This document shows positions 1 through 43,142 of a DNA stretch of 43,142 nucleotides, piece after piece; the first letter of the stretch is position 1, and each line of letters opens with the position of its first letter. Under the pieces are notes generated by a model. That model searched no databases. It had not been told where the DNA came from and saw only the letters and a list, made by a program, of their open reading frames with translations. The translations under genes were made by a program, and so were the position numbers. This stretch comes from Atribacterota bacterium. GTDB taxonomy: Bacteria; Atribacterota; Phoenicimicrobiia; Phoenicimicrobiales; Phoenicimicrobiaceae. The stretch is taken from assembly GCA_030666935.1 (NCBI GenBank), contig DAOUWX010000001.1, forward strand, positions 1-43,142, given 5' to 3'.

Positions 1-938
1 AAATAAGAAGATTGAATAATTTTTCCCTTAAATATATTTACCGTATTTTTATCATTTTTATTTTCATTTTGAATAAATTTAATTACATTCATCCTCATAG
101 CAACAGAAACCTTTTGCCCTATATCAAAACTATTATTAAAACCATAAATAGCCAGGCCATCATCGGTTTTTACAATAACTTTTTTCTTCTCTTCAGTAAA
201 TGAATCAATTCTACCATTAATAAAACTGGTAACAGCAATAAACCCTGCCACAAATTTATTTTTTGGATTAGAATAAATTTCTTTTGGTGAATCAGATTGA
301 ACTATCTTACCCTGGTCAAGAATTACAATTTTATCAGAGATTACTAATGCCTCTGCCTGATCATGGGTTACATAGATTGCAGTAATTCCGAGTTTCCTTT
401 GTAATTCGGTAAATTCAAAACGCATCTCTTCTCTTAATTGTGCATCTAAATTACTTAATGGTTCATCAAGCAGCATTATCTCCGGTTCAAATACCAGTGC
501 CCGCGCCATAGCAATACGCTGCTGCTGTCCGCCGCTCATCTGCCGGGGATACCTATTTTCGTAACCTTCCAATTGTACCATGCCCAATACTTTCTTTATT
601 TTCTTATTAATTTCGGGCTTTGGTACTTTTCTAATTTGCAAACCAAAAGCTAAATTTCCATAAACGGTCATATGCGGCCAAAGAGCATAATTTTGAAAAA
701 CCATTCCGATACCCCTCTTTTCAGGTGGAAAAGGAGTAATTTTTCTATTATCTAAATATATCTCTCCTTGGTCAGGGTTCTCAAAACCGGCAATGCACCG
801 AAGCGTAGTCGTTTTGCCACATCCGCTGGGACCCAAAAGGCTTAAAACCTTACCCTCTGCTGCCTCAAAAGTAACATCTTGAACAGCTTTTACCTTTCCG
901 AAATTTTTGCTTAAATTTTTTACTTTAAGAATTGCCAT
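1..938 (-). CDS. ABC transporter ATP-binding protein, PotA/MalK/UgpC-like (partial; C-terminus lies beyond the left window edge)
   Basis: Absent from the ORF track because it runs off the edge. Minus-strand ATG at 936-938 is preceded by GGAGGT. My translation reads MAILKVKNLSKNFGKV..., with Walker A GPSGCGKTT, signature MSGGQQQR, Walker B MLLDEP and H-loop VTHDQ, then a MalK-type C-terminal domain. The frame stays open to position 1. Confidence 0.9.
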   Translation of the reverse strand, partial: MAILKVKNLSKNFGKVKAVQDVTFEAAEGKVLSLLGPSGCGKTTTLRCIAGFENPDQGEIYLDNRKITPFPPEKRGIGMVFQNYALWPHMTVYGNLAFGLQIRKVPKPEINKKIKKVLGMVQLEGYENRYPRQMSGGQQQRIAMARALVFEPEIMLLDEPLSNLDAQLREEMRFEFTELQRKLGITAIYVTHDQAEALVISDKIVILDQGKIVQSDSPKEIYSNPKNKFVAGFIAVTSFINGRIDSFTEEKKKVIVKTDDGLAIYGFNNSFDIGQKVSVAMRMNVIKFIQNENKNDKNTVNIFKGKIIQSSY

Positions 939-985
939 AAAATAAATTACCTCCAAGTAATATCTGGTTATTTATAAATTTCAAT

Positions 986-1819
986 TTATCCTCCTATTCC
1001 TCCTAAATGTTCAGCCTTGAGGAATTTTTGAATCAATACCATAAAAAGAATTGAAGGAATTAATAACAATATAGCGATTACCGATGCAAACTGAATATTA
1101 GATCCGCTTGCTGAATAAAGAGTCATAGGAAGAGTTGTTACAAAAGGAATTCCTATAAAGAAAGTACCGGTAAATTCATCCATTGAAGTAAGGAATACAA
1201 ATACCGAACTGGCTATAAGTCCGGGAGTTGAAATAGGCAAAGTTACTTTAAAAAATGCTTTCAGCCTTGTAGCACCAACGCTTCTGGCAGCTTCTTCTAA
1301 CTCCGGAGGAATTGAACTAAAAGTACTTGCGGTAATCCAAACTGCAAAGACCAACCCCACCACTATATGAACAAAAATTACTCCTAATACTGTCCCGGTT
1401 AATCCTATCTTATTAAACATCAACATTAAATTAATAAATACCGGTTGTTGGGGGAATGCCCGGGGCAATAAAAATAATATTAAAATCATGCCTTTTAAAA
1501 GAGCAGGAATTTTGAGTTTTGCTAACGAATAACCTGCTGGAATGGCAATTGCCATGGTTATTATAACCACAATAATGGCGATGCCTAAACTTAACAAAAA
1601 AGCTGGTACTACGTTTACTGCCCCCAAGGTTAAACTTTTAGTAATTCCTAAAGCCTGGAGCCAATAATCAAATCCTATTTTTTGGGGAAGTGTATGAGGC
1701 CAATACCATCTTAAAGCAACAGACCAAATCCCCAAACTTAATAAGGGGGCAAATAGGAAAAATATAAATACCGAAAATATAATTATTTCAATAGTTTTTC
1801 TAAAACCACTTTTATGCAT
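986..1819 (-). CDS. ABC transporter permease (BPD_transp_1 / PotC-MalG type)
   Basis: 277-aa multi-TM ORF with an EAA-like loop (EEAARSVGATRLKAFFKVTLP). GGAGG sits upstream. It is tightly packed between a second permease and the ATPase. Confidence 0.85.
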   Translation of the reverse strand: MHKSGFRKTIEIIIFSVFIFFLFAPLLSLGIWSVALRWYWPHTLPQKIGFDYWLQALGITKSLTLGAVNVVPAFLLSLGIAIIVVIITMAIAIPAGYSLAKLKIPALLKGMILILFLLPRAFPQQPVFINLMLMFNKIGLTGTVLGVIFVHIVVGLVFAVWITASTFSSIPPELEEAARSVGATRLKAFFKVTLPISTPGLIASSVFVFLTSMDEFTGTFFIGIPFVTTLPMTLYSASGSNIQFASVIAILLLIPSILFMVLIQKFLKAEHLGGIGG

Positions 1820-1831
1820 TAATAACCTCCA

Positions 1832-2734
1832 TCAATCATAAAGACCTTTTTTCATCATACTCCTTACATAATAAATTGCTAACAAGCTGACTAATATATA
1901 TGAAAAAACTCCTAATGCATTTGCTACCCCATAATCACCAAAATAATTTACACGATGAGCAATATCTACAGTTATAGTAACCGGAGCCTTCCCCCCAATA
2001 AGCATGTAAGGAAAACTAAAACATCCAACCAGGGAACAAAAAACCAAAGTTACCGCAATAAGAATAGTAGGTTTATTCATGGGAATAAGAACTTTGGTGA
2101 TAATCTGAGGCAACTTTGCTCCTACACTTTTTGCTGCCTCAATATAAGAATTGTCGATCATCTGAAAGCCACCTAAAATTATTAGTATCATGAAGGGTGC
2201 TTGTTTCCATACGAAACCGAAAGTTAAACCAATCCAATTAAAAAGCTGTAAAGGATTTTCAATATTGATAAGACCTAATTTTGCCAAAAAGAGATTTAGT
2301 ATTCCATGAGGAGCTAAAAAACTTCTCATCATCTGGGCAATTACCACAAAAGGAAGAAAAATTGGTAATCTATATAAAATTCCAATACTATTAGCTAACC
2401 ATCCTGTAGATAATCTTAAATATACTGCAACAAGAATACTTAAAACTGTAGCGATAAAAGTGCTAAGTGCAGTTACTCCCATAGTAAATAAAATATCGTA
2501 CCGATATAAACGAAGTGTTTTTTCATAATTTGCTAAACTTAAAACCCCCTCTTTACTGATAAAACTTTTCCAAAATGAAGCAAGGAAAGGGTATAAATAT
2601 AATAATAAAATTGCCATTACTGCAGGAAGTACTAATACATAAGGAAGAATATTAGTATAGGAGTGGGACCTTCCGGCCCCAGCTCCTATTTTACTCTTTC
2701 CAACAGCCAATTCATTTTTTAAATTATTTCCCAT
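1832..2734 (-). CDS. ABC transporter permease (BPD_transp_1 / PotB-MalF type)
   Basis: 300-aa multi-TM ORF with an EAA-like loop (IEAAKSVGAKLPQIITKVLIP). AGGAG Shine-Dalgarno upstream. Confidence 0.85.
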   Translation of the reverse strand: MGNNLKNELAVGKSKIGAGAGRSHSYTNILPYVLVLPAVMAILLLYLYPFLASFWKSFISKEGVLSLANYEKTLRLYRYDILFTMGVTALSTFIATVLSILVAVYLRLSTGWLANSIGILYRLPIFLPFVVIAQMMRSFLAPHGILNLFLAKLGLINIENPLQLFNWIGLTFGFVWKQAPFMILIILGGFQMIDNSYIEAAKSVGAKLPQIITKVLIPMNKPTILIAVTLVFCSLVGCFSFPYMLIGGKAPVTITVDIAHRVNYFGDYGVANALGVFSYILVSLLAIYYVRSMMKKGLYD

Positions 2735-2767
2735 TTAAATTCTCCTAAATTGGTTGTATACTAATTC

Positions 2768-3916
2768 CTATTCGACGGCTTCTAATATTGCATCAAAATA
2801 GTCTCCCAGCGGAAAAGCCCGACCGAATTCAGCTAACATTGCCGGAGTTACATCTTGATATATTACATTAAAAGTTTCTTTGGGAACAAAATCTTTAATG
2901 TAACTTCCGTCAATTCCCGGATACCAGTTAAATCTCTTTACAATTTCCTCTGCCTGTACTGCTGGCGAAGTAACAAATTCAACAAAATTTTTCGCTTCTT
3001 CGGGATTAGGTGAATTTTTAGGAATTACAAAATACATAGGTTGTCCGGGCATTCCCGGTTCGGGAAGAAGAATGCGGGATGCAGGATCTAATTTACCTTC
3101 TGCCATCCAGCTTAAGAACATATCCACCCAGACCGGTCCCATCCAAATTTCACCTCTGTTTAGTGCATCGAGAGTAGCTACATTTCCACCGGTTAAAGTA
3201 ACATTTTTGTTGAATTCCTTTAGTTCTTTAATTGCTTCATCCCAGGTAGCAATTTCGGCTTCATCGAAAGGTCCGGTAACTGCATACTTTTCATATTTTC
3301 CTGTCTTCCAATAAATCCAACCACAGGTAAATGCTACTCCTGACATTCCACCTTTTATCCCATTGTAACCAAACTTTCCTGGATTTTCTTCAGCCCATTT
3401 AACTATCTCCTCATAAGTTTTAGGCGGGTCGGTAACATATTTTGGATTAAAAGCGATAACTGCTTGACTATGGAACATGGGCATACAATAACCTTCTACA
3501 TCAACACCGAGAGAATTTTTAGCAAACGGTGAAGTAATATATTGCCATGTGTCTATGTCTTTAGCATATCCAAGTAGGAGATCTTCTTCCATTGCCCATT
3601 TCAAGAAAATTTGATGTATCATCGCTACATCTATATCGCCTTCTTTTTTATCCTTATCTGCCATGATTTTTTCAAAAACTAAACGAGAACCCGCATTTCC
3701 CGGACCAGTATGAACTGTCATCACACTAACATTAGGATACTTTTCGTTAAACTGAGGGCCTATTACATGTTGGCCAAGAGCAAGCATATTCACATCTCCA
3801 GCAGTCATGTATACCAACTTCACGTCTTTAGCAGAAGCACCTAAAGTAAAAACACCTATCAAGATAATACTTACCATTAAAAAAATTATCCAGAAATTTG
3901 TAAGTTTCTTAAACAT
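2768..3916 (-). CDS. ABC transporter extracellular solute-binding protein (family 1)
   Basis: 382-aa ORF with an N-terminal signal/anchor (MFKKLTNFWIIFLMVSIILIGVFTLGASA). AAGGAGG Shine-Dalgarno upstream. It is the first gene of an SBP-permease-permease-ATPase operon. Confidence 0.85.
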   Translation of the reverse strand: MFKKLTNFWIIFLMVSIILIGVFTLGASAKDVKLVYMTAGDVNMLALGQHVIGPQFNEKYPNVSVMTVHTGPGNAGSRLVFEKIMADKDKKEGDIDVAMIHQIFLKWAMEEDLLLGYAKDIDTWQYITSPFAKNSLGVDVEGYCMPMFHSQAVIAFNPKYVTDPPKTYEEIVKWAEENPGKFGYNGIKGGMSGVAFTCGWIYWKTGKYEKYAVTGPFDEAEIATWDEAIKELKEFNKNVTLTGGNVATLDALNRGEIWMGPVWVDMFLSWMAEGKLDPASRILLPEPGMPGQPMYFVIPKNSPNPEEAKNFVEFVTSPAVQAEEIVKRFNWYPGIDGSYIKDFVPKETFNVIYQDVTPAMLAEFGRAFPLGDYFDAILEAVE

Positions 3917-4110
3917 AATCTTTTCCTCCTTAAAATTTTTTGCTTAAAAACACCACTTTAGCGCAATGCTTTTTACGAAAGTTTATTACAACTTTCATTT
4001 AGTTATTTTATTTCGCTAGACCACCTCCTTTACATTAATTTTGTCTGAGATCAGCTAGGTAGATTCGGTTGTAATTAAAAATTTAAATAATCATTTATAA
4101 TGTATTCTTT

Positions 4111-4881
4111 TCATAAATTAATTGACTGAATCCATTGAAACAGTTTCTCATAAGTAAAACTTTTTTCTTTAACAAAAAATTCAAATCCCGCAAACCCTGA
4201 ATAAATTTTAGAGAGTTCTTTAAGAATAAATTTGAAGTCAAGTTCTCCGGTCCAGGGTTCACCTCTGTAAGGTACATTTGCCACATGAATATATCCTATA
4301 AATTGGTGATATCTTTGTAAAGTTTCCAAGACATTTCCTTCCATAATCTGCATATGGTAAATATCATAAAGTATTTTAAGATACTCAGAATTTATTGATT
4401 GAATCAATTCAAGGGTTATTAGAAAATTATCTAAAAAATAATTTTTGTGGTCTTTTAAAGAGTTTAGTGGTTCAATCACCAACATAATTTTTCTCTTGTT
4501 AGCAACCTCAACGGCAGCCTTAAGATTATCAAATAAACAAAGTAATTTTTTTTCACTGCTTAGTGAATTATTTTTTACGCTTCCATCACCTTCTAATATA
4601 TCTGATAATAACATAATGCGGTCACATTTTAATTTCTTTGCTGCATCTATAGAAGCATTTACTTCTTGAATAACTTTTTCTTTATTATCTAAAATTAAGG
4701 ATGATATTCTATTCCCGCTAAAATTAGAAACCTTCAAACCGCTATTTATAATTAGCTCAAAATCTTTATCTCGCCAATCCCAAAATTCAATAAATTTAAA
4801 TCCTGCTTGTTTTATTTTCTCAAGTTTTTCCCTTAAACCATCTTCGGGATATATTGAGTCTATACATAATGAAAACTGCAT
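4111..4881 (-). CDS. Sugar-phosphate isomerase/epimerase, xylose-isomerase-like TIM barrel (hydroxypyruvate-isomerase-like)
   Basis: 256 aa. Carries motifs typical of the AP_endonuc_2/Hyi family: FIEFWDW, MLVIEPLN, YDIYHMQIMEG, IGYIHVANVPYRGEP. Confidence 0.7.
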   Translation of the reverse strand: MQFSLCIDSIYPEDGLREKLEKIKQAGFKFIEFWDWRDKDFELIINSGLKVSNFSGNRISSLILDNKEKVIQEVNASIDAAKKLKCDRIMLLSDILEGDGSVKNNSLSSEKKLLCLFDNLKAAVEVANKRKIMLVIEPLNSLKDHKNYFLDNFLITLELIQSINSEYLKILYDIYHMQIMEGNVLETLQRYHQFIGYIHVANVPYRGEPWTGELDFKFILKELSKIYSGFAGFEFFVKEKSFTYEKLFQWIQSINL

Positions 4882-4926
4882 TTTCTTTTCCTTTTCATAA
4901 TATTTGAATTAATTTAAATATTTTTA

Positions 4927-6186
4927 TTAAAATCGAAATTCTTTTACAATTTGAAACATGGCTATAAGATTTTCAATCGGCACTTTTGATTGAATGTTAT
5001 GGATGGTGTTAAACACAAAACCACCGTTCTTCCCAAATACCTGACAACGTTCTTTGACTTCCCTTCTTACCTCTTCGGGGGTACCAAAGGGAAGTGTCCT
5101 CTGTGTATCTACTCCACCGCCCCAGAATACCAATTTATCTCCGTATTTTTCCTTTAACATTTTGGGATCCATATCTTGGGCTGAAGTCTGAATAGGATTT
5201 AAAATATCTACTCCAACCTCTACAAAGTCATCTAAAAAGAGAGTAATAGAGCCACAACTATGATAAAAAGTTTTCCATGGTGTATTCTTATGAATCCAAT
5301 CATTTATCCTCTTATGAAAGGGTTTATAAAACTCCCGATACATATCAGGTGATATAAAGGGGGCATTTTGAGTCCCAAAATCTGTTCCGCTAACCATAAT
5401 TACATCTATCTTATTTCCTACTGCTTCATAAGAGAGTTTCAAATTTTTCAGTACTATTTCGCATTGCAATTCAAAGATTCCCTTTATGTAATCAGGATAT
5501 TCAATATGAGCGGTAATCCATCTTACTGGTTCCCTGATCCCCTTAGGATTTTTAATAGCTGGCCCTGGTACCATAGAAACATCTCCAAAGCCTGCATCTA
5601 TAAACTCTCCGACAATATAAAGGTCTGTATTTTTATATAGCTCATCTGCCCTGTTCTCTAAATATCTTAATGTTTCTTCAGAAAAAACTGAATACTGCTG
5701 GCTTACCCAATCCTCCGGATTTAAATTTCTCTCATTAAGGGGTTCTTGACGTACCAAAAGATCAAAATAATAACCTCCTTTAGGCATCTTTGCACAGGGA
5801 GGAACTGAATTATCCCCTTGGGGATAGAGATAAATATTACCTTCATCATCCCTTTTAGTAGTAAATTTCTCAGGTACCATTACTTTAGTTCCGTCAAATA
5901 ATTTCCATGGTTTCCAATTCTCATTTCTAAATCCAAAAAAATTAGTAGGAAGCCATAATCCCATAATATCAATCCCTAATTTCTCTATTACCTCCATATC
6001 AACTTCAGCTAGTATCTGAAAAGGATCGACTATCTTTACTAATTTATCCTTTAAGCCCAAGGACTGCCTTAATTTAGCATAAGTACTTGCTTGAATTCCG
6101 GTCACCAAAGTTGAACCTAAATCAAGAGGAATACGATCGGTTTCTTGATGATTAATAGCTTTTCTTACCCTTTCTCGAGAATTCAT
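4927..6186 (-). CDS. Uroporphyrinogen-decarboxylase (URO-D) family protein, MtaA/CmuA-like
   Basis: 419 aa with URO-D-family-like segments (IMVSGTDFGTQ, FYHSCGS, ILNPIQTSAQDMD). AGGAG Shine-Dalgarno upstream. Confidence 0.7.
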   Translation of the reverse strand: MNSRERVRKAINHQETDRIPLDLGSTLVTGIQASTYAKLRQSLGLKDKLVKIVDPFQILAEVDMEVIEKLGIDIMGLWLPTNFFGFRNENWKPWKLFDGTKVMVPEKFTTKRDDEGNIYLYPQGDNSVPPCAKMPKGGYYFDLLVRQEPLNERNLNPEDWVSQQYSVFSEETLRYLENRADELYKNTDLYIVGEFIDAGFGDVSMVPGPAIKNPKGIREPVRWITAHIEYPDYIKGIFELQCEIVLKNLKLSYEAVGNKIDVIMVSGTDFGTQNAPFISPDMYREFYKPFHKRINDWIHKNTPWKTFYHSCGSITLFLDDFVEVGVDILNPIQTSAQDMDPKMLKEKYGDKLVFWGGGVDTQRTLPFGTPEEVRREVKERCQVFGKNGGFVFNTIHNIQSKVPIENLIAMFQIVKEFRF

Positions 6187-6237
6187 TAGTACGTCTCCTA
6201 AAAATATGAGGAAAATTAAAAACCTTTACTTTAATTT

Positions 6238-7005
6238 TCAATTTTTTAATGTCTTTGACATCTTTCCGGTAGCTATTATTTCTATGATATCTTCCGGATT
6301 GGCATCTTTTTTATAAACCTCTCCTATTTTTATCCCCCTATCTAACATCACAAATCTTTCTGCGACAGGATAAACATGATAAACATTGTGAGTGATAAAA
6401 ATAACTGAAACTCCGGACTCTCTTACTTTTTCTACTTGTCTAAGAACTTCCCTTGTTTCTCTAACTGATAAAGCCGCAAGAGGCTCATCAAGGATGAGGA
6501 GTTTGACTTTAAAATGCATAGCTCTTCCTATTGATATCGCCTGTCTCTCTCCTCCGGATAAAATCGATACAAATTCATTTGCTGACCTTACTCTTACACC
6601 TAATCCCGTAACAGCCTTTTCGCATTCTTCGTTCATCTTTTTTCTATCAAGCAAACGTATCGGGCCTATTTTTCTGGTTGGTTCCCTTCCTAAAAAAAAG
6701 TTCCTGGAGATACTCATTATATCTACCAAAGATAGTGCCTGATGAACTGTTTCAATCCCCATTGCTCTTGCATCTCTTGGGGATGAAAAATTTACCCGAC
6801 TGCCTTCAAAAAAAATTTCACCTCTATCTGGAGGAAAAACACCGGCGAGGATCTTTATAAGAGTAGATTTACCTGCTCCATTATCCCCTAACAGACCTAA
6901 AATTTCTCCAGATCGAACCTCAACATTTACCTTTTTTAATGCCTGAACTGCTCCAAAATTCTTTTCCATATTGAGCATTTTTACTAATGATATAGCTTCC
7001 TGCAT
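6238..7005 (-). CDS. Sugar ABC transporter ATP-binding protein (single ABC domain, CUT2/FrcA-like)
   Basis: 255 aa with Walker A GDNGAGKST, signature LSGGERQ and Walker B LLILDEP. GAAGGAGGG Shine-Dalgarno upstream. Confidence 0.9.
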   Translation of the reverse strand: MQEAISLVKMLNMEKNFGAVQALKKVNVEVRSGEILGLLGDNGAGKSTLIKILAGVFPPDRGEIFFEGSRVNFSSPRDARAMGIETVHQALSLVDIMSISRNFFLGREPTRKIGPIRLLDRKKMNEECEKAVTGLGVRVRSANEFVSILSGGERQAISIGRAMHFKVKLLILDEPLAALSVRETREVLRQVEKVRESGVSVIFITHNVYHVYPVAERFVMLDRGIKIGEVYKKDANPEDIIEIIATGKMSKTLKN

Positions 7006-7030
7006 AAATTATGACCCTCCTTCGCCTTAT

Positions 7031-7092
7031 GTCATTGCGAACTTCGATTTATCGAAGCGTGACAATCTCGTCGAGATTGCTTCGTCCCGCCA
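7031..7092. repeat. GC-rich REP-like double-hairpin element in the permease-ATPase intergenic spacer
   Basis: Sequence gtcattgcgaacttcgatttatcgaagcgtgacaatctcgtcgagattgcttcgtcccgcc. It holds two perfect short hairpins (cttcga/tcgaag and caatctc/gagattg) in a locally GC-rich patch. A partial relative (ccgaagcaatctgggcgaagcatcgcaaacacg) lies at about 26262-26300. Confidence 0.55.
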
Positions 7093-7097
7093 CACAT

Positions 7098-8090
7098 TTA
7101 CATCTCCAAACGTCTAAGTTTAAGATTGATTGTTGCCGCTATTATTAAAATTGCCCCCACAAATGTTTGATACCAATAGGCAGGTGCACCTATCATTACC
7201 AGGCCGGTTCTCATCATCCCCATAAGAAACGCTCCAAAAAATACTCCAATGATTGTTCCATAACCTCCGGTTAAGAAAGTTCCTCCGATAACCGCTGAGG
7301 CAATTGCTTCCAACTCCATTCCTGTTCCAAATGATGCGTTGGCGATATTAAATCTACTAATTACAATACAACCTGATAATGAGGCCATTAGAGACGATAA
7401 CATGAAATTTATCACTTTTACTTTATTTACATTTACTCCCATTGCCCTTGCTACTTCTTTATTCCCACCGGTTGCAAATACCCAATTCCCATAACGTGTA
7501 TTAGTAAGGATAAGTGAGAATAGCAGGGTAAGTAAGAAGAACCAGATATGAGAAGGTCGAAAACCATAGCCTATAAATCGGGTTAATACAGTGGGCATAA
7601 TTATATCGCTTTTATAGCTAACCGATTCGCCTCCGGTAATTGCTAAAAGTGACCCTCTTAAAAATAACATCATACCCAAAGTTGTTATAAAAGAAGGGAT
7701 GTGTGCGCGTAAAGTTATCATTCCATTACAAAAACCGATAAAAGCTGCAATAGTCAATGTAATAATGAAGGCTAATGGTGAATTAAAGCTATTTGACAAG
7801 GTTACAAACAAAAAACCTGATAATGCATAAACACTGCTAACTGAAAGATCAAATTCTCCGGCAATCATTAAAAAAGCTACACCGACAGCCATAATTCCTA
7901 ATTCTGAAACTATTGTGAGTATCCCGGTAATATTACGTAGGGTTAAAAATTTTGATGAAAAAATAGAAAAAATTGTAAATAATATCAAGAAAGCAAGTAT
8001 CACTCCAAATTCAGGCCATCTACGTATCTGAGAAAAATTTAAAAATTGCCCTCGAGTTTCAACTCCCATATTGTTCGTTGGTTTTTCCAT
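7098..8090 (-). CDS. Sugar ABC transporter permease (BPD_transp_2, RbsC/AraH family)
   Basis: 330-aa multi-TM ORF with characteristic segments GGNKEVARAMGVNVNKVKV and GGYGTIIG. AGGAGG Shine-Dalgarno upstream. Confidence 0.9.
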   Translation of the reverse strand: MEKPTNNMGVETRGQFLNFSQIRRWPEFGVILAFLILFTIFSIFSSKFLTLRNITGILTIVSELGIMAVGVAFLMIAGEFDLSVSSVYALSGFLFVTLSNSFNSPLAFIITLTIAAFIGFCNGMITLRAHIPSFITTLGMMLFLRGSLLAITGGESVSYKSDIIMPTVLTRFIGYGFRPSHIWFFLLTLLFSLILTNTRYGNWVFATGGNKEVARAMGVNVNKVKVINFMLSSLMASLSGCIVISRFNIANASFGTGMELEAIASAVIGGTFLTGGYGTIIGVFFGAFLMGMMRTGLVMIGAPAYWYQTFVGAILIIAATINLKLRRLEM

Positions 8091-8118
8091 TAATTCCTCC
8101 TAATAGCATTTTTATATA

Positions 8119-8156
8119 ATGTTGGGTGGTGTCTGAGAAATATCACCACCCAACAT
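8119..8156 (-). promoter_or_regulatory. Intercistronic stem-loop just downstream of the SBP gene
   Basis: Perfect 12-13 bp inverted repeat (a)tgttgggtggtg / caccacccaaca(t) with a 12-nt loop. It lies between the SBP stop (8186) and the permease start (8090). Confidence 0.55.
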
Positions 8157-8185
8157 ATCTAATTATCGCTCCTTCCAGTTATAGT

Positions 8186-9166
8186 TTACCTGTATCCTTC
8201 TTTAACTAAATCCTCTAAGGCAGGAATATTCTCTGCAGTAATGACAGCTGGTCCCGTGGAGACTGGTGCCGGTGGAGGAATATAACCATACTTTGCACTT
8301 AAATAAGCAAATACTACTCCGAGGTAACCCTGCAGGTATTGTTGCTGATCCATAGTAAACATTACTTTACCTTCCTGGATGTATTCGAGTATCTTAGAAG
8401 AGGCATCCATTTGGGCAATCTTTACATCTACTCCTACTTTTATCCCATCTGCTTCTAAACGTGGAATTATAGTCTCTGTACGCATAGTGTTCGAGCAGAA
8501 AATTGCATCAGTTTCAGGATGCGCTTTTAAATAAGCAGCTACCATCTCGGCTCCTTTAACTGCGTCTTCTGTAATATCCAGAGATTCTGCAATCACGCCT
8601 TTTGCTTTCATGGTATCTATGTATCCTCTTCCTCTTGCCTCGATGTGAGTGGCTCCTGGGTGATGGTTAGCAAATATTGCGCGTTTGGGAGTAAATCTCG
8701 CTAATGTCTCCCAAGCTGCCTTAACTCCAATAAAGTAGCTATCTTCACCAACATAAGTTACAACAGGTATCCTGTCTTCGGGGTCTCTAAGGTCTGGTGC
8801 ATTAATCGCTACTACCGGTAGTCCTTTGGCAATCTCTGCTCGAAGGGATTCATCCATAGCTTCAGGTGCAGTCAAGGTGCAAACTAAAGCATCTGGTTCG
8901 CTAGCCAATGCTGCCTCTATATAGGCCATAAACTCTTCAAGTTTAAATACTGCAGGTCCAGTATAAATTACTTCTAAATCATCATATAGATCACCTGCAT
9001 CGAGTGCTCCATTCTCGCAAACTTTCCAGAATGGGTCAGCTATGCCACCGTGGACTACTACGTAAATTTTATATTCTTTTTCCGCTGCAAAAGAAGATAG
9101 GAAGATACTCGAAAACAAGAAGATTAAGATAAAGATAAACAAACCAGTTTTTAAATTACTTTTCAT
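8186..9166 (-). CDS. Sugar ABC transporter periplasmic binding protein (Peripla_BP, RbsB-like)
   Basis: 326 aa with a signal peptide (MKSNLKTGLFIFILIFLFSSIFLSSFAA). GGAGGT Shine-Dalgarno upstream. It is the first gene of an SBP-permease-ATPase operon. Confidence 0.88.
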   Translation of the reverse strand: MKSNLKTGLFIFILIFLFSSIFLSSFAAEKEYKIYVVVHGGIADPFWKVCENGALDAGDLYDDLEVIYTGPAVFKLEEFMAYIEAALASEPDALVCTLTAPEAMDESLRAEIAKGLPVVAINAPDLRDPEDRIPVVTYVGEDSYFIGVKAAWETLARFTPKRAIFANHHPGATHIEARGRGYIDTMKAKGVIAESLDITEDAVKGAEMVAAYLKAHPETDAIFCSNTMRTETIIPRLEADGIKVGVDVKIAQMDASSKILEYIQEGKVMFTMDQQQYLQGYLGVVFAYLSAKYGYIPPPAPVSTGPAVITAENIPALEDLVKEGYR

Positions 9167-9440
9167 TTTTTACCTCCAAAAAATTTTTAAATTTCCAAGA
9201 AATATCCAAGAAATATTTTCTTCTTATGTCTCACCTCCTATTGTTAGTTCCCTGTTGTTTAAAGGATAGTTTCTTTTTTCCAGGGTATGGTTACAGGGAA
9301 TTTTTTGATTTTTCAAGAAGCTGAATTTTAGTAATTTTTTCAATAAAGTAATTTCGTTTATATCAATTAATAATTTAAAAAATATCTTGTATGTAAGTTT
9401 ATACTGTTAGCCTAGAGCTTGGGTAATTTTCGATATTAAA

Positions 9441-9454
9441 TGCGAACGATTGCA
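9441..9454. promoter_or_regulatory. Candidate LacI-family/cre-like operator half-palindrome (TGCGAACGATTGCA)
   Basis: One mismatch to the cre-type pattern TGNAANCGNWNNCA. It lies about 275 nt upstream of the CUT2 SBP gene, and a second related site is at 9660-9673. Confidence 0.3.
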
Positions 9455-9659
9455 ATATAATAATTTAAATCCTATAAAATTCTTTTCTTTGATTTGTTTT
9501 GATTGAATCACTTCTTCTGATTTCTAATTTTCGATTATTTGTGTTTAATTTTATTCATCAATTGCTTGCTGAGCTCATCAACAAAAATCAAAAATAGTGA
9601 TAAAAATAAGAAAGTATTTTCAGTGAATTTTTATAATTATAAAAATAATATTATAACTA

Positions 9660-9673
9660 TGCATTCGATTGCA
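9660..9673. promoter_or_regulatory. Candidate LacI-family/cre-like operator (TGCATTCGATTGCA)
   Basis: Near-perfect palindrome (TGCAATCGATTGCA would be perfect) in the same long AT-rich intergenic region as the site at 9441-9454. Confidence 0.3.
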
Positions 9674-9769
9674 GTTGATTTTATTTTACAATAAGACAAC
9701 CCCTCTTGTCAAAGGTTTTTAAAATATTTTTTAAATATAAGATATTGATAATATATAGAATCGCAGATC

Positions 9770-9835
9770 TTCACATTTGATTTACTATAACTTCTTAAAA
9801 TACAATTTATTTTAAGAAGTTATAGTAAATGTGAA
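9770..9835. repeat. Long imperfect inverted repeat (about 26 bp stem with a 5-nt bulge)
   Basis: Arm ttcacattt[gattt]actataacttcttaaaa pairs with ttttaagaagttatagtaaatgtgaa around a 9-nt loop. It lies about 47 nt downstream of the trmH-family stop. No clean U-tract follows on the minus strand. Confidence 0.6.
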
Positions 9836-9882
9836 AACATCACCTTCCCTTTTTTTGCTATATCAACCAATAAAGGTTAGCA

Positions 9883-10671
9883 TCATTTGTACAATCTTTG
9901 ACGAACTGCATCATACAGAATTATCCCAGCAGCTACTGACGCATTTAAGGATTCAGTGAATCCCAAGATAGGAATTTTTATTTTTTTATAAGCAGCCTTC
10001 CTCCAAATATCATTTGCTCCTCTATTTTCATTTCCAACTACTAAAGCAAAAGGTTTTTTGAGGTTAGCGGAATAGTAATATTCTTCGCCCCCTAAATCTG
10101 CTACCATAATATTTATAGAGTTATAGTTTAGCCATTTTACAGCCTCATCATCATCAAGACCATTTATAATAGGCACCTGAAACAGGGAGCCCATTGTAGA
10201 CCTAATAACTTTTGAGTTGTATAAATCTACAGTTCCTTCAGTTAATAATATTGCGGTAGCACCTGCTGCAGCGCTGGTTCTTATGATTGTCCCAAGATTT
10301 CCAGGATCCTGCAGACCATTTAAAACAACTACTGAAGGATTTACGCCAAGAATTATATCTGTCAATGATATTTCTATTTGTTCAGCTACAGCTATTATTC
10401 CTTGAGGACTAACTGTATCTGAAATTTTCTTAAATAGATTATCGGGCAGCCTTAAAACCTGGCAACCTTGATTAATTTTTGGTACATTTTCTGCTGTTTC
10501 ATTAATAATAAGGTATTTTATTTTTACTCCCCTCTTATTAGCTTCCTCAAGAAGCCTGATACCTTCTATAAGAAATAATCCACTGCTTTCACGCACTTTT
10601 TTTTGACTTAAGGCTTTTATTAACTTATATATTGGGTTTTCCTTTGAAGTAATATCTTTATACTGTTTCAT
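9883..10671 (-). CDS. TrmH/SpoU-family RNA 2'-O-methyltransferase (RlmB-like)
   Basis: Motifs LFLIEGIRLLEEA (substrate-binding N-domain), VVLNGLQDPGNLGTIIRTSAAAG, LVVGNENRG and IPILGFTESLNASVAAGIILY. I favour the internal start MKQYKDITS at 10671 over the ORF-track start at 10725. Confidence 0.85.
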   Translation of the reverse strand: MKQYKDITSKENPIYKLIKALSQKKVRESSGLFLIEGIRLLEEANKRGVKIKYLIINETAENVPKINQGCQVLRLPDNLFKKISDTVSPQGIIAVAEQIEISLTDIILGVNPSVVVLNGLQDPGNLGTIIRTSAAAGATAILLTEGTVDLYNSKVIRSTMGSLFQVPIINGLDDDEAVKWLNYNSINIMVADLGGEEYYYSANLKKPFALVVGNENRGANDIWRKAAYKKIKIPILGFTESLNASVAAGIILYDAVRQRLYK

Positions 10672-10826
10672 GTATGATGCTCCTCTATAGATTAATTGAC
10701 AACTACCAGCGCATACCTTATGCATTGAGCTTTGCTAATATGATGGAGTATAATATCAAATTTATTGAAGTTTTATATAAAATCCTTTTTTTTAGCATGG
10801 ATATTAGTTTAAATTATCTTTGTTTA

Positions 10827-10864
10827 CTATATACTACGTTTATTTTAAAAATCCTTCTTTTTCC
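10827..10864 (-). repeat. Isolated copy of the junction-element distal box (TATACTAC..AAAAATCCTTCTTTTT on the + strand)
   Basis: ctatatactacgtttattttaaaaatccttctttttcc matches the terminator-distal end of junction copies R3 and R5. It lies about 160 nt upstream of the trmH-family start, outside the island. Confidence 0.7.
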
Positions 10865-11182
10865 ATCTGTCAACCGTCTATAAAAAAATGGAACCTGTTG
10901 TAACTTATTCTAATAAACTATATGGTCGTTATATAAGGAAGTTTTAAAAATTTTTCTGTATCATTTTAATTATAATAATTACTCATGTTTTATTTTTATA
11001 TTTAAAATGAAACTTACAAAATAATATGCTATACTACCAAACAGTATTTAAAACTAAAATAGGTAACTTGTAAAATAAACTCATTAAATTAAATGCTACA
11101 AAACTCGTAATAAAATAACCTAAAAGAATTCAATCTTAAAACGCTTAGGATAATATTTATATAAAAAAGGAGGAAGGATCGA

Positions 11183-12019
11183 GTGATTAAAAGATCAAAA
11201 ATTAGCCTTAACAGAATCATTTATCCAAATTTGGAATTAGAGGATTTTTATAAATTTACTAAAGATTTGGGTGTAAATAAAATCGAATTGCGCAATGACC
11301 TTCCTGGAGGAGAAATAATTGACGGTTATTCTCATGAGCAGCTGAAAGAACTTTCAAAAAAATACGGAGTGGAAATATTAACTATTAATGCCTTGCAAAA
11401 ATTTAATTTAACTGCAATTCTTCCAGAGACCATAAAGGAATTAAAAAAATTAATCAATCTTTCACTCTCCATCGGTTGCAAGGCAATTGTGTTATGCCCT
11501 AATAATGATGTTAATGATAAAAGGGGTTCAGAGGAGATTTTTAAAGAAACAGTAAAAGCCTTAAAATCTTTCGGACCTTTGTTTCAGAATAGCGACATAC
11601 AAGGCTATTTAGAACCTTTGGGATTTGAAGAATGTTCTCTTAGATCACTGGTTACAGCGATGAAAGCTATTCAAGAATCAGGTTATCCTGTCTTTAAAAT
11701 TGTTCATGATACCTTCCATCATCATATCGGTCCTGATACCTTTGATACAATTAAAAACGATTATGATATCTCTTACACCGGGCTAATCCACATCTCCGGA
11801 GTAGAATGCAATATTCCTGTTGATGAATATAGAGATAATCATCGGGTTTTAGTAACCGAACAAGATAGGCTTCAAAACAAGGAACAAATAGAATTACTTC
11901 TCAAACTTGGCTATACGGGAAATATTTCCTTTGAACCCTTTTCTCAAAAAGTACAAGAGATGGAGATTGAAAAGATAAAATCAGCCATTGACCAGAGTAT
12001 AGAATATATAAGTAGATAA
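11183..12019 (+). CDS. Xylose-isomerase-like TIM-barrel protein (IolI/inosose-isomerase-like)
   Basis: GTG start follows AAGGAGGAAGG. 278 aa with motifs NKIELRND, ILTINALQKFN, YLEPLGF, IVHDTFHH, IHISG and SFEPF. Confidence 0.7.
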   Translation: MIKRSKISLNRIIYPNLELEDFYKFTKDLGVNKIELRNDLPGGEIIDGYSHEQLKELSKKYGVEILTINALQKFNLTAILPETIKELKKLINLSLSIGCKAIVLCPNNDVNDKRGSEEIFKETVKALKSFGPLFQNSDIQGYLEPLGFEECSLRSLVTAMKAIQESGYPVFKIVHDTFHHHIGPDTFDTIKNDYDISYTGLIHISGVECNIPVDEYRDNHRVLVTEQDRLQNKEQIELLLKLGYTGNISFEPFSQKVQEMEIEKIKSAIDQSIEYISR

Positions 12020-12127
12020 AATGCAGTATGGGATGAAGATAATAGAATATTTTGGCTATCTTTTAGTTACCTAATTAAAATTATAAAGAAGATTTATTGA
12101 AATAATGAAAATATTTTTTTATATTTT

Positions 12128-13627
12128 TTATTGTTCTTTTTCTTCCCAGTTTAGAGATCGGCTGACTGCTTTCTTCCAGCCTTTATATAATTTTTCTTTT
12201 GTTTTTTTATCCATATTGGGAGAAAATTCTCTATCTACTTTCCATTTGGCGGCAATTTCTGCCTTGTTCTTCCAAAAGCCAACCGCTAAACCGGAAAGAT
12301 ATGCTGCGCCCAGGGCGGTAGTTTCTGCAACTTTAGGTCTTACTACCGGAACTCCCAGGATATCTGATTGGAATTGCATTAAGAAATTATCTCTTACTGC
12401 TCCGCCATCCACTTTTAATTCTTTTAAATTGATCCCTGAATCTTTTTGAATAACTTCCAGGACATCACGGCTCTGGTAAGCTATGGACTCTTCTGCTGCT
12501 CTTAAGATATGCTCTTTCTTTGCCCCCCGGGTTAGCCCTATAATGATACCCCGAGCATACATATCCCAATAAGGGGCGCCAAGGCCCACAAAGGCGGGGA
12601 CTAAATAAACTCCGTGAGAATTTTTAACTTTTAGGGCATATTTTTCAATTTCTTTAGAAGTTTTTATAAGACCGATTTCGTCTCTTAACCATTGAACTAC
12701 TGCACCGCCGATAAAGATACTCCCTTCCAAGGCATATTCTACTTTACCATTAACCCCCCAGGCAATTGTGGTCAAAAGCCCATTCTTGGAGGGAACAATT
12801 TTCTCTCCGGTATTCATCAAGATAAAACATCCGGTCCCATAGGTATTTTTTGCCATACCCGGTTCATAACAAGCCTGGCCAAAAAGAGCAGCCTGCTGGT
12901 CTCCGGCATCACCTGAGATAAGAATTTCCGCTCCGAATATTTCCTTATCAGTATGACCGTAAATATAACTCGAAGGTAGAACTTTGGGGAGCATCTCTCG
13001 GGGAATATCCAGTTCAGTTAATATATCCTCATCCCAATCAAGATTATGAATATTAAATAACATTGTCCGGGAAGCATTAGAATAATCAGTTACATGAGTT
13101 TTCCCTTTAGTTAAATTCCAGATAAGCCAGCTGTCTACTGTACCAAATAAAACTTCTCCTTTTTCGGCTTTCTCCCTGACCTCACTTATATTATCTAAAA
13201 CCCATTTAATCTTGGTGCCGGAAAAATAGGCATCAACCACCAGCCCGGTCTTTTTTTGGATAATCTTTGCCAATCCTTTCTTTTTAAGCTGATCACATAT
13301 AGGAGCAGTCCTTCGACATTGCCATACGATAGCATTATAAACCGGCTTACCGGTTTTTTTATCCCAGACTATCGTAGTCTCTCTCTGATTAGTTATACCA
13401 ATAGCAGTTATATCACCCGCTTCCAGGCCAGCCTTATCTAAAGCAGTTTTTGTCACTTCTATCTGAGAAGACCAAATTTCCCTGGGATTATGTTCTACCC
13501 AGCCTGGCTTAGGATAAATCTGTCTAAATTCCTTACTGACAGTACTTATTATAGATCCACTATGATTGAAGATTATCGCTCGAGAACCGGTAGTCCCCTG
13601 ATCCAAAGCCATGATATATTTTGCCAA
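12128..13627 (-). CDS. glpK: Glycerol kinase
   Basis: Full-length FGGY kinase with GlpK hallmarks: [50 protein letters not shown]. The likely start is TTG at 13627, 6 nt after GGAGGTG. The ORF-track start at 13636 lies inside that Shine-Dalgarno sequence. Confidence 0.95.
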
Positions 13628-13707
13628 TATTAACACCTCCGAATATTACTCCGATATTTGTTTCATTTAAAATGTAATATCATTTTTCAAATTAAAAAAT
13701 AAAAAAA

Positions 13708-14289
<582 letters not shown>

Positions 14290-15441
14290 TCATCCAATCT
14301 GATCTTCAGGACCTTTCCAAATCTTATATTGATAATCATATTTCCAATTGTCTGTAGGAATAGAAATTGATAAGCGTTTCCACCCGGAGGTTATTCTATT
14401 TACAACTTCAGGTAAAGGTCGAATCCCTCCGGTAGCATCAATCGCTTCTACACAACAGGCACCAACAGCAGTGGCTAAGATAATGCACTTTTCCGGTTCT
14501 CCTCCATCTAAAAGTTGAGCTAAAAACCCGGCAATAGTGGCATCTCCGGTTCCGGTAGTTCCTTTAACCTCCGTAGTAAAACAAGGAGATAGAAGCTGGC
14601 GATAATTCCATTGGCCGGGGTTTATTATTCTCGATAAATTACTTTTTTCTATTTGGTGTGTTCTTAAATATAGACCCTGGTCACCAAGTTTTATTGCAAC
14701 TACATTTGCCCCATACTCAATTAATTGCCTGGCTAATTGATCTAATAATACAACATCGATTCTTTCTTTCTTCTCTGAAATGTTATAAAATTTCTCTGGA
14801 TTAAGCATATACAACAGTTCATCAATACTGGGCATAAAAATATCTACCATAGGTAAAACGTTTTTAAAGAATTTGTACCAATCTATTTTACCGGCAGGAG
14901 ATTCAGGGTCCGGCATAGCCATATCCAAACTGGTAATTATATTCATCTTTCTAATTCTTCGAAACATTTTTACCAGTTCTTCTCCCGAGTTCTCATAAAA
15001 CTTCTTCATTAAAGGAGGATATCCAAAATGGAATATTCGGCCACTTTTTATTTTTTCATAAGGAATATCATTCGCATTAAAGGTATGATTAGGTCCAGGA
15101 CAATGCAAAAAGACCCGATCAGTATCTGGCGGGTTTAAAACAATAGTATAAGAAGAAATCTCATCTTTGCTGATAATCATATTTTCCACTAAAGTTTTGT
15201 CTTCTTTTTGTAAAATCTCTAAAATAACCTTTCCAAAGGCATCTGACCCAATTTTTCCTAACAAAGTTGTACCAATGCCCAATTTTTTAAGAGTTATTCC
15301 TGTATTAGCTACAGCTCCCCCGGTCGATAATTTCAATCCTGACATTTCCAGAATATGTCCGGGAATAATCGTCTTAATACCCCCAATCCTCCAATCCGGA
15401 ATAATATCTAAACAAATATGACCTGCAACAATTATATCCAT
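14290..15441 (-). CDS. PfkB-family carbohydrate kinase
   Basis: 383 aa. N-terminal IVAGHICLDIIP and GGAVANTG, plus a C-terminal GTTGTGDATIAGFL anion-hole motif. Confidence 0.85.
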   Translation of the reverse strand: MDIIVAGHICLDIIPDWRIGGIKTIIPGHILEMSGLKLSTGGAVANTGITLKKLGIGTTLLGKIGSDAFGKVILEILQKEDKTLVENMIISKDEISSYTIVLNPPDTDRVFLHCPGPNHTFNANDIPYEKIKSGRIFHFGYPPLMKKFYENSGEELVKMFRRIRKMNIITSLDMAMPDPESPAGKIDWYKFFKNVLPMVDIFMPSIDELLYMLNPEKFYNISEKKERIDVVLLDQLARQLIEYGANVVAIKLGDQGLYLRTHQIEKSNLSRIINPGQWNYRQLLSPCFTTEVKGTTGTGDATIAGFLAQLLDGGEPEKCIILATAVGACCVEAIDATGGIRPLPEVVNRITSGWKRLSISIPTDNWKYDYQYKIWKGPEDQIG

Positions 15442-15482
15442 AAAATTCTCCCATTTAAAAAATATAAAATATTTTTGTTAAT

Positions 15483-16679
15483 TTAGATTCCTTTTGCTAT
15501 TTCTTTCATAACTTTTGCTTCTTCATCCTGGTGGCTGGATAAATGACAAACATTTCTTAATACGTTTTCTAACCCCCTTGGATATTCTCGCTTAAAAAAT
15601 ACTTTATCCGGGGGATACATTTCCCCTTTCTCGTCTTTTGCTTTAAAATCTAAAGCAGTATAAAATGCTCTTTTAATCTTATTATAAGGAATGCCTTGTC
15701 TTTGAGCCAAAAGTATTGGTCCCACTAATCTTTCATTCTTGTCTAACTTACGATACAAATCTCTACCTACTCGAAAAATAGTATCTCTTAATGATTTATT
15801 TTGAAATCTAAAAAGTAGATCATCAATATGGTTTTGTAAATCTTGTAGAGTAAGATCCTTAGAATATGCCCTATTTAAAGCCACTGCTGATTGCTTCATG
15901 CATTCCCGAACAGTTTTATAAATTTTTGGTACTTCTAATGCTTCATATATAAAAGTCATTTCTGAGTCATATTGGTACCCAAAATAAGCTGATGCAGAAT
16001 GACCAAGATTATGGATAAAAAGTTTTCTATCTACAAAGGCTTTGATATTTTTAACAGTCCAAAGATCTATAACCTGAGGAAGTGGATTCTTAAACCCTTT
16101 TTTATCCACAATAAGAGTATTATAAGGCTCGGCAAATACCCATAACAAATCTTTTTTCTTATCCTCTTCTTTCATCAGAGGAACCATCTTCCCTATGCTT
16201 GATTCTATTAATCCAACCAGCTTATCGAAAGGATATTCTTCGGGAAGAAAATTTTTTAATTCCTTTCTTAAATAGTCTGCTCCACTCCTTATATTCTCGG
16301 CAATAATAATATCTAAAGGATTTTTTCCTCTTTTTTCATATCTTAATTGAAGTCCTAAAGCAATTACCGAAACAATTTGAGGTAAGGCATGTTTACCTAC
16401 TGCAGTAGCGATAATATCCACATCTATTATCTCCCGAATAACTGCCTCTTTATCACAACCATCTATGGCTCGGATATTTTCTATTAAAATAATTTCATCA
16501 GGAAATTCATTTCTTTTTATTACTAACCTATACTCTCTTTTTTTATTGAGTTCCTTTACCAATTCTTTATTAATATCAACAAAAACAACTTCATATCCCG
16601 AACGGGAAAATAGCTGACCGATAAATGATCTCCCAATATTTCCTGCTCCAAATTGAATCATCTTTTTTTTGTACATCAT
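15483..16679 (-). CDS. mtlD: Mannitol-1-phosphate 5-dehydrogenase family (long-chain mannitol dehydrogenase)
   Basis: N-terminal Rossmann segment MIQFGAGNIGRSFIGQLF resembles E. coli MtlD HFGAGNIGRGFIG. Also VDRKLFIHNLGHSASAY. 398 aa. Confidence 0.75.
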   Translation of the reverse strand: MMYKKKMIQFGAGNIGRSFIGQLFSRSGYEVVFVDINKELVKELNKKREYRLVIKRNEFPDEIILIENIRAIDGCDKEAVIREIIDVDIIATAVGKHALPQIVSVIALGLQLRYEKRGKNPLDIIIAENIRSGADYLRKELKNFLPEEYPFDKLVGLIESSIGKMVPLMKEEDKKKDLLWVFAEPYNTLIVDKKGFKNPLPQVIDLWTVKNIKAFVDRKLFIHNLGHSASAYFGYQYDSEMTFIYEALEVPKIYKTVRECMKQSAVALNRAYSKDLTLQDLQNHIDDLLFRFQNKSLRDTIFRVGRDLYRKLDKNERLVGPILLAQRQGIPYNKIKRAFYTALDFKAKDEKGEMYPPDKVFFKREYPRGLENVLRNVCHLSSHQDEEAKVMKEIAKGI

Positions 16680-16803
16680 TATCTTCCACAGCTCTATATA
16701 AACTAATTTTTTACCTTATTATATGAAAAATTAAGATCTCAACTAAAAATTATTTTTTAGATGCATTTCTTTTTGTATTATTTTATTATTCGACAATATA
16801 CCT

Positions 16804-16990
16804 AAAAATCCTTCTTTTTTAAATAAAATAAAAAAGCTCTTCAGTATTTAAACTAAAGGGCTGGTATTTTCTTGGCTCCCCCTATTGGACACGTTCAGAA
16901 CTTTTAAGGGAAATATTGCAATAGAAAATATTAGATTAATAAGTTAGTTATTCAATACTAAAGAAATATCTATAGACTAGAATTTGTACA
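16804..16990 (-). repeat. Junction element copy R1 (full length)
   Basis: Read on the minus strand: TTGTAC-aaattcta promoter-like box, then ..taacttattaatctaatattttctattgcaatatttcccttaaaagttctgaacgtgtccaatagggggagcca, a degenerate terminator hairpin, then AAAAAAGAAGGATTTTT. It aligns with R2-R5. Confidence 0.9.
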
Positions 16991-17000
16991 ATATTTTAAA

Positions 17001-17034
17001 ATAAAAAGCCCTTCAACTAAATGCCAAAGGGCTT
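17001..17034 (-). terminator. Intrinsic terminator of the GGDEF gene (same hairpin family as in the junction elements)
   Basis: Minus strand reads aagccctttggcatttagttgaagggcttTTTTATTTT: a 7-8 bp stem followed by a U-tract. Confidence 0.8.
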
Positions 17035-17158
17035 GGAATTATCAAATATCCTTATTAAGGAATACCAAGTAGATAACAGACTTTTTAATCGTAGTAATTA
17101 GCTGTCGGCTGAAAGAACAAGGTTAGGACTCTTTTGTGCAAAATCAATAAAGCATCGT

Positions 17159-18013
17159 TTAAAAAGAGTCCACTTTTCTATTAAAAACGACAACTCGGTT
17201 ACGTCCTTTTTGCTTCGCTTTATATAGAGCTTCATCGGTTTTTTCAATAAGAGATTGTCTATCAACGATTTTCTGATCTAATCCTGCAACACCGATACTA
17301 ACCGATATGCTAACTGCCTGTCTATCCTCCTGCTCATCAGCTGGTACCATAACTGATGTTTCCACTACCTGGCGCAATCGCTCCGCTAAATCTGCTGCTG
17401 TGGGTACCGAGGTATGCGGTGCAATAATTGCAATTTCTTCCCCTCCATAACGCGCAACAATATCCGTTTTTCGAACATTTTTAAGAAGTAAGTGACCCAA
17501 GCTCTTTAAAACAAGATCACCGATATAATGTCCATATGTATCATTGACGTTCTTGAAGTGATCAATGTCAAGTAGCAGCATGGAAAGTTGGAAACTATAT
17601 CTTTGAGCTCTCAAAATCTCTTCATCCAACTTCAGATTCAAATGTCTACGGTTGTAGATACCAATTAAGGGGTCAATAATGTTTTCACGCCTAAGAGCAG
17701 AGACCTGATTAAGGTCCGTAGCTGTTTGTAGAGCAAGTGAACCTACTAACAGTACAATAATTGCACTAAAAAAGAAGACCACCGGTATTATTAAATTAAA
17801 ATAGTCATTATATCTATCCCAATAAATAATGTTATAAATTACATAACCAAATAGAAATAAAAAGATAAGAATGCTTAAGAAGTTCCATTTTTGGCGAATA
17901 TTACCTACAGATAGTTGTGAAATGAGCCTCCGTATAGGGAAAAAGGAGATGCCAAGAAGAGACGCTCCCACAAATACGAGAATATTTGTGATAAAGGATA
18001 TATCGTTTTGCAT
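17159..18013 (-). CDS. Membrane-anchored diguanylate cyclase (GGDEF domain)
   Basis: 284 aa with 3-4 N-terminal TM helices. The C-terminal GGDEF domain has active site RYGGEEIAI and an I-site RKTD five residues upstream. GGAGGT Shine-Dalgarno upstream. Confidence 0.9.
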   Translation of the reverse strand: MQNDISFITNILVFVGASLLGISFFPIRRLISQLSVGNIRQKWNFLSILIFLFLFGYVIYNIIYWDRYNDYFNLIIPVVFFFSAIIVLLVGSLALQTATDLNQVSALRRENIIDPLIGIYNRRHLNLKLDEEILRAQRYSFQLSMLLLDIDHFKNVNDTYGHYIGDLVLKSLGHLLLKNVRKTDIVARYGGEEIAIIAPHTSVPTAADLAERLRQVVETSVMVPADEQEDRQAVSISVSIGVAGLDQKIVDRQSLIEKTDEALYKAKQKGRNRVVVFNRKVDSF

Positions 18014-18552
18014 ATTACCTCCATGATAGGTTAATACCTAACGGTTCATATATTTTAAAATTTTAGGAAAATAAATCACATTAGTCTCTGCAAAGTTTTT
18101 GAATGTCTCCAAATTAGTTTACATTTATCTTGTTATAATAGCATAAATAAATGGAAGCAACAATCTCGTTAAAAACGAACTGCACGTTCCTGACCACAAC
18201 AAAACTATTTTGATTCTATTTGCTGACGGTTTAATAGCAGCCCCAACACGAAATATCCTACCACCGCTTGAGACTCTTTACACATACTTTCTTTCTGGCT
18301 CACTATGTTACAATACATCTTCCATCACTTATGTGTGGTCTTGTTAATGATAATACAGATCTGCAATCACCCTAACTTCGTCGTGTTCTCCTTTTCCAAC
18401 TTTAAATCTTTCCAAATCGGTTGTACGATGCATTCCATTTTATGGTTCAAAAATGTATATGCAATGATGTCAGGAGGTTTATGTATATTAATGCTTACTA
18501 TAGTTTTCTGATTTTAATTAAGTATTTTTTGGTATATTCTACTCTTGCTATT

Positions 18553-18745
18553 AAAATCCTTCTTTTTCTGGAAAATAATTTATAAAAACAAAAAGCCCTT
18601 CAGCAAATTGCCAAAGGGCTGGAAATTGTCAGCTCCCCCTATTGGAAAGCTTTAGAACTTTTAAGGGGGAAATTGCACTTGAAAACATTAGATTAATAAG
18701 TTAATTATTCATTATTCTAGGTAATCTTTAAATAGAATTTCACAA
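18553..18745 (-). repeat. Junction element copy R2 (full length, subtype aaagcttt)
   Basis: Aligns with R1, R3 and R4. The terminator hairpin is agccctttggcaatttgctgaagggct followed by a T-run on the minus strand. The internal variable box is ggaaagctttag, as in R4. Confidence 0.9.
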
Positions 18746-18783
18746 TTTTATTGTAAAGAATTAAGGGTTCTAAAATGTTAAAC

Positions 18784-18828
18784 TTGGTGGAGGCTAGTAA
18801 ACGAGTTTCGCAACTTTTGTATGAATGG
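18784..18828 (-). repeat. Second repeat family (B): tRNA-3'-end-like fragment ending ..GCCTCCACCA on the minus strand
   Basis: acgagtttcgcaacttttgtatgaatgg matches 25796-25823 at about 24 of 28 positions. It sits immediately upstream (minus sense) of a junction element, as the other copy does. Confidence 0.6.
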
Positions 18829-18921
18829 GGAAACTGAAAAAGTATATCATAAGTTAGAAGAAGCAATTGGGATCTGTTAAGAATTAAAATATAGAGTTAC
18901 TCTTTAAGTATATTTGTTTAA

Positions 18922-19050
18922 TTAACTTGCATTTATGGTTAGAATAATTAATACCTTATAATCCTTAAGAGATAGGGCATGACCTAAATTGATCGCCGTC
19001 GTAGTTTTCCCGGTCCCGCCTTTAAAATTTAATATTGCAATTTTTCTCAT
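18922..19050 (-). pseudogene. ParA/Soj-family ATPase N-terminal remnant (42 codons)
   Basis: Below the ORF-track size cutoff. My translation is [42 protein letters not shown]. It has the deviant Walker A KGGxGKT and the usual KVLxID context, then breaks off. Confidence 0.65.
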
Positions 19051-19097
19051 AAATTCCCCCTGCTATATGCTTGTAATGTTTGTATTGTTTGTAATAC

Positions 19098-19520
19098 TTA
19101 ATATTTAAAAAATTTAATAGGAACATCTATATATATATTATCATCTACTATCCCTTCTGTTAATAATCCACCTTTTGGACTGTCTTTTTCTTCTTCTATA
19201 AAAAGACATAGAGGCTTCTCATGGCGCAGAATCGAAATAATATCACTGAATTGACTGATAGGATAATGGAGATTTATCTTATCCATCCATCCATATTTTT
19301 CTACCCAATTTGACCCATACTTTCTACACTCATTTGGAGGAATCTCTGAGTCATCCTTAAAGAATTTTATTGTTAGTGCGGTACCATCATGCTTTCGTTT
19401 TGCTCTTTTGTCATCACTATAACAACTTATTTTTATTATACAATCGCCTGGTTTTCTTTCTTTGTCATTGGCATAGTAACAAAGGCTGTAATGAGTAAAT
19501 TTTAGCTTTAAATAAGTCAT
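19098..19520 (-). CDS. Hypothetical protein (140 aa, soluble)
   Basis: Long ORF with an AAGGAGGT Shine-Dalgarno. It is the last gene of the small-protein operon. I recognise no family. Confidence 0.6.
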   Translation of the reverse strand: MTYLKLKFTHYSLCYYANDKERKPGDCIIKISCYSDDKRAKRKHDGTALTIKFFKDDSEIPPNECRKYGSNWVEKYGWMDKINLHYPISQFSDIISILRHEKPLCLFIEEEKDSPKGGLLTEGIVDDNIYIDVPIKFFKY

Positions 19521-19622
19521 TTTATAACCTCCTTTTTAATTATTTTTAATTAATATTCCAGTTTCGCTTTACTTAAAAAATACTTTTTCAGCTTTTGATA
19601 TAGGGAAAATTTCAGCAATTGT

Positions 19623-19913
19623 TTATTCTGCAAGCCTACCTACTTTCGGATCATCAGCGCTTCTAATTCTCCAGCAAAATTCAATGCGGGACCATATAAC
19701 AGTTTTTTCAGTTAGTTTCCGGAACTCTTTAAGGACTTCAGGATTGATTGCTAAATTGCCATTCCGATTTTCATATACGAATTGAGATCCGAATTTATCT
19801 TCTATCAAATACACAACTTCGTTTTGGTAAAGTTCACGCTTTTTATTTATTTGATTAAGCATCCAACGGGCTACATCAGAAGCTTTTATTAGCGAATTAT
19901 TTTTCTTTTTCAT
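19623..19913 (-). CDS. Hypothetical protein (96 aa)
   Basis: ORF overlaps the upstream DUF2158-like gene by 17 nt, which suggests translational coupling. Conserved-looking core FVYENRNGNLAINPEVLKEFRKLT. Confidence 0.55.
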   Translation of the reverse strand: MKKKNNSLIKASDVARWMLNQINKKRELYQNEVVYLIEDKFGSQFVYENRNGNLAINPEVLKEFRKLTEKTVIWSRIEFCWRIRSADDPKVGRLAE

Positions 19914-20097
19914 TTATATCAACTCTAATCAAGGAATCAGGTGAAAAATCGCCTTGTTCAAGCTTTTTTCCCGCAAACCACTGGCAAAGGACCCAATCAA
20001 AATGACGGGGATTTTTAACTGTCATAACAGGACCACCTGAAATAAGTTTGACTGTATCTCCAGTTTTAAATGCTTGATTTGATTTACTACTATCCAT
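19897..20097 (-). CDS. DUF2158/YodC-like small protein
   Basis: 66 aa. The pattern GDTVKLISGGPVMTV...CQWF...G.F matches the YodC-type small-protein family. AAGGAGGT Shine-Dalgarno upstream. Confidence 0.65.
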   Translation of the reverse strand: MDSSKSNQAFKTGDTVKLISGGPVMTVKNPRHFDWVLCQWFAGKKLEQGDFSPDSLIRVDINEKEK

Positions 20098-20118
20098 AAT
20101 TAAACCTCCTTAGTTTTA

Positions 20119-20304
20119 TTATTTGTTAAAATGCAACCCGAAAGCTTCATAAAGCATATCGATAAATCTTCTTCCTTCCGTCTCTATTCCTTTTTCTGCC
20201 CAAAACATTCTCTCTTCTAAGTCTTTTCTCCATAGCTTATAAATTCTGATTCCAATTACTGTAAGATAAATACAGATGATAATAACATAAATTGTATTAG
20301 CCAC
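20119..20304 (-). CDS. Small membrane protein (61 aa, 1 TM)
   Basis: GTG start after AAAGGGG. N-terminal TM helix ANTIYVIIICIYLTVIGI, then a charged tail. Confidence 0.5.
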   Translation of the reverse strand: MANTIYVIIICIYLTVIGIRIYKLWRKDLEERMFWAEKGIETEGRRFIDMLYEAFGLHFNK

Positions 20305-20341
20305 AATTAACCCCTTTTTTCATTTCTACCCCCTGTTAATT

Positions 20342-20539
20342 CTACTTTAATTTTGTCCACCCTGTACCTCTAAACCATATTTCACCCGTACCTGTTATTC
20401 TGTGTATTCTAAACGGTGTCTTACCACCAAGATAATCAGGCATATACCTATAAGGTGTTGGCCAAACATAGATCGCAAACAAGATCACTAATACGATTAG
20501 AATTAGTTTTATAATATTGTTTATTTCAAGTGCTTTCAT
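20342..20539 (-). CDS. Small membrane protein (65 aa, 1 TM; MKALE N-terminus)
   Basis: G-run Shine-Dalgarno (AGGGGGG). N-terminus MKALE..., paralogous to the 109-aa protein. One TM helix plus a Gly/Trp-rich tail. Confidence 0.55.
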   Translation of the reverse strand: MKALEINNIIKLILIVLVILFAIYVWPTPYRYMPDYLGGKTPFRIHRITGTGEIWFRGTGWTKLK

Positions 20540-20556
20540 TGTCTTTTTAAACCCCC

Positions 20557-20760
20557 CTAATTCTTTATCTTTGTCTTTTTATCCTCAAATAGTTTATATT
20601 CAAAAAAACAAACTATAATTAAAAAAAGAACCCACACAAACCAAGTTTTCCACCAATTAAAAGGATTAGAAGGCGATGTCTCATGCGCAATATATAAAGT
20701 AACAAAGAAACTAATAACCGGAACAAAGATTGCTAAAATTATCTTTTGGTTTTTATTCAT
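20557..20760 (-). CDS. Small membrane protein (67 aa, 2 TM)
   Basis: AAAGGGGAGGT Shine-Dalgarno. Two hydrophobic helices. Confidence 0.55.
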   Translation of the reverse strand: MNKNQKIILAIFVPVISFFVTLYIAHETSPSNPFNWWKTWFVWVLFLIIVCFFEYKLFEDKKTKIKN

Positions 20761-20835
20761 TTTAAACCTCCCCTTTTTCCTCCTTTTGTAATACTTTAAG
20801 TCGATTTTTAGCTTCCTGCATTTTTATTTCCTCTT

Positions 20836-21036
20836 CTAATTTTTTTCTTTTAATAGATAAACCAGTACTACCGGAATATATGCCATTAATAAAAAAATAT
20901 TTAACAAGGCCAAGGCTATAAAAGCTAAATAATAAATTACCTCTATTCCGTAATCAGCACTCGTAATTAAAATAAATGAAAGCAATAATAAACCAACATT
21001 TCCTATCATTAATAACAAAAAATGTATAATATTCAT
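20836..21036 (-). CDS. Small membrane protein (66 aa, 2 TM)
   Basis: AAAGGGGGG Shine-Dalgarno. Two hydrophobic helices. Confidence 0.55.
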   Translation of the reverse strand: MNIIHFLLLMIGNVGLLLLSFILITSADYGIEVIYYLAFIALALLNIFLLMAYIPVVLVYLLKEKN

Positions 21037-21085
21037 TTTTAAGCCCCCCTTTATTATTTTATAACCAAATCATTCATTTATAGTT

Positions 21086-21415
21086 CTAAGGTAAACTGCC
21101 AATCACTTTATTATTCTTGTTCCCAACTAATATTTCTCCATTATCGTTTTTACTAACTCTCATCTCAGCAACAAGAGTGCCGTCTTTGTTGTAAATTTGA
21201 ACTACTCCGTTGTAAATTTGAACTACTCCATTGTCTTCATCATTAGTCAATAACTTAACAACCTCTTGCCCCACATCATTCACAATTGCTATACGCCTCG
21301 CCCTGATCTCCTCCTGAATAGCCACCCGGCTTTCAACATTTCCATCTACCAAGAACACATAAAACACCAATATTGCTAATACCGTATAAAGAAAAATTCT
21401 TTCAAGTGCTTTCAT
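21086..21415 (-). CDS. Membrane-anchored protein (109 aa) with beta-rich ectodomain; contains a 7-aa tandem duplication
   Basis: AAAGGGGG Shine-Dalgarno. N-terminal TM helix (MKALERIFLYTVLAILVFYVFLV). NGVVQIY is repeated twice, encoded by a perfect 21-bp tandem repeat at 21188-21229. Confidence 0.6.
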   Translation of the reverse strand: MKALERIFLYTVLAILVFYVFLVDGNVESRVAIQEEIRARRIAIVNDVGQEVVKLLTNDEDNGVVQIYNGVVQIYNKDGTLVAEMRVSKNDNGEILVGNKNNKVIGSLP

Positions 21416-21557
21416 TTTTTTTGCCCCCTTTATTAATTAAATAACTCCTTCAGAATACTCTTAAATACCTAAAATTTTTGCCCGTGGTGCGATTCTTTAT
21501 CTTTTTACTGATACCCCCCCCAACCACTTTTATTATTTCAAAATATAATACTCTATC

Positions 21558-21737
21558 TTATTTGTATCTCCTTTTTCCTTCATAAAAAAACACATATATT
21601 ACTATTATGGTCCCAACGACAACAGGACACTGTAATTCCGGATTAGCTCGTTCGATTCCCATCAATATGGCTCCGACTATACCCACACAAATTAAAGCTA
21701 AAATAAACCTTTTTAAAAACCACCAAACTATATTCAT
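21558..21737 (-). CDS. Small membrane protein (59 aa, 2 TM)
   Basis: Favoured start is MNIVWWFLKRF at 21737 after GAAGGGAG. The ORF-track start at 21788 abuts the riboswitch remnant. Confidence 0.55.
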   Translation of the reverse strand: MNIVWWFLKRFILALICVGIVGAILMGIERANPELQCPVVVGTIIVIYVFFYEGKRRYK

Positions 21738-21816
21738 TTTTAAGCTCCCTTCTATATAGACCTCTTGATATTTTTTTACGGTTTGCATTTTTTACAGGGT
21801 CTCCTACCAGAAGCAA

Positions 21817-21975
21817 TTGCCCCGTCGGTGCTTTTTTGTATAAAGCTCTCCAGAGTTCTGTCCGGTAACAGTCCTTTTGCCTGAAAGTTTGGATACTTTT
21901 GGTATCTTGCCTCTTCGGCTCTTTTTCTTTTGTGATGGAAAGAAAAGGTCTATCCTGTTGCCTTCATCCGGGTTA
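21817..21975 (-). promoter_or_regulatory. Glycine riboswitch, copy 1 (aptamer 1 plus truncated aptamer 2; decayed)
   Basis: About 90% identical to copy 2 over roughly 160 nt. Minus strand reads ..caacaGGATAGacc..gaGCCGAAGAGGCAAgatacc..aaaCTTTCAGGCAAAAGGACtgtt..aaCTCTGGAGAGc..GCACCGACGGGGCAA. The conserved GGAGAG is GGATAG here, and homology stops right after GGGGCAA. No P1 3' strand (CAGAG) and no terminator follow. Confidence 0.7.
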
Positions 21976-22216
21976 TAATATTTTATTTTAAGTTAAGTAA
22001 TCATTTAAGATTGATAGTTGGATGGTTAGTATAGTTATAAGAATGTTACTTAGTGGGTCTCTTGGGATAGAGAAAAGGTGCTACTCTTAAGATAAATCTT
22101 AGATAATATAGCTTTTTATTTTAGGATAATGATATTATAGATATTCTGCTTGGATTAAAAATAGACTTCTTCAATTTATTTTTAATAGGCTGTTTTCTTT
22201 ATACTACAGTTCTATT

Positions 22217-22399
22217 AAAAAATCCTTCTTTTTCTGTGAAAATAATTTATAAAAAACAAAAAACCCTTTAGCAAAATGCCAAAGGGCTTGGAATGTCTTG
22301 GCTCCCCCTATTGGACACGTTCAGAACTTTTAAGGGAAACATTGCAACTGAAAATATTAGATTAATAAGTTAGTTACACACAATTAGAATATCTTCAAG
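22217..22399 (-). repeat. Junction element copy R3 (full length, subtype gaacgtgtcc)
   Basis: Minus strand reads cTTGAAGatattctaattgtgtgTAACTAacttattaatctaatattttcagttgcaatgtttcccttaaaagttctgaacgtgtccaatagggggagccaagacattccaagccctttggcattttgctaaagggTTTTTTGTTTTTT...AAAAAGAAGGATTTTTT. Confidence 0.9.
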
Positions 22400-22449
22400 A
22401 TAAATTGATATACATCTTTAAATACTTTTAGGTCGTAATATAGCGCCAT

Positions 22450-22482
22450 TTTTAAAAAAATTTATAGGGGGCAAAGCCCCCT
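22450..22482 (-). terminator. Intrinsic terminator of the 829-aa lipoprotein gene
   Basis: Minus strand reads aGGGGGCtttGCCCCCt, followed by ATAAATTTTTTT. It lies 30 nt after the stop at 22513. Confidence 0.8.
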
Positions 22483-22512
22483 TAACCCTTAAATAGTTAA
22501 ATTGTTAAATGG

Positions 22513-25002
22513 TTAAAAAGCCCGAACAGCACGAACCCGGAATGTACTGAGCTTGAAGTGGGAGTTCTGAAGACCATAGTAAAAATAATTTTCCCATGCG
22601 AAGGTAGCACTGTACTCCGACGAACTCCAATAGCTGCCCTCATCGAAACCGCCAACACCGTGTTTATGTAGATTGACATACATCTGATTAAGCTCATCTT
22701 TCGAGGGCAAAAACCAGTCACTATAGCCCCCGTAAACCAGATCATCGCAAAACTGAGCTGCACGGTCTGTTTCAGAATGACTATTTAACCATGTCACAAT
22801 TTTAGTCGTATTACTCTGCCCGGTTCCAATCTCTGCTCCTGTTCCCCCAATTAAAGTTTCATAGCTGCCCCACTTTTTTAGCGCCTCAGTAGATACAGGG
22901 GCGGCTTCTAAATACCTCCAGCCAGAAGAGTAAATTCCTTTGTCGTAGAAGATGTATCCTCCCGCAGGTCCGATGTCGCGCAGGGAGTAGGTACCATTCT
23001 CTTTTACTATAACAATAAAACTCTGAGTATCAAAGAGCTCTCCATCAGATACTTTTACAGTAACTCCAAAACTTCCAGTTGCAGTGGGAGTCCAGGTAAT
23101 CAATCCGGTTGAAGAATTTATGCTCATTCCTGTAGGTTTGGTAGTTAGAGAATAAATTAGGGTATCTCCGTCAGAATCAGTAGCATTTAAATCATAGCTA
23201 TATGGTTCGTCTTTGGTTGCAGAAGTAACTGCGGTAGAAGTTATAACCGGGGGATGATTTACGTCTCCTACCGAAATAATTACTTGATCACTATCGGTTG
23301 CTTCCCCATCACTTACTTCACACTCAACGGTATAGTTACCTTCAGTAGATGGGGCTCTCCAGGTTACAGATGAACCTGAAGTACTTCCCTCAAATGTCCC
23401 TCCGTTTTTATTCCAGGTATAAGTAAGGGTATTCCCAACATCCTCGTCAGAGGCAGTACAGGTTATAGTGGTAGTCTCATTTATATTGATACTGGAGGGA
23501 TTAGCAGTAAGGCTAGAGATTACTGGGGCATGATTAACCTCTGCGCTAACTGTTACTGCTACAGTATCAGTCTTGGTAATATCATTTTCAGTATATCCCA
23601 CAGTAATAGTAGCACTACCAGGAGCAACTGCCGTAATCACGCCGGTATCGATTGTAGCAATTCCGATATTGCTTGAATCATAAGTGCAGGCATTAAGAGC
23701 TATATCAGCGGTAGACCCATTATCATAGTAAGCAGCAATCGAGTTGATAGATTGAGAATCTCCCACTCCTAAATTCATTGTTTCTGGAGAAACCTCAATA
23801 CTAGAGATTGAATCTTTCGGAAACTTCAGATTTTCTTCACCTCGCACTATCCAAGTCGTATCAGGGTAATAGGGATCAGTCCTTTCTTCATATGCATCAC
23901 CTGTGGTTAAGTCTCCTTCTCTCATTTTTTCGATTAAATCACATCCTTGGGACAAGCCAAAGCCCCCTGATGTTGTATCAGTAAATCCAAAGTAAGCTCC
24001 CGCACCTTTGTCTTTAAACACATTCCATAGGGCATCTGTTTTTGCACTTTGACAAGATATATTAAGAATGATTGTATTAGAAAAGTTACTTGATAAGTTG
24101 GAATTAAACCAGTTTGAACTTACTGCATAGACGGGCTCTGAAACTAAAACTCCGCTTTCTCCTTTTACCTTCATATTTTGCCAAATAGCCATGTGGTTCA
24201 AAAGCAACCAGGTATAATAACCAAGACTATTTAAATACCAAGGAACAACTTCACCAGTAGCAAGCCACTTACCTTTTGAGCCATGAGTATTTAATACAAC
24301 CATACCATTATAATCAGTAATATTCTGTAAAGAAGCCACATCAGCTTCTTTATTATCTAATGTGGCAATATTAAAACTTAAAGCAGAATCTTCAAATCTG
24401 TTAACATATTCTGATACAATATCATGACTCCATTCTTCGCCATCATTCGTGGTACCACTCCAGCTATTAAATTCTTCTGCAAAAGGAACCCAAATCAAAA
24501 CATTTCGACCGCCTGTATATACTATATCGTCTATATCTTTAGTATTTTGCGTACTGTGATTATCTAATTCTGATTTTATCTCTATAGTATTAGTAAAGCT
24601 TGTTTGAAAATTATCTGAAATGGGCAACATGTTTTCTGCTATTGTATTCCTTCCCAAGGTTGGCTCGGCATTGAGGTCCTGTAAAAGAATGAAGCTGATA
24701 AGTCCTGATGTATAGTTTATTTGCAGTAGATTTCCATCAATAACAGTGCTTTCTACACAAGTTTGCTCATTTAGATACTCACTTAAAATATTAAGGGTGC
24801 TCTCCATACCAATACCCGGACCTTCCACAATATCATTTAGTTTTTGCTCAGCTAAGTCATGAATAGGCAAAACTTCTTGAACAACTGCCTGATCAGTATC
24901 AGGTGATGCTTCGCCATTGGGCGTTACCCCCCCGCCACCGCAACCTGATAAAAACATAGCTAATAGGAAAAATATTATTACAAAAAAATATTTCCTTTTC
25001 AT
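22513..25002 (-). CDS. Surface lipoprotein: N-terminal globular region, one Big_2 domain, two cadherin/PKD-like Ig domains, C-terminal DUF1566 (Lcl C-terminal-like) domain
   Basis: Lipobox ..AMFLSGCGGGG. Big_2-like SIEVSPETMNLGVGDSQ...ATITVGY. Two repeats start NHAPVISS../NHPPVITS.. and carry DxDxD-type motifs (ASDEDVGNTLTY, ATDSDGDTLIY). The C-terminus reads GGYIFYD..WRYLEAAP..DWFLPSKDELNQMY..YWSSSE..VRAVRAF. AGGAGG Shine-Dalgarno upstream. Confidence 0.85.
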   Translation of the reverse strand: MKRKYFFVIIFFLLAMFLSGCGGGGVTPNGEASPDTDQAVVQEVLPIHDLAEQKLNDIVEGPGIGMESTLNILSEYLNEQTCVESTVIDGNLLQINYTSGLISFILLQDLNAEPTLGRNTIAENMLPISDNFQTSFTNTIEIKSELDNHSTQNTKDIDDIVYTGGRNVLIWVPFAEEFNSWSGTTNDGEEWSHDIVSEYVNRFEDSALSFNIATLDNKEADVASLQNITDYNGMVVLNTHGSKGKWLATGEVVPWYLNSLGYYTWLLLNHMAIWQNMKVKGESGVLVSEPVYAVSSNWFNSNLSSNFSNTIILNISCQSAKTDALWNVFKDKGAGAYFGFTDTTSGGFGLSQGCDLIEKMREGDLTTGDAYEERTDPYYPDTTWIVRGEENLKFPKDSISSIEVSPETMNLGVGDSQSINSIAAYYDNGSTADIALNACTYDSSNIGIATIDTGVITAVAPGSATITVGYTENDITKTDTVAVTVSAEVNHAPVISSLTANPSSININETTTITCTASDEDVGNTLTYTWNKNGGTFEGSTSGSSVTWRAPSTEGNYTVECEVSDGEATDSDQVIISVGDVNHPPVITSTAVTSATKDEPYSYDLNATDSDGDTLIYSLTTKPTGMSINSSTGLITWTPTATGSFGVTVKVSDGELFDTQSFIVIVKENGTYSLRDIGPAGGYIFYDKGIYSSGWRYLEAAPVSTEALKKWGSYETLIGGTGAEIGTGQSNTTKIVTWLNSHSETDRAAQFCDDLVYGGYSDWFLPSKDELNQMYVNLHKHGVGGFDEGSYWSSSEYSATFAWENYFYYGLQNSHFKLSTFRVRAVRAF

Positions 25003-25165
25003 GGCTTAAGCCTCCTTCTAATTAAATAAAAATCTTTTTTAAGATTAGCTCTCAATTATTTACAAAAATATTGACTTTTAAATTTATATCTCAATATTTG
25101 ATATAATGGAAATATTACAATTTTTTAAAGCATGGTAACAATACAAAAAGCGTGTCTATATAAAC

Positions 25166-25458
25166 AAAAAAGGACAGAATAAAAATAGTTATATTACTAT
25201 TCTTACTCTGTTCTTTTACCTGAAAGATTCTTCCTAATTGATTAGGAGAAAGTTTTTTCAGTAAATTCTGTATGGGTTTTCCTAAAGATTAGGAGTTGCC
25301 CCGTCGGTGCTTTTTAGTATAAAGCTCTCCAGAGTTCTGTCCGGTAACAGTCCTTTTGCCTGAAAGTTTGGATACTTTTGGTATCTTACCTCTTCGGCTC
25401 CTTCTCTTTTACGATGGAAAGAAAAGGTCTCTCCTGTTACCTTCATACAGGTTACAAT
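25166..25458 (-). promoter_or_regulatory. Tandem glycine riboswitch, copy 2, with terminator expression platform
   Basis: Aptamer 1 (minus strand): aacaGGAGAGacc...gaGCCGAAGAGGTAAgataccaaaagtatccaaaCTTTCAGGCAAAAGGACtgtt. Aptamer 2: aaCTCTGGAGAGc...GCACCGACGGGGCAA...CTTTCAGGTAAAAGAACAGAG. The P1 3' strand CAGAG overlaps the 5' arm of the terminator cagagtaagaatag/ctatttttattctg, which is followed by TCCTTTTTT (25166-25210). The layout matches my recollection of the B. subtilis gcvT leader. Confidence 0.85.
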
Positions 25459-25533
25459 ATTTAATTTATTAAATTTATAGAATATAAAATATTTCAGGCT
25501 ACATGTTATATTACAAATACGACATAAGGTTTT

Positions 25534-25730
25534 AAAAATCCTTCTTTTTTGGGAAAATAATTTGTAAAAGAAAAAGCCCTTCAGCAAATGCTAAAGGGCT
25601 TGAAAATGTCTGGCTCCCCCTATTGGAAAGCTTTAGAACTTTTAAGGGAAGTATTACAACTGAAAATATTAGATTAAATCAGTTAATTCTTAATTATTAG
25701 GGGTAATATTTAACAATTAGAATTTGTAAA
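25534..25730 (-). repeat. Junction element copy R4 (full length, subtype aaagcttt)
   Basis: Aligns end to end with R1-R3. The promoter-like box is TTTACAaattctaattgttaaaTATTAC. The terminator is aagccctttagcatttgctgaagggcTTTTTC. Confidence 0.9.
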
Positions 25731-25740
25731 ATATATATAA

Positions 25741-25823
25741 AAAAGCCCTTCAGCAAAATGTCGAAGGGTTGATTATTGTCTTGCTCCCCAGACAGGACGA
25801 TTTTCACAACTTTTGTATAAATG
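25741..25823 (-). repeat. Family-B fragment plus terminator (R4b): degenerate tRNA-3'-end-like ..TCGTCCTGTCTGGGGAGCA followed by the junction-type hairpin
   Basis: Minus strand reads catttatacaaaagttgtgaaaatcgtcctgtctggggagcaagacaataatcaacccttcgacattttgctgaagggcTTTTTT. Its 5' part matches 18784-18828, and its GGGGAGC-spacer-hairpin part matches R6. Confidence 0.7.
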
Positions 25824-25829
25824 ATAACC

Positions 25830-26241
25830 ATAAAATTTGCCAACATTAATATACATTTTCGACACAAAAACCTAGATCTTTTTTACAGTAGATTTTAACC
25901 AAATGTATATGCTCTTACAAGGGTTTTCTCGGTATGCAAGTTTTTCTGGTATAAAGTATTACCTCTCTTAAACTACCCCCAGATTTCCATTGTAATAAGG
26001 TCTTTTTTTCTCTAAATTCCTTGTTGAAAGGGGTACTTTTTCTACTATTATATCCTGTATATTAAAGTTTCTTAAAATATCCTCAAATCTCTAAAATTTA
26101 TACCCTAAAATCAAAAATTTTCCTTTTTATATACTATATAATTTATCCTAAATTAGAATTAACCTTGAACGTATTACAGGAATTAGTTAATTTATTTACT
26201 TCGTCATTATTTAATGGTTCTCTTTTGTATTGGTAGGGCAT
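25830..26241 (-). pseudogene. Tyrosine recombinase (phage-integrase family) remnant: N-terminal part only, multiple frameshifts and stops
   Basis: AGGAG then ATG at 26241 gives MPYQYKREPLNNDEVNKLTNSCNTFK..*. The R-x-P-L-x3-E-V-x2-L-x3-C pattern is typical of the start of the catalytic domain. Shifted frames give SRLILI and RFEDILRNFNIQDIIVEKVPLSTRNLEKK. The catalytic R-H-R-Y region is absent. Confidence 0.4.
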
Positions 26242-26330
26242 AAATTTTCTCCTAAAAAGAAGCTGCCGAAGCAATCTGGGCGAAGCATCGCAAACACGCT
26301 GTTAGCTGAAATACGACAATTTTTTCAGAA

Positions 26331-26717
26331 CTAAAAAATTGGGAACGATAATCCAATCGATACCCCTATAGGCAAACCTACCGAAATACTAAACCCATTT
26401 GCCCCTATTTTCTTGGCTAAGGAATTTAAAACAAATTTAATCTTATTAATCCATTTTTCAAGTCTACAAATAATGGATGGTAACTTAACCGCCCCTGCAT
26501 TGAGAAATGAAGTTAACCGTAACATTGCTACAAATGCAGAGTCAGGTTTATCCTCTTCAATTAATCTTTTAATTTGTTCAAGTTTCTCCTCCATGAACTG
26601 GTCAATATTTTCATTGATTACTTGAGCCATATCGATGGTCATTTCTCCTGTAAATTCCCATTCTTCTAATACTGAGTAAACCTCCAAAGCAGGTTGTTCA
26701 CTGGGTCCAACTGTCAT
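26331..26717 (-). CDS. Hypothetical protein (128 aa) with acidic helical N-part and hydrophobic Gly-rich C-terminal tail
   Basis: The ATG overlaps the stop of an upstream micro-ORF (ATGA). The C-terminus is GANGFSISVGLPIGVSIGLSFPIF. Confidence 0.55.
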   Translation of the reverse strand: MTVGPSEQPALEVYSVLEEWEFTGEMTIDMAQVINENIDQFMEEKLEQIKRLIEEDKPDSAFVAMLRLTSFLNAGAVKLPSIICRLEKWINKIKFVLNSLAKKIGANGFSISVGLPIGVSIGLSFPIF

Positions 26718-26782
26718 TGGAAAACAAAAATTAGCAAAATAGTGAGAAAAACGAGAAACAAATAATCTTTTTTCAGTTTCAT
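26714..26782 (-). CDS. Candidate 22-aa hydrophobic micro-protein/leader peptide (MKLKKDYLFLVFLTILLIFVFQ)
   Basis: Below the ORF-track cutoff. A strong GAGGAGGA Shine-Dalgarno sits 7 nt upstream of the ATG at 26782. Its stop overlaps the next start (ATGA). Confidence 0.4.
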   Translation of the reverse strand: MKLKKDYLFLVFLTILLIFVFQ

Positions 26783-27228
26783 AATAATCCTCCTCGTATA
26801 ATATATTTATAATAATTAAATATTCAATATATAGAAGGGATGTCTTTATCTTAAAATTTCCTTTTGAAAATTAATCCTAAGACAGCTCTTGACATATTAC
26901 CGCATCACTTTTATTTTAATTCAGTTCATTTAAATAAATAAGTATTTCAGCTAACTTGTTTATATCTGAACATGTTCGAAATATTCTTACTTTTTTTAGT
27001 TTAGTTTTTATATAAAGAGTTGTCAATAATTATTAAAAAGACGTCAAAATGGCGTAGCTTAGTAATTTAAAATATAAGTAAAATAAGGATTTTAATTTAA
27101 GGAAAAGTATTAAATGTCGCCCTTTTATACAGAAGGCGACAAAAAATAATTATAGACCGACTAAAATAATCTAAGAGTTATAAAATAAATTTTAATAGCA
27201 TTTATATTATACTTACAATATGAAGTAA

Positions 27229-27263
27229 GAGGGAGGATGTCTTAGACACCCCCCCCTTTTTTT
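27229..27263 (+). terminator. Orphan plus-strand intrinsic terminator
   Basis: gaGGGAGGATGTCttaGACACCCCCCCC followed by TTTTTTT. This is an 11-position stem with two A.C mismatches and a 3-nt loop. No plus-strand ORF lies upstream, and it sits inside the 3' UTR region of the minus-strand 218-aa gene. Confidence 0.5.
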
Positions 27264-27368
27264 GAACTTACTTAAGGCAATCTTATGTAGTAAATAGAGA
27301 TCCTCGATAAGTTGCACGGCTGGTTTCTTTAATCATCTTTTTTAATTCGTCAATTGGCATTAATTGAG

Positions 27369-28025
27369 TTATTTATCTTTCTTTTGCATGTGAATTTTAA
27401 GCAGATCATCTACAACAGCCACATTGATGTCCGCCTCATCAGCAGCTTTCACCAAGGCTTCCACGCTGATACCTTTTTTTTCACAGAATTGACTTACAAA
27501 TTCATTGGACAGTGGGACTGGCATTTCCAGTGTATTCTGTAACCAATGAACAAGGATATATCTCTCATCTTGTTTTGACAGTTCACTAAAGGAGAATATC
27601 TTATCTAATTCTTCCATCATAAGGACACCGTGTTTTCGTAGAAACCTCTGAAGCTTCCCTTGGCATGAAATATGAATACCTTTTGACATCTCGCATATTG
27701 CAAGTATACAGGCTTTGGCAACTTTCTCTTCAAAGCCATTGTGAACCAGAAGTTGACGTATAAGTGAAGCTAGGTTATCACCTTTTCCACCCTTACCCCC
27801 TATCAATTGTGCCTCTGCAAGGCTCTGTACATCGAAAAGATTTAGGCCGGCCATGCACGAAACTATATTACGAATGATAACCTCGTCGCCACTTGTAATT
27901 TTCTGTAAAATGCAATAACAAAGTTCACTTAGTCTATCCCTCTCATCCTCCCAATTGTAAATCTCAGGGAGATCAGCTCTATGCTTTCTATAGACTTCGC
28001 TTAGAACTTCACGTAATTTTTTCAT
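27369..28025 (-). CDS. Hypothetical protein (218 aa), weak HhH-GPD/Ogg2-like resemblance
   Basis: Favoured start is MKKLREVL at 28025 after AAGGAGGG. The segment RLSELCYCILQKI resembles the ELCFCILTAN helix of archaeal Ogg2-type glycosylases, and PVPLSNEFVSQFCEKKGI sits where P-V-D-x-H-V-x-R normally does. No clear HhH GxG motif or catalytic Asp is visible. Confidence 0.55.
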   Translation of the reverse strand: MKKLREVLSEVYRKHRADLPEIYNWEDERDRLSELCYCILQKITSGDEVIIRNIVSCMAGLNLFDVQSLAEAQLIGGKGGKGDNLASLIRQLLVHNGFEEKVAKACILAICEMSKGIHISCQGKLQRFLRKHGVLMMEELDKIFSFSELSKQDERYILVHWLQNTLEMPVPLSNEFVSQFCEKKGISVEALVKAADEADINVAVVDDLLKIHMQKKDK

Positions 28026-28039
28026 TATTAGACCCTCCT

Positions 28040-28297
28040 TTATAAGTGTCGGTGTATCCACCATTTTAGCGACCGTGGTGAACGATTAGCTGCAGCAGTA
28101 GAAATAGAATTGGACCATCCGAACCTCTGATCAAGGCGTGTGCCGACTCCCCATCCAATCCGAAATGCTGTTATACCTGCCCCAATTGCTCCGAGTCCTC
28201 GAGCTGGACCCAACAATCCTGTAGGACGGTAAGGACCTATAAGTCGTGGACCAAACGGGGCACCGGTTGGAGATCTGGTAAATAGGGGTGATGTCAT
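28040..28297 (-). CDS. Gly/Pro/Arg-rich mini-protein (85 aa) with a glycine-zipper-like segment
   Basis: Favoured start is ATG at 28297 after AAAGGAGGGGG. The sequence is MTSPLFTRSPTGAPFGPRLIGPYRPTGLLGPARGLGAIGAGITAFRIGWGVG... The locus is conspicuously GC-richer than its surroundings. Confidence 0.6.
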   Translation of the reverse strand: MTSPLFTRSPTGAPFGPRLIGPYRPTGLLGPARGLGAIGAGITAFRIGWGVGTRLDQRFGWSNSISTAAANRSPRSLKWWIHRHL

Positions 28298-28879
28298 ATT
28301 ATACCCCCTCCTTTCTTTTCTTATAATAAACATATTTCTCAATTAGTATGATTTTATTATAAAATCACCTCCTCCCTATCAGCCAAAGGGATACTATTAA
28401 TAATACCATTATTTCAATTTTTTAAATCAATTTGTGTTTGATTCTCTCGCTTGATCAAGTGAAGCCATATTTTTAAACTAATTATTTTTTGAAACTTTTA
28501 ACCTTTGTTGTATATAAATAGACTAAATATTTATTCATAAAAGACTATATGGAATGATTTTTTAGGGAACATCAACTAAAATATGGTTAATGTAAAAGTA
28601 GAAACATTGAAGGGGGACTAATCTTATTATTATCTTTGATCATAAATTATAGGAATATTTTCTATAAAATAATGGTTTAAAAAAGTCTGATATAACATTT
28701 AATTAGTTACAAAAATTAAATTTATATTTAGTGGAGTATCCTCCTTGACAAAACAATAAATAACTTTTTAAGTAAATTACGTAAATCATTTCCAAAGAAC
28801 TAGGAATTATCCCTTCGAACCTTTAAAGCATAAATATTAACTTAAACTATCTTTATTTATTATATACTACATTTTTATT

Positions 28880-28990
28880 AAAAATCCTTCTTTTTCTGGA
28901 AAATAATTTACAAAATAAAAAGCCCTTCAGCTTGATTGCCAAAGGGCTGGAAATTGTCAGCTCCCCCTATTGGACACGTTCAGAACTTTT
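28880..28990 (-). repeat. Junction element copy R5 (5'-truncated in minus sense)
   Basis: It shares the AAAAAGAAGGATTTTT box, the terminator hairpin and ..gttctgaacgtgtccaatagggggagctg. Homology ends at 28990, where an unrelated sequence is fused. Confidence 0.85.
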
Positions 28991-29035
28991 TGTTGGGGTG
29001 AGATTATAGAAGAATTACAAAACACCTATAAACTA

Positions 29036-29091
29036 AAGGAGTTTATTAATCTTCATGTTAGTGTTCCAAATAACATCTAGTGTCACGTCAC
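29036..29091. repeat. Direct repeat A flanking the methyltransferase cassette
   Basis: cctataaactaaaggagtttattaatcttcatgttagtgttccaaataacatctagt aligns with 30204-30259 at about 87% identity by eye. Confidence 0.8.
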
Positions 29092-29260
29092 ATAACATAC
29101 GTCGGATAAAGTCGTTTTAGTTTTATCCGAGCTTTATTCGTTGTAAACTGCCAATTGATTTTTGCATTCAGGTTATTCCTATGATTCTGTCAGGCATCAG
29201 TCTCTCTTCTGATTACTGAAATATTATCAATTCTTCTGTTTAGACATTGTCAATATTTAT

Positions 29261-29283
29261 AAGAAAAGACGCCAAGAGGGCGT
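29261..29283 (-). terminator. Intrinsic terminator of the methyltransferase gene
   Basis: Minus strand reads ACGCCctcttGGCGT followed by CTTTTCTT. A related module (acgtcaaaatggcgt plus aaataaggatttta) recurs at 27031-27094. Confidence 0.55.
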
Positions 29284-29366
29284 AAACATATAATCTGAAA
29301 TACATATAAAATAAGGATTTTATTTTTTAGGAGAACAAAGAATATCATAAATATTCAATTCTTTAT

Positions 29367-30158
29367 TTATAAAGCTTTAAGTATATAATACAAGTTGCCT
29401 AATTCTCCACTTATATGAGTGTCTAAAGGGATTTGATTTAACTTTTCATCATATACTGCTTCCAATTTAAATTTTTTTGATTTGCAAATAAGATTTTTTA
29501 AATCTTCAAAAAACCAAAGTCTTAATACATGATGTTCTTCCAAAATAATATGTCTGCCTTTATCATTAATTTCCATTTTGCAAAGCTCAAAACTAATCTT
29601 CTCTTGCTTATCTTGTTTTTCAACGCCCCATATAGTTTTTATTTGAATTCCTTCTCTTTCCGTGATCCATTCTTCCTCTTCATGAGGATTTAATCTATCC
29701 CAGGCACAGGAAAGATGAATAATGTAAATTCCATTCCTCTTTATTGAATCCCCGATATTATAAAAATGGGTTATTATGTCATCATCATACAAAAGGTAGC
29801 CTACACTATTTATTGAATTGATAGCTGCATCAAACTTGGTTTTAAATCTTATTGACTTCATATCCCCTGTTATCACTTTGGCCATATTTTGTAATTTTGA
29901 CTCTATTATTCTCTTTTTTGCATAAGCTACCATTTGAGAATTATTATCATATCCTGTCATATGATATCCATATTTTGGTAAATCAACTATAAATCGCCCA
30001 GTTCCACATGCGGGCTCTAAAATATTCTTTACCTTGAAAGGAGTATGTCTCTTGAAAAGCTCGCGAAATATTGTAGTTTCCCGAGAAATATCCCATGAAA
30101 AAGCAATATCATAGTATTTTGGAAGATTATATAATTTTTCTTTCATTAATTTTATCAA
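29367..30158 (-). CDS. Class I SAM-dependent methyltransferase
   Basis: 263 aa. Motif I is ILEPACGTGRF, followed by an acidic post-I residue (GYD) and downstream motifs (AAINSINSVGYL). Confidence 0.85.
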   Translation of the reverse strand: MIKLMKEKLYNLPKYYDIAFSWDISRETTIFRELFKRHTPFKVKNILEPACGTGRFIVDLPKYGYHMTGYDNNSQMVAYAKKRIIESKLQNMAKVITGDMKSIRFKTKFDAAINSINSVGYLLYDDDIITHFYNIGDSIKRNGIYIIHLSCAWDRLNPHEEEEWITEREGIQIKTIWGVEKQDKQEKISFELCKMEINDKGRHIILEEHHVLRLWFFEDLKNLICKSKKFKLEAVYDEKLNQIPLDTHISGELGNLYYILKAL

Positions 30159-30203
30159 ACCTCATAAATCATTCTATTTTTGAAATAATTCCAATAAAAA
30201 ATC

Positions 30204-30259
30204 CCTTAAACTAAAGGAGTTAATTAATCTTCCTGTTAGAGTTCCAAATAATGTGTAGT
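30204..30259. repeat. Direct repeat B flanking the methyltransferase cassette
   Basis: ccttaaactaaaggagttaattaatcttcctgttagagttccaaataatgtgtagt is the partner of 29036-29091. Confidence 0.8.
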
Positions 30260-30397
30260 TAAATATAAGTCCTTACTTATCAATGAAATTATACCCCTGC
30301 TCTTATTCTAACTTAAAATAGTGCTTTTGTTAAAGGGGAGCAGTATATTAACCTTATTATTGACTTATTGTATATCTCAAAATTTGTAAATATTATA

Positions 30398-30868
30398 TCA
30401 GCATTTATATTCCATCTTTATAAATTCATCACTACCTATCAAAGTATCCTTTTGGTAAACATCTGTTATTTCAAATCCAGCCTTTTCATAACATTTGATT
30501 GCTCGTTTATTGAAAGAACGGACTTCTAAAGCAATCTTTTTATTGTCATACCTCTTTTTACCCTCATTTTTTAGCAGTTCCATAATGATATTGCCTAAAC
30601 CTTGCCCACATAATGATGGCTTTAATCCCAATCCAACTAAAACAAAATCCTTATTTTCTACAAATCTTATATATCCACATAAACTATTATTCTCATCAAT
30701 AAGAGCAGTAAATTCATTCTTTCTTTTCTCCTCTATTGTTATCCCCCATCTTTGTTGGTTTAGAGTATCCCAATCCGGATAATTATAAATAGAATAAATT
30801 TCTTCGTATTTCCAACAACATATTTGTCTTGCATGATCTTCAGTTAAAATTTCTAATCTTAAATCCAT
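30398..30868 (-). CDS. GNAT-family N-acetyltransferase
   Basis: 156 aa. The acetyl-CoA-binding segment is LKPSLCGQGLGNIIMELL, with a C-terminal AIKCYEKAGFE. Confidence 0.85.
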   Translation of the reverse strand: MDLRLEILTEDHARQICCWKYEEIYSIYNYPDWDTLNQQRWGITIEEKRKNEFTALIDENNSLCGYIRFVENKDFVLVGLGLKPSLCGQGLGNIIMELLKNEGKKRYDNKKIALEVRSFNKRAIKCYEKAGFEITDVYQKDTLIGSDEFIKMEYKC

Positions 30869-30904
30869 TGCTTATCGCTTGCTTTCTTTATAATATAAAT
30901 AAAA

Positions 30905-31630
30905 TCAAATTTTATTGACCCAACCTTCGAAAATGAATTTATTTAATGCCTTAAACATAATTTCAAGTGCCTTTTTCCAACTTGCGTTTAAATTATCCTT
31001 CATCTCTTCATCGGCATTATCTGTTATCACCCGAAAAGAAAAGCTTTTTATCTCATTTAGTTGTGCTGTCTTTAAGACCGCTGATGTTTCCCAATTGCAT
31101 GCTGTTGCACCTAATTTATGGTTTAACTCTTGACGAAGCTCTTTATTGTTTACATCCTTTTCCCCACTGGCAATATTACCAACCCTTATTGTAGTTCCCA
31201 TATTTTCCTTAGCCCAATTTGAAAATTCTTTTAGTACTTCTTTAGAAAAAACTTTATTAAGTACTGTACTTGTCTTTAAATCATCGGGCATTTTAGCTAA
31301 TTTATCTGTTGGACAGACATCGTATTCAAATGAATGCTTGCCGCAGATGATATCATAAAGATTTACGTCAACAGATAATGAACCGGAAGCACCAACATCA
31401 AATACAAAGTCAGGTTCAAACTTATCAATAATCAATTGTGTTGCTGAAGCGCAGTGTATTTTCCCTGGACCTGCTTTTATAGCTATTACTTCTACATCTT
31501 TTTCTCTTCTAGATGAAATTAACCTTCCTGCTAATTCAGTTTCATTATGTAATTTTAATATCTCCTTGCAACTCTGATATTCGATATCGCAAGGACATAT
31601 AATACCAATTCTAACTAATGAATTAATCAT
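30905..31630 (-). CDS. PNP_UDP_1-family nucleosidase/phosphorylase (MTA/SAH-nucleosidase-like)
   Basis: 241 aa with the pattern IGIICPCDIE..., GPGKIHCASATQLII, DVGASGS, IASGEKDV and NWETSAVL, as in Pfs/MtnN-type enzymes. Confidence 0.75.
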   Translation of the reverse strand: MINSLVRIGIICPCDIEYQSCKEILKLHNETELAGRLISSRREKDVEVIAIKAGPGKIHCASATQLIIDKFEPDFVFDVGASGSLSVDVNLYDIICGKHSFEYDVCPTDKLAKMPDDLKTSTVLNKVFSKEVLKEFSNWAKENMGTTIRVGNIASGEKDVNNKELRQELNHKLGATACNWETSAVLKTAQLNEIKSFSFRVITDNADEEMKDNLNASWKKALEIMFKALNKFIFEGWVNKI

Positions 31631-31837
31631 AAAATTACTTCACCTCAGATTTACCTTTAATAATACGAACCACGTTCTTAAATGTGTCAGGGGAACGGTT
31701 CTTTAATACACTTCAGGGAAAACATGGGGTCGGGCCTTCATATTTGTCATAATTAATTACTTAAAAGAAACTTTTTGAATTATTATAAAATAATAATCAC
31801 AAAATTGTTTATAATTAGACATTACGGTAAATTTTTC

Positions 31838-31919
31838 AAAAAACCTTCTTTTTTTGAAAGATAATTAAAAAAAACAAAAAGCCCTTCAGCAAAAAGCCAA
31901 AGGGCTGGAAATTGACAAG
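31838..31919 (-). repeat. Junction element copy R6 (terminator plus distal box only)
   Basis: Minus strand reads ..GGGGAGCttgtcaatttccagccctttggctttttgctgaagggcTTTTTGTTTTTTTT...AAAAAAAGAAGGTTTTTT. It is colinear with the 3' half of R1-R5. Confidence 0.85.
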
Positions 31920-31949
31920 CTCCCCGGGTAGGATTCGAACCTACAACCC
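31920..31949 (-). pseudogene. tRNA 3' fragment (T-arm plus 3' acceptor strand); no 5' half present
   Basis: Minus strand reads gggtt-GTAGG-TTCGAAT-CCTAC-CCGGGGA-G, a canonical T stem-loop plus a 7-nt acceptor strand and discriminator. Upstream sequence has no complementary TCCCCGG, D-arm or anticodon stem. Confidence 0.8.
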
Positions 31950-32191
31950 TCTTTTAGCAAGCCTCTATTTATTTATCAATAAATCGTTTCGTATTGCGTA
32001 TCGAGTATCGCGTGAAGAAAAAGAACTCGATAAAAAAGAAGATAGAAAAACAAAAGCAATAAATATTCTTTCCTCCTTTCTTACTACCCCACTAAAGTTT
32101 ACACTAACAATTTCCTACTTCACTAACAAATTAAAAGTAGACTCTTAAGAATAACCTAAAATTGTAATAATATAGAGTCGGAAAATAATGC

Positions 32192-32220
32192 TTGACGAAA
32201 TTACAAAAGTATTATATTAT
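32192..32220 (+). promoter_or_regulatory. Sigma-70-like promoter of the xylose block (TTGACG-N17-TATTAT)
   Basis: The hexamers are read directly from the sequence. It lies about 210 nt upstream of the isomerase ATG. Confidence 0.5.
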
Positions 32221-32428
32221 TTATATTAATATAATACTTAATTTAAGTAATATAAAAAGCCTTCTTAAAAAATATCTTAGATTGCATAATTCTAAAAATG
32301 CACCCGCTAGTAACTACAAAACGGTAAAAAAGAGACGAACCATACAGACTTCAGAGAAAAAGAGAGATAAAGAATGTCTTTTTCTAAATTTATTTTAATA
32401 ACTATTTAATTATACAAGGAGTAAAAAA

Positions 32429-33574
32429 ATGAAAGAAAATAAATCATTACATAGTATCTGCCGATGGACATTCAACGCAGGTAAAGGGGGTTTTGTTCCG
32501 GGTGATATGAGACCAGAATGGAATTCACAAAATTTAAATACTGTTGACATGATTAAGCTGGTAAAGAATAGAATTGTCCCGAGGTTACCAGATAATGTGG
32601 AATTAGGAATTGAAATGCATTATGATTATGAGTTTGATGAAAAGACTTCCCCTGAAATAGCTGATGCCTTAGCAGACTCTAAGATATATCTGGCTATGGT
32701 AACTCCGGGAGCTCATCAACATTATGCTTATGGGGGTATAGCCTCCTTAGATCCTGAGGAGAGAAAATCAGCAGAAGAATTTGGAGAAAGAACGGTTGAT
32801 CTTGCTTATGGACCTCTTAAGAAAGCCTGGCATCCAGACCCCTCAAAATGGCCTGCTGTAATTATTTGGAATGGGTCATTTGGTTATGACCTTGCATCTG
32901 TAGGAATCTTTCAAATGTATCAAAACCTTAAAGAGAGTATGGCAAAATTATGCCAATATGAAAAAAAATTAGGGGGAGACCTCTATTTTGCCTTAGAACC
33001 CAAACCCAATGAGGGACATCCGACTATGCTAATTCCCACCGTGGCAAGTGCCATAGTTTTTTGGAATAAATTGGAAGAAGAGTTTAAAATTACTGGTGAT
33101 AAAAAGGGAGTGAATAAAGAGTTTGGTCATTCAGAAATGATCGGGCTTGACCATGTATATGATACCGTAGAAGAAATAGATAATGATGCTTTAGTTCATA
33201 TGCACTTAAACAGCCAGGGCTACAATGATGGTATCATCCTTGGCGGACCAGGTAAATATGATATCGACCATGGAACACGGATCAATGGTATGAATATAGC
33301 CATAGCGGGTTTAATTAAAGATGCAGGTTTTAACCGCTGGAAAGGGCATGATATGCAAGTAAGGCCATATGACAATGAGGAGCAAGGAATCGATAGAGTG
33401 ATTAGGAGCATACTGAGCTGGGAGGCCTGTGCGCAAGCTGCTCAAGAACTAGATAAAGAACAATTAATGAAATACCTTAACAATCGGGAAACTGCTAAGG
33501 CAGAAGATATCATAAGAGAAGCTCTAGTAAAAGCCCAAAACTATTTTGACCGAATATGTATAAAGGGTGATTAG
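32429..33574 (+). CDS. Xylose-isomerase-family sugar isomerase, divergent short (class-I-like) form
   Basis: 381 aa, colinear with short actinobacterial XylA as I recall it: LEPKPNEGHPTMLIPTV (IEPKPNEPRGDILLPTV), GVNKEFGHSEMIGL (GVNPEVGHEQMAGL), HMHLNSQ (HIDLNGQ), DIDHG (DQDLRFG). It sits in a xylFGH/xylB context. Confidence 0.7.
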   Translation: MKENKSLHSICRWTFNAGKGGFVPGDMRPEWNSQNLNTVDMIKLVKNRIVPRLPDNVELGIEMHYDYEFDEKTSPEIADALADSKIYLAMVTPGAHQHYAYGGIASLDPEERKSAEEFGERTVDLAYGPLKKAWHPDPSKWPAVIIWNGSFGYDLASVGIFQMYQNLKESMAKLCQYEKKLGGDLYFALEPKPNEGHPTMLIPTVASAIVFWNKLEEEFKITGDKKGVNKEFGHSEMIGLDHVYDTVEEIDNDALVHMHLNSQGYNDGIILGGPGKYDIDHGTRINGMNIAIAGLIKDAGFNRWKGHDMQVRPYDNEEQGIDRVIRSILSWEACAQAAQELDKEQLMKYLNNRETAKAEDIIREALVKAQNYFDRICIKGD

Positions 33575-33783
33575 TAGAAATAATAAAAAGTTATCTCAAA
33601 AAATGCATGAACCATAATACTAAAATTACCTGCAAGTTACTATCAAATAAGAGAAGGAGTGATGTATATTTATAAAAAATGTAAACTCGACTGACCTGAT
33701 TATTGCGATGTAGAAAATTTAATTTTTGATTTGAGTACAAGTATTACAAATTTTAATTTTATTTTTAAAGGAGATTTTTTATT

Positions 33784-34845
33784 ATGAAAAAATTAAATAT
33801 CACTTTACTAACGATTGCATTGTTTGTTGTATTAAGCTTCTCGGCTTTCGCTGCAGATGCCCCTATAAAGATTGGTTTATCCTTTTCTGATTTTGCCACA
33901 GAAAGATGGCCTGTTGAAGCAGCTTTAATGACCGATCTTGGGCGTGAAGTTGGCGCCCAGGTAATTGTCCAGGTAGCAAATCATGATGCGAAATTGCAGA
34001 ATGATCAGATTGAGAACATGGTTCTCCAAGGGGTAGACGTTATCATTATTGTTGCAGAGGATGGTGCAGCTGCAGCAACAGCAGTAGACCAGGCAGCAGA
34101 AGCAGGAATCCCATGTATAGCCTATGATAGATTGATTAAATCACCTAATTTAGCAGCTTATATTTCTTTTGATAATGTTGAAGTAGGGCGAACTCAGGCA
34201 AGAGGAGTATTAAATGTAAAAGATAGTGGGAAATTTGTGCTTCTTGGTGGAAGCCCAACAGATAATAACGCCATACTTTTTAGACAAGGACAGATGGAGA
34301 TGCTCCAGCCTCTGATTGACAGCGGGCAAATTGAAGTTGTTGCTGATCAGTGGGTAACTAATTGGGATCCTGCTGAAGCACTCAAGATGATGGAGAACAT
34401 TCTTACCGCCATAAATAATGAGGTTGATGCAGTAGTTGCTTCAAATGATGGAACAGCACTTGGTGCACTCCAGGCTATGAAAGCTCAAGGTCTTGCTGGA
34501 AAGGTTCCGATTTCCGGGCAAGATGCCACATGGGCTGGCTGCAAATCAATAGTTGAGGGAGAGCTTACTATGAGCGTATACAAAGATGTAAGACTTCTTT
34601 CTCCGATGGCAATAGATATGGCTATGCAATTCGCTAAAGGTGAAACTCCCGAAGGGCTTGAAGATTTCACGCTTGCTGAGCTTACTTTAGATGATAAGTT
34701 AACAGGAACTGCTCCTTGTAAGTTTCTAAAAGTTTTCGGAGTAGACAAAGACAACGTGTACGAGTTAATTATCAAGAGTGGTTTCCAAGAATATGATAAT
34801 GTGTATAAAGATGTTCCTGAAAAAGATAGACCACCAAGACCCTAA
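33784..34845 (+). CDS. xylF: D-xylose ABC transporter substrate-binding protein
   Basis: 353 aa with a signal peptide. It is near-colinear with E. coli XylF as I recall it: KIGLSFSDFATERW, IAYDRLI, YISFDNVEVGRTQA, LLGGSPTDNNA, VVADQWVTNWDP, AVVASNDGTALGA, ISGQDA. Confidence 0.88.
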   Translation: MKKLNITLLTIALFVVLSFSAFAADAPIKIGLSFSDFATERWPVEAALMTDLGREVGAQVIVQVANHDAKLQNDQIENMVLQGVDVIIIVAEDGAAAATAVDQAAEAGIPCIAYDRLIKSPNLAAYISFDNVEVGRTQARGVLNVKDSGKFVLLGGSPTDNNAILFRQGQMEMLQPLIDSGQIEVVADQWVTNWDPAEALKMMENILTAINNEVDAVVASNDGTALGALQAMKAQGLAGKVPISGQDATWAGCKSIVEGELTMSVYKDVRLLSPMAIDMAMQFAKGETPEGLEDFTLAELTLDDKLTGTAPCKFLKVFGVDKDNVYELIIKSGFQEYDNVYKDVPEKDRPPRP

Positions 34846-34854
34846 TTACTAACA

Positions 34855-34894
34855 GAGTGCACCACAGATTATTATTAATATCTGTGGTGCACTC
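34855..34894 (+). promoter_or_regulatory. Perfect 15-bp stem-loop between xylF and xylG
   Basis: gagtgcaccacagat / atctgtggtgcactc with a 10-nt AT loop, 10 nt after the xylF stop. It is followed by gattta. Confidence 0.6.
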
Positions 34895-34952
34895 GATTTA
34901 AATAAGTGAAAACTGTAAAAAGTTAACCCTTTGTAAGGGGGGTAATAATATT

Positions 34953-36494
34953 TTGAAAGATGAATTTATTGTAAGAATAGAGAATATAACAAAAGACTTC
35001 CCAGGCATTAGAGCGCTATCGAATGTTTCCTTTAAAATAAAAAAAGGAAGCATTCATGGTCTGTGCGGGGAAAACGGTGCCGGGAAATCTACTTTAGTGA
35101 AGATTTTAGCAGGAGTTTATTCTCATAATACTGATGAGGGGAAAATTTACTTTAATAATGAAGAGTTAAAATTTACCCATTTTTCTATTCATCAGGCAAT
35201 TAAAAAAGGAATTGCTGTTGTTTATCAGGAGCTTGCTCTTGTTCCTCAAATGACAGTAGGAGAAAACATTTTTCTGGGAAGAGAACCGGGAGAGAAAAGC
35301 ATTATTAGCTGGAATAGGCTCTATTCAGATACTAAAAAAATTCTTAAGAAATATAAATTAAACATTCCCTTTTTTGCTAAGTTATCTACACTAAGTGTTG
35401 GCCAACAACAGATGGTTGAGATTGCTAAAGCCGTCTCACAGGAGGTTAAAGTTTTGATTTTAGATGAACCTACATCTGCACTTACTGAGGCTGAGATTGA
35501 TTCCTTAATGGAAATCCTCAAGCATTTAAAAGATAATGGGGTGACTTGTATATACATTTCTCATAAGCTGGAGGAGTTTTTTAGGATCACAGATAATATT
35601 ACCGTTCTTAGGGATGGTCAGGTAGTCAATACAGTGAAAACCACAGATACCTCTGTAGAGAAGGTGATTACTATGATGGTAGGGCGGGAAATGAAGGAGA
35701 GATTTCCTATTGGAAATCGCAAACCCGGGGAGAAAATTTTAGAAGTTAAGGGCTTATCGGTAGATGATCCTTCAGCTCAAGGTAAAACAAAAATCAAGGA
35801 TGTTTCATTTGATTTAAGAAAAGGTGAAATATTAGGAATAGCCGGTCTTATGGGTTCCGGAAGAAGCGAGCTTGTTACCGCTATCTTTGGAGAGTATGGA
35901 AAGCAAATTACCGGAGAAATATTTTTGGAAGGGAAACCGGTAAAAATTCGATCAGCAAGAGATGCCGTAAATAATGGAATAAGTCTTGTTCCGGAAGATA
36001 GAAAAAAGATGGGACTGGTGTTAATGCAGGCAGTCTATGAAAATATCTCCTTACCAAATATCGGGAAATTCTCTAATGCATTGAGCATTGATAAGTATAG
36101 AGAACTAAAAGAATGTAAGAAATATGCTGATAATCTTACTATAAAGACGCCATCTCTTTTTACAATTACAGAATCTTTAAGTGGAGGTAACCAACAGAAA
36201 GTGGTAATAGCAAAGTGGTTAATGTCAACACCGAAGATTCTCATTCTCGATGATCCGACCAGAGGGATTGATGTAGGAACTAAATATGAGATATACAAGC
36301 TTGTAAATAAACTTGCAGAAAATGGTATAGCTATAATTATGATCTCTTCTGAATTAGAAGAAGTACTCGGAATGAGTGACCGAATTATGGTCATGCATGA
36401 AGGTGAATGTACGAAGATTTTAGACCGAAAAGATGCAACACAAGAGAAGATAATGGCTTTTGCTTCAGGTATTAACAATTATAGTGAGGTATAG
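34953..36494 (+). CDS. xylG: D-xylose/sugar ABC transporter ATP-binding protein (two ABC domains)
   Basis: TTG start after AAGGGGGG. 513 aa. Walker A GENGAGKST and GLMGSGRSE; signatures LSVGQQQ and LSGGNQQK. Confidence 0.88.
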   Translation: MKDEFIVRIENITKDFPGIRALSNVSFKIKKGSIHGLCGENGAGKSTLVKILAGVYSHNTDEGKIYFNNEELKFTHFSIHQAIKKGIAVVYQELALVPQMTVGENIFLGREPGEKSIISWNRLYSDTKKILKKYKLNIPFFAKLSTLSVGQQQMVEIAKAVSQEVKVLILDEPTSALTEAEIDSLMEILKHLKDNGVTCIYISHKLEEFFRITDNITVLRDGQVVNTVKTTDTSVEKVITMMVGREMKERFPIGNRKPGEKILEVKGLSVDDPSAQGKTKIKDVSFDLRKGEILGIAGLMGSGRSELVTAIFGEYGKQITGEIFLEGKPVKIRSARDAVNNGISLVPEDRKKMGLVLMQAVYENISLPNIGKFSNALSIDKYRELKECKKYADNLTIKTPSLFTITESLSGGNQQKVVIAKWLMSTPKILILDDPTRGIDVGTKYEIYKLVNKLAENGIAIIMISSELEEVLGMSDRIMVMHEGECTKILDRKDATQEKIMAFASGINNYSEV

Positions 36495-36497
36495 TTA

Positions 36498-37697
36498 ATG
36501 AAATCATTAAATTTTATCGATAAAATTAAAATTAATATTAAAACTTATACATTGATAATTGCTCTTCTTATTATCTGGCTGCTTTTTGGTTTTTTAACTG
36601 ATTGGATATTCTTTTCCCCAAGAAATCTTTCCAATCTTTTCAGGCAAATGACCATCGTGGCTTTCCTTAGTATAGGAATGACTTTAGTAATTATAACTGG
36701 TAATATTGATCTTTCTGTAGGGTCGCTGACCGGTTTAATCAGTGCAATGGCTGCCTATCTTCAAGCATATACGCTTGCTCCATTACTTTCCGGACTCTTT
36801 CCAAATATGTCTATTGTTGCATTGGGCATACTAAGCACAATTATCACCATCATTGTCTGCTTGTTGGCAGGCTTATTAATCGGTATCTATCAAGGTTATG
36901 TCATTGCTTATTTGAAAGTACCGGCCTTTATTGTAACTCTGGGAGGAATGCTTGTTTTTCGTGGAGGAGTTCTTGGTATTACTCAAGGGAGAACTGTGGT
37001 TCCTATTGAAAATTCTCTCAGATGGATAGCCCAGGGATATTTGCCCAAGAATTTAGGTCTAATTGTAGCAGTTATTGCTGTAATAATTATTTTTCTGATG
37101 ACCTTGCAAAATAGAAAGAAGAAGATTCAATATGGTTTTGAACTTAAACCCCTTACTTATGATTTGCTGATAGCATCGGCTTATTCTGTCCTTGTTTTCG
37201 GTTCTATTCTGATTGTGAATGATTATAGGGGGATACAGAATCCAGTAATAATTATGATAGTAATAGCAATTTTGATTACCTACCTAAGTAATAGCACTCG
37301 ATTTGGACGGTACGTTTATGCTCTTGGAGGAAACATTGAAGCAACTAAACTTTCAGGTATAAATGTTCAATCTATTATTTTTAAAGTTTTTATCCTTATG
37401 GGTCTTTTATGTGCAGTTGCTGGAATTGTTCTTACTGGTTATGTTGCGGCAGGTACAATTGGTGGTGGGATGAATTACGAACTTTCTGCGATAGCCGGTT
37501 GTGTTATCGGTGGGGTAAGTTTAATGGGAGGCAAGGGAACAATTATTGGAGCTCTAATAGGTGCCTTAATTATGGCAAGCCTCGAGAATGGAATGAGTGT
37601 TATGAATATGGGTGTATTCTGGCAGTATATAGTTAAAGGCTTAGTCCTGATTCTAGCAGTTTATGTAGATATTGCATCCAAGAAAAGCAACTCCTGA
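36498..37697 (+). CDS. xylH: D-xylose/sugar ABC transporter permease (BPD_transp_2)
   Basis: 399-aa multi-TM ORF with GGNIEATKLSGINV. It starts 4 nt after the xylG stop. Confidence 0.85.
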   Translation: MKSLNFIDKIKINIKTYTLIIALLIIWLLFGFLTDWIFFSPRNLSNLFRQMTIVAFLSIGMTLVIITGNIDLSVGSLTGLISAMAAYLQAYTLAPLLSGLFPNMSIVALGILSTIITIIVCLLAGLLIGIYQGYVIAYLKVPAFIVTLGGMLVFRGGVLGITQGRTVVPIENSLRWIAQGYLPKNLGLIVAVIAVIIIFLMTLQNRKKKIQYGFELKPLTYDLLIASAYSVLVFGSILIVNDYRGIQNPVIIMIVIAILITYLSNSTRFGRYVYALGGNIEATKLSGINVQSIIFKVFILMGLLCAVAGIVLTGYVAAGTIGGGMNYELSAIAGCVIGGVSLMGGKGTIIGALIGALIMASLENGMSVMNMGVFWQYIVKGLVLILAVYVDIASKKSNS

Positions 37698-37827
37698 TCC
37701 TGATAAGAAGAAGACATAAAAACAAATATTTTGATGAAATTATATATTATTTATTTAAAATATAAATTTCTAATCCCAAGTAATATCTCTTCTTTAAGCA
37801 AAAAATATTAATACAGAGGCGAAGAAA

Positions 37828-39000
37828 ATGATTAAAGGAAAAGAAATAAACAATATAGGTGAAGTTTTACGTTATGGTATGGTTGGCGGTGGAACTGGTT
37901 CTTTTATTGGTGATGTTCATCGTAAGTCTGCTAATTTTGATGGAAAAATAAAGTTAGTCGCAGGTTCTTTTTCCAGAAATTATGATAATACCTTATCTAC
38001 AGGGGGAAAGTTAGGTTTAGAGACCGCAAGGCTTTATAAAAACTTTGAAGAAATGGCTGAAAAAGAGGCAGCAAGGAAGGATAAAATTGATTTTGTTTCA
38101 ATTGTGACTCCGAATCACGCCCACTATAAGATTGCAAAAACCTTTTTGAAAAATGGTATTAATGTTGTTTGTGATAAACCTTTATGTTTTAAAGTTGAAG
38201 AAGCAGAAGAATTGGCTGATTTAGCAAAAGAAAAAGAACTTCTCTTTTGTGTTACTTATGTTTATACTGGTTATCCAATGATTAAACAGGCCCGTGAAAT
38301 GATTCGTCAAGGAGATATAGGAGAGATCCTGATGGTTATGGCTGAATATCCTCAGGAATGGCTTGCTACTACAGTAGAAAATGAAGGAAACAATCAGGCA
38401 GCTTGGAGAACTAATCCCAAAATGACAGGAAGTTCTAACTGTGTGGGAGATATTGGAAGCCATATTGAAGATACCGTATCTTATATTACTGGATTAAAGA
38501 TTAAGTCCCTTTGTGCTAAATTAGATATAATCGGCGAAAACAGGATTTTAGATACGAACGCTGGCATTATGATTAAATATGATAGTGGTGCAAGTGGTTT
38601 TTATTGGTGTTCACAGATTGCAATTGGTCATGATAATGACCTGAAGATAAGAATTTATGCTACAAAGGGCAGTATCGAATGGCAACAGGAAGATCCTAAT
38701 TATCTAAAAGTTGCATATCTTGGTAAACCAAAAGAGAATTTATCAAGAGGACGTGATGAAATTTATCCATTGGCAGCTAATAATGTACGAATTCCAGGGG
38801 GTCATGTTGAAGGTTATTATGAAGCATTTGCCAATATTTATAAAAATTTTGCAGATGCATTGCTATCTAAAAAATCAGATTGTAACTTCGAAAAAAAGAA
38901 TTATGATTATCCAACGGTTTATGAAGGTATAAACGGCGTTAAATTTATCAATTCAGCAGTTGAAAGTTCAAAAAATGGTTCAATATGGGTAGATTTGTAA
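37828..39000 (+). CDS. Gfo/Idh/MocA-family oxidoreductase
   Basis: 390 aa. N-terminal Rossmann YGMVGGGTGSFIGDVH and IVTPNHAHYKIAKTFLKNGINVVCDKPL. Confidence 0.85.
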   Translation: MIKGKEINNIGEVLRYGMVGGGTGSFIGDVHRKSANFDGKIKLVAGSFSRNYDNTLSTGGKLGLETARLYKNFEEMAEKEAARKDKIDFVSIVTPNHAHYKIAKTFLKNGINVVCDKPLCFKVEEAEELADLAKEKELLFCVTYVYTGYPMIKQAREMIRQGDIGEILMVMAEYPQEWLATTVENEGNNQAAWRTNPKMTGSSNCVGDIGSHIEDTVSYITGLKIKSLCAKLDIIGENRILDTNAGIMIKYDSGASGFYWCSQIAIGHDNDLKIRIYATKGSIEWQQEDPNYLKVAYLGKPKENLSRGRDEIYPLAANNVRIPGGHVEGYYEAFANIYKNFADALLSKKSDCNFEKKNYDYPTVYEGINGVKFINSAVESSKNGSIWVDL

Positions 39001-39085
39001 AGTAAAAGACATTAAAAACAAATATTTAAATAAAATTTTATGTTATTATATATTTATAGATAAGTTAAAAAAGAAAGAATTTTAT

Positions 39086-40264
39086 ATGATGATAAAAACC
39101 AAAATAATGTTAGGAAATTCAATCGTAATCAGAAAATGGAATTTAAGTACTATTTTTAAAGCAATCCGCAAGCAAGGTCCTATTTCCCGAATAGAATTAA
39201 CTGAAATTACAGGATGTAGTGCCGGTACAGTGTCTAACCATGTTAGGACTCTGATTAGAAAAGGCTTCGTGATTGAAACCAAAAAAGGTATTTCTTCCGG
39301 AGGAAGAAAACCAATACAGTTAATGGTTAACCCTAACAAAGCTTATATTTTTAGTATTGAGATCGAGGTTACCCGGATAAAGATAGTGGTGTTTGATTTA
39401 GAAATAAAAGTGGTAACAAAGAGTGTCATTCCCATAATATATAAAGATAATTACATGAAGACCCTTAAACAGGTATTTTTTGAGATGGATAAGATGATAG
39501 AAGAAAAGAATTTAAAATTGGATAATCTCCTGGGAATAGGAGTAGCAGTGCCTGGCTTGATTGATAAAGTAAAGGGTATACTAGAATTTGCGCCTAATTT
39601 AGGATGGAAAAATGTACATATTTCAAAGATTTTTAAAGACAAATATGGTCTTCCTATAACCTTAAATAATGAGGCAAAAGCAGCAGCTATCGGGGAAAGA
39701 GACTCTATTTATCCTAAAATAAACAATATGGTATTTGTTTCTATTAATGAAGGAATAGGCTGCGGAATTTTTTTTAATGGTGAATTATACAGGGGAGCTA
39801 GTGGAAATGCAGGGGAATTCGGTCATATAATCATTGATACTAATGGTCCAATATGTCACTGTGGCAATAAAGGATGTTGGGAAACACTTGCTTCGGAAAG
39901 CTATATTGTCAATAGATATTTAAAGTTATCTAATAGTAATAAAGAATTGACCAAGAAAGAAATATATCAATTAGGTAAAAATGGCGATAAAAAAATAATT
40001 GAGATATTTAATGAAGCAGGAAGAAATATAGGGATAGGATTAGTCAATATTATTAATGGGCTTAGTCCTGAATTGGTAGTAATTGGTGGTGGCGTTGCAG
40101 AAATAAAAGATTATATTTATGACGAAATTATTAAAAAACTTGAAGAAAATGCTTTATCTGTTTCCTATAGATCTGTAAAAATTAAATTTAGTAAATTGGG
40201 CAGCTTAGCAGCAGTTTATGGGATGGCTGATTTGATTATTAATGAAAGAATTAAATTTATTTAA
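39086..40264 (+). CDS. xylR: ROK-family transcriptional regulator (XylR-like)
   Basis: N-terminal wHTH (ISRIELTEITGCSAGTVSNHVRTLIRKGFV). ROK fold with GNAGEFGH and the zinc motif CHCGNKGCWE. Confidence 0.75.
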   Translation: MMIKTKIMLGNSIVIRKWNLSTIFKAIRKQGPISRIELTEITGCSAGTVSNHVRTLIRKGFVIETKKGISSGGRKPIQLMVNPNKAYIFSIEIEVTRIKIVVFDLEIKVVTKSVIPIIYKDNYMKTLKQVFFEMDKMIEEKNLKLDNLLGIGVAVPGLIDKVKGILEFAPNLGWKNVHISKIFKDKYGLPITLNNEAKAAAIGERDSIYPKINNMVFVSINEGIGCGIFFNGELYRGASGNAGEFGHIIIDTNGPICHCGNKGCWETLASESYIVNRYLKLSNSNKELTKKEIYQLGKNGDKKIIEIFNEAGRNIGIGLVNIINGLSPELVVIGGGVAEIKDYIYDEIIKKLEENALSVSYRSVKIKFSKLGSLAAVYGMADLIINERIKFI

Positions 40265-40301
40265 TATGAGTTAAAGATAAAGAATAAATAGCAGGTGTTT
40301 T

Positions 40302-41813
40302 ATGGAATATTTATTAGGACTTGATATCGGAACCAGCGGTGTAAAAACCCTGTTAATATCTTTGGAAGGCAAGATTATTTCTAACAAAACAACCTCATAT
40401 CCCCTGGCAACTCTCCACCCCGGTTGGGCAGAACAATCTCCCTATGATTGGTGGGAAGCCACTGTAAATGCGATAAAAGAAATAGTTTCTAATGCTTATA
40501 TCGACACAAACCAGATTAAAGGAATAAGTCTATCCGGACAGATGCACAGCTCAGTCTTCCTTAATGAAAAAATGGAGGTCATTAGACCAGCGATCCTCTG
40601 GAGTGATACCCGTACCTCGGACCAATGTACAGAAATTTATGCCAAAGCAGGAGGATTGGATCAGCTAATCCATTATGTATCTAATCCCGCTCTGGAGGGT
40701 TTTACTGCACCTAAGATCTTATGGTTAAAAGAGAAGGAACCAGAAAATTACCAAAAGGTTAAATATATTCTTTTGCCCAAAGATTATATCCGCTACAGGC
40801 TAACCAATGAGCTGTTTACTGAAGTTTCTGATGCTGCCGGTACTCTATTGTTTGATGTAATAAAGAAAAGATGGTCTACCAGCTTATTAGAAAAACTGGA
40901 GATTGACAAAAATTTACTCCCTCCGGTACTTAATTCATTCGATTTAGCTGGTAGGATAACTAAAAATATAGCTGATCAAATCGGATTAAAATTTGGAACT
41001 CCGGTAGTTGCCGGAGGAGCGGATAATGCCTGTGGGGCAGTGGGAAGTGGAATAACAGAAGGAGGAAGGGTGATGGTTAGTATCGGCTCCTCAGGAGTAG
41101 TCTTGGCTCAGACCAATAATCCCCAGGCTGATCAAGAAGGAAGGATACATCTATTTAATCATTCCTGCCCGGATAGCTGGTATATGATGGGGGTAAGCTT
41201 ATCAGCAGGTATTTCCTATGAATGGTTAAAGAAAAAGTTATTTAATAATATCTTGGATTATATTAAATTAGATCAATTAGCAGAAGAGATAGAACCTGGT
41301 AGCGAAGGATTAATCTTTTTGCCCTATCTCTACGGAGAAAGAACGCCCCATACTGATGCTAATGCTCGTGGGGTATATTTTGGAATATCCGGAAAACATG
41401 ACCAAAGACATTTCACAAGAAGTATCCTGGAAGGTGTAACTTTTGCCCTAAAAGATTCTCTGGAATTAATTAAAAATAAAGGGGTTAAGATTAAAGAGAT
41501 AAGGGCTATCGGAGGGGGAGCAAAGAGCAGAGTATGGCAGCAGATATTGGCTGATGTATTAGGCGAAGAGATAAATTTACTGAATGTGGAAGAAGGGCCC
41601 GCTTTTGGAGCAGCTTTGATTGCCGGAGTAGGTGTTGGCGTATATGATAGTTTTACAGAAGTAGTGAATAGGATTATTAAAGTTAAAAAAACTATCGTTC
41701 CCGGGATTCAAAATACCGAAAAATATAATCAATATTATCAATTATACAAAAAATTGTATTACAGTTTGAAAGAAGACTTCAAAGAATTAAAAAAATTAAT
41801 CAGTCCTATCTGA
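40302..41813 (+). CDS. xylB: Xylulokinase (FGGY family)
   Basis: 503 aa with LLGLDIGTSGVKTLL, GISLSGQMHS, GGADNACGAVGSG and GGGAKS. Confidence 0.85.
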   Translation: MEYLLGLDIGTSGVKTLLISLEGKIISNKTTSYPLATLHPGWAEQSPYDWWEATVNAIKEIVSNAYIDTNQIKGISLSGQMHSSVFLNEKMEVIRPAILWSDTRTSDQCTEIYAKAGGLDQLIHYVSNPALEGFTAPKILWLKEKEPENYQKVKYILLPKDYIRYRLTNELFTEVSDAAGTLLFDVIKKRWSTSLLEKLEIDKNLLPPVLNSFDLAGRITKNIADQIGLKFGTPVVAGGADNACGAVGSGITEGGRVMVSIGSSGVVLAQTNNPQADQEGRIHLFNHSCPDSWYMMGVSLSAGISYEWLKKKLFNNILDYIKLDQLAEEIEPGSEGLIFLPYLYGERTPHTDANARGVYFGISGKHDQRHFTRSILEGVTFALKDSLELIKNKGVKIKEIRAIGGGAKSRVWQQILADVLGEEINLLNVEEGPAFGAALIAGVGVGVYDSFTEVVNRIIKVKKTIVPGIQNTEKYNQYYQLYKKLYYSLKEDFKELKKLISPI

Positions 41814-42986
41814 TTTATTTTCCAAAACTTTAGCTCCTTCAGCAGGACGGGTTATATATATATCCGAAGTAATACCGGTCGTCTTTTTATATTCTTTCTT
41901 AATCTTCTTCTCAAAGGCATCAACATAATCTCTCTTTAGTAAGTTTACAGTACAACCACCGAATCCGGCTCCGGTCATACGGGCACCTAAAACTCCCTCC
42001 TGTTCTATAGCCAAATCGACTAAAAGGTCTAATTCGGCACAACTTACCTCATAATCATCCTTAAGGCTCCTGTGTGATTCTACCATTAGCTTCCCAAAAG
42101 CAGAAAAGTTTTTCTTTCTTAAAGCCTGTACCCCGGCTTGAACCCGGTAATTTTCTAAAATTACATGCCTGGCTCTCCGGGCTATTGGTTCTGGTAAACA
42201 TTGCTGATATTGTTTAAACTCCTCTATGGTAACATCTCGCAAAGTATGAATTTTAGATCCTAACCTATGAGTAAAAAATTTAGCAGCCCTCTTGCATTCT
42301 TCTCTTCTTTTATTGTATTCAGAATTAATCAAGCTCCTTTGAATCTTAGAATTACAAATTACTATCTGGTAATTGTGGTCTTTAAAAGGGGTTAATTGAT
42401 ATTTATTGGTTCTACAATCAATAAAAAGGGCATAATTTTTTTGCCCCAAACAGGAAATATATTGGTCCATAATACCGCAAGCGACCCCTACAAAATTATT
42501 CTCTGCTCTCCGAGAGAGGTGCGCCATTTCCAGCGGTTCAATGTCCAATGAATTTAATTTTACCATAGTTAATACAGTAACCACTTCTAAAGCAGCAGAT
42601 GAACTTAATCCCGCTTTCCGGGGAATATTACTTCCAAAAATGAGGTTTGTTCCTTGTAAAGGATATCCTGCTTTTTGTATTTCGTCCATTACGCCCATCA
42701 AATAATTCGTCCAGGTATCTTTTTTAGAAGGAGATAAACTATCTAAAGAAAATTTAATTTCAGTTTTATAAACAAAATCAAAAACCTGAACCAACCGATC
42801 GTTTCTTAATTGCCCCAGCATAACCACCTCTTTTTCGATAGCCATTGGCAAAACAAAACCTTCATTATAATCAGTATGTTCACCAATTAGATTAACCCTT
42901 CCTGGGGCAGAAAAGGCACCTTTAGTTAAACCAGTATCAGTAAATTTATCCTTAAATATCTTCCATAATTTATTCAAATCTTGCAT
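41796..42986 (-). CDS. galK: Galactokinase
   Basis: GRVNLIGEHTDYNEG signature, GHMP motif GLSSSAALEV, and ARMTGAGFGGC. Its 3' end overlaps the xylB 3' end by 18 nt (convergent). Confidence 0.92.
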   Translation of the reverse strand: MQDLNKLWKIFKDKFTDTGLTKGAFSAPGRVNLIGEHTDYNEGFVLPMAIEKEVVMLGQLRNDRLVQVFDFVYKTEIKFSLDSLSPSKKDTWTNYLMGVMDEIQKAGYPLQGTNLIFGSNIPRKAGLSSSAALEVVTVLTMVKLNSLDIEPLEMAHLSRRAENNFVGVACGIMDQYISCLGQKNYALFIDCRTNKYQLTPFKDHNYQIVICNSKIQRSLINSEYNKRREECKRAAKFFTHRLGSKIHTLRDVTIEEFKQYQQCLPEPIARRARHVILENYRVQAGVQALRKKNFSAFGKLMVESHRSLKDDYEVSCAELDLLVDLAIEQEGVLGARMTGAGFGGCTVNLLKRDYVDAFEKKIKKEYKKTTGITSDIYITRPAEGAKVLENKSDRTD

Positions 42987-43069
42987 TGAAATTTCCTCTT
43001 TATTTTACTTTGTATTCAAATATTTCTATAATTAATTCCTTGACAACTCTGCTTTATCTTTGATATTTC

Positions 43070-43142
43070 TTATAGGGAAACTATTTCTTGAGGTAATGTT
43101 TTTCTTAACTCTTGAGCTTTTTCTTCAGGTAAACAATTATTA
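43070..43142 (-). CDS. C-terminal end of an unidentified minus-strand CDS (partial, continues beyond the right edge)
   Basis: The frame is open from the window edge to the TAA at 43070-43072, reading ..NNCLPEEKAQELRKTLPQEIVSL*. Identity cannot be assigned from 23 residues. Confidence 0.35.
   Translation of the reverse strand, partial: NNCLPEEKAQELRKTLPQEIVSL

Follow-up and report, generated by a model that had tools for sequence, protein, structure and literature searches.

The region between 16.8 and 31.9 kb of the window, i.e. the whole analysed stretch of 43,142 nucleotides of Atribacterota DNA, is an additive island seeded by a tRNA-Asn gene and built of modular cassettes, a fast-changing row of unrelated genes. 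This assignment follows from an empty site in relatives, differing contents at the same place, hypervariability next to the tRNA gene and the occurrence of one cassette behind three different junctions. The island is a variant of the known gene accretion beside tRNA genes, but without a visible integrase.

The cassettes are separated by copies of a junction unit. The pattern GGGGAGC-N9-14-AGCCCTTTRG matched six times in the window, always on the minus strand (0 matches expected, 100 shuffles), and these matches are the copies R1 to R6. An nhmmer profile built exclusively from copies in other genomes (L008-L115) recovered six full units with E values of 1e-24 to 1e-35 and two partial ones. Judged by both searches, the earlier note had placed R1 to R6 and two terminator-only relatives correctly to within a few bases. 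All eight units are located on the minus strand within 15 kb. In contrast, the profile search of the whole 43 kb found no unit in the 28 kb of flanks except one box-only copy upstream of a flank gene (AAAAAGAAGGATTTTTAAAATAAACGTAGTATA, 10825-10864, minus strand). The even genome-wide spread which the earlier note had named as speaking against its reading was not observed. A generic REP or MITE was rejected, since the units cluster in the island and the flanks contain no full copies. Strict copies amount to approximately 5-10 per MAG, most of them on short contigs broken at repeats, counted as exact-pattern matches in fragmented MAGs with no closed genome among them. Arrays of three to four units within 5-8 kb were found in L031, L042, L047 and L086.

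The unit is approximately 140 nt long and consists, in this order, of a stretch resembling the 3' end of tRNA-Asn, GGGGAGC, a spacer of 11-12 nt, a conserved intrinsic terminator and a promoter-like box (AAAAAGAAGGATTTT..GTAGTATA). Its 5' part shares homology over about 26 nt with the tRNA segment that runs from the variable loop through the T-arm to the acceptor strand; GGGGAGC, which is invariant and corresponds to the final tRNA bases, comes next. This tRNA-Asn-derived part (the last ~32 nt) is true in R6 and diverged in the other units. The hairpins resemble intrinsic terminators when scored on the minus strand.

All junctions of the island are listed here for the minus strand. R6 (31819-31937) comprises GGGGAGC at 31919-31925, the terminator at 31880-31906 and the box at 31839-31853. 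R5 (28856-29081, profile match 28856-28994) has a type C arm, with GGGGAGC at 28960-28966, the terminator at 28921-28948 and the box at 28881-28895. The remaining four full units possess type A arms: R4, whose arm is sRNA-like (25508-25730, profile match 25508-25646; GGGGAGC 25613-25619, terminator 25574-25601, box 25535-25549), R3 (22192-22399, profile match 22192-22335; GGGGAGC 22301-22307, terminator 22261-22289, box 22219-22233), R2 (18530-18745, profile match 18530-18666; GGGGAGC 18632-18638, terminator 18594-18620, box 18553-18567) and R1 (16783-16990, profile match 16783-16909; spacer CAAGAAAATACC, box 16805-16819). The constant part of R1 is the mtlD-linked version which follows the intact tRNA-Asn in L006. 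One partial unit (25726-25817) combines a type B arm, GGGGAGC and a terminator (hairpin 25740-25770) and lacks the box; the other (16985-17044) is a terminator hairpin alone (17003-17034). A degraded junction, visible in the alignment as a type C arm fragment at 30197-30259 between the GNAT and methyltransferase genes, is 84% identical to 29019-29081. A flank feature on the same strand occupies 15483-16679.

The cassettes are strictly co-oriented on the minus strand. Pfam searches confirmed the gene content given in the earlier note, namely a PNP_UDP_1 nucleosidase (30905-31630) with a GNAT gene (30398-30868) in a cassette at 30398-31630, a class I SAM methyltransferase (29367-30158, Methyltransf_25/11), an 829-aa Ig-type lipoprotein with Big_2/PKD/He_PIG/Lcl_C domains (22513-25002), a membrane GGDEF diguanylate cyclase (17159-18013) and a ParA N-terminal remnant. 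Three ORFs of 100, 231 and 128 aa (26331-28342) had no Pfam match and form a further cassette. About ten small proteins (DUF2158, DUF6953, small membrane proteins and a 140-aa protein) are encoded by a tiny-protein operon (19098-21788), whose leader contains a single glycine riboswitch aptamer (21793-21971, Rfam RF00504, 54.2 bits). The lipoprotein leader carries tandem glycine aptamers (25205-25450, RF00504, 65.7 and 39.8 bits, RF03166-like). The methyltransferase is absent after GNAT in L112. Since nucleosidase and GNAT are thus separable from it, the window holds at least six modules and not the five counted before.

A partial tRNA-Asn(GTT) is located at 31920-31951 (minus strand). It comprises the variable loop, T-arm and 3' acceptor strand without the 5' 40 nt and exactly matches the last 32 nt of the intact tRNA-Asn(GTT) genes of relatives (L006, L031, L172 and others). 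Consequently, the tRNA fragment noted earlier at the right end is genuine; ARAGORN reported no tRNA in the window. The R6 region is collinear, at 96%, with the tRNA-Asn gene and nucleosidase cassette of L172, and R6 is more plausibly the original tRNA 3' end in a displaced position than an additional copy of the junction. Eleven intact tRNA-Asn genes, drawn from three or more genomic contexts, all have the same unit behind them. The motif RARRGTW precedes GGGGAGC by 23-26 nt in 120 of 140 copies, all arm types included. Its position is the start of the true partial tRNA-Asn copies (GAGGGTTG), those of R6 and the L032 family, and the upstream DNA of these two is unrelated. By sequence comparison, the 3' end of the tRNA-Asn gene together with its trailer is evidently the ancestor of the unit.

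Relatives differ strongly at this site. In L006 and L007 the order is tRNA-Asn, unit (terminator and box) and directly mtlD, which represents the empty site. Other genes precede mtlD in L004, L005, L091 and L089/L102. Identical 15-kb content in relatives, likewise named beforehand as an argument against accretion, was therefore not found. Among approximately 100 tRNA-Asn loci compared across metagenomes, the DNA directly 3' of the unit was almost never alike. The downstream DNA of 90 loci fell into 79 clusters, and 23 loci with a common dnaG-rpoD-tRNA-Asn flank showed 18 distinct downstream sequences. The nucleosidase-GNAT cassette with its own GAAGGTTTTTT box was recovered at 95-96% nucleotide identity in L172 behind an intact tRNA-Asn, in the window behind the partial tRNA and in L112 behind a type C arm. 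A GGDEF homologue (72% at the amino acid level) is situated between two junction units in L049, and Lcl_C paralogues of the lipoprotein are present in the arrays of other genomes. The comparison thus supported the core of the earlier reading, namely accretion of independent cassettes into an accessory island at a tRNA-linked hotspot. The unit itself is not restricted to one such place, as lone units also occur within long contigs away from tRNA-Asn (L076, L085).

The constant part of the unit showed an identity of 0.86 between copies with different upstream and the same downstream sequence, of 0.76 for the reverse combination and of 0.73 as background. Apparently, it tracks the downstream cassette. 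Upstream linkage ends at GGGGAGC with a drop from 0.99 to 0.65. Downstream linkage fades gradually (box 0.88, post-terminator stretch 0.81, hairpin loop at background; 18 pairs only). L159 and L196 differ solely in the spacer, and in L005 the break before mtlD lies between terminator and box. The L005 break and the gradual decay indicate that breakpoints are spread over more than one nucleotide; homologous exchange and a site-specific enzyme would fit this pattern equally well.

No tyrosine-recombinase motif was detected in approximately 550 kb of unit-bearing GTDB loci or among the 209 ORFs with a length of 220 aa or more that 86 tRNA-Asn loci (453 kb) provided. The top families among 123 representative ORFs did not include Phage_integrase, and IMG/VR contained no match to the unit. 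Altogether, approximately 1 Mb of related loci yielded no recombinase, IntI included. The short ORF at 26143-26274 (minus strand), formerly taken for an integrase remnant, matched no Pfam family at E<=1, and related loci contained no homologue of it, which leaves that assignment unsupported.

What several arms hold are no decaying scars but conserved, functional-looking modules, namely a helix resembling an sRNA, a small ORF in antisense orientation and a ParB-HTH gene. In type A arms a pyrimidine tract, which varies solely by C-to-U changes, pairs with AGGGGGAG to form a conserved helix ahead of the terminator hairpin (z -2.4 to -4.4). The promoter-like site TTGAAG-N17-TAATAT lies upstream of these arms. 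The antisense ORF (MNGETEKVYHKLEEAIGIC, 18821-18880, plus strand) is part of a truncated type B arm (18801-18880); its reading frame is retained in 17 loci and variation falls mostly on third codon positions (0.91 vs 0.48/0.30 bits). The adjacent 42-aa Walker-A remnant of ParA/MinD (18922-19050, minus strand, AAA_31/CbiA) occurs in the same truncated form beside type B arms elsewhere (tblastn: L004, L042, L069, L089).

We favor, with a probability of about 55%, a tRNA-Asn-anchored additive (flexible) island in which recombination at the units brings in cassettes, by recombinase capture and later homologous exchange. This reading proceeds from the demonstrated anatomy and tRNA origin of the unit, the empty site, the tRNA-adjacent hypervariability, the location of the exchange zone and the recurrence of one cassette in three contexts. 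The region would be an additive island of a JS1-type Atribacterota genome consisting of co-oriented, self-contained expression cassettes. Cassettes would enter and be reshuffled by recombination within the GGGGAGC-to-terminator part; an incoming cassette would therefore bring its own terminator-distal half, promoter box and leader, and would leave its own upstream arm (types A-F) ahead of the next unit. The unit may insulate each cassette from its neighbor and supply its promoter. For the first capture we propose, modelled on the Prochlorococcus tycheposon, a site-specific recombinase that acts on the 3' end of tRNA-Asn and is encoded in trans or on transient elements. Later shuffling would be due to homologous exchange or gene conversion between units. 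The absence of a recombinase from the searched loci, the spread of breakpoints, the lone units away from tRNA-Asn and the functional-looking modules of several arms speak against this reading.

The units may instead serve as portable homology, with RecA-type recombination or gene conversion between 75-93% identical copies after any DNA uptake, no dedicated recombinase and the tRNA-Asn trailer as the oldest copy. In Neisseria, intergenic mosaic/Correia elements are likewise mosaic repeats which carry terminators and promoters and flank strain-variable genes, the minimal mobile elements, whose exchange is generally ascribed to homologous recombination in the conserved flanking DNA. These repeats occur in high copy number, are dispersed and have terminal inverted repeats, whereas the Atribacterota copies are few, clustered, polar and tRNA-derived. 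The recombinase-free 1 Mb, the scattered breakpoints, variable segments that are mutually unlinked across all copies and a dprA gene adjoining one array (L056) are consistent with this explanation. We nevertheless regard it as possible but rather unlikely, because the exchange zone (GGGGAGC, spacer, hairpin) contains perfect-identity runs of only 7-15 nt, a short substrate for RecA, because homology across arm types starts on its 5' side with the variable loop, at a canonical att boundary of tRNAs, and because variability is extreme precisely at the tRNA-proximal position and every cassette is strictly co-oriented. If the array had grown chiefly through tandem copying of a single riboswitch-controlled surface-protein cassette and later divergence of the copies, the junctions would be paralogous flanks and not recombination sites; this would account for R4 and its leader being paralogous to R3 and its leader (riboswitches 21812-21988 and 25291-25467 are 92% identical) and for three consecutive riboswitch and Lcl_C/PEGA cassettes in L031. 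As a general explanation it is very improbable: most cassettes share neither sequence nor function (GGDEF, PNP/GNAT, methyltransferase, beta-lactamase, defence-like genes), identical ones occupy differing array positions among genomes, and coding regions largely lack the detectable common ancestry of the junctions.

A lineage-wide regulatory or structural intergenic element, either a small-RNA family with tRNA-Asn trailer and terminator or REP/BIME/MITE-like, could be selected for termination, promoter or RNA functions and mark operon boundaries with no role in gene acquisition. The conserved helix, terminator and promoter-like site of type A arms, the box upstream of a flank gene and core-like genes flanked by units (a sigma-70 gene in L105, ndk in L076) agree with such a function. 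This proposal is improbable, as units are clustered and restricted in copy number, have no terminal inverted repeats beyond the hairpin and no Rfam match, and as it leaves empty site, hypervariability and the three-context cassette unexplained. A chromosomal integron or CALIN (an attC cluster without integrase), which the earlier note had considered, shares with the island a polar array of co-oriented cassettes reshuffled as units, a conserved hairpin-containing repeat between them and no nearby integrase. It was rejected as almost certainly wrong on its defining features, attC-type R''/R' boxes and IntI: RYYYAAC...GTTRRRY pairs number 0 in the window vs approximately 10 in shuffles, IntI did not occur in approximately 1 Mb of related loci, and attI and a single Pc promoter are likewise lacking. 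Moreover, the hairpin is a short perfect stem with a T-run, i.e. a terminator, the repeat derives from a tRNA trailer, and each cassette has its own promoter-like box, often with a riboswitch leader and several genes.

The favored tRNA-anchored island has its closest counterpart in tycheposon and tandem tRNA islands, which also adjoin one specific tRNA and contain full and partial tRNA copies between modules. In Prochlorococcus 937 putative integrase-carrying elements were found in a tycheposon screen, and most tRNA-seeded islands hold no intact element, which provides a precedent (bioRxiv 10.1101/2020.12.28.424599). Variability peaking beside the tRNA and niche or defence cargo are further common features. 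Unlike tycheposon islands, the Atribacterota unit reaches approximately 110 nt past the tRNA into terminator and promoter box, its tRNA-derived part has split into separate families of arms, a module may comprise no more than a single gene and approximately 190 sampled loci showed no integrase. ICE/CIME accretion in Streptococcus likewise produces tandem modules between att sites, which have no integrase of their own and are mobilisable in trans. There, an integrase-bearing partner resides in the same array; none was seen in the Atribacterota array.

G-run Shine-Dalgarno sites, described earlier as a mark of the island, are indeed present before approximately five genes, all in the tiny-protein operon, but are not island-specific, as one also precedes flank gene 34953.

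The six elements that the earlier note had described for this region were recovered by a direct-repeat search, by alignment and by a pattern search. The pattern GGGGAGC-N9-14-AGCCCTTTRG matched six times in the window, on the minus strand every time, with no match expected by chance. A profile HMM trained exclusively on copies from other genomes confirmed this observation and revealed six full units on the minus strand with E-values of 1e-24 to 1e-35: R1 (16783-16909), R2 (18530-18666), R3 (22192-22335), R4 (25508-25646), R5 (28856-28994) and R6 (31819-31937). Additionally, two partial units (16985-17044 and 25726-25817) and one promoter-box-only copy (AAAAAGAAGGATTTTTAAAATAAACGTAGTATA, 10825-10864, upstream of a flank gene) were detected on the same strand, and no further copies in the 43 kb. 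All large open reading frames between mtlD and the xylose block are located on the minus strand. R1 is a break point of short-read assemblies of the same strain.

Read along the minus strand, the unit consists of a variable upstream arm, a weak tRNA-like stretch of ~26 nt which opens with AAAAGTTC, the invariant GGGGAGC, a spacer of 11-12 nt, a hairpin (AGCCCTTTGGC...GCTGAAGGGCT) followed by a T-run and called as an intrinsic terminator, an AT-rich stretch of ~20 bases, and a box, AAAAAGAAGGATTTT-N11-12-GT(A/C)G(T/A)AT, which includes a GTAGTATA part. The hairpin has a stem of 11-13 bp. The hairpins of R2-R6 and of the partial unit (17006-17034) were called terminator-like. Among 149 copies the pairs at the top of the stem retained pairing despite base changes. 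Group II introns (RF02001, RF01998, RF00029) were observed a few bases 3' of the terminator T-run in other loci with the unit or tRNA-Asn, which carry L-numbers here (insertions L013:486-1067, L030:790-1089 and L098:1697-1998; 5' ends in L008, L021 and L038). Class C group II introns have a recognised preference for insertion just after terminator-type hairpins. The intron positions also show, independently, that the hairpin is recognised as a structure of the terminator type. The box was not called as a promoter by a sigma-70 scan. It seems to fit the Bacillus sigma-H consensus, AGGAwWW-N11-12-RnnGAAT, and therefore may be a general alternative-sigma promoter of this lineage.

Sequence comparison identifies the unit as the 3' end of tRNA-Asn together with its trailer. 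In L006 and L007, whose mtlD is 86% identical, an intact tRNA-Asn(GTT) gene lies directly upstream of mtlD, followed by the spacer variant, terminator and box of R1 of the window. The unit comes after all 11 intact tRNA-Asn genes (11/11), which represent three or more genomic contexts: that of dnaG-rpoD, that of a sugar ABC operon, and further ones with trpEGD or TRAP transporter genes downstream. A RARRGTW motif was found 23-26 nt before GGGGAGC in 120 of 140 distinct copies, in every arm type, and its position is the start point of true partial tRNA copies. The latter are present in R6, in the family of L032, L148, L164, L169, L184 and L187, and in L056. Both in R6 and in that family, whose upstream DNA is unrelated to that of R6, the tRNA fragment opens with GAGGGTTG, where the variable loop begins. 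In L156 and L191 the start of the partial copy is shifted by a few bases, and in L056 it falls in the D-arm. A chimeric tRNA-like gene was observed at L189:2300-2425; its 5' two thirds resemble tRNA-Thr(UGU), and the T-arm, acceptor 3' strand and trailer of tRNA-Asn are fused on as its 3' part.

The array of the window is headed by a partial tRNA-Asn, the orthologous or collinear arrays (L006, L031, L172) by an intact one. R6 contains the exact last 32 nt of the tRNA-Asn of L006/L007 and lacks the 5' 40 nt. The alignment between the window and L172 begins at 31951, where the tRNA fragment itself starts, which argues that R6 is the original tRNA 3' end. Its 5' tRNA part was apparently split off by the event that introduced the sugar block, which has the opposite orientation, and the geometry of R6 is that expected of a displaced attR. 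GC skew and gene orientation both flip sign at ~31950-32430, the very place where the tRNA-Asn is broken. Possibly the 11 kb of sugar-utilisation genes on the right of R6 are one large piece of DNA that inserted into the tRNA. The flip might also mark a replication-related switch; no DnaA-box cluster was found at ~31950-32430.

The content of the locus is highly variable. Upstream of mtlD, whose orthologues carry the names Candidatus Atribacteria or Infernicultor, we found nothing in L006, a methyltransferase with four unknown genes and a ParA remnant in L004, one membrane protein of 210 aa in L091, the ParA remnant alone in L089 and L102, and, in L005, DUF4153, peptidase C69, ADI, GATase and GNAT with a unit on either side. 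A metagenome scan for tRNA-Asn followed by the unit returned 86 loci. The 570 nt after the unit fell into 18 unrelated clusters among 23 loci sharing the dnaG-rpoD-tRNA-Asn flank (>=85% identity), and into 79 clusters among all 90 usable loci. Conservation at the tRNA-Asn loci was ~100% through the tRNA, persisted in GGGGAGC, stem and box, and ended right after the box.

Individual cassettes recur as modules. The PNP_UDP_1+GNAT cassette (30398-31630, minus strand in the window), which carries a characteristic GAAGGTTTTTT box, shows 95-96% identity between the window, L172 and L112, where it lies behind a partial tRNA, an intact tRNA-Asn and a type C arm, respectively; in L112 no methyltransferase follows. 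An IS21-like element (L172:1126-3782, with IstA-like and IstB-like open reading frames of 518 and 269 aa) disrupts the PNP gene in L172, the remainder of that cassette being 96% identical, and L163 has a ~210-nt deletion in the same gene. The cassette is thus decaying in some populations. The GGDEF gene is flanked by two units in L049, and the 42-aa ParA remnant occurs again with a type B arm in four other genomes. Several cassettes are multi-gene, with 2-10 genes. Between R2 and the GGDEF start codon a gap of 540 nt (18014-18552) contains no open reading frames and no Rfam matches, and is either a long leader or a degraded gene. A 63-nt repeat (27036-27098 and 29264-29326, 76% identical) combines a small hairpin and a plus-strand, box-like AAAATAAGGATTTT that runs antisense to the array.

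The upstream arms belong to discrete families, A-F. In the type A arm (R1-R4) a pyrimidine tract is predicted to pair with AGGGGGAG, and this helix is followed by the terminator hairpin; helix and terminator gave z values of -2.4 to -4.4 in three of the four type A copies. Variation was limited to one-sided C/U changes in the tract. The arm is preceded by the promoter-like TTGAAG-N17-TAATAT, which scores 8/12 and was not reported by the sigma-70 scan. The type A arm resembles a small-RNA unit and may be one. An antisense protein-coding frame was rejected for this arm, since the frame starts with TTG, lacks a Shine-Dalgarno site, shows just a weak excess at third positions (0.72/0.72/1.00) and contains radical substitutions at sites for which RNA pairing predicts C/U changes. 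A frame from the hairpin-loop ATG was rejected since the ATG is not conserved. The type B arm contains a conserved antisense open reading frame of 19 aa (range 17-22 aa; consensus MSDETEKVYQKLEEVISIC), present at 18821-18880 on the plus strand and in 17 other loci. Its variation is concentrated in the third position of codons (0.91 vs 0.48/0.30 bits), and it has no obvious Shine-Dalgarno site. The type D arm is the 5' end of a ParB-HTH gene that is encoded antisense to the arm (L011:949-1230, L046, L050, L068, L106, L116, L121). For this PF17762 family of ~95-130 aa, 416 homologues were counted, almost every one of them on a short contig; where the contig is longer, the gene heads arrays with defence-like genes (PycTM, CHAT-TPR, RE_AlwI, PAPS reductase).

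Glycine riboswitches open many cassettes, including two in the window (25205-25450 and 21793-21971, minus strand; RF00504, also RF03166-like). The RF00504 aptamers reached 65.7, 54.2 and 39.8 bits, the gathering score being 32. Further leaders were found in L031 (three), L085, L008, L112 and L056, and the leader is among the most repeated sequences in the arrays. The cassettes served encode Lcl_C/Big_2/PKD lipoproteins or tiny membrane proteins rather than functions in the metabolism or transport of glycine. It is unexpected to find such riboswitches on cassettes for surface proteins.

Earlier linkage tests (mutual information between arm type and spacer; Mantel) were too crude to place the exchange zone, and a comparison of pair classes was used in their place. 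The identity of the 93 nt after GGGGAGC was determined for pairs of copies classed by shared neighbours. It amounted to 0.98 for pairs sharing upstream and downstream neighbours, 0.86 with different upstream and same downstream, 0.76 with same upstream and different downstream, and 0.73 for the background sharing neither. Linkage to the upstream arm stopped at GGGGAGC (from 0.99 to 0.65). Linkage to the downstream cassette was 0.88 after the box and 0.81 after the terminator, and was gone at the hairpin loop and spacer. L159 and L196, whose flanks are the same, differ solely in the spacer, and L005 has a breakpoint between terminator and box. Taken together, these sequence patterns, with a small sample of 18 informative pairs, place the exchange zone in the ~45 nt from GGGGAGC to the hairpin and at no single nucleotide.

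The region behaves as an additive island seeded by a tRNA does. As in tRNA-targeting islands, it lies directly 3' of a specific tRNA, tRNA-Asn, its modules are parted by direct repeats which are partial tRNA 3' copies, and its content is strain-variable, most strongly next to the tRNA. Some such islands hold integrase-carrying elements; here none was found in ~190 loci (~1 Mb), including ~100 array heads at tRNA-Asn, a sample of short contigs in which absence is not proof, and the unit had no match in IMG/VR. The search covered the window (no recombinase), all open reading frames in ~550 kb of GTDB loci (regex) and 209 large ones from 86 tRNA-Asn loci (no tyrosine-recombinase motif), 123 representative tRNA-proximal ones (Phage_integrase not among the common Pfam families), and 30 neighbours by Pfam as well as the contexts of the ParB-HTH family (no integrase). 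The "integrase remnant" of the earlier note received no Pfam support and has no homologue in related loci. Involvement of IS200/IS605 was dropped because a single Y1 transposase occurs, in L011 only; this IS200-type transposase and the IS21 copies are incidental. Most tRNA-seeded islands are reported to hold no intact element (tycheposon study, bioRxiv 10.1101/2020.12.28.424599). The missing integrase is thus compatible with the tycheposon model; the mechanism of cassette capture is one that we infer. Compared with described tRNA islands, this one has a long unit derived from the trailer, acting as terminator and promoter at once, modules at single-gene scale, discrete arm families and no integrases in ~190 loci.

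The proposal of a tRNA-linked accessory island thus largely holds, and the integron-like option offered beside it falls, with neither attC nor IntI found. No R'' (RYYYAAC)/R' (GTTRRRY) pairs 40-130 nt apart were present on either window strand (mean of 9.9 in shuffles), and no tyrosine-recombinase motif of an intI with attI and Pc at the array head in the window or in ~1 Mb, which rules out an integron or CALIN. Integron cassettes are moreover promoterless and mostly single-ORF, whereas here a promoter-like box ends each unit, two window cassettes are led by riboswitches and several contain 2-10 genes. A generic REP, BIME or MITE, evenly spread, is rejected on the clustering in the window (8 units in 15 kb, 0 in the other 28 kb), on the few strict copies in each MAG and on the missing terminal inverted repeats, since a search around the unit turned up just the hairpin of the terminator and some weak AT-rich pairs. 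The unit matched no Rfam family at gathering threshold or at E<=1, and no description of it for Atribacteria was found in the literature. We consider it unlikely that GGGGAGC, spacer and hairpin form a true recombination site for a trans-acting hairpin-recognising recombinase (IntI-like, Y1/HUH-like or of an unknown kind) in an integron-analogous Atribacterota system. If so, tRNA-Asn would take the role of attI, each cassette would bear a combined recombination site, terminator and promoter, and many cassettes would be placed under a glycine riboswitch. Should a dedicated recombinase act on the unit, this would be a second and independent means of cassette capture next to integrons, with terminator and promoter built in. 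Even if none does, nature has in the tRNA-derived unit a design for an "insulated expression cassette".

Atribacterota (JS1/OP9), of which almost none is in culture, are dominant in many subseafloor sediments and in many that are rich in hydrocarbons. The locus provides a concrete, sequence-defined handle on their flexible genome, and with one short pattern the variable islands can be pulled out of any metagenome. Scanning 185,579 species genomes for the exact pattern yielded 108 stretches, from Atribacterota MAGs and SAGs and from short contigs binned elsewhere. The 153 unit copies tallied comprised 56 A, 28 B, 14 C, 13 tRNA, 8 D, 7 F, 6 E and 21 other, with the box in 112. A typical MAG has 5-10 strict copies, often 3-4 within 5-8 kb; lone units inside long contigs are few (L076, L085). 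Dozens of unit-bearing contigs were binned into archaeal, Saccharibacteria, Actinomycetota and other MAGs, among them L010, L023, L027, L036, L053, L062, L063, L072, L078 and others (Promethearchaeota Hel_238_bin105), L040-L043 (Thermoplasmata) and L057 (a 143-kb contig in a "Heimdallarchaeota" MAG). Most likely, these are mis-binned Atribacterota repeat fragments. The pattern explains the assembly breaks and the mis-binning of these regions into other MAGs and could be used as a contamination flag.

What the first reader, a model, noticed from the sequence alone, without database searches (positions are those of the whole stretch)
22217..22399. The junction element has the anatomy of an autonomous multi-copy small-RNA gene, with two structural subtypes
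Read on the minus strand, copies R1-R4 share:
- a -35-like hexamer (TTGAAG, TTGTAC, TTTACA or TTGTGA) fused to a conserved aWattcta, with an A/T-rich -10-like hexamer about 16-17 nt later
- a conserved body, taacttattaatctaatRttttc..ttgcaat..ttccc(cc)ttaaaagttct[variable]tccaatagggggagc
- a clean intrinsic terminator

The C-run and G-run (ttccc..ttaaa / tagggggag) can close a stem around the variable box. That box comes in two versions: gaacgtgtcc (R1, R3, R5) and the self-complementary aaagctttcc (R2, R4).

No ORF is conserved across copies; an ATG is present only in R3. That gives four full copies plus one 5'-truncated copy (R5) within about 12 kb of a roughly 125-150-nt putative RNA that I cannot assign to any known family.

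Its C-run is also complementary to the G-run Shine-Dalgarno sequences of the island genes. That link is speculative.
Basis: partly seen in the sequence, partly recalled or inferred. Interest (0 to 1): 0.72.

Follow-up and report, generated by a model that had tools for sequence, protein, structure and literature searches.

The report
tRNA-Asn-like junctions between gene cassettes
The repeated "small-RNA gene" is more likely the boundary module that separates mobile gene cassettes in an Atribacterota genome, built from a copy of the end and terminator of the tRNA-Asn gene; it may mark an integron-like gene-capture system whose recombinase is unknown.

Summary
The repeat is real. A 29-nt core, AAGTTCT-N8-CCAATAGGGGGAGC, occurs 5 times on the minus strand of the window, against 0 expected, and each copy is followed by a strong intrinsic terminator. 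No Rfam family matches.

The reading as an autonomous sRNA gene is weakly supported:
- No sigma-70-type promoter is detected on the minus strand.
- The 5' body has no conserved structure.
- The C-run/G-run stem shows only one-sided C/U changes and folds no better than shuffled sequence.
- The stem is missing in sister versions of the element.

The last ~110 nt of every copy (GGGGAGC, spacer, hairpin, AAGAAGGATTTTT block) is homologous to the 3' end, trailer and terminator of an intact Atribacterota tRNA-Asn gene. A true 33-nt tRNA-Asn 3' fragment heads the array at 31919-31951.

The copies bound co-oriented cassettes of 0.2-4.6 kb carrying unrelated accessory genes. Related genomes hold the same cassette in different contexts, with homology starting exactly at GGGGAGC. 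The core also occurs in arrays in Patescibacteria; single copies occur in Spirochaetota and Zixibacteria contigs.

I read the element as an att-type junction that also acts as a transcriptional insulator in a tandem cassette array. No recombinase was found. A short ORF on the opposite strand (LDxFRTF..., 20-36 aa) is unexplained.

The parts
22217..22399 (-). The finding's copy: a junction module made of body A, M1 core, spacer, terminator and downstream conserved block.
   Evidence: Repeat families D1-D4; alignments A1 and A5.
22301..22329 (-). M1 core, AAGTTCTGAACGTGTCCAATAGGGGGAGC. Its 3' half resembles the T-stem and acceptor 3' strand of tRNA-Asn.
   Evidence: 5 copies, 0 expected; 74 genome loci; alignment A6.
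22331..22340 (-). C-run strand (GTTTCCCTTA) of the stem. It pairs with 22301-22310 (TAGGGGGAGC).
   Evidence: Pairs are kept in 98.8% of cells but change on one side only.
22251..22289 (-). Intrinsic terminator: a 13-bp hairpin at 22261-22289 followed by a T-run. It is homologous to the terminator of the tRNA-Asn gene.
   Evidence: wobble asymmetry.
22197..22250 (-). Downstream conserved block (ATAAATTATTTTCACAGAAAAAGAAGGATTTTTT...GTAGTATAA). It is also present after the intact tRNA-Asn gene.
22311..22373 (+). Short ORF on the opposite strand, LDTFRTFKGNIATENIRLIS* (TTG start, no Shine-Dalgarno sequence).
   Evidence: family of 387 database proteins, the 120 listed all 38-81 aa.
16840..16990 (-). 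Junction copy (body A + M1) next to the conserved mannitol-dehydrogenase flank.
17003..17060 (-). Degenerate site holding only the spacer and hairpin, directly upstream of the 16840 copy.
   Evidence: (D3, D4).
18551..18740 (-). Junction copy (body A + M1, box AAAGCTTT).
25532..25721 (-). Junction copy (body A + M1, box AAAGCTTT; plus-strand ORF of 25 aa at 25623-25700).
25740..25830 (-). M2-type site (...AAAAGTTGTGAAAATCGTCCTGTCTGGGGAGC + spacer + hairpin), directly upstream of the 25532 copy.
28879..29080 (-). Junction copy with body B + M1 (plus-strand ORF of 36 aa at 28970-29080). It is not a truncated copy.
31837..31951 (-). Head of the array: the 3' 33 nt of tRNA-Asn (AGGGTTGTAGGTTCGAATCCTACCCGGGGAGC), followed by the same spacer, terminator and downstream block.
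   Evidence: ARAGORN finds no whole tRNA here.

Best explanation
Each copy is the junction between two neighbouring gene cassettes in a tandem array anchored on the 3' end of tRNA-Asn. It is an att-type site that also works as a transcription terminator and insulator.

**Composition.** The module is composite.
- The 3' ~110 nt (GGGGAGC, a 10-12-nt spacer, a 12-13-bp hairpin with U-run, and the AAGAAGGATTTTT block) is a copy of the last 7 nt, trailer, terminator and flank of the tRNA-Asn gene.
- The 5' ~90 nt (body plus core) belongs to the cassette. It ends in a diverged imitation of the tRNA's T-arm and acceptor 3' strand.

**Proposed mechanism.** Circular cassettes carrying one such site recombine with the tRNA-Asn end, or with the copy of it left by an earlier cassette. 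Cassettes therefore pile up in one orientation. Each is closed by a terminator that acts on minus-strand transcripts.

**Shown:** the homology to the tRNA-Asn gene end, the array layout, cassette gain and loss at these boundaries, and the strand on which the terminator works.

**Inferred:** site-specific recombination rather than homologous exchange, the position of the crossover, and the recombinase, which was not found.
For: 1. In L073 an intact Atribacterota tRNA-Asn is followed by the same spacer, hairpin and AAGAAGGATTT block as every copy (ARAGORN; sequence; alignment A6).
2. The array in the window starts with a 33-nt tRNA-Asn 3' fragment and no whole tRNA. The same fragment plus module occurs in L019 and L067.
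3. Sites form co-oriented arrays spaced 0.17-4.6 kb apart: 7 in the window, 5 in L077, 3 in L079 and 3 in the Saccharibacteria locus L030.
4. The genes between sites are nearly all co-oriented and unrelated. They include GGDEF, methyltransferase, GNAT, PNP, HicAB, SLFN_AlbA_2 and surface proteins.
5. Cassette polymorphism.
   - L076 shares the PNP-GNAT cassette at 95% identity, with homology starting exactly at GGGGAGC. Upstream of that point L076 has body B + M1, whereas the window has the tRNA fragment.
   - The second site in L076 leads straight into the glycine-riboswitch cassette, which lies one cassette further on in the window.
   - L064 shares the mannitol-dehydrogenase flank (86%) but has a different cassette next to it.
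6. The core families M1, M2 and M3 all align to the 3' end of tRNA-Asn.
7. In Spirochaetota (L052) the core faces a fragment that I read by eye as the 3' end of a tRNA-Asn (ARAGORN calls no tRNA there) across a shared hairpin.
8. The terminator works on the minus strand and is replaced by unrelated hairpins in other lineages.
9. Remnants of an integrase and of ParA lie inside the array.
10. A close precedent exists: tandem ssrA islands in Dehalococcoides, bounded by repeats of the ssrA 3' end with an extra element-derived motif beside them. The authors suggest that some, which seem to encode neither integration nor transfer, may be cis-mobilizable (PMC3146451).
Against: - No recombinase gene recurs among the 150 ORFs of 176-444 aa scanned from the 74 genome loci, and none appears in two 16-20 kb arrays.
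- The only integrase remnant in the window belongs to a 175-aa recombinase family that shows no such site within 4 kb in 78 of 80 loci.
- The cores are not identical to the tRNA, unlike classical attP sites.
- The shared block is long and imperfect, so homologous recombination between junctions could produce the same patterns.
- In L073 the stretch between the tRNA and the next site holds ordinary genes in both orientations.
- The conserved plus-strand ORF and the 29-nt identity across phyla are not required by this model.
Confidence: 0.5

Rival explanations
1. This is an intergenic repeat module combining a terminator with a conserved block. It spreads and shuffles cassettes only by homologous recombination, or by gene conversion between copies. 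There is no dedicated recombinase, and the resemblance to tRNA-Asn reflects one copy lying next to that gene.
For: - No recombinase was found.
- The shared block is long (100-200 nt) and 75-95% identical, which is enough for homologous exchange.
- A copy of the downstream block also sits outside the array, upstream of a core gene at 10789-10880.
Against: - Partial tRNA-Asn 3' fragments occur at several loci.
- An apparent tRNA-Asn-end fragment (judged by eye) lies beside the core in Spirochaetota, where hairpin and flanks share no sequence with Atribacterota.
- The core ends sharply at GGGGAGC in Patescibacteria, where nothing downstream is conserved.
- All arrays are strictly co-oriented.
Confidence: 0.18
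2. Each copy is a self-contained gene for a ~125-150-nt minus-strand small RNA, with its own promoter, a stem closing a variable loop, and a terminator.
For: - Terminator on the minus strand.
- A 7-bp stem is kept in 98.8% of cells, with only C/U changes opposite G.
- A TAATAT-like hexamer is semi-conserved ~95 nt upstream of the terminator in body A copies.
- No Rfam match.
Against: - No promoter call.
- No structure or covariation in the body.
- Stem energy equals that of shuffles; the stem is lost in M2 and reduced to 3-4 C-G pairs in body B and Patescibacteria versions.
- The upstream body is replaceable: body A, body B, body C or unrelated sequence can precede the same core.
- The 3' third derives from the tRNA-Asn gene.
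- The substitution pattern in the body fits the opposite strand better.
Confidence: 0.12
3. The functional unit is a micro-protein gene on the plus strand: LDxFRTF followed by KGNITTENIRL..., CWGEIIEELQKTYKLKELI... or CMSDETEKVYRKLEELI..., 20-36 aa. The minus-strand conservation is then its mirror image. One option is a cassette-borne regulator or addiction peptide with an antisense partner.
For: - The ORF is present at every copy.
- The database holds 387 relatives, and the 120 listed are all short; among sampled body-B members most end at a shared ...N-x-[VI] C-terminus.
- Third-codon-position entropy is raised: 11.0 against 7.0 and 6.5.
- pN/pS is lowest in the ORF frame in three subfamilies: 0.37-0.59, against 0.65-1.26 in every other frame except the antisense frame that shares its third positions, which scores 0.41-0.70.
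- Peptide similarity holds across phyla.
Against: - TTG start with no Shine-Dalgarno sequence, in a genome that otherwise uses strong ones.
- The sequences for the pN/pS test were picked by peptide pattern, which biases it.
- The first 10 codons are simply the reverse complement of the tRNA-like core. The apparent Arg codon swap (AGA/CGC) can be read as differing versions (substitutions or small indels) of T-loop-like DNA.
- Conservation continues ~45 nt past the stop.
- No family match in Pfam, NCBIfam or PHROGs.
Confidence: 0.12
4. This is a cis-acting leader or attenuator that controls the gene downstream of each copy, by alternative pairing between the core and the terminator.
For: - A terminator lies upstream of the next gene.
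- In the second hairpin type, the 5' arm CAGAACTT is complementary to the core's AAGTTCTG (L008, L022, L050).
Against: - Downstream genes are unrelated and lie at variable distances (70 to more than 250 nt).
- Two copies are followed by separate glycine riboswitches.
- The same module follows a tRNA gene.
- The common hairpin type has no equivalent alternative pairing.
Confidence: 0.04

Closest known systems
Tandem ssrA-specific genomic islands and possible cis-mobilizable elements of Dehalococcoides (PMC3146451)
   Same: - Co-oriented tandem islands lie downstream of a small stable-RNA gene.
- Each is bounded by a direct repeat of that gene's 3' end.
- An extra conserved motif sits just upstream of the repeat and does not align to the gene.
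[quoted passage not shown]
- Content is strain-specific.
   Different: - The anchor is tRNA-Asn, not tmRNA.
- The repeated block is ~110 nt and includes the terminator, not 20 bp.
- No integration module was seen in any of more than 80 loci.
- The element-side motif is conserved across phyla.
Chromosomal integron cassette arrays with attC sites (CALINs, Vibrio VCRs)
   Same: - Small co-oriented cassettes of unrelated accessory, toxin-antitoxin and defence genes.
- One conserved ~100-200-nt site at the 3' end of each cassette.
- Sites within one array are highly similar.
- Arrays are often found without an adjacent integrase.
   Different: - No R''/R' boxes (RYYYAAC...GTTRRRY) in any junction.
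- The module is not one imperfect palindrome.
- Sequence rather than structure is conserved.
- Each site carries an intrinsic terminator.
- No IntI gene.
- The sites derive from a tRNA gene end.
Classical tRNA-gene attP/attB sites of tyrosine-integrase islands and prophages (own knowledge)
   Same: Partial 3' tRNA fragments mark island ends. The identity block runs through the tRNA 3' end so that the gene is restored.
   Different: Most sites here carry only a diverged imitation of the T-arm, not an identical copy. Cassettes lack integrases.
Terminator-bearing intergenic repeats such as REP/BIME, Correia and RUP elements (own knowledge)
   Same: Multi-copy, intergenic, hairpin-containing elements that can terminate transcription.
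   Different: - No terminal inverted repeats or target duplications.
- Copies are clustered in arrays rather than scattered.
- They are linked to cassette boundaries.

Membership tests
Any Rfam RNA family | A covariance-model match at the gathering score. | tested here: not met
   The only real hits are glycine riboswitches, which lie elsewhere. Nothing on the element falls below E = 1.
Autonomous bacterial sRNA gene | Its own promoter at a fixed distance upstream. | tested here: not met
   One search finds no minus-strand sigma-70-like site. One search shows no enrichment. Only consensus promoters were tested.
Autonomous bacterial sRNA gene | Intrinsic terminator on the same strand. | tested here: met
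Autonomous bacterial sRNA gene | Conserved secondary structure supported by compensatory changes. | tested here: inconclusive
   The stem is 98.8% paired but changes on one side only, because the G-run was fixed by the search pattern. One search shows it is no more stable than shuffles and is absent in M2.
Autonomous bacterial sRNA gene | A discrete transcript. | not testable with these tools
   No expression data were available.
Integron attC site | R'' (RYYYAAC) and R' (GTTRRRY) boxes flanking an imperfect palindrome. | tested here: not met
   0 pairs in 6 junctions on either strand.
Integron attC site | An IntI integrase at the head of the array. | tested here: not met
   The window has no integrase gene at the head of the array. 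None recurs in the loci.
Integron attC site | Co-oriented array of mostly promoterless cassettes, one site per cassette. | tested here: met
   for co-orientation and one site per cassette. Promoterlessness was not shown.
Tandem tRNA/tmRNA-targeting islands, including cis-mobilizable elements | Boundaries are direct repeats of the 3' end of the target RNA gene. | tested here: met
   GGGGAGC plus trailer plus terminator are shared with tRNA-Asn. True 33-nt fragments appear.
Tandem tRNA/tmRNA-targeting islands, including cis-mobilizable elements | An intact target gene at one end of the array. | tested here: inconclusive
   Seen in L073. Not in the window, which has no tRNA; the gene may lie beyond 43 kb.
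Tandem tRNA/tmRNA-targeting islands, including cis-mobilizable elements | A cognate integrase in at least some members. | tested here: not met
   The only hint is L109: a 175-aa recombinase flanked by 31-nt repeats with a core-like sequence.
Tandem tRNA/tmRNA-targeting islands, including cis-mobilizable elements | Presence/absence polymorphism of whole units at the repeats. | tested here: met
   (L076 and L064 against the window).
MITE or other non-autonomous transposon | Terminal inverted repeats and target-site duplication. | tested here: not met
   only weak A/T-rich matches, not shared between copies.
Riboswitch or leader | A consistent downstream gene family and an aptamer with covariation. 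| tested here: not met

The most novel reading that the evidence does not exclude
The junctions define an undescribed integron-like gene-capture system.
- Integrase-less cassettes of 0.2-4.6 kb are stacked at a tRNA-Asn end through sites that imitate that end.
- The 29-nt core is shared by Atribacterota, Patescibacteria, Spirochaetota and Zixibacteria.
- Each site brings its own terminator and a conserved antisense micro-ORF.
- A recombinase encoded elsewhere in the genome, not yet identified, would serve the sites.
Probability: 0.25. Interest if true: 0.8.

Novelty: new variant of a known kind. Interest (0 to 1): 0.55.

Why it matters
Atribacterota dominate many anoxic marine sediments and are barely cultivated, so how they acquire and exchange accessory genes is largely unknown.

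If these junctions are recombination sites, they mark a widespread and easily searchable cassette system. The markers are a fixed 29-nt core and hundreds of micro-ORF hits in metagenomes. Such a system would shuffle defence, signalling and surface genes, and it appears to cross phylum boundaries.

There is also a practical point. The repeat appears to break assemblies: the short contigs often carry it close to an end. It is scattered into bins of unrelated phyla, including Asgard archaea, which can mislead claims of gene transfer.

Tried and rejected
- **Rfam**, gathering and E-value modes: no family.
- **Integron attC**: no R''/R' boxes.
- **MITE**: no terminal inverted repeats.
- **Fragment of a longer protein.** I tested whether the plus-strand ORF is the start of one. 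A profile search of 5.8 billion proteins listed only 38-81-aa products among the best 120 of 387 hits. Pfam, NCBIfam and PHROGs gave no match.
- **Cognate recombinase.**
  - I clustered all neighbouring ORFs and ran an aggregate Pfam scan; no integrase recurs.
  - I followed the integrase remnant at 26143-26274 to a 175-aa tyrosine recombinase family, using the single metagenome scan.
  - 78 of 80 loci have no core-like site within 4 kb, so the link is rejected apart from L109 and L134.
- **Whole tRNA at the sites**: none. ARAGORN finds only distant tRNAs, apart from the intact tRNA-Asn in L073.
- **Plasmid, phage and IMG/VR collections**: no match.
- **Literature**, on Atribacterota integrons, islands and repeats: nothing relevant.
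- **Conserved block after the terminator as a sigma-70 promoter or a used Shine-Dalgarno sequence**: I found no fitting hexamer spacing or conserved start codon when inspecting the aligned copies.

Full report
**1. The observation**

The region 22217-22399 is one member of a repeat family on the minus strand. A 29-nt core, AAGTTCT-N8-CCAATAGGGGGAGC, occurs at 16875, 18632, 22301, 25613 and 28960. All five are on the minus strand, and 100 shuffles gave none.

Each core is followed by three further parts:
- a 10-12-nt spacer;
- a 12-13-bp G+C-rich hairpin with a T-run;
- about 25 nt later, a conserved AAAAAGAAGGATTTTT block.

Rfam gives no match to the element. The only real hits in the island are glycine riboswitches at 21793-21971 and 25205-25450.

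Four points are not:
- No sigma-70-type promoter is called on the minus strand at the 5' end. Promoter-like matches are at chance level in this A+T-rich island.
- "R5" is not truncated. It carries a different, conserved upstream body.
- The two box versions are a sample of at least 30.
- A short ORF is conserved, but on the plus strand.

**2. Where the sequence comes from**

An exact-pattern scan of one genome per species returned 74 loci. Most are from Atribacterota MAGs and SAGs. Two of them match the window over kilobases: 95% identity with DASRME01 and 86% with RBG_19FT_COMBO_35_14. The window is therefore Atribacterota.

The same core also sits in long contigs of Patescibacteria/Saccharibacteria, Spirochaetota (801 kb, high G+C) and Zixibacteria (179 kb). 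Very short contigs carrying it are binned into many phyla, including Asgard archaea. I regard these as probable mis-binning of a repeat that breaks assemblies.

**3. The 3' third is a copy of the tRNA-Asn gene end**

The sixth copy, at 31837-31951, has a different "body": AGGGTTGTAGGTTCGAATCCTACCCGGGGAGC.
- In L073 this sequence is the 3' end of an intact tRNA-Asn(GTT), called by ARAGORN.
- That gene is followed by the same spacer, the same hairpin and the same AAGAAGGATTT block as every copy (alignment A6).
- The window has no whole tRNA, so 31919-31951 is a displaced 3' fragment.
- L019 and L067 carry the same fragment plus module after an unrelated gene.

The "clean terminator" of the putative sRNA is thus the tRNA-Asn terminator.

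Other sites share the GGGGAGC-spacer-hairpin part but have different cores:
- M2: ...AAAAGTTGCGAAAATCGTCCTGTCTGGGGAGC, found in the window at 25783-25822;
- M3...CAGACACCAACCCGGGGAGC.

M1, M2 and M3 all align to the tRNA's T-arm and acceptor 3' strand, with small insertions and transitions. In Spirochaetota (L052) an M1 core faces a fragment that I read by eye as the 3' end of that organism's tRNA-Asn (ARAGORN calls no tRNA in L052), across a shared hairpin. The hairpin sequence there is unrelated to the Atribacterota one.

**4. The copies are cassette boundaries**

Sites form co-oriented arrays with spacings of 0.17-4.6 kb: 7 in the window, 5 in L077, 3 in L079 and 3 in Saccharibacteria L030.

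The genes between sites are almost all on the same strand as the sites, and they are unrelated to each other. They include:
- signalling and enzymes: GGDEF, SAM methyltransferases, GNAT, PNP-like, zinc dehydrogenases;
- toxin-antitoxin and defence: HicAB, SLFN_AlbA_2;
- surface and membrane: Lcl_C surface proteins, small membrane proteins.

Comparison with related genomes shows whole-unit polymorphism.
- L076 shares the PNP-GNAT cassette at 95% identity, and the homology begins exactly at GGGGAGC.
- Upstream of that point L076 has body B + M1, where the window has the tRNA fragment.
- The next site in L076 is followed directly by the glycine-riboswitch cassette, which in the window lies one cassette further along.
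- L064 shares the mannitol-dehydrogenase flank from just below the last core, but has a different cassette above it.

In Patescibacteria nothing after GGGGGAGC is conserved, so the core ends sharply there.

**5. Tests of the RNA reading**

RNAalifold on 35 body-A copies finds only two helices.
- The terminator has five pairs that change on both sides, and it comes in two unrelated hairpin versions.
- It keeps two tandem G.U pairs in the minus sense in 66-70 of 97 copies. These would be C.A and A.C mismatches on the other strand. The hairpin therefore works on minus-strand RNA.
- The 7-bp C-run/G-run stem is paired in 98.8% of cells. It varies on one side only, because my search pattern fixed the G-run.
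- That stem is no more stable than shuffled sequence (z = -0.1 for this copy). It falls to 3-4 C-G pairs in body B and Patescibacteria versions and is absent in M2.
- No structure is predicted in the 5' 75 nt.

The upstream body is interchangeable. Body A, B or C, or unrelated sequence, can precede the same core. None of this excludes transcription, but it does not describe a conserved structured RNA gene.

**6. The opposite strand**

Read on the plus strand, core plus body gives a short ORF that starts at a TTG with no Shine-Dalgarno sequence. Its forms are:

| Body type | Peptide |
|---|---|
| Body A | LDxFRTF-KGNITTENIRLIS* or -KGNITTENIRLNQLILQY* |
| Body B | LDxFRTF-CWGEIIEELQKTYKLKELINLPVSVPNNV* |
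| M2 / body C | LPRQDEFRNFCMSDETEKVYRKLEELISIC* |
| Patescibacteria | LDAFRTFDWDEI... |
| Spirochaetota | LDELRTYCYECRIEE... |

Evidence for coding:
- A profile search of 5.8 billion proteins found 387 relatives. The 120 listed are all 38-81 aa, and none is a longer protein.
- Third-position entropy is raised.
- pN/pS is lowest in this frame in three subfamilies: 0.37-0.59, against 0.65-1.26 in every other frame except the antisense frame that shares its third positions (0.41-0.70).

Caveats:
- I chose the sequences for the pN/pS test by peptide pattern.
- The first ten codons are simply the reverse complement of the tRNA-like core.
- Conservation runs about 45 nt past the stop.
- No family matches.

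I leave this ORF as unexplained. It may be a real micro-protein or a by-product of a conserved DNA site.

**7. The search for a recombinase**

No recombinase recurs near the sites.

The 43-aa integrase-like ORF at 26143-26274 is the start of a very common 175-aa tyrosine recombinase, with at least 462 metagenome loci. In 78 of 80 loci no core-like site lies within 4 kb. Two loci are exceptions:
- In L109, 31-nt direct repeats with the core CGTCCAATCCGGGGAGC flank the gene 7.6 kb apart.
- L134 has the same site at the same distance on one side.

This is a lead, not a link. The element has no match in plasmids, phages or IMG/VR.

**8. Interpretation**

The best-supported reading is that each copy is an att-type junction in a tandem, co-oriented cassette array anchored on the tRNA-Asn 3' end, and that it doubles as a terminator insulating each cassette.

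The closest precedent is the Dehalococcoides ssrA islands.
- They are tandem units bounded by repeats of the ssrA 3' end, with an additional element-derived motif just upstream.
- The authors suggest that some units, which seem to encode neither integration nor transfer, may be cis-mobilizable (PMC3146451).

The layout also recalls integron arrays. It fails the attC definition, however, and no IntI is present.

Site-specific recombination itself is inferred, not shown. Homologous exchange between the long junctions is the main rival.

The sRNA reading keeps a low probability. The micro-ORF reading is a non-exclusive alternative.

**9. Verdict**

- The sRNA interpretation is only partly supported.
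- The element is a new variant of a known kind: tRNA/tmRNA-anchored tandem mobile units with integron-like features.
- The open questions are the recombinase, the cross-phylum 29-nt core and the antisense ORF.

Noticed in passing
window 25205-25450 (-) and 21793-21971 (-): Glycine riboswitch aptamers: a tandem pair and a single one. A 177-nt stretch is duplicated at 92% identity (21812-21988 and 25291-25467). Each opens a cassette just downstream of a junction copy. The genes they precede are an 829-aa surface-type protein (Ig-like repeats plus an Lcl_C-like C-terminus, judged from its sequence and its cluster mates) and a 76-aa membrane protein, an unusual set for this riboswitch.
   Followed up: partly
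window 26143-26274 (-); L086 220-749; L087-L166: A 43-aa remnant of a minimal 175-aa tyrosine recombinase (MPYQYKREPLNNDEV...). It retains motifs resembling the tyrosine-recombinase catalytic residues (by eye) but has no N-terminal domain. The family is very abundant in sediment metagenomes: at least 462 loci at 79-92% identity among the 80 kept. Many database entries are short fragments of it.
   Followed up: partly
L109 1-31 and 7640-7670; L134: 31-nt direct repeats (TGTCATCAACATCGTCCAATCCGGGGAGCCA) lie 7.6 kb apart and flank the small recombinase gene. Their core resembles the M and tRNA-Asn cores. This is the only hint of a cognate enzyme.
   Followed up: partly
window 18922-19050 (-): A 42-aa N-terminal fragment of a ParA/MinD-type ATPase (Walker A region) inside a cassette. 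It is another remnant of a mobile-element gene.
   Followed up: no
L005, L009, L023, L027, L033, L040, L046, L058, L062, L066, L074: Contigs carrying the Atribacterota-type junction, many of them only 0.5-0.8 kb, are binned into Promethearchaeota (Asgard), Thermoplasmata, Bathyarchaeota and Woesearchaeota MAGs. Other such contigs are binned into several bacterial phyla. This is probably mis-binning of an assembly-breaking repeat, and it matters for claims of cross-domain transfer.
   Followed up: no
window 30190-30260: A remnant of the distal part of body B, without core or hairpin, lies between the GNAT and methyltransferase genes. It looks like two cassettes fused by deletion of their junction.
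   Followed up: partly
window 10789-10880 (-): A copy of the AAAAAGAAGGATTTTTAA...GTAGTATATA block lies outside the array, upstream of a core SpoU methylase gene. It is preceded by TTGACA and has no core or hairpin.
   Followed up: partly
L008, L022, L050, L038, L009: A second terminator type (ATAGGCAGAACTTC...GAGGTTCTGCCTAT) replaces the usual hairpin. Its 5' arm, CAGAACTT, is complementary to the core's AAGTTCTG, so alternative pairing is possible in these copies.
   Followed up: no
window ~31.6-32.4 kb: The sign of the GC skew and the coding strand both switch at the head of the array. The 800-nt gap there has no gene of 60 aa or more that looks real.
   Followed up: no
L068 ~6465-6520 (+): An M1 core is joined directly to an inverted tRNA-Asn 3' fragment (…GGGGGAGC|CGGGTAGGATTCGAAC). 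This looks like a rearrangement with its breakpoint inside the GGGAGC/GCTCCC palindrome.
   Followed up: no

Follow-up and report, generated by a model that had tools for sequence, protein, structure and literature searches.

What does a glycine-class riboswitch do in front of a gene for a large surface lipoprotein? Textbook glycine riboswitches are wired to glycine catabolism (gcvT/H/P) or to a Na+/alanine-glycine symporter and occur in few copies, one to three per genome; this context is typical of the class, not strictly defining. The locus considered here lies in a 43,142-nucleotide stretch of DNA (the window) from a member of the Atribacterota, an uncultured and globally abundant subsurface phylum. 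A literature search for Atribacteria and riboswitches together found no paper among those covered.

An earlier note on this DNA had proposed an intact tandem glycine riboswitch upstream of the lipoprotein gene. The presence there of a glycine-class two-aptamer riboswitch with a terminator is confirmed. The note had overlooked that it lies on the minus strand, that a truncated copy is found at 21980-21789, and that both belong to a multicopy family. We consider it likely that positions 25451-25166 (minus strand) are a genuine tandem glycine riboswitch, forming the 5' leader of the lipoprotein mRNA, and that this leader is one copy of a portable, multicopy element.

A tandem glycine-class riboswitch with a conserved fold

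Membership in the glycine riboswitch family was observed directly, as both aptamers at the proposed position scored above the RF00504 gathering score of 32 bits. The same threshold was passed at ∼20 related loci. The elements of the leader are as follows.

25450-25442, minus strand: leader strand of a putative P0 helix/K-turn (CUG-UAU-GA-A), whose partner is the linker at 25342-25337 (G-GA-CAG) between the aptamers
25446..25338, minus strand: glycine aptamer 1 (RF00504 65.7 bits, E value of 1.4e-11, model positions 1-94, the full model), with P1 GGUAACAG/CUGUUACC, a 10-bp P2, and P3a/P3b
25335..25205, minus strand: glycine aptamer 2 (RF00504 39.8 bits, E value of 9.4e-05, 54-nt insertion in the match), with P1 ACUCUG/CAGAGU, a 4-bp P2, and a P3 that carries the insertion
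25217..25166, minus strand: intrinsic terminator (expression platform), whose 5' arm is made of J3/1 and the P1 3' strand of aptamer 2

The conserved elements that had been read from the sequence, GGAGAG, GCCGAAG/CACCGACGGGGCAA, and CUUUCAGGNAAAAG(G/A)AC, were found in the window copy. Aptamer 1 has the complete set of core nucleotides (GGAGAG; GCCGAAG; CUCAGGCAAAAGGAC), and aptamer 2 departs from the consensus at two places. AAAGAAC stands for AAAGGAC, a G-to-A change in the GGAC element that is found in 1 of 33 family copies at this column and that is also the single mismatch of the extended terminator stem. In P3, GACG stands for GAAG, as in ∼40% of copies. The P3 of aptamer 2 is further enlarged by a lineage-specific insertion of ∼75 nt that contains two UCCUAA/UUAGGA hairpins.

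The fold was assessed in an alignment of 33 distinct full-length copies, in which both aptamers formed the P1-P2-P3 three-way junction with covariation. The canonical structure was paired in 95.0% of cells, and 15 pairs carried double-sided changes, compared to 5.9 ± 1.7 in shuffles (0 of 500 reached 15) and a maximum of 8 in slid controls. Helices 1 to 4 (aptamer 1) were 93 to 98% paired, with compensatory changes in P2 (6 pairs), P3, and P3b, and helices 5 to 9 (aptamer 2) were 90 to 99% paired. This alignment has two limitations, namely the close relatedness of the copies and the fact that the search pattern itself dictated columns 120-138. Folded as a whole, the 288-nt leader had a minimum free energy of -87.8 kcal/mol (z = -6.5), with a canonical aptamer 1 and with the terminator in place of the aptamer-2 P1.

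The K-turn parts were identified by inspection of the sequence as a CUG/CAG C-stem, a 3-nt bulge (UAU), tandem GA/GA pairs, and P1 as the NC stem. Their bases were at least 90 to 97% conserved among 96 metagenome copies fished with an unrelated 18-mer. The leader-linker P0/K-turn appears to fit the rules for tandem glycine riboswitches, an inference that rests on inspection only, as no covariation was available.

No other riboswitch class was assigned. Scanned permissively against Rfam (E ≤ 5), positions 18500-29500 gave glycine-clan matches and two noise hits only, and the c-di-GMP-I model RF01051 had no match in the window either at its gathering score or at E ≤ 5. The gathering score of glycine-GGAnGA (RF03166, 110 bits) was met neither by the intact copy (copy A, 78 bits) nor by the truncated one (65.7 bits); a literature search for "glycine-GGAnGA" found the term in one paper, solely as a threshold note.

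Terminator, spacer, and putative promoter

A terminator scan found a 16-bp hairpin at 25211..25174 followed by CCTTTTTTG, and 25222-25163 alone folded at -21.2 kcal/mol (z = -5.7). All 33 aligned copies have the terminator, in which the pairs 260:310 and 269:301 are compensatory, and sequence homology between copies stops at the T-run. In minimum-free-energy folds, it competes with the aptamer-2 P1. Scan, alignment, and folds agree with the earlier proposal that the aptamer-2 P1 strand overlaps the 5' arm of the terminator. A single platform behind aptamer 2 with this P1 overlap is how a glycine-ON switch would be expected to be built; the arrangement is observed, and ON logic in vivo is inferred from it.

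The region around the leader contains the following features.

25546..25505, minus strand: conserved promoter-associated motif, AAGAAGGATTTTT and then a -10-like stretch, TGTCGTATTTGTAATAT, ∼60 to 100 nt upstream of the riboswitch
25165..25003, minus strand: spacer of 163 nt between terminator and start codon, with a ribosome-binding site (GAAGGAGG) at 25018-25011
25002..22513, minus strand: lipoprotein gene (829 aa), the next open reading frame (ORF) on the strand; the protein starts MKRKYFFVIIFFLLAMFLSGCGGGG (lipobox)

We infer that the motif at 25546..25505 is a putative leader promoter; no transcript data locate the transcription start site. The motif (AAGAAGGAYTTTTAAA..TGTAGTATATAAT) is found 20 to 250 nt upstream of nearly all of the 32 family copies examined, and AAGAAGGAYTTTT occurs 8 times in the window versus 0.78 expected, always on the minus strand and always intergenic.

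Between the end of the T-run at 25166 and the ATG at 25002 there is a gap of 163 nt, which bears out the description of the 829-aa lipoprotein as the next gene, about 160 nt past the terminator. The earlier note had also allowed that a separate promoter between 25002 and 25166 might account for lipoprotein transcription, and this found no support. No copy of the promoter-associated motif lies between terminator and ATG, the nearest one being at 25546-25534, upstream of the riboswitch, and sigma-70-like matches in the region were no more frequent than in shuffles. In several family copies, the start codon is only 19 to 33 nt past the terminator, so that there is no space for an extra promoter there. 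Conservation between the spacer and the orthologous leader in L005 is limited to the last 25 to 50 nt, the region of the ribosome-binding site. An unrecognized promoter in the 163-nt gap could still exist. The promoter rules of Atribacterota are unknown, and weak (9/12) sigma-70-like matches are found at 25094-25065.

The downstream lipoprotein

The predicted protein comprises a signal peptide with lipobox, an N-domain of ∼375 aa, Ig-like repeats of the Big_2/PKD/He_PIG kind, and a C-terminal Lcl_C (DUF1566) domain. Pfam matches were obtained for He_PIG (1.9e-15), Lcl_C (2.5e-09), and PKD_4 (3.1e-07). Of the domains named before, DUF1566 was recovered, and Big_2 remained just below the cutoff (22.2 versus 22.8 bits).

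A profile of the lipoprotein family searched against PDB sequences gave no match for the N-domain. The AF2 model (pLDDT 76.5) had as its top Foldseek matches in the PDB SAVED-CHAT, RgpB gingipain, caspase-8, separase, and Craspase CHAT, which were weak (E ≥ 4e-3, TM ∼0.3) though consistent in pointing to a caspase fold. His240-Gly241 and Cys317 do not vary among 15 homologues. The N-domain is probably caspase/CHAT/gingipain-like and the lipoprotein a surface-anchored clan-CD protease/adhesin, as far as weak fold matches can suggest.

The linkage of riboswitch and lipoprotein recurs in relatives, where the earlier note had suggested looking for it: the same leader lies ∼120 nt before the gene of an orthologue (P0005, 71% identity) in each of three independent metagenomes, and Lcl_C is the commonest domain in the first genes behind family copies. 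Two other homologues (P0004 and P0003) are without a riboswitch. The exact lipoprotein sequence was matched by a single 2.8-kb read-assembly contig, and short-read assembly of the gene is broken at repeat borders.

A multicopy family in Atribacterota

The riboswitch is a member of a large family, with ∼170 copies recovered from Atribacterota metagenome-assembled genomes (MAGs) and sediment metagenomes, ∼86% identical and several per MAG. A genome scan found ∼45 copies, mostly in Atribacterota MAGs. In SMAG_U10207 they were spread over 6 contigs, and in SCGC AAA255-G05 a single 91.6-kb contig carried 3 of them. A search with an independent 18-mer brought up at least 120 stretches of metagenome DNA and, in full length, 96 distinct copies whose pairwise identity averaged 86%. 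Cores were intact in ∼80% of this independently fished set (58/73 for aptamer 1 and 70/∼85 for aptamer 2). At 86% identity between copies, conservation is in part a product of recent duplication or gene conversion and not of selection. The riboswitch 18-mer had no copy in viral contigs and hence gave no sign of phage carriage. In two family copies (L039 997-1095 and L062 485-395), the glycine terminator is immediately followed by a c-di-GMP-I aptamer, and a CsgG/LpoB-like gene lies behind one copy.

The many near-identical copies per genome, each with a promoter-like motif and a strong terminator, could also mean that the terminated leader RNA is itself the main product; instead of regulating in cis, it would then work in trans, either as a small RNA or as a sponge for glycine. 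Terminated riboswitch leaders that act in trans are known in other bacteria. The copies are always in sense orientation, directly upstream of a same-strand ORF, and for this reason we regard a trans-acting product as very improbable and retain the reading of the element as a cis-acting leader.

A truncated copy and a dispersed repeat

The window contains a second riboswitch copy and several copies of a dispersed repeat, D1.

21980..21789, minus strand: degenerate second riboswitch copy (RF00504 54.2 bits, aptamer 1 only), 3.5 kb downstream
25646..25530, minus strand: dispersed repeat D1, consisting of a conserved block, a strong terminator, and the promoter-associated motif, directly upstream of the riboswitch
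25738-25814: further D1 copy
22200-22334: further D1 copy, upstream of the degenerate riboswitch copy

Aligned over 177 nt, the degenerate copy shares 92% identity with copy A. It has GGAUAG and a P1 mismatch in aptamer 1, its aptamer 2 ends after GGGGCAA, and the terminator is absent. Because the expression platform is lost and the aptamer-1 core is mutated (GGAUAG), we interpret it as a remnant and not as a functional singlet. Immediately downstream of it come an ORF for a small membrane protein and an array of further small ORFs.

D1 was considered as a structured RNA or riboswitch and rejected, since RNAalifold on 28 copies supported the terminator hairpin only, with no compensatory pairs. 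It was likewise rejected as an integron attC site, for which imperfect inverted repeats (R''-L''/L'-R' with a GTTRRRY core) would be required at the 3' ends of cassettes, together with a neighboring intI integrase gene: its sole hairpin is a GC-rich stem with a T-run, a terminator, and there is no covariation elsewhere in the repeat. No core-site pair was visible on inspection, and the window has no tyrosine-recombinase ORF. For D1 as an end of the REP/IS200 type, the one observation is that a Y1 transposase gene is present in L002. Elsewhere in the window, a replication origin at the GC-skew switch near 32 kb was rejected (16 DnaA boxes versus 13.8 expected, with no clustering there), and GlpK is 85 to 92% identical to proteins of Atribacteria and Infernicultor MAGs, which places the window in the Atribacterota.

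These repeats raise the possibility that D1, promoter, and leader are hitch-hiking DNA spread by recombination or transposition and that the lipoprotein gene, unaffected by the leader, uses its own promoter in the 163-nt gap. The ∼86% identity between copies extends to the loops, D1 often precedes the copies, truncated and decaying copies such as 21980-21789 exist, two lipoprotein homologues do without the riboswitch, and the assembly breaks at repeat borders would fit as well. Decay, however, would not maintain nine helices and a terminator by compensatory changes, and a terminator placed between promoter and gene cannot be neutral. Moreover, some copies are just 19 to 33 nt from the start codon, the gap is without the conserved promoter motif, and the orthologous gene in L005 retains its leader despite a diverged gap sequence. 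We therefore consider mere hitch-hiking quite unlikely and favor a leader that is both portable and functional.

Genes downstream of family copies

The first genes behind family copies are very heterogeneous and include those for lipoproteins, solute-binding proteins, hydrolases, and defense and other accessory functions. A lipobox was called in 34% of them versus 6% of other ORFs at the same loci (odds ratio of 8.3, P = 1e-10) and a hydrophobic N terminus in 54% versus 27%; these calls are crude heuristics applied to mechanically called ORFs. Lcl_C was the commonest Pfam domain (8/109), followed by Flg_new, CarboxypepD_reg, and SBP_bac_5. None of 30 first downstream proteins scanned singly was of the gcvT/H/P type or a glycine/alanine transporter, and no glycine cleavage or transport family was among the 25 commonest of 133 Pfam families in 109 further first genes. 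As only those 25 families were visible, single glycine-related genes cannot be excluded. The family as observed lies before diverse, mostly exported or accessory genes rather than glycine metabolism genes. The earlier note had expected one new regulon member; with a large multicopy Atribacterota family, the story shifts to that of a redeployed riboswitch. Glycine demand was also considered as a rationale, and the slight rise in glycine content of downstream proteins (7.1% versus 6.1%) was deemed uninformative.

In other riboswitch classes, downstream genes that do not match the ligand have signaled that the ligand has changed. None of the ∼140 downstream genes examined was a recognized glycine cleavage or glycine/alanine transport gene, and a regulon unrelated to glycine metabolism would be explained if the glycine riboswitch architecture sensed another molecule here. 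The sub-threshold RF03166 match and, in aptamer 2, the lineage-specific insertion and the substitutions in conserved elements point the same way. That match is nevertheless far under its threshold, as expected of a clan relative, the standard glycine model scores best and above threshold for both aptamers, and the core elements (GGAGAG, GCCGAAG, CUxUCAGGCAAAAGGAC) are kept in most copies. According to the available text of PMC9481103, ordinary tandem glycine aptamers have also been tied to CsgG/curlin-type genes. We judge a variant ligand unlikely and continue with glycine, whose binding is an inference without experiment.

Proposed mechanism

We propose that transcription would start at the conserved promoter-like motif ∼60 to 100 nt upstream of the riboswitch. 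If no ligand is bound, the 3' portion of aptamer 2 (AAAAGAAC-AGAGU...) would pair into the terminator hairpin of 16 to 21 bp, followed by a U-run, and transcription would stop. With glycine bound, the two aptamers may dock, helped by the leader-linker K-turn, and the docked state would keep P1 and J3/1 of aptamer 2 within the aptamer and block the terminator. RNA polymerase could then continue across the 163 nt into the gene of the surface-anchored lipoprotein. Such read-through is predicted from the layout and has not been observed. In JS1-type Atribacterota, this portable promoter-riboswitch-terminator leader appears to have multiplied to many copies per genome.

Because the copies precede heterogeneous genes, glycine seems to be a broad cue for an exported and accessory set rather than a feedback signal for catabolism or uptake, a physiological rationale that is itself inferred. 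Whether JS1-type Atribacterota use the glycine riboswitch as a genome-wide signaling device seems to us evenly poised. The cassette, copied by recombination to sites before dozens of operons per genome, would then let a single amino acid gate an entire exoproteome and accessory regulon of mainly lipoproteins, surface proteases/adhesins, solute-binding proteins, hydrolases, and other accessory genes. By analogy, its action may resemble that of c-di-GMP riboswitches, and some leaders add a c-di-GMP-I aptamer.

The family presents a structurally intact glycine riboswitch amplified to many copies per genome and wired to surface and accessory genes. Should glycine be the ligand, amino acid riboswitches can convey environmental or nutritional information globally, such as the availability of protein necromass, and the family would offer a handle on the control of the Atribacterota cell surface and secretome. 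Should it not be, the family would be an obvious candidate in which to seek a new specificity. In addition, the leader cassette is an example of a cis-regulatory RNA spreading within a genome.

Comparison with known systems

The leader resembles the tandem ON glycine riboswitch of the Bacillus subtilis gcvT leader in its two homologous three-way-junction aptamers, short linker, P0/K-turn, conserved core, and one intrinsic terminator whose 5' arm overlaps the aptamer-2 P1. In contrast to the gcvT type, the Atribacterota family has many copies that are ∼86% identical, an aptamer-2 P3 insertion of ∼75 nt with two hairpins, and targets that are mostly exported or accessory and not gcvT/gcvP or a transporter.

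Degraded tandem, or "ghost aptamer," glycine riboswitches have been described (Crum, Ram-Mohan & Meyer 2019, PMC6944388). Like these, the copy at 21980-21789 retains aptamer 1 and part of aptamer 2, as expected for a decaying tandem; unlike these, it is also without an expression platform and has a mutated aptamer-1 core (GGAUAG).

The only published precedent found, as far as the available text shows, is a set of six glycine/c-di-GMP-I tandem "AND gates," some beside CsgG/curlin genes (Sherlock et al. 2022, RNA Biol 19:1059, PMC9481103). There, too, the available text has a dual glycine aptamer of the ordinary kind, served by an expression platform of its own, with adhesion- or surface-related genes behind it; the text names no organisms for the six cases and describes no multicopy family of more than 100 members. 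The window copy differs in having no c-di-GMP aptamer, which its relatives L039 and L062 do have.

The c-di-GMP-I/II riboswitches of Firmicutes and Deltaproteobacteria occur many times per genome, often before genes for large surface adhesins, proteases, and envelope proteins, and their ligand is a global signal and not a pathway metabolite. The Atribacterota family is like them in its many copies and its surface and envelope genes and unlike them in aptamer class and ligand, an amino acid being the presumed signal in this case.

Copy A is an intact tandem glycine riboswitch

Both aptamers of copy A, the riboswitch ahead of the 829-aa lipoprotein gene, were detected in a search at Rfam gathering thresholds, and both exceeded the gathering score of 32 for RF00504, the Rfam glycine riboswitch. 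The elements of copy A are as follows.

25446..25338, minus strand: aptamer 1, full-model RF00504 match (65.7 bits, E 1.4e-11)
25335..25205, minus strand: aptamer 2, RF00504 match (39.8 bits, E 9.4e-05)
25211..25174, minus strand: 16-bp terminator hairpin, then CCTTTTTTG

The terminator segment alone (25222-25163) folds at -21.2 kcal/mol (z = -5.7), with a stem reaching to AAAAG/CUUUU. Its 5' arm consists of the conserved aptamer-2 J3/1 AAAAG(G/A)AC and the P1 3' strand CAGAGU, and in the fold of the whole 288-nt leader (-87.8 kcal/mol, z = -6.5) aptamer 1 is canonical while the terminator replaces aptamer-2 P1. Because the Rfam matches, terminator scan, and folds agree, the conserved elements, terminator overlap, and boundaries (25166-25458) reported in the earlier note are correct. 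By inspection, leader CUG-UAU-GA-A (25450-25442) can pair with the inter-aptamer linker G-GA-CAG (25342-25337) into a P0 helix with a K-turn, as is usual in tandem glycine riboswitches. Aptamer-2 P3 carries a lineage-specific insertion of ~75 nt that holds two UCCUAA/UUAGGA hairpins.

The downstream gene encodes a probable surface lipoprotein

The next minus-strand ORF (25002..22513, 829 aa) starts 163 nt past the T-run of copy A, matching the gap of about 160 nt noted earlier. The product has a lipoprotein signal peptide at its N-terminus (MKRKYFFVIIFFLLAMFLSGC) and matches the Pfam families He_PIG (1.9e-15), Lcl_C/DUF1566 (2.5e-09), and PKD_4 (3.1e-07). Big_2, named in the earlier description, was found only near threshold. 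Residues 1-400 match no Pfam family and no PDB sequence, and His240-Gly241 and Cys317 are invariant across 15 homologues. An AlphaFold2 model of residues 26-400 (window 23803-24927, minus strand; pLDDT 76.5) gave best Foldseek PDB matches that were all caspase-fold (clan CD) proteins, namely, SAVED-CHAT, gingipain RgpB, caspase-8, separase, and Craspase CHAT, and all weak (E 4e-3 to 0.1, TM ~0.3). Our tentative reading is of an Ig-repeat lipoprotein that is anchored at the surface and has a probable peptidase domain of clan CD.

Copy A belongs to a multi-copy leader family

Copy A is a member of a multi-copy portable leader family of JS1-type Atribacterota whose copies are wired to genes for exported and accessory proteins, a larger finding than the single riboswitch-lipoprotein pairing. 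When one genome from each GTDB species was scanned, the 19-mer GGACAGAACTCTGGAGAGC returned 58 loci, and nhmmer with the window leader then gave ~45 near-full-length copies, mostly in Atribacterota MAGs and several per MAG. Copies occur on six contigs of SMAG_U10207, and the single-cell genome SCGC AAA255-G05 has three on a single contig of 91.6 kb. A few were on short contigs from bins of unrelated taxa, which we infer are probably mis-binned. The independent aptamer-2 18-mer TAGGAAGAATCTTTCAGG matched at least 120 metagenome stretches and no viral contig. Family matches total 174, including 96 distinct full-length metagenome copies with a mean pairwise identity of 86% (range 73-95%). In the independently fished set, 70 of ~85 copies keep the linker and the aptamer-2 core CTCTGGAGAGCT intact, and 58 of 73 keep the aptamer-1 core. 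The glycerol kinase of the window is 85-92% identical to proteins of Candidatus Atribacteria, Atribacterota, and Candidatus Infernicultor MAGs, a GNAT protein of the window is 87% identical to an Atribacterota MAG protein, and homologues of the lipoprotein were found only in metagenomes and Atribacterota-type MAGs.

Selection on the fold was assessed by imposing the canonical tandem structure (61 pairs, nine helices) on an alignment of 33 distinct full-length copies. Standard pairs filled 95.0% of cells, compared with 36-54% when the 3' partners were slid. Fifteen pairs were changed on both sides, compared with 5.9 +/- 1.7 in shuffles (0/500 reached 15) and at most 8 in the slid controls. The clearest case is aptamer-1 P2, with six compensatory pairs and two copies in which the stem sequence is wholly different. 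All 33 copies have the terminator, with compensatory pairs at 260:310 (GC/GU/AU) and 269:301 (AU/GC), and similarity among copies stops within a few bases of the T-run. The shuffle controls overstate significance, since the copies are closely related, and the search pattern predetermined columns 120-138 of the alignment.

Genes behind the family leaders

First downstream ORFs were called mechanically, and 30 of their proteins were scanned one by one with Pfam. These included Ig/PKD/PEGA/CarboxypepD_reg/Lcl_C/beta-helix lipoproteins, a caspase C14-Big_2-PEGA lipoprotein, binding proteins (two SBP_bac_1, SBP_bac_5, and Peripla_BP_6), two patatin-like lipases, an alpha/beta hydrolase, a metallophosphoesterase, a cyclopropane-fatty-acid synthase, a PAS-HD protein, an OLD-family AAA_15-TOPRIM nuclease, a CsgG/LpoB-like protein, and many proteins without a known family. 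The metagenome set supplied 109 further distinct proteins, in which Lcl_C (8), Flg_new (7), CarboxypepD_reg (5), and SBP_bac_5 (3) were the most frequent families; there were also catalase, restriction, and helicase domains as well as C39/C70 peptidases. No glycine-cleavage or alanine/glycine-symporter family appeared among the 30 proteins scanned singly or the 25 commonest of 133 families, which does not exclude single cases.

For proteins of at least 200 aa, and using crude heuristics, a hydrophobic N-terminus was predicted for 55/101 first genes versus 66/244 of the remaining ORFs at those loci (odds ratio 3.2, p 2e-6), and a hydrophobic N-terminus with a lipobox for 34/101 versus 14/244 (odds ratio 8.3, p 1e-10). 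The riboswitch-lipoprotein pairing in the window is thus typical for the lineage.

The inferred mechanism is glycine-dependent anti-termination, and the main alternative is that the ligand has changed and is not glycine. If anti-termination does respond to glycine, a speculative rationale is that glycine would be a cue for available peptides or necromass and would induce surface proteases, binding proteins, and lipases.

The riboswitch as a probable mRNA leader

A AAGAAGGAYTTTTAAA..TGTAGTATATAAT promoter-associated motif lies 20-250 nt upstream of the riboswitch in nearly all copies and at 25546-25505 in the window, where a motif scan found none between the copy A terminator and the lipoprotein ATG. 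Sigma-70-like matches in the region are at background (37 versus 32.7 +/- 6.1 in shuffled sequence), those inside the gap are weak (9/12), and in several family members the start codon is only 19-33 nt past the terminator. Together, this evidence favors the reading that the riboswitch is the lipoprotein mRNA leader and not a bystander, a prediction from sequence made without transcript data and with the promoter rules of Atribacterota unknown. As far as computation allows, the overall interpretation of the earlier note is supported.

The linkage survey that it had proposed gave a divided answer. For P0005, a 71%-identical orthologue on contigs from three samples, the linkage is kept: each has D1 (a dispersed intergenic repeat), the tandem riboswitch, terminator, ~120 nt, and ATG, with a terminator-to-ATG spacer diverged from that of the window except in the RBS region. 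It is missing for homologues P0004, which has D1 and a ~200-nt spacer, and P0003. Therefore, the riboswitch is an optional module of a mosaic leader. The sole other assembly of the identical lipoprotein gene (Logan SRR6660645, 2824 nt) reaches 132 nt upstream of the ORF and ~200 nt beyond its end, stopping at the riboswitch and D1 borders, as expected if such repeats break short-read assemblies.

A ghost copy and D1 repeats

A truncated second riboswitch, the ghost copy (21789-21980, minus strand), lies just downstream of the lipoprotein gene.

21967..21859, minus strand: ghost copy aptamer 1, third RF00504 match (54.2 bits)

It shares 92% identity with copy A across 177 nt, has a GGAUAG aptamer-1 core and a mismatch in P1, ends within aptamer 2 past GGGGCAA, and lacks a terminator. 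We interpret it as a decaying remnant. Other truncated members (L017, L019, L060, and L072) have differing breakpoints, which suggests repeated independent decay.

Directly 3' of the ghost copy is a small membrane-protein ORF and a tight small-ORF array (19098-21788, minus strand; nine ORFs of 59-140 aa, several predicted membrane peptides), in which two ORFs match DUF2158 and DUF6953 and similar RBS-bearing repeats (D5) precede small ORFs. A stretch of 21 nt at 21188-21229 is perfectly duplicated in tandem (GTTGTAAATTTGAACTACTCC x2), which doubles seven residues, NGVVQIY, of the 109-aa hypothetical protein encoded by minus-strand ORF 21086-21415.

D1 lies upstream of both copy A and the ghost copy. 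In it, a conserved block (AAAAGTTCTGAACGTGTCCAATAGGGGGAGC) is followed by a strong terminator hairpin (AAGCCCTTTGGCA..TGCTGAAGGGCTTTTT), after which come AAGAAGGAYTTTT and a TGTAGTATATAAT-like stretch. Its eight copies in the window, 110-180 nt long, lie between co-directional genes at 16.8-31.9 kb.

16790-16908, minus strand: D1
16991-17056, minus strand: D1
18534-18674, minus strand: D1
22200-22334, minus strand: D1
25530-25646, minus strand: D1
25738-25814, minus strand: D1
28861-29039, minus strand: D1
31831-31938, minus strand: D1

AAGAAGGAYTTTT occurs 8 times in the window versus 0.78 expected. D1 punctuates an accessory island, has 60 matches across related loci, and shows no covariation outside the terminator and no Rfam match; a terminator-promoter insulator and a REP-like element are both possible readings.

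Some leaders (~12/32 family copies) have a conserved ~200-nt spacer element (…AAGCAGAATATCTATAATA…CCCAAGAGACCCACTAAGTAACA…) that separates the D1 promoter motif from the riboswitch (window ~21985-22190, minus strand; L002 9460-9650; L005 5160-5360), and L002 has the element but no riboswitch. Related cassettes have traces of mobile elements nearby, namely, an IS200-type Y1 transposase gene (L002 4807-5235) and a group II intron domain, RF00029 (L060 7132-7201). GC skew changes sign at ~31600-32430, with the cumulative minimum near 32 kb, where gene orientation switches from minus to plus and the genes diverge. DnaA-box matches are not enriched or clustered there, giving no evidence for a replication origin.

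Comparison with known systems

Copy A has the architecture of a standard transcriptional ON-type tandem glycine riboswitch. The family differs from this standard in copy number, similarity between copies, the aptamer-2 P3 insertion, and, above all, gene context: surveys of glycine-riboswitch contexts take these to be glycine cleavage and transport (PMC6944388, PMC12452182). Membership in the glycine-GGAnGA variant (RF03166) was rejected on a sub-threshold match (78 bits versus 110). Our literature search found no paper tying Atribacteria to riboswitches. The only precedent found is in section 33 and Table 2 of Sherlock et al. 2022 (PMC9481103), which describe six glycine/c-di-GMP-I tandem arrangements, predicted AND gates, some adjoining CsgG/curlin genes; glycine demand is raised there as speculation. 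Exactly this arrangement occurs in two family members, where a c-di-GMP-I riboswitch (RF01051, ~46-47 bits) directly follows the tandem glycine riboswitch ahead of lipoprotein genes.

L039 997-1095, plus strand: c-di-GMP-I riboswitch
L062 485-395, minus strand: c-di-GMP-I riboswitch

Because of this match, and because one family copy precedes a CsgG/LpoB-like gene, the six cases in that section and table may be a subset of the Atribacterota family.

Follow-up and report, generated by a model that had tools for sequence, protein, structure and literature searches.

A tRNA-Asn 3'-end fragment as a likely attachment site of large serine recombinases at the head of a cassette array in Atribacterota

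The published systems nearest to the locus described here are the tandem ssrA islands of Dehalococcoides and the SCC composite islands. SCC and SCCmec composite islands are located at rlmH (orfX), depend on the large serine recombinases (LSRs) CcrAB or CcrC, and form stacks that include recombinase-less pseudo-SCC units. An attachment site inside the recombinase gene itself is known from the SSV1-type integrases of archaeal fuselloviruses, tyrosine recombinases in which attP lies inside the int gene and the gene is split in its middle. The tandem ssrA islands of Dehalococcoides are attributed to the serine recombinase DsiB, a CcrB homologue, and the LSR gene is found next to attL (PMC3146451). 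For many of these islands, which have no integration module, cis-mobilization was proposed (PMC3146451). In the tDNA islands of Islander, the tRNA gene is restored by tyrosine integrases, and the intact gene and a fragment of it flank a single island (PMC4383910).

We analysed a window (the whole stretch of DNA under study, 43,142 nucleotides) from a member of the Atribacterota, a widespread and mostly uncultured subsurface phylum. On its minus strand, a 15-kb stack of cassettes extends from 31.9 to 16.8 kb, with a tRNA fragment, R6, at its head and the mtlD operon at its end. We think it likely that R6 is an attB-type LSR site and that the cassettes stacked behind it were inserted by LSRs, which left the ends of recombinase genes as scars. 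Read in this way, the arrangement resembles the Dehalococcoides islands in that a row of islands, all in one direction, starts from a stable-RNA gene, with an LSR as integrase and each island bounded by a direct repeat of the 3' end of the gene with extra conserved bases beside the repeat. It differs from them in its main target, which is tRNA-Asn, in its common core, which measures 7 nt as against 20 nt, and in its units, which in Atribacterota are only 1-3.7 kb long and nearly all recombinase-less. It has in common with SCC that LSRs insert repeatedly into the 3' end of a conserved gene and that elements become stacked, with short repeated integration-site sequences between them. Unlike in SCC, the target would be the end of an RNA gene together with its terminator, in another phylum; the scars carry a piece of the recombinase gene, and each unit brings a trailer with a terminator and a promoter. 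In the literature that we searched, such arrays have not been described from Atribacteria.

The initial annotation of the window had reported, at 31920-31949, an orphan T arm with the 3' strand of an acceptor stem, and had pointed to a whole-genome ARAGORN run as the way to its parent. That run (438 contigs, 2.4 Mb) disclosed a single tRNA-Asn(GTT) gene, intact, at C230:12748-12821. The fragment proved to be real and slightly longer than described: the minus strand from 31951 to 31919, GAGGGTTGTAGGTTCGAATCCTACCCGGGGAGC, is an exact copy of nt 41-73 of this gene (33/33 identical, E = 8.9e-11 in a search of the whole genome). It comprises the end of the anticodon stem, the variable loop, the T arm, the acceptor 3' strand and the discriminator, and it includes, at 31925-31919, the core GGGGAGC that is common to all junctions. 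The 25-mer GTAGG...GGGGAG was present at two sites only in the 2.4 Mb, namely R6 and the tRNA-Asn gene of C230. As in Islander islands, the boundary of an island is thus marked by a tRNA 3' fragment that matches, base for base, an intact gene of this genome. Unlike in those islands, the fragment heads an array, no tyrosine integrase is linked to it, and the other junctions are not copies of the tRNA.

The limit of the tRNA sequence in R6 is sharp and falls between nt 40 and 41. The sequence upstream is unrelated to the gene, and the 12-40 nt preceding R6 showed no significant residual likeness to tRNA nt 1-40 (p = 0.08-0.35). With nt 41-73 only and no complete cloverleaf, R6 does not qualify as a functional tRNA gene. 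The earlier statement that there is neither an intact tRNA nor a 5' half held for the window, in which ARAGORN detected no tRNA gene and Rfam gave no tRNA match at the gathering score (its matches there were three glycine-riboswitch aptamers and nothing else); the intact gene is on C230. This gene lies directly downstream of dnaG and rpoD and has its own promoter, TTGACT-N17-TATAAT, and its linkage to rpoD is kept in about 30 related genomes. Contig C230 terminates at the 3' end of the gene, one base past ...GGGGAGC, and no overlap of this end with any other contig of the assembly was found. To the left of its G-run, R6 retains about 28 nt, which is enough for a complete LSR half-site.

Behind the tRNA arm, the minus strand continues with a trailer (31835-31918) that would form the right arm of attB. 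It consists of a 12-nt spacer (31918-31907), an intrinsic terminator of 11 pairs followed by a T run (31906-31880) and, after the terminator, a promoter-like A-rich box, AAAAAAAGAAGGTTTTTT (approximately 31855-31838). The spacer and terminator of R1-R5 had been noticed behind R6 as well, and this was confirmed by a profile that was built solely from R1-R5 and matched R6 at E = 2.8e-18. The same spacer, terminator and box are found directly 3' of the intact tRNA-Asn in the genus and in several sister genera. The trailer of R6 is 85-94% identical to the sequence behind the intact tRNA-Asn of relatives, the longest matches, in G012:C93 and G021:C12, being 88-89% identical. Since this trailer is native to the intact tRNA-Asn in relatives, the right half of every junction, from GGGGAGC onward, descends from the tRNA-Asn trailer. 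In G021:C12, G015:C25, G015:C3 and G012:C93, an intact tRNA-Asn and its trailer are succeeded by arrays of full junctions that point the same way (three such junctions in G021:C12 and three in G015:C25).

In the window, the full junctions R5 (28879-29038, type A2), R4 (25533-25699), R3 (22219-22387), R2 (18552-18717) and R1 (16803-16959), the last four of type A1, are all on the minus strand, and the trailer of R1 leads into the leader of the mtlD operon. Also on this strand are R4b (25723-25815), a junction with a type B core, CCTGTCTGGGGAGC, and a terminator, which lies directly before the arm of R4, and R1b (16986-17040), a terminator-only relative of the trailer, directly before the arm of R1. 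In the opposite direction, the left arms read as the end of a recombinase gene: PPIGKL-stop in R4 and R2, PPIGHVQNF-stop in R3 and APPIGHVQNF-stop in R1. In R5, where the gene end is joined to GGGGGAGC and the trailer, the plus strand reads PPIGHVQNF, the TAA is lost and the frame continues to LLG-stop.

These left arms had been taken by the initial annotation for a decayed T arm, a claim that we had to abandon. When the 25-28 nt before GGGGAGC of types A and B were aligned to nt 41-66 of tRNA-Asn and compared with shuffled sequences, no significant likeness was obtained; for the types in the window, the p values were 0.06 and 0.007 for the two type-A variants and 0.42 for type B, and other tRNAs match these types better than tRNA-Asn does. 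The proposal that every junction derives from one unit made of a tRNA 3' end and a terminator survives in part: the core GGGGAGC and the trailer are indeed common to all, but the left arms stem from an LSR gene, so no such unit was duplicated. Likewise, the classical pattern of an intact tRNA at one end is indeed missing from the window, but it exists in the four arrays of relatives named above. The window departs from it for two reasons alone: what heads the array is a truncated copy, and the functional gene is on a different contig.

The origin of the left arms was recognized in the LSR genes of related genomes. LSRs of 470-524 aa with Resolvase, Recombinase and Zn_ribbon_recom domains are encoded in 8 of the 18 genomes of the genus (all three domains were confirmed in four LSRs of sister genomes), and their genes usually adjoin a gene for a DnaG-like primase (CHC2 zinc finger plus Toprim). 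The 492-aa LSR of G009:C124 and G006:C196 has the C-terminus ...STCPIG(H/R)VQNF-stop, and the junction profile overlaps the end of its open reading frame on the opposite strand (E = 1.4e-22 and 5.4e-20, respectively). The reverse complement of TGC CCT ATT GGA CAC GTT CAG AAC TTT TAA, together with the 3'UTR, is the type-A1 arm, which reads ...TTTCCCTTAAAAGTTCTGAACGTGTCCAATAGGG. From there the LSR gene continues CAAGTAGAACG..., whereas the junctions continue with GGAGC and the trailer. The two sequences diverge exactly after CCAATAGGG, being ...AATAGGG/CAAG in attP and ...AATAGGG/GGAGC in the junctions (the slash marks the point of divergence). A third intact type-A LSR gene of the same form was found on a public contig (L215). 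In all three, the gene body is joined to CCCTATTGG, which is the attP form, and the attP lies within the recombinase gene and matches one arm of the scars. The four variable bases of the otherwise invariant type-A core fall in two codons, which specify HV, KL, RF, QL or QV. A scan with a 17-nt query for other contexts of the recombinase gene end returned about 100 chance matches, the query being too short, and two relevant contigs only, both in attP form.

As the left arms of R1-R5 are the reverse complement of the last 8-9 codons, the stop and the 3'UTR of an LSR gene, R1-R5 are hybrid, attR-type scars, in which an attP arm is joined to the tRNA-Asn trailer. Both R1-R5 and the arrays of relatives combine an element arm with a target-side arm, in a single orientation behind the target. 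The succession of R4b and R4 has a counterpart in G009:C124, where a type-B-like junction (core TTTTGTTGGGGAGC), a terminator and an A1 arm follow one another beside the intact recombinase gene. The placement of attP in the last codons of the recombinase, with an orphaned gene end in each scar as its consequence, sets these arrays apart from the Dehalococcoides islands. It recalls SSV1, where attP also lies in coding sequence, integration partitions the recombinase gene and a tRNA gene is the target. Unlike in SSV1, the gene is that of a serine recombinase, only its last 9 codons or so are split off, and the target supplies it with a new tail.

A second LSR lineage was found in contact with tRNA-Asn itself. 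On contig G009:C366, an intact tRNA-Asn, preceded by the rpoD-side promoter, directly adjoins the reversed gene of a 493-aa LSR. The last codons of this gene, AAC TGG CTC CCC GGG TAG (NWLPG-stop), are complementary to the 3' end of the tRNA-Asn. We interpret this joint as the attL of the second lineage. Its LSR is 34% identical to the type-A LSR; an alignment of the two extends as far as the motif ...R(K/S)PF..(L/I)A, beyond which their tails differ. Further LSR genes of the family run into other stable-RNA genes, at the 3' end of ssrA in G009:C176 and at that of tRNA-Pro in G015:C2. In the genome under study, a 72-aa C-terminal LSR fragment reads into ssrA at the start of contig C234. It is the sole LSR sequence of this assembly, in which no complete LSR and no (N-terminal) Resolvase domain were detected, and the window contains neither an LSR nor a remnant of an LSR body. 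An LSR reading into ssrA, as in Dehalococcoides, is thus also present in the Atribacterota lineage. Judged from these gene ends, the lineage appears to hold a family of LSRs that carry attP in their own last codons and have the 3' ends of stable-RNA genes as targets.

A type-A attL, in which the tRNA arm would be joined to ...CAAGTAG, was found neither in a scan of the genome collection (0 matches) nor in the loci that were fetched. The predicted sequence of such a site (...CCTACCCGG/CAAGTAG) would break two acceptor-stem pairs of the real tRNA-Asn. Type-A scars behind intact tRNA-Asn genes sit uneasily with an attL of this kind, an observation that counts against the LSR reading of R6, as do the failure to find a type-A attL, the lack of an LSR in the window and the lack of a dyad around the core of the main types.

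The mechanism that we propose is as follows. LSRs with attP in their own last codons would have tRNA and tmRNA genes, at their 3' ends, as targets. When an element integrates at the G-run of ...CCCGGGGAGC, the body of its recombinase gene would be split from the last 9 codons or so, and these codons, with the stop and the 3'UTR, would become joined to the tRNA trailer, giving the attR-type scar seen in R1-R5. Comparison of attP (AATAGGG/CAAG), junction (AATAGGGGGAGC) and attB (TACCCGGGGAGC) would place the exchange inside the G-run, which is consistent with GG as the crossover dinucleotide. In the order of events that we infer, repeated insertions, followed by loss of the recombinase module or by mobilisation in trans, would lead to a one-directional row of recombinase-less cassettes, each closed by a scar and by a copy of the trailer that would supply a terminator and a promoter.

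The junctions form a family that extends well beyond the window. With the R1-R5 profile, about 25 further copies were detected on C200, C117 and C2 of the same genome, all in one orientation and between unrelated genes. Within the taxonomic family, none of the 24 genomes searched lacks these junctions, and in the neighbouring family they occur in 9 of 16; the public contigs that contain them are from Atribacterota, except some that are probably mis-binned. Among 106 distinct junctions gathered from this genome and its relatives, 23 are of the tRNA type (CCTACCCGGGGAGC), 52 of type A (CCAATAGGGGGAGC) and 9 of type B (the core of R4b), and there are minor types in addition. In type A, an invariant stretch of 31 nt, AAAAGTTCTNAANNNNTCCAATAGGGGGAGC, stands behind at least three unrelated flanks further to the left. 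All combinations of left-arm types and spacer types occur. A linkage analysis (Cramér's V) showed the left arms to be structured and the two halves of the junctions to be weakly associated across the core, but the right half is also unlinked internally, so that no crossover point could be pinpointed in this way. No dyad symmetry was seen around GGGGAGC in the main types (mean 2.3-2.7 of 7 positions); it was present only in the minor type B. The only hairpin of the junctions is the terminator, on the strand of the coding direction.

Exchange of cassettes is best seen directly behind R6. The first cassette (30363-31834, minus strand) encodes a PNP_UDP_1 phosphorylase and a GNAT acetyltransferase. 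Together with the core of R6 and the trailer (31925 to 30363 of the window), it has a counterpart of 95% identity in G013:C380. There, the same block stands behind a type A2 arm and not behind a tRNA arm, and GGGGAGC is exactly where the homology sets in. Pieces of cassettes, the GNAT gene among them, recur in further contexts. These comparisons suggest that the cassettes move at the GGGGAGC core.

Such rows of small, unrelated and exchangeable cassettes, pointing in one direction, with a conserved site between them and no recombinase in the cassettes, are reminiscent of integrons and of CALINs, the attC clusters that have no integrase (PMC4889954). Unlike in those systems, there is no IntI and no palindrome of the attC type, the linked enzyme family is serine and not tyrosine, and each Atribacterota junction supplies its own terminator and promoter-like box. 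We did consider an actual integron and rejected it. The IntI-like protein encoded on C36 reaches a best TIGR02249 score of 240 bits, below the cut-off of 265 bits; it lacks model positions 180-235, fits the XerA-type NF040815 and occurs in only 6 of 41 relatives. Moreover, the imperfect palindrome of attC (R''-L''...L'-R') is absent, as is any dyad around the core in the main types.

The locus of the mtlD operon in relatives provides a clue to where R6 came from. Relatives were inspected for an intact tRNA at this place, and G005:C47 was found to contain, directly before the mtlD-pfkB operon, a second tRNA-Asn. This copy is full-length and has a promoter of its own but is decaying: its T stem is damaged and its 5' end altered. 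It is followed by the trailer, and the trailer and mtlD leader of G005:C47 are homologous to the R1 trailer and leader in the window. In G015:C25, an orthologous second tRNA-Asn, with the same upstream ABC-transporter flank (89% identity), heads an array; this flank is missing from the genome under study. Given the second tRNA-Asn before mtlD in relatives, the array of the window looks like a stack inserted between that copy and mtlD. On the other side, near the xylose-isomerase gene, relatives differ in gene order, and an empty-site comparison revealed neither a tRNA nor a junction; similarity to the closest relative begins just 66 nt before this gene.

Two origins of R6 fit the data. R6 may be the remnant of a second, non-essential tRNA-Asn copy before mtlD, truncated between nt 40 and 41, or it may have arisen as the attR of an element that has a copy of tRNA nt 41-73 on its recombinase side. 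A boundary at 40/41 or 41/42 recurs in G021:C184, G011:C162 and G011:C70, where the left flank is another one, made up of a GYD-domain gene and a hairpin; in G011:C70 it lies inside an array. This recurrence points to the existence of some elements in which the arm on the recombinase side is itself a copy of nt 41-73. Under both origins R6 would be an LSR attachment site, and, with its tRNA arm and trailer, it would be the only attB-type site in the window. That a non-functional copy of the target (R6, or the second tRNA-Asn) heads the array, away from the essential gene, is a further difference from Dehalococcoides.

We considered the possibility that R6 is nothing but the dead remnant of a duplicated tRNA-Asn, from which a random deletion or rearrangement, perhaps via a dispersed repeat, removed nt 1-40, so that it would play no present role and the cassettes would have come otherwise. 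Second tRNA-Asn copies with a broken acceptor or T stem do exist at the orthologous mtlD locus (G005 and G015), the window is without a recombinase, and the upstream flank of R6, found in this genome alone, includes a dispersed repeat of about 125 nt (31979-32112), 27 nt upstream of R6. A random process would have to account for the recurrence of the boundary at the three loci of G021 and G011; a random endpoint would come within 1 nt of this position with a chance of approximately 4%. It would also have to explain why the 33 nt of R6 are still 100% identical to the functional gene while all upstream sequence is unrelated, and why the 28 nt or so kept on the left of the G-run amount to a whole LSR half-site. 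This explanation seems unlikely to us. A further possibility, that R6 is the attR and the tRNA-Asn of C230 the attL of a classical tDNA island, generated by a tyrosine integrase crossing in the T loop and lying between the two, would be in keeping with the presence of a fragment and its parent gene in one genome, which is the Islander pattern (PMC4383910). It would further agree with an identity block that begins just 5' of the T arm, as expected for T-loop sublocation sites, with the end of C230 exactly at the tRNA 3' end, and with a short pseudo-integrase-like open reading frame of 43 aa at 26143-26274, a putative N-terminal remnant of a tyrosine recombinase. Yet, the DNA upstream of R6 in the orientation of the tRNA is a sugar-utilisation block whose xylose-isomerase-like and galK genes are 80-90% identical throughout the genus and are not linked to tRNA-Asn. 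The genome encodes only three full tyrosine recombinases, none of them near an array (the IntI/XerA-like one being found in 6 of 41 genomes), no PF00589 match was obtained on this contig, and the enzymes that are fused to tRNA-Asn and to the junction arm are LSRs. We regard a tyrosine-integrase island as highly improbable. The sugar block was also rejected, as unlikely, as an island between tRNA-Asn and R6, its galK and isomerase genes being genus-wide and without linkage to the tRNA.

It could also be argued that the junctions, R6 included, are regulatory or small-RNA modules, made of two promoters with, between them, a short structured RNA that ends in GGGGGAGC and then a terminator, that were spread by duplication along with genes and resemble a tRNA through ancestry. 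Type A1 arms do contain a TTGAAT-N16-TAATAT box, and the promoter-like motif after the terminator is found elsewhere in the genome too. The 7-nt pyrimidine tract opposite the invariant AGGGGGA shows C/T variation only in most of 32 copies, one copy (C2) alters both strands of the stem in a compensatory manner, and the terminator stem covaries. Yet, the stem is missing in types A3, B and T and shifted in A2, the invariant 31 nt are explained as recombinase coding sequence, with their variation falling on the two codons mentioned above, and identical cassettes sit behind different arms. Modules of this sort are in our opinion a very improbable explanation of the junctions. A transcriptional role of the trailer is compatible with LSR-mediated insertion and does not compete with it.

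The LSR reading explains the orphan tRNA fragment and names a likely enzyme family for a cassette system that is found throughout the lineage. A further-reaching proposal, which we advance only tentatively and consider rather doubtful, is that Atribacterota possess an integron-like, LSR-driven platform for gene capture, in which non-functional copies of the tRNA-Asn 3' end and trailer, such as R6 or the decaying second tRNA-Asn, would serve as decoy pads and recombinase-less cassettes would be moved in trans within and between genomes. Decoys are proposed because insertion by the type-A recombinase, the commonest one, is predicted to swap GGGA for CAAG in the acceptor strand and so to disable the real tRNA-Asn; the type-A scars may have entered at such decoys. 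The arrays may be active at present; if they are, gene capture of the integron-like kind would have a second route, with a different mechanism. The recombinases and their att sites make up short, defined and directly testable pairs, with attP in the gene end and attB consisting of the tRNA-Asn end and its trailer. The junction repeats also account for the assembly breaks at tRNA-Asn in these genomes.

The only intact tRNA-Asn gene in the assembly under study (G000) lies outside the window, at C230:12748-12821, behind dnaG-rpoD, and contig C230 terminates one base past its 3' end. Contigs break at tRNA-Asn in many relatives too, as is expected if variable cassette stacks come after this gene. 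In a sister genome, the tRNA-Asn found at the rpoD locus (L128, G013:C307:2720-2754) is severed after nucleotide 35, in the anticodon, and unrelated DNA follows the cut. Further 5' fragments of the gene stop at nucleotide 35 in G016:C480 and at nucleotides 44-45 in G017:C53 and G028:C32, the G028 fragment lying where its contig stops. Breakpoints fall at several positions in the tRNA-Asn gene, a hot spot of recombination.

Large serine recombinases (LSRs) were also found at other RNA genes. On a G000 contig outside the window, a C-terminal LSR fragment runs into the tmRNA gene at its 3' end (C234:19-234 and 241-597); this fragment shows 60% identity over 72 amino acids with the intact enzyme of G009:C124. 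The same layout is present in G009:C176, and the LSR end reading into the tmRNA gene 3' end in C234 recalls the ssrA islands of Dehalococcoides. In G015, the final ~25 codons of a 523-amino-acid LSR (L177, C2:3593-5164), which is adjoined by a gene for a DnaG-like primase, are the reverse complement of an entire tRNA-Pro gene.

When read on the opposite strand, the type-B left arms of the cassette junctions (window 25784-25850, plus strand sense, and the type-B junctions of C200) form a single frame, ...LPRQDEFRNFCMSDETEKV(C/Y/H)HKLEEVI..C-stop. Over its last 19 codons the length of this frame is constant and the substitutions are conservative. It may represent either a small ORF or the tail of a different recombinase lineage. 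The type-B tail was not found at the end of any intact gene.

Between R6, the tRNA-Asn 3' copy that heads the cassette row, and junction R5, a bare type-A2 left arm, lacking both core and trailer, separates the GNAT gene from a methyltransferase gene (window 30197-30312 and 29019-29081). The homology of the PNP+GNAT cassette shared with G013 stops at window 30363. Taken together, the end of homology and the bare arm indicate that two cassettes once made up the R6-R5 interval and that the junction separating them has degraded.

The box AAAAAGAAGGATTTTT, followed by TGTAGTATA about 10 nt on, occurs in the minus strand sense at window 10789-10863, 16787-16819, 18535-18567 and 28863-28895. Copies also stand apart from the junctions, one of them ahead of the gene at 9883-10725, and numerous further contigs carry the box. 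It has the look of a general promoter type in this organism and not of a junction-specific signal.

R6 is preceded, 27 nt upstream, by one copy of a dispersed repeat of ~125 nt (window 31979-32112; GTTAGTGTAAACTTTAGTGGGGTAGT...TTTCTTAACTCGATACTCGATAC), which ends in heptamer repeats of the CGATAC(T/G) type. The contigs of G000 carry 25 or more copies of it, spread over both strands, and a MITE or a small RNA are among the candidates for its nature.

Two short ORFs lie inside cassettes, at window 18922-19050 and 26143-26274. The start of one resembles a ParA-type ATPase, and the other was read in the initial annotation as the start of a putative tyrosine-recombinase catalytic domain. If so identified, both would be debris of plasmid- or phage-like elements.
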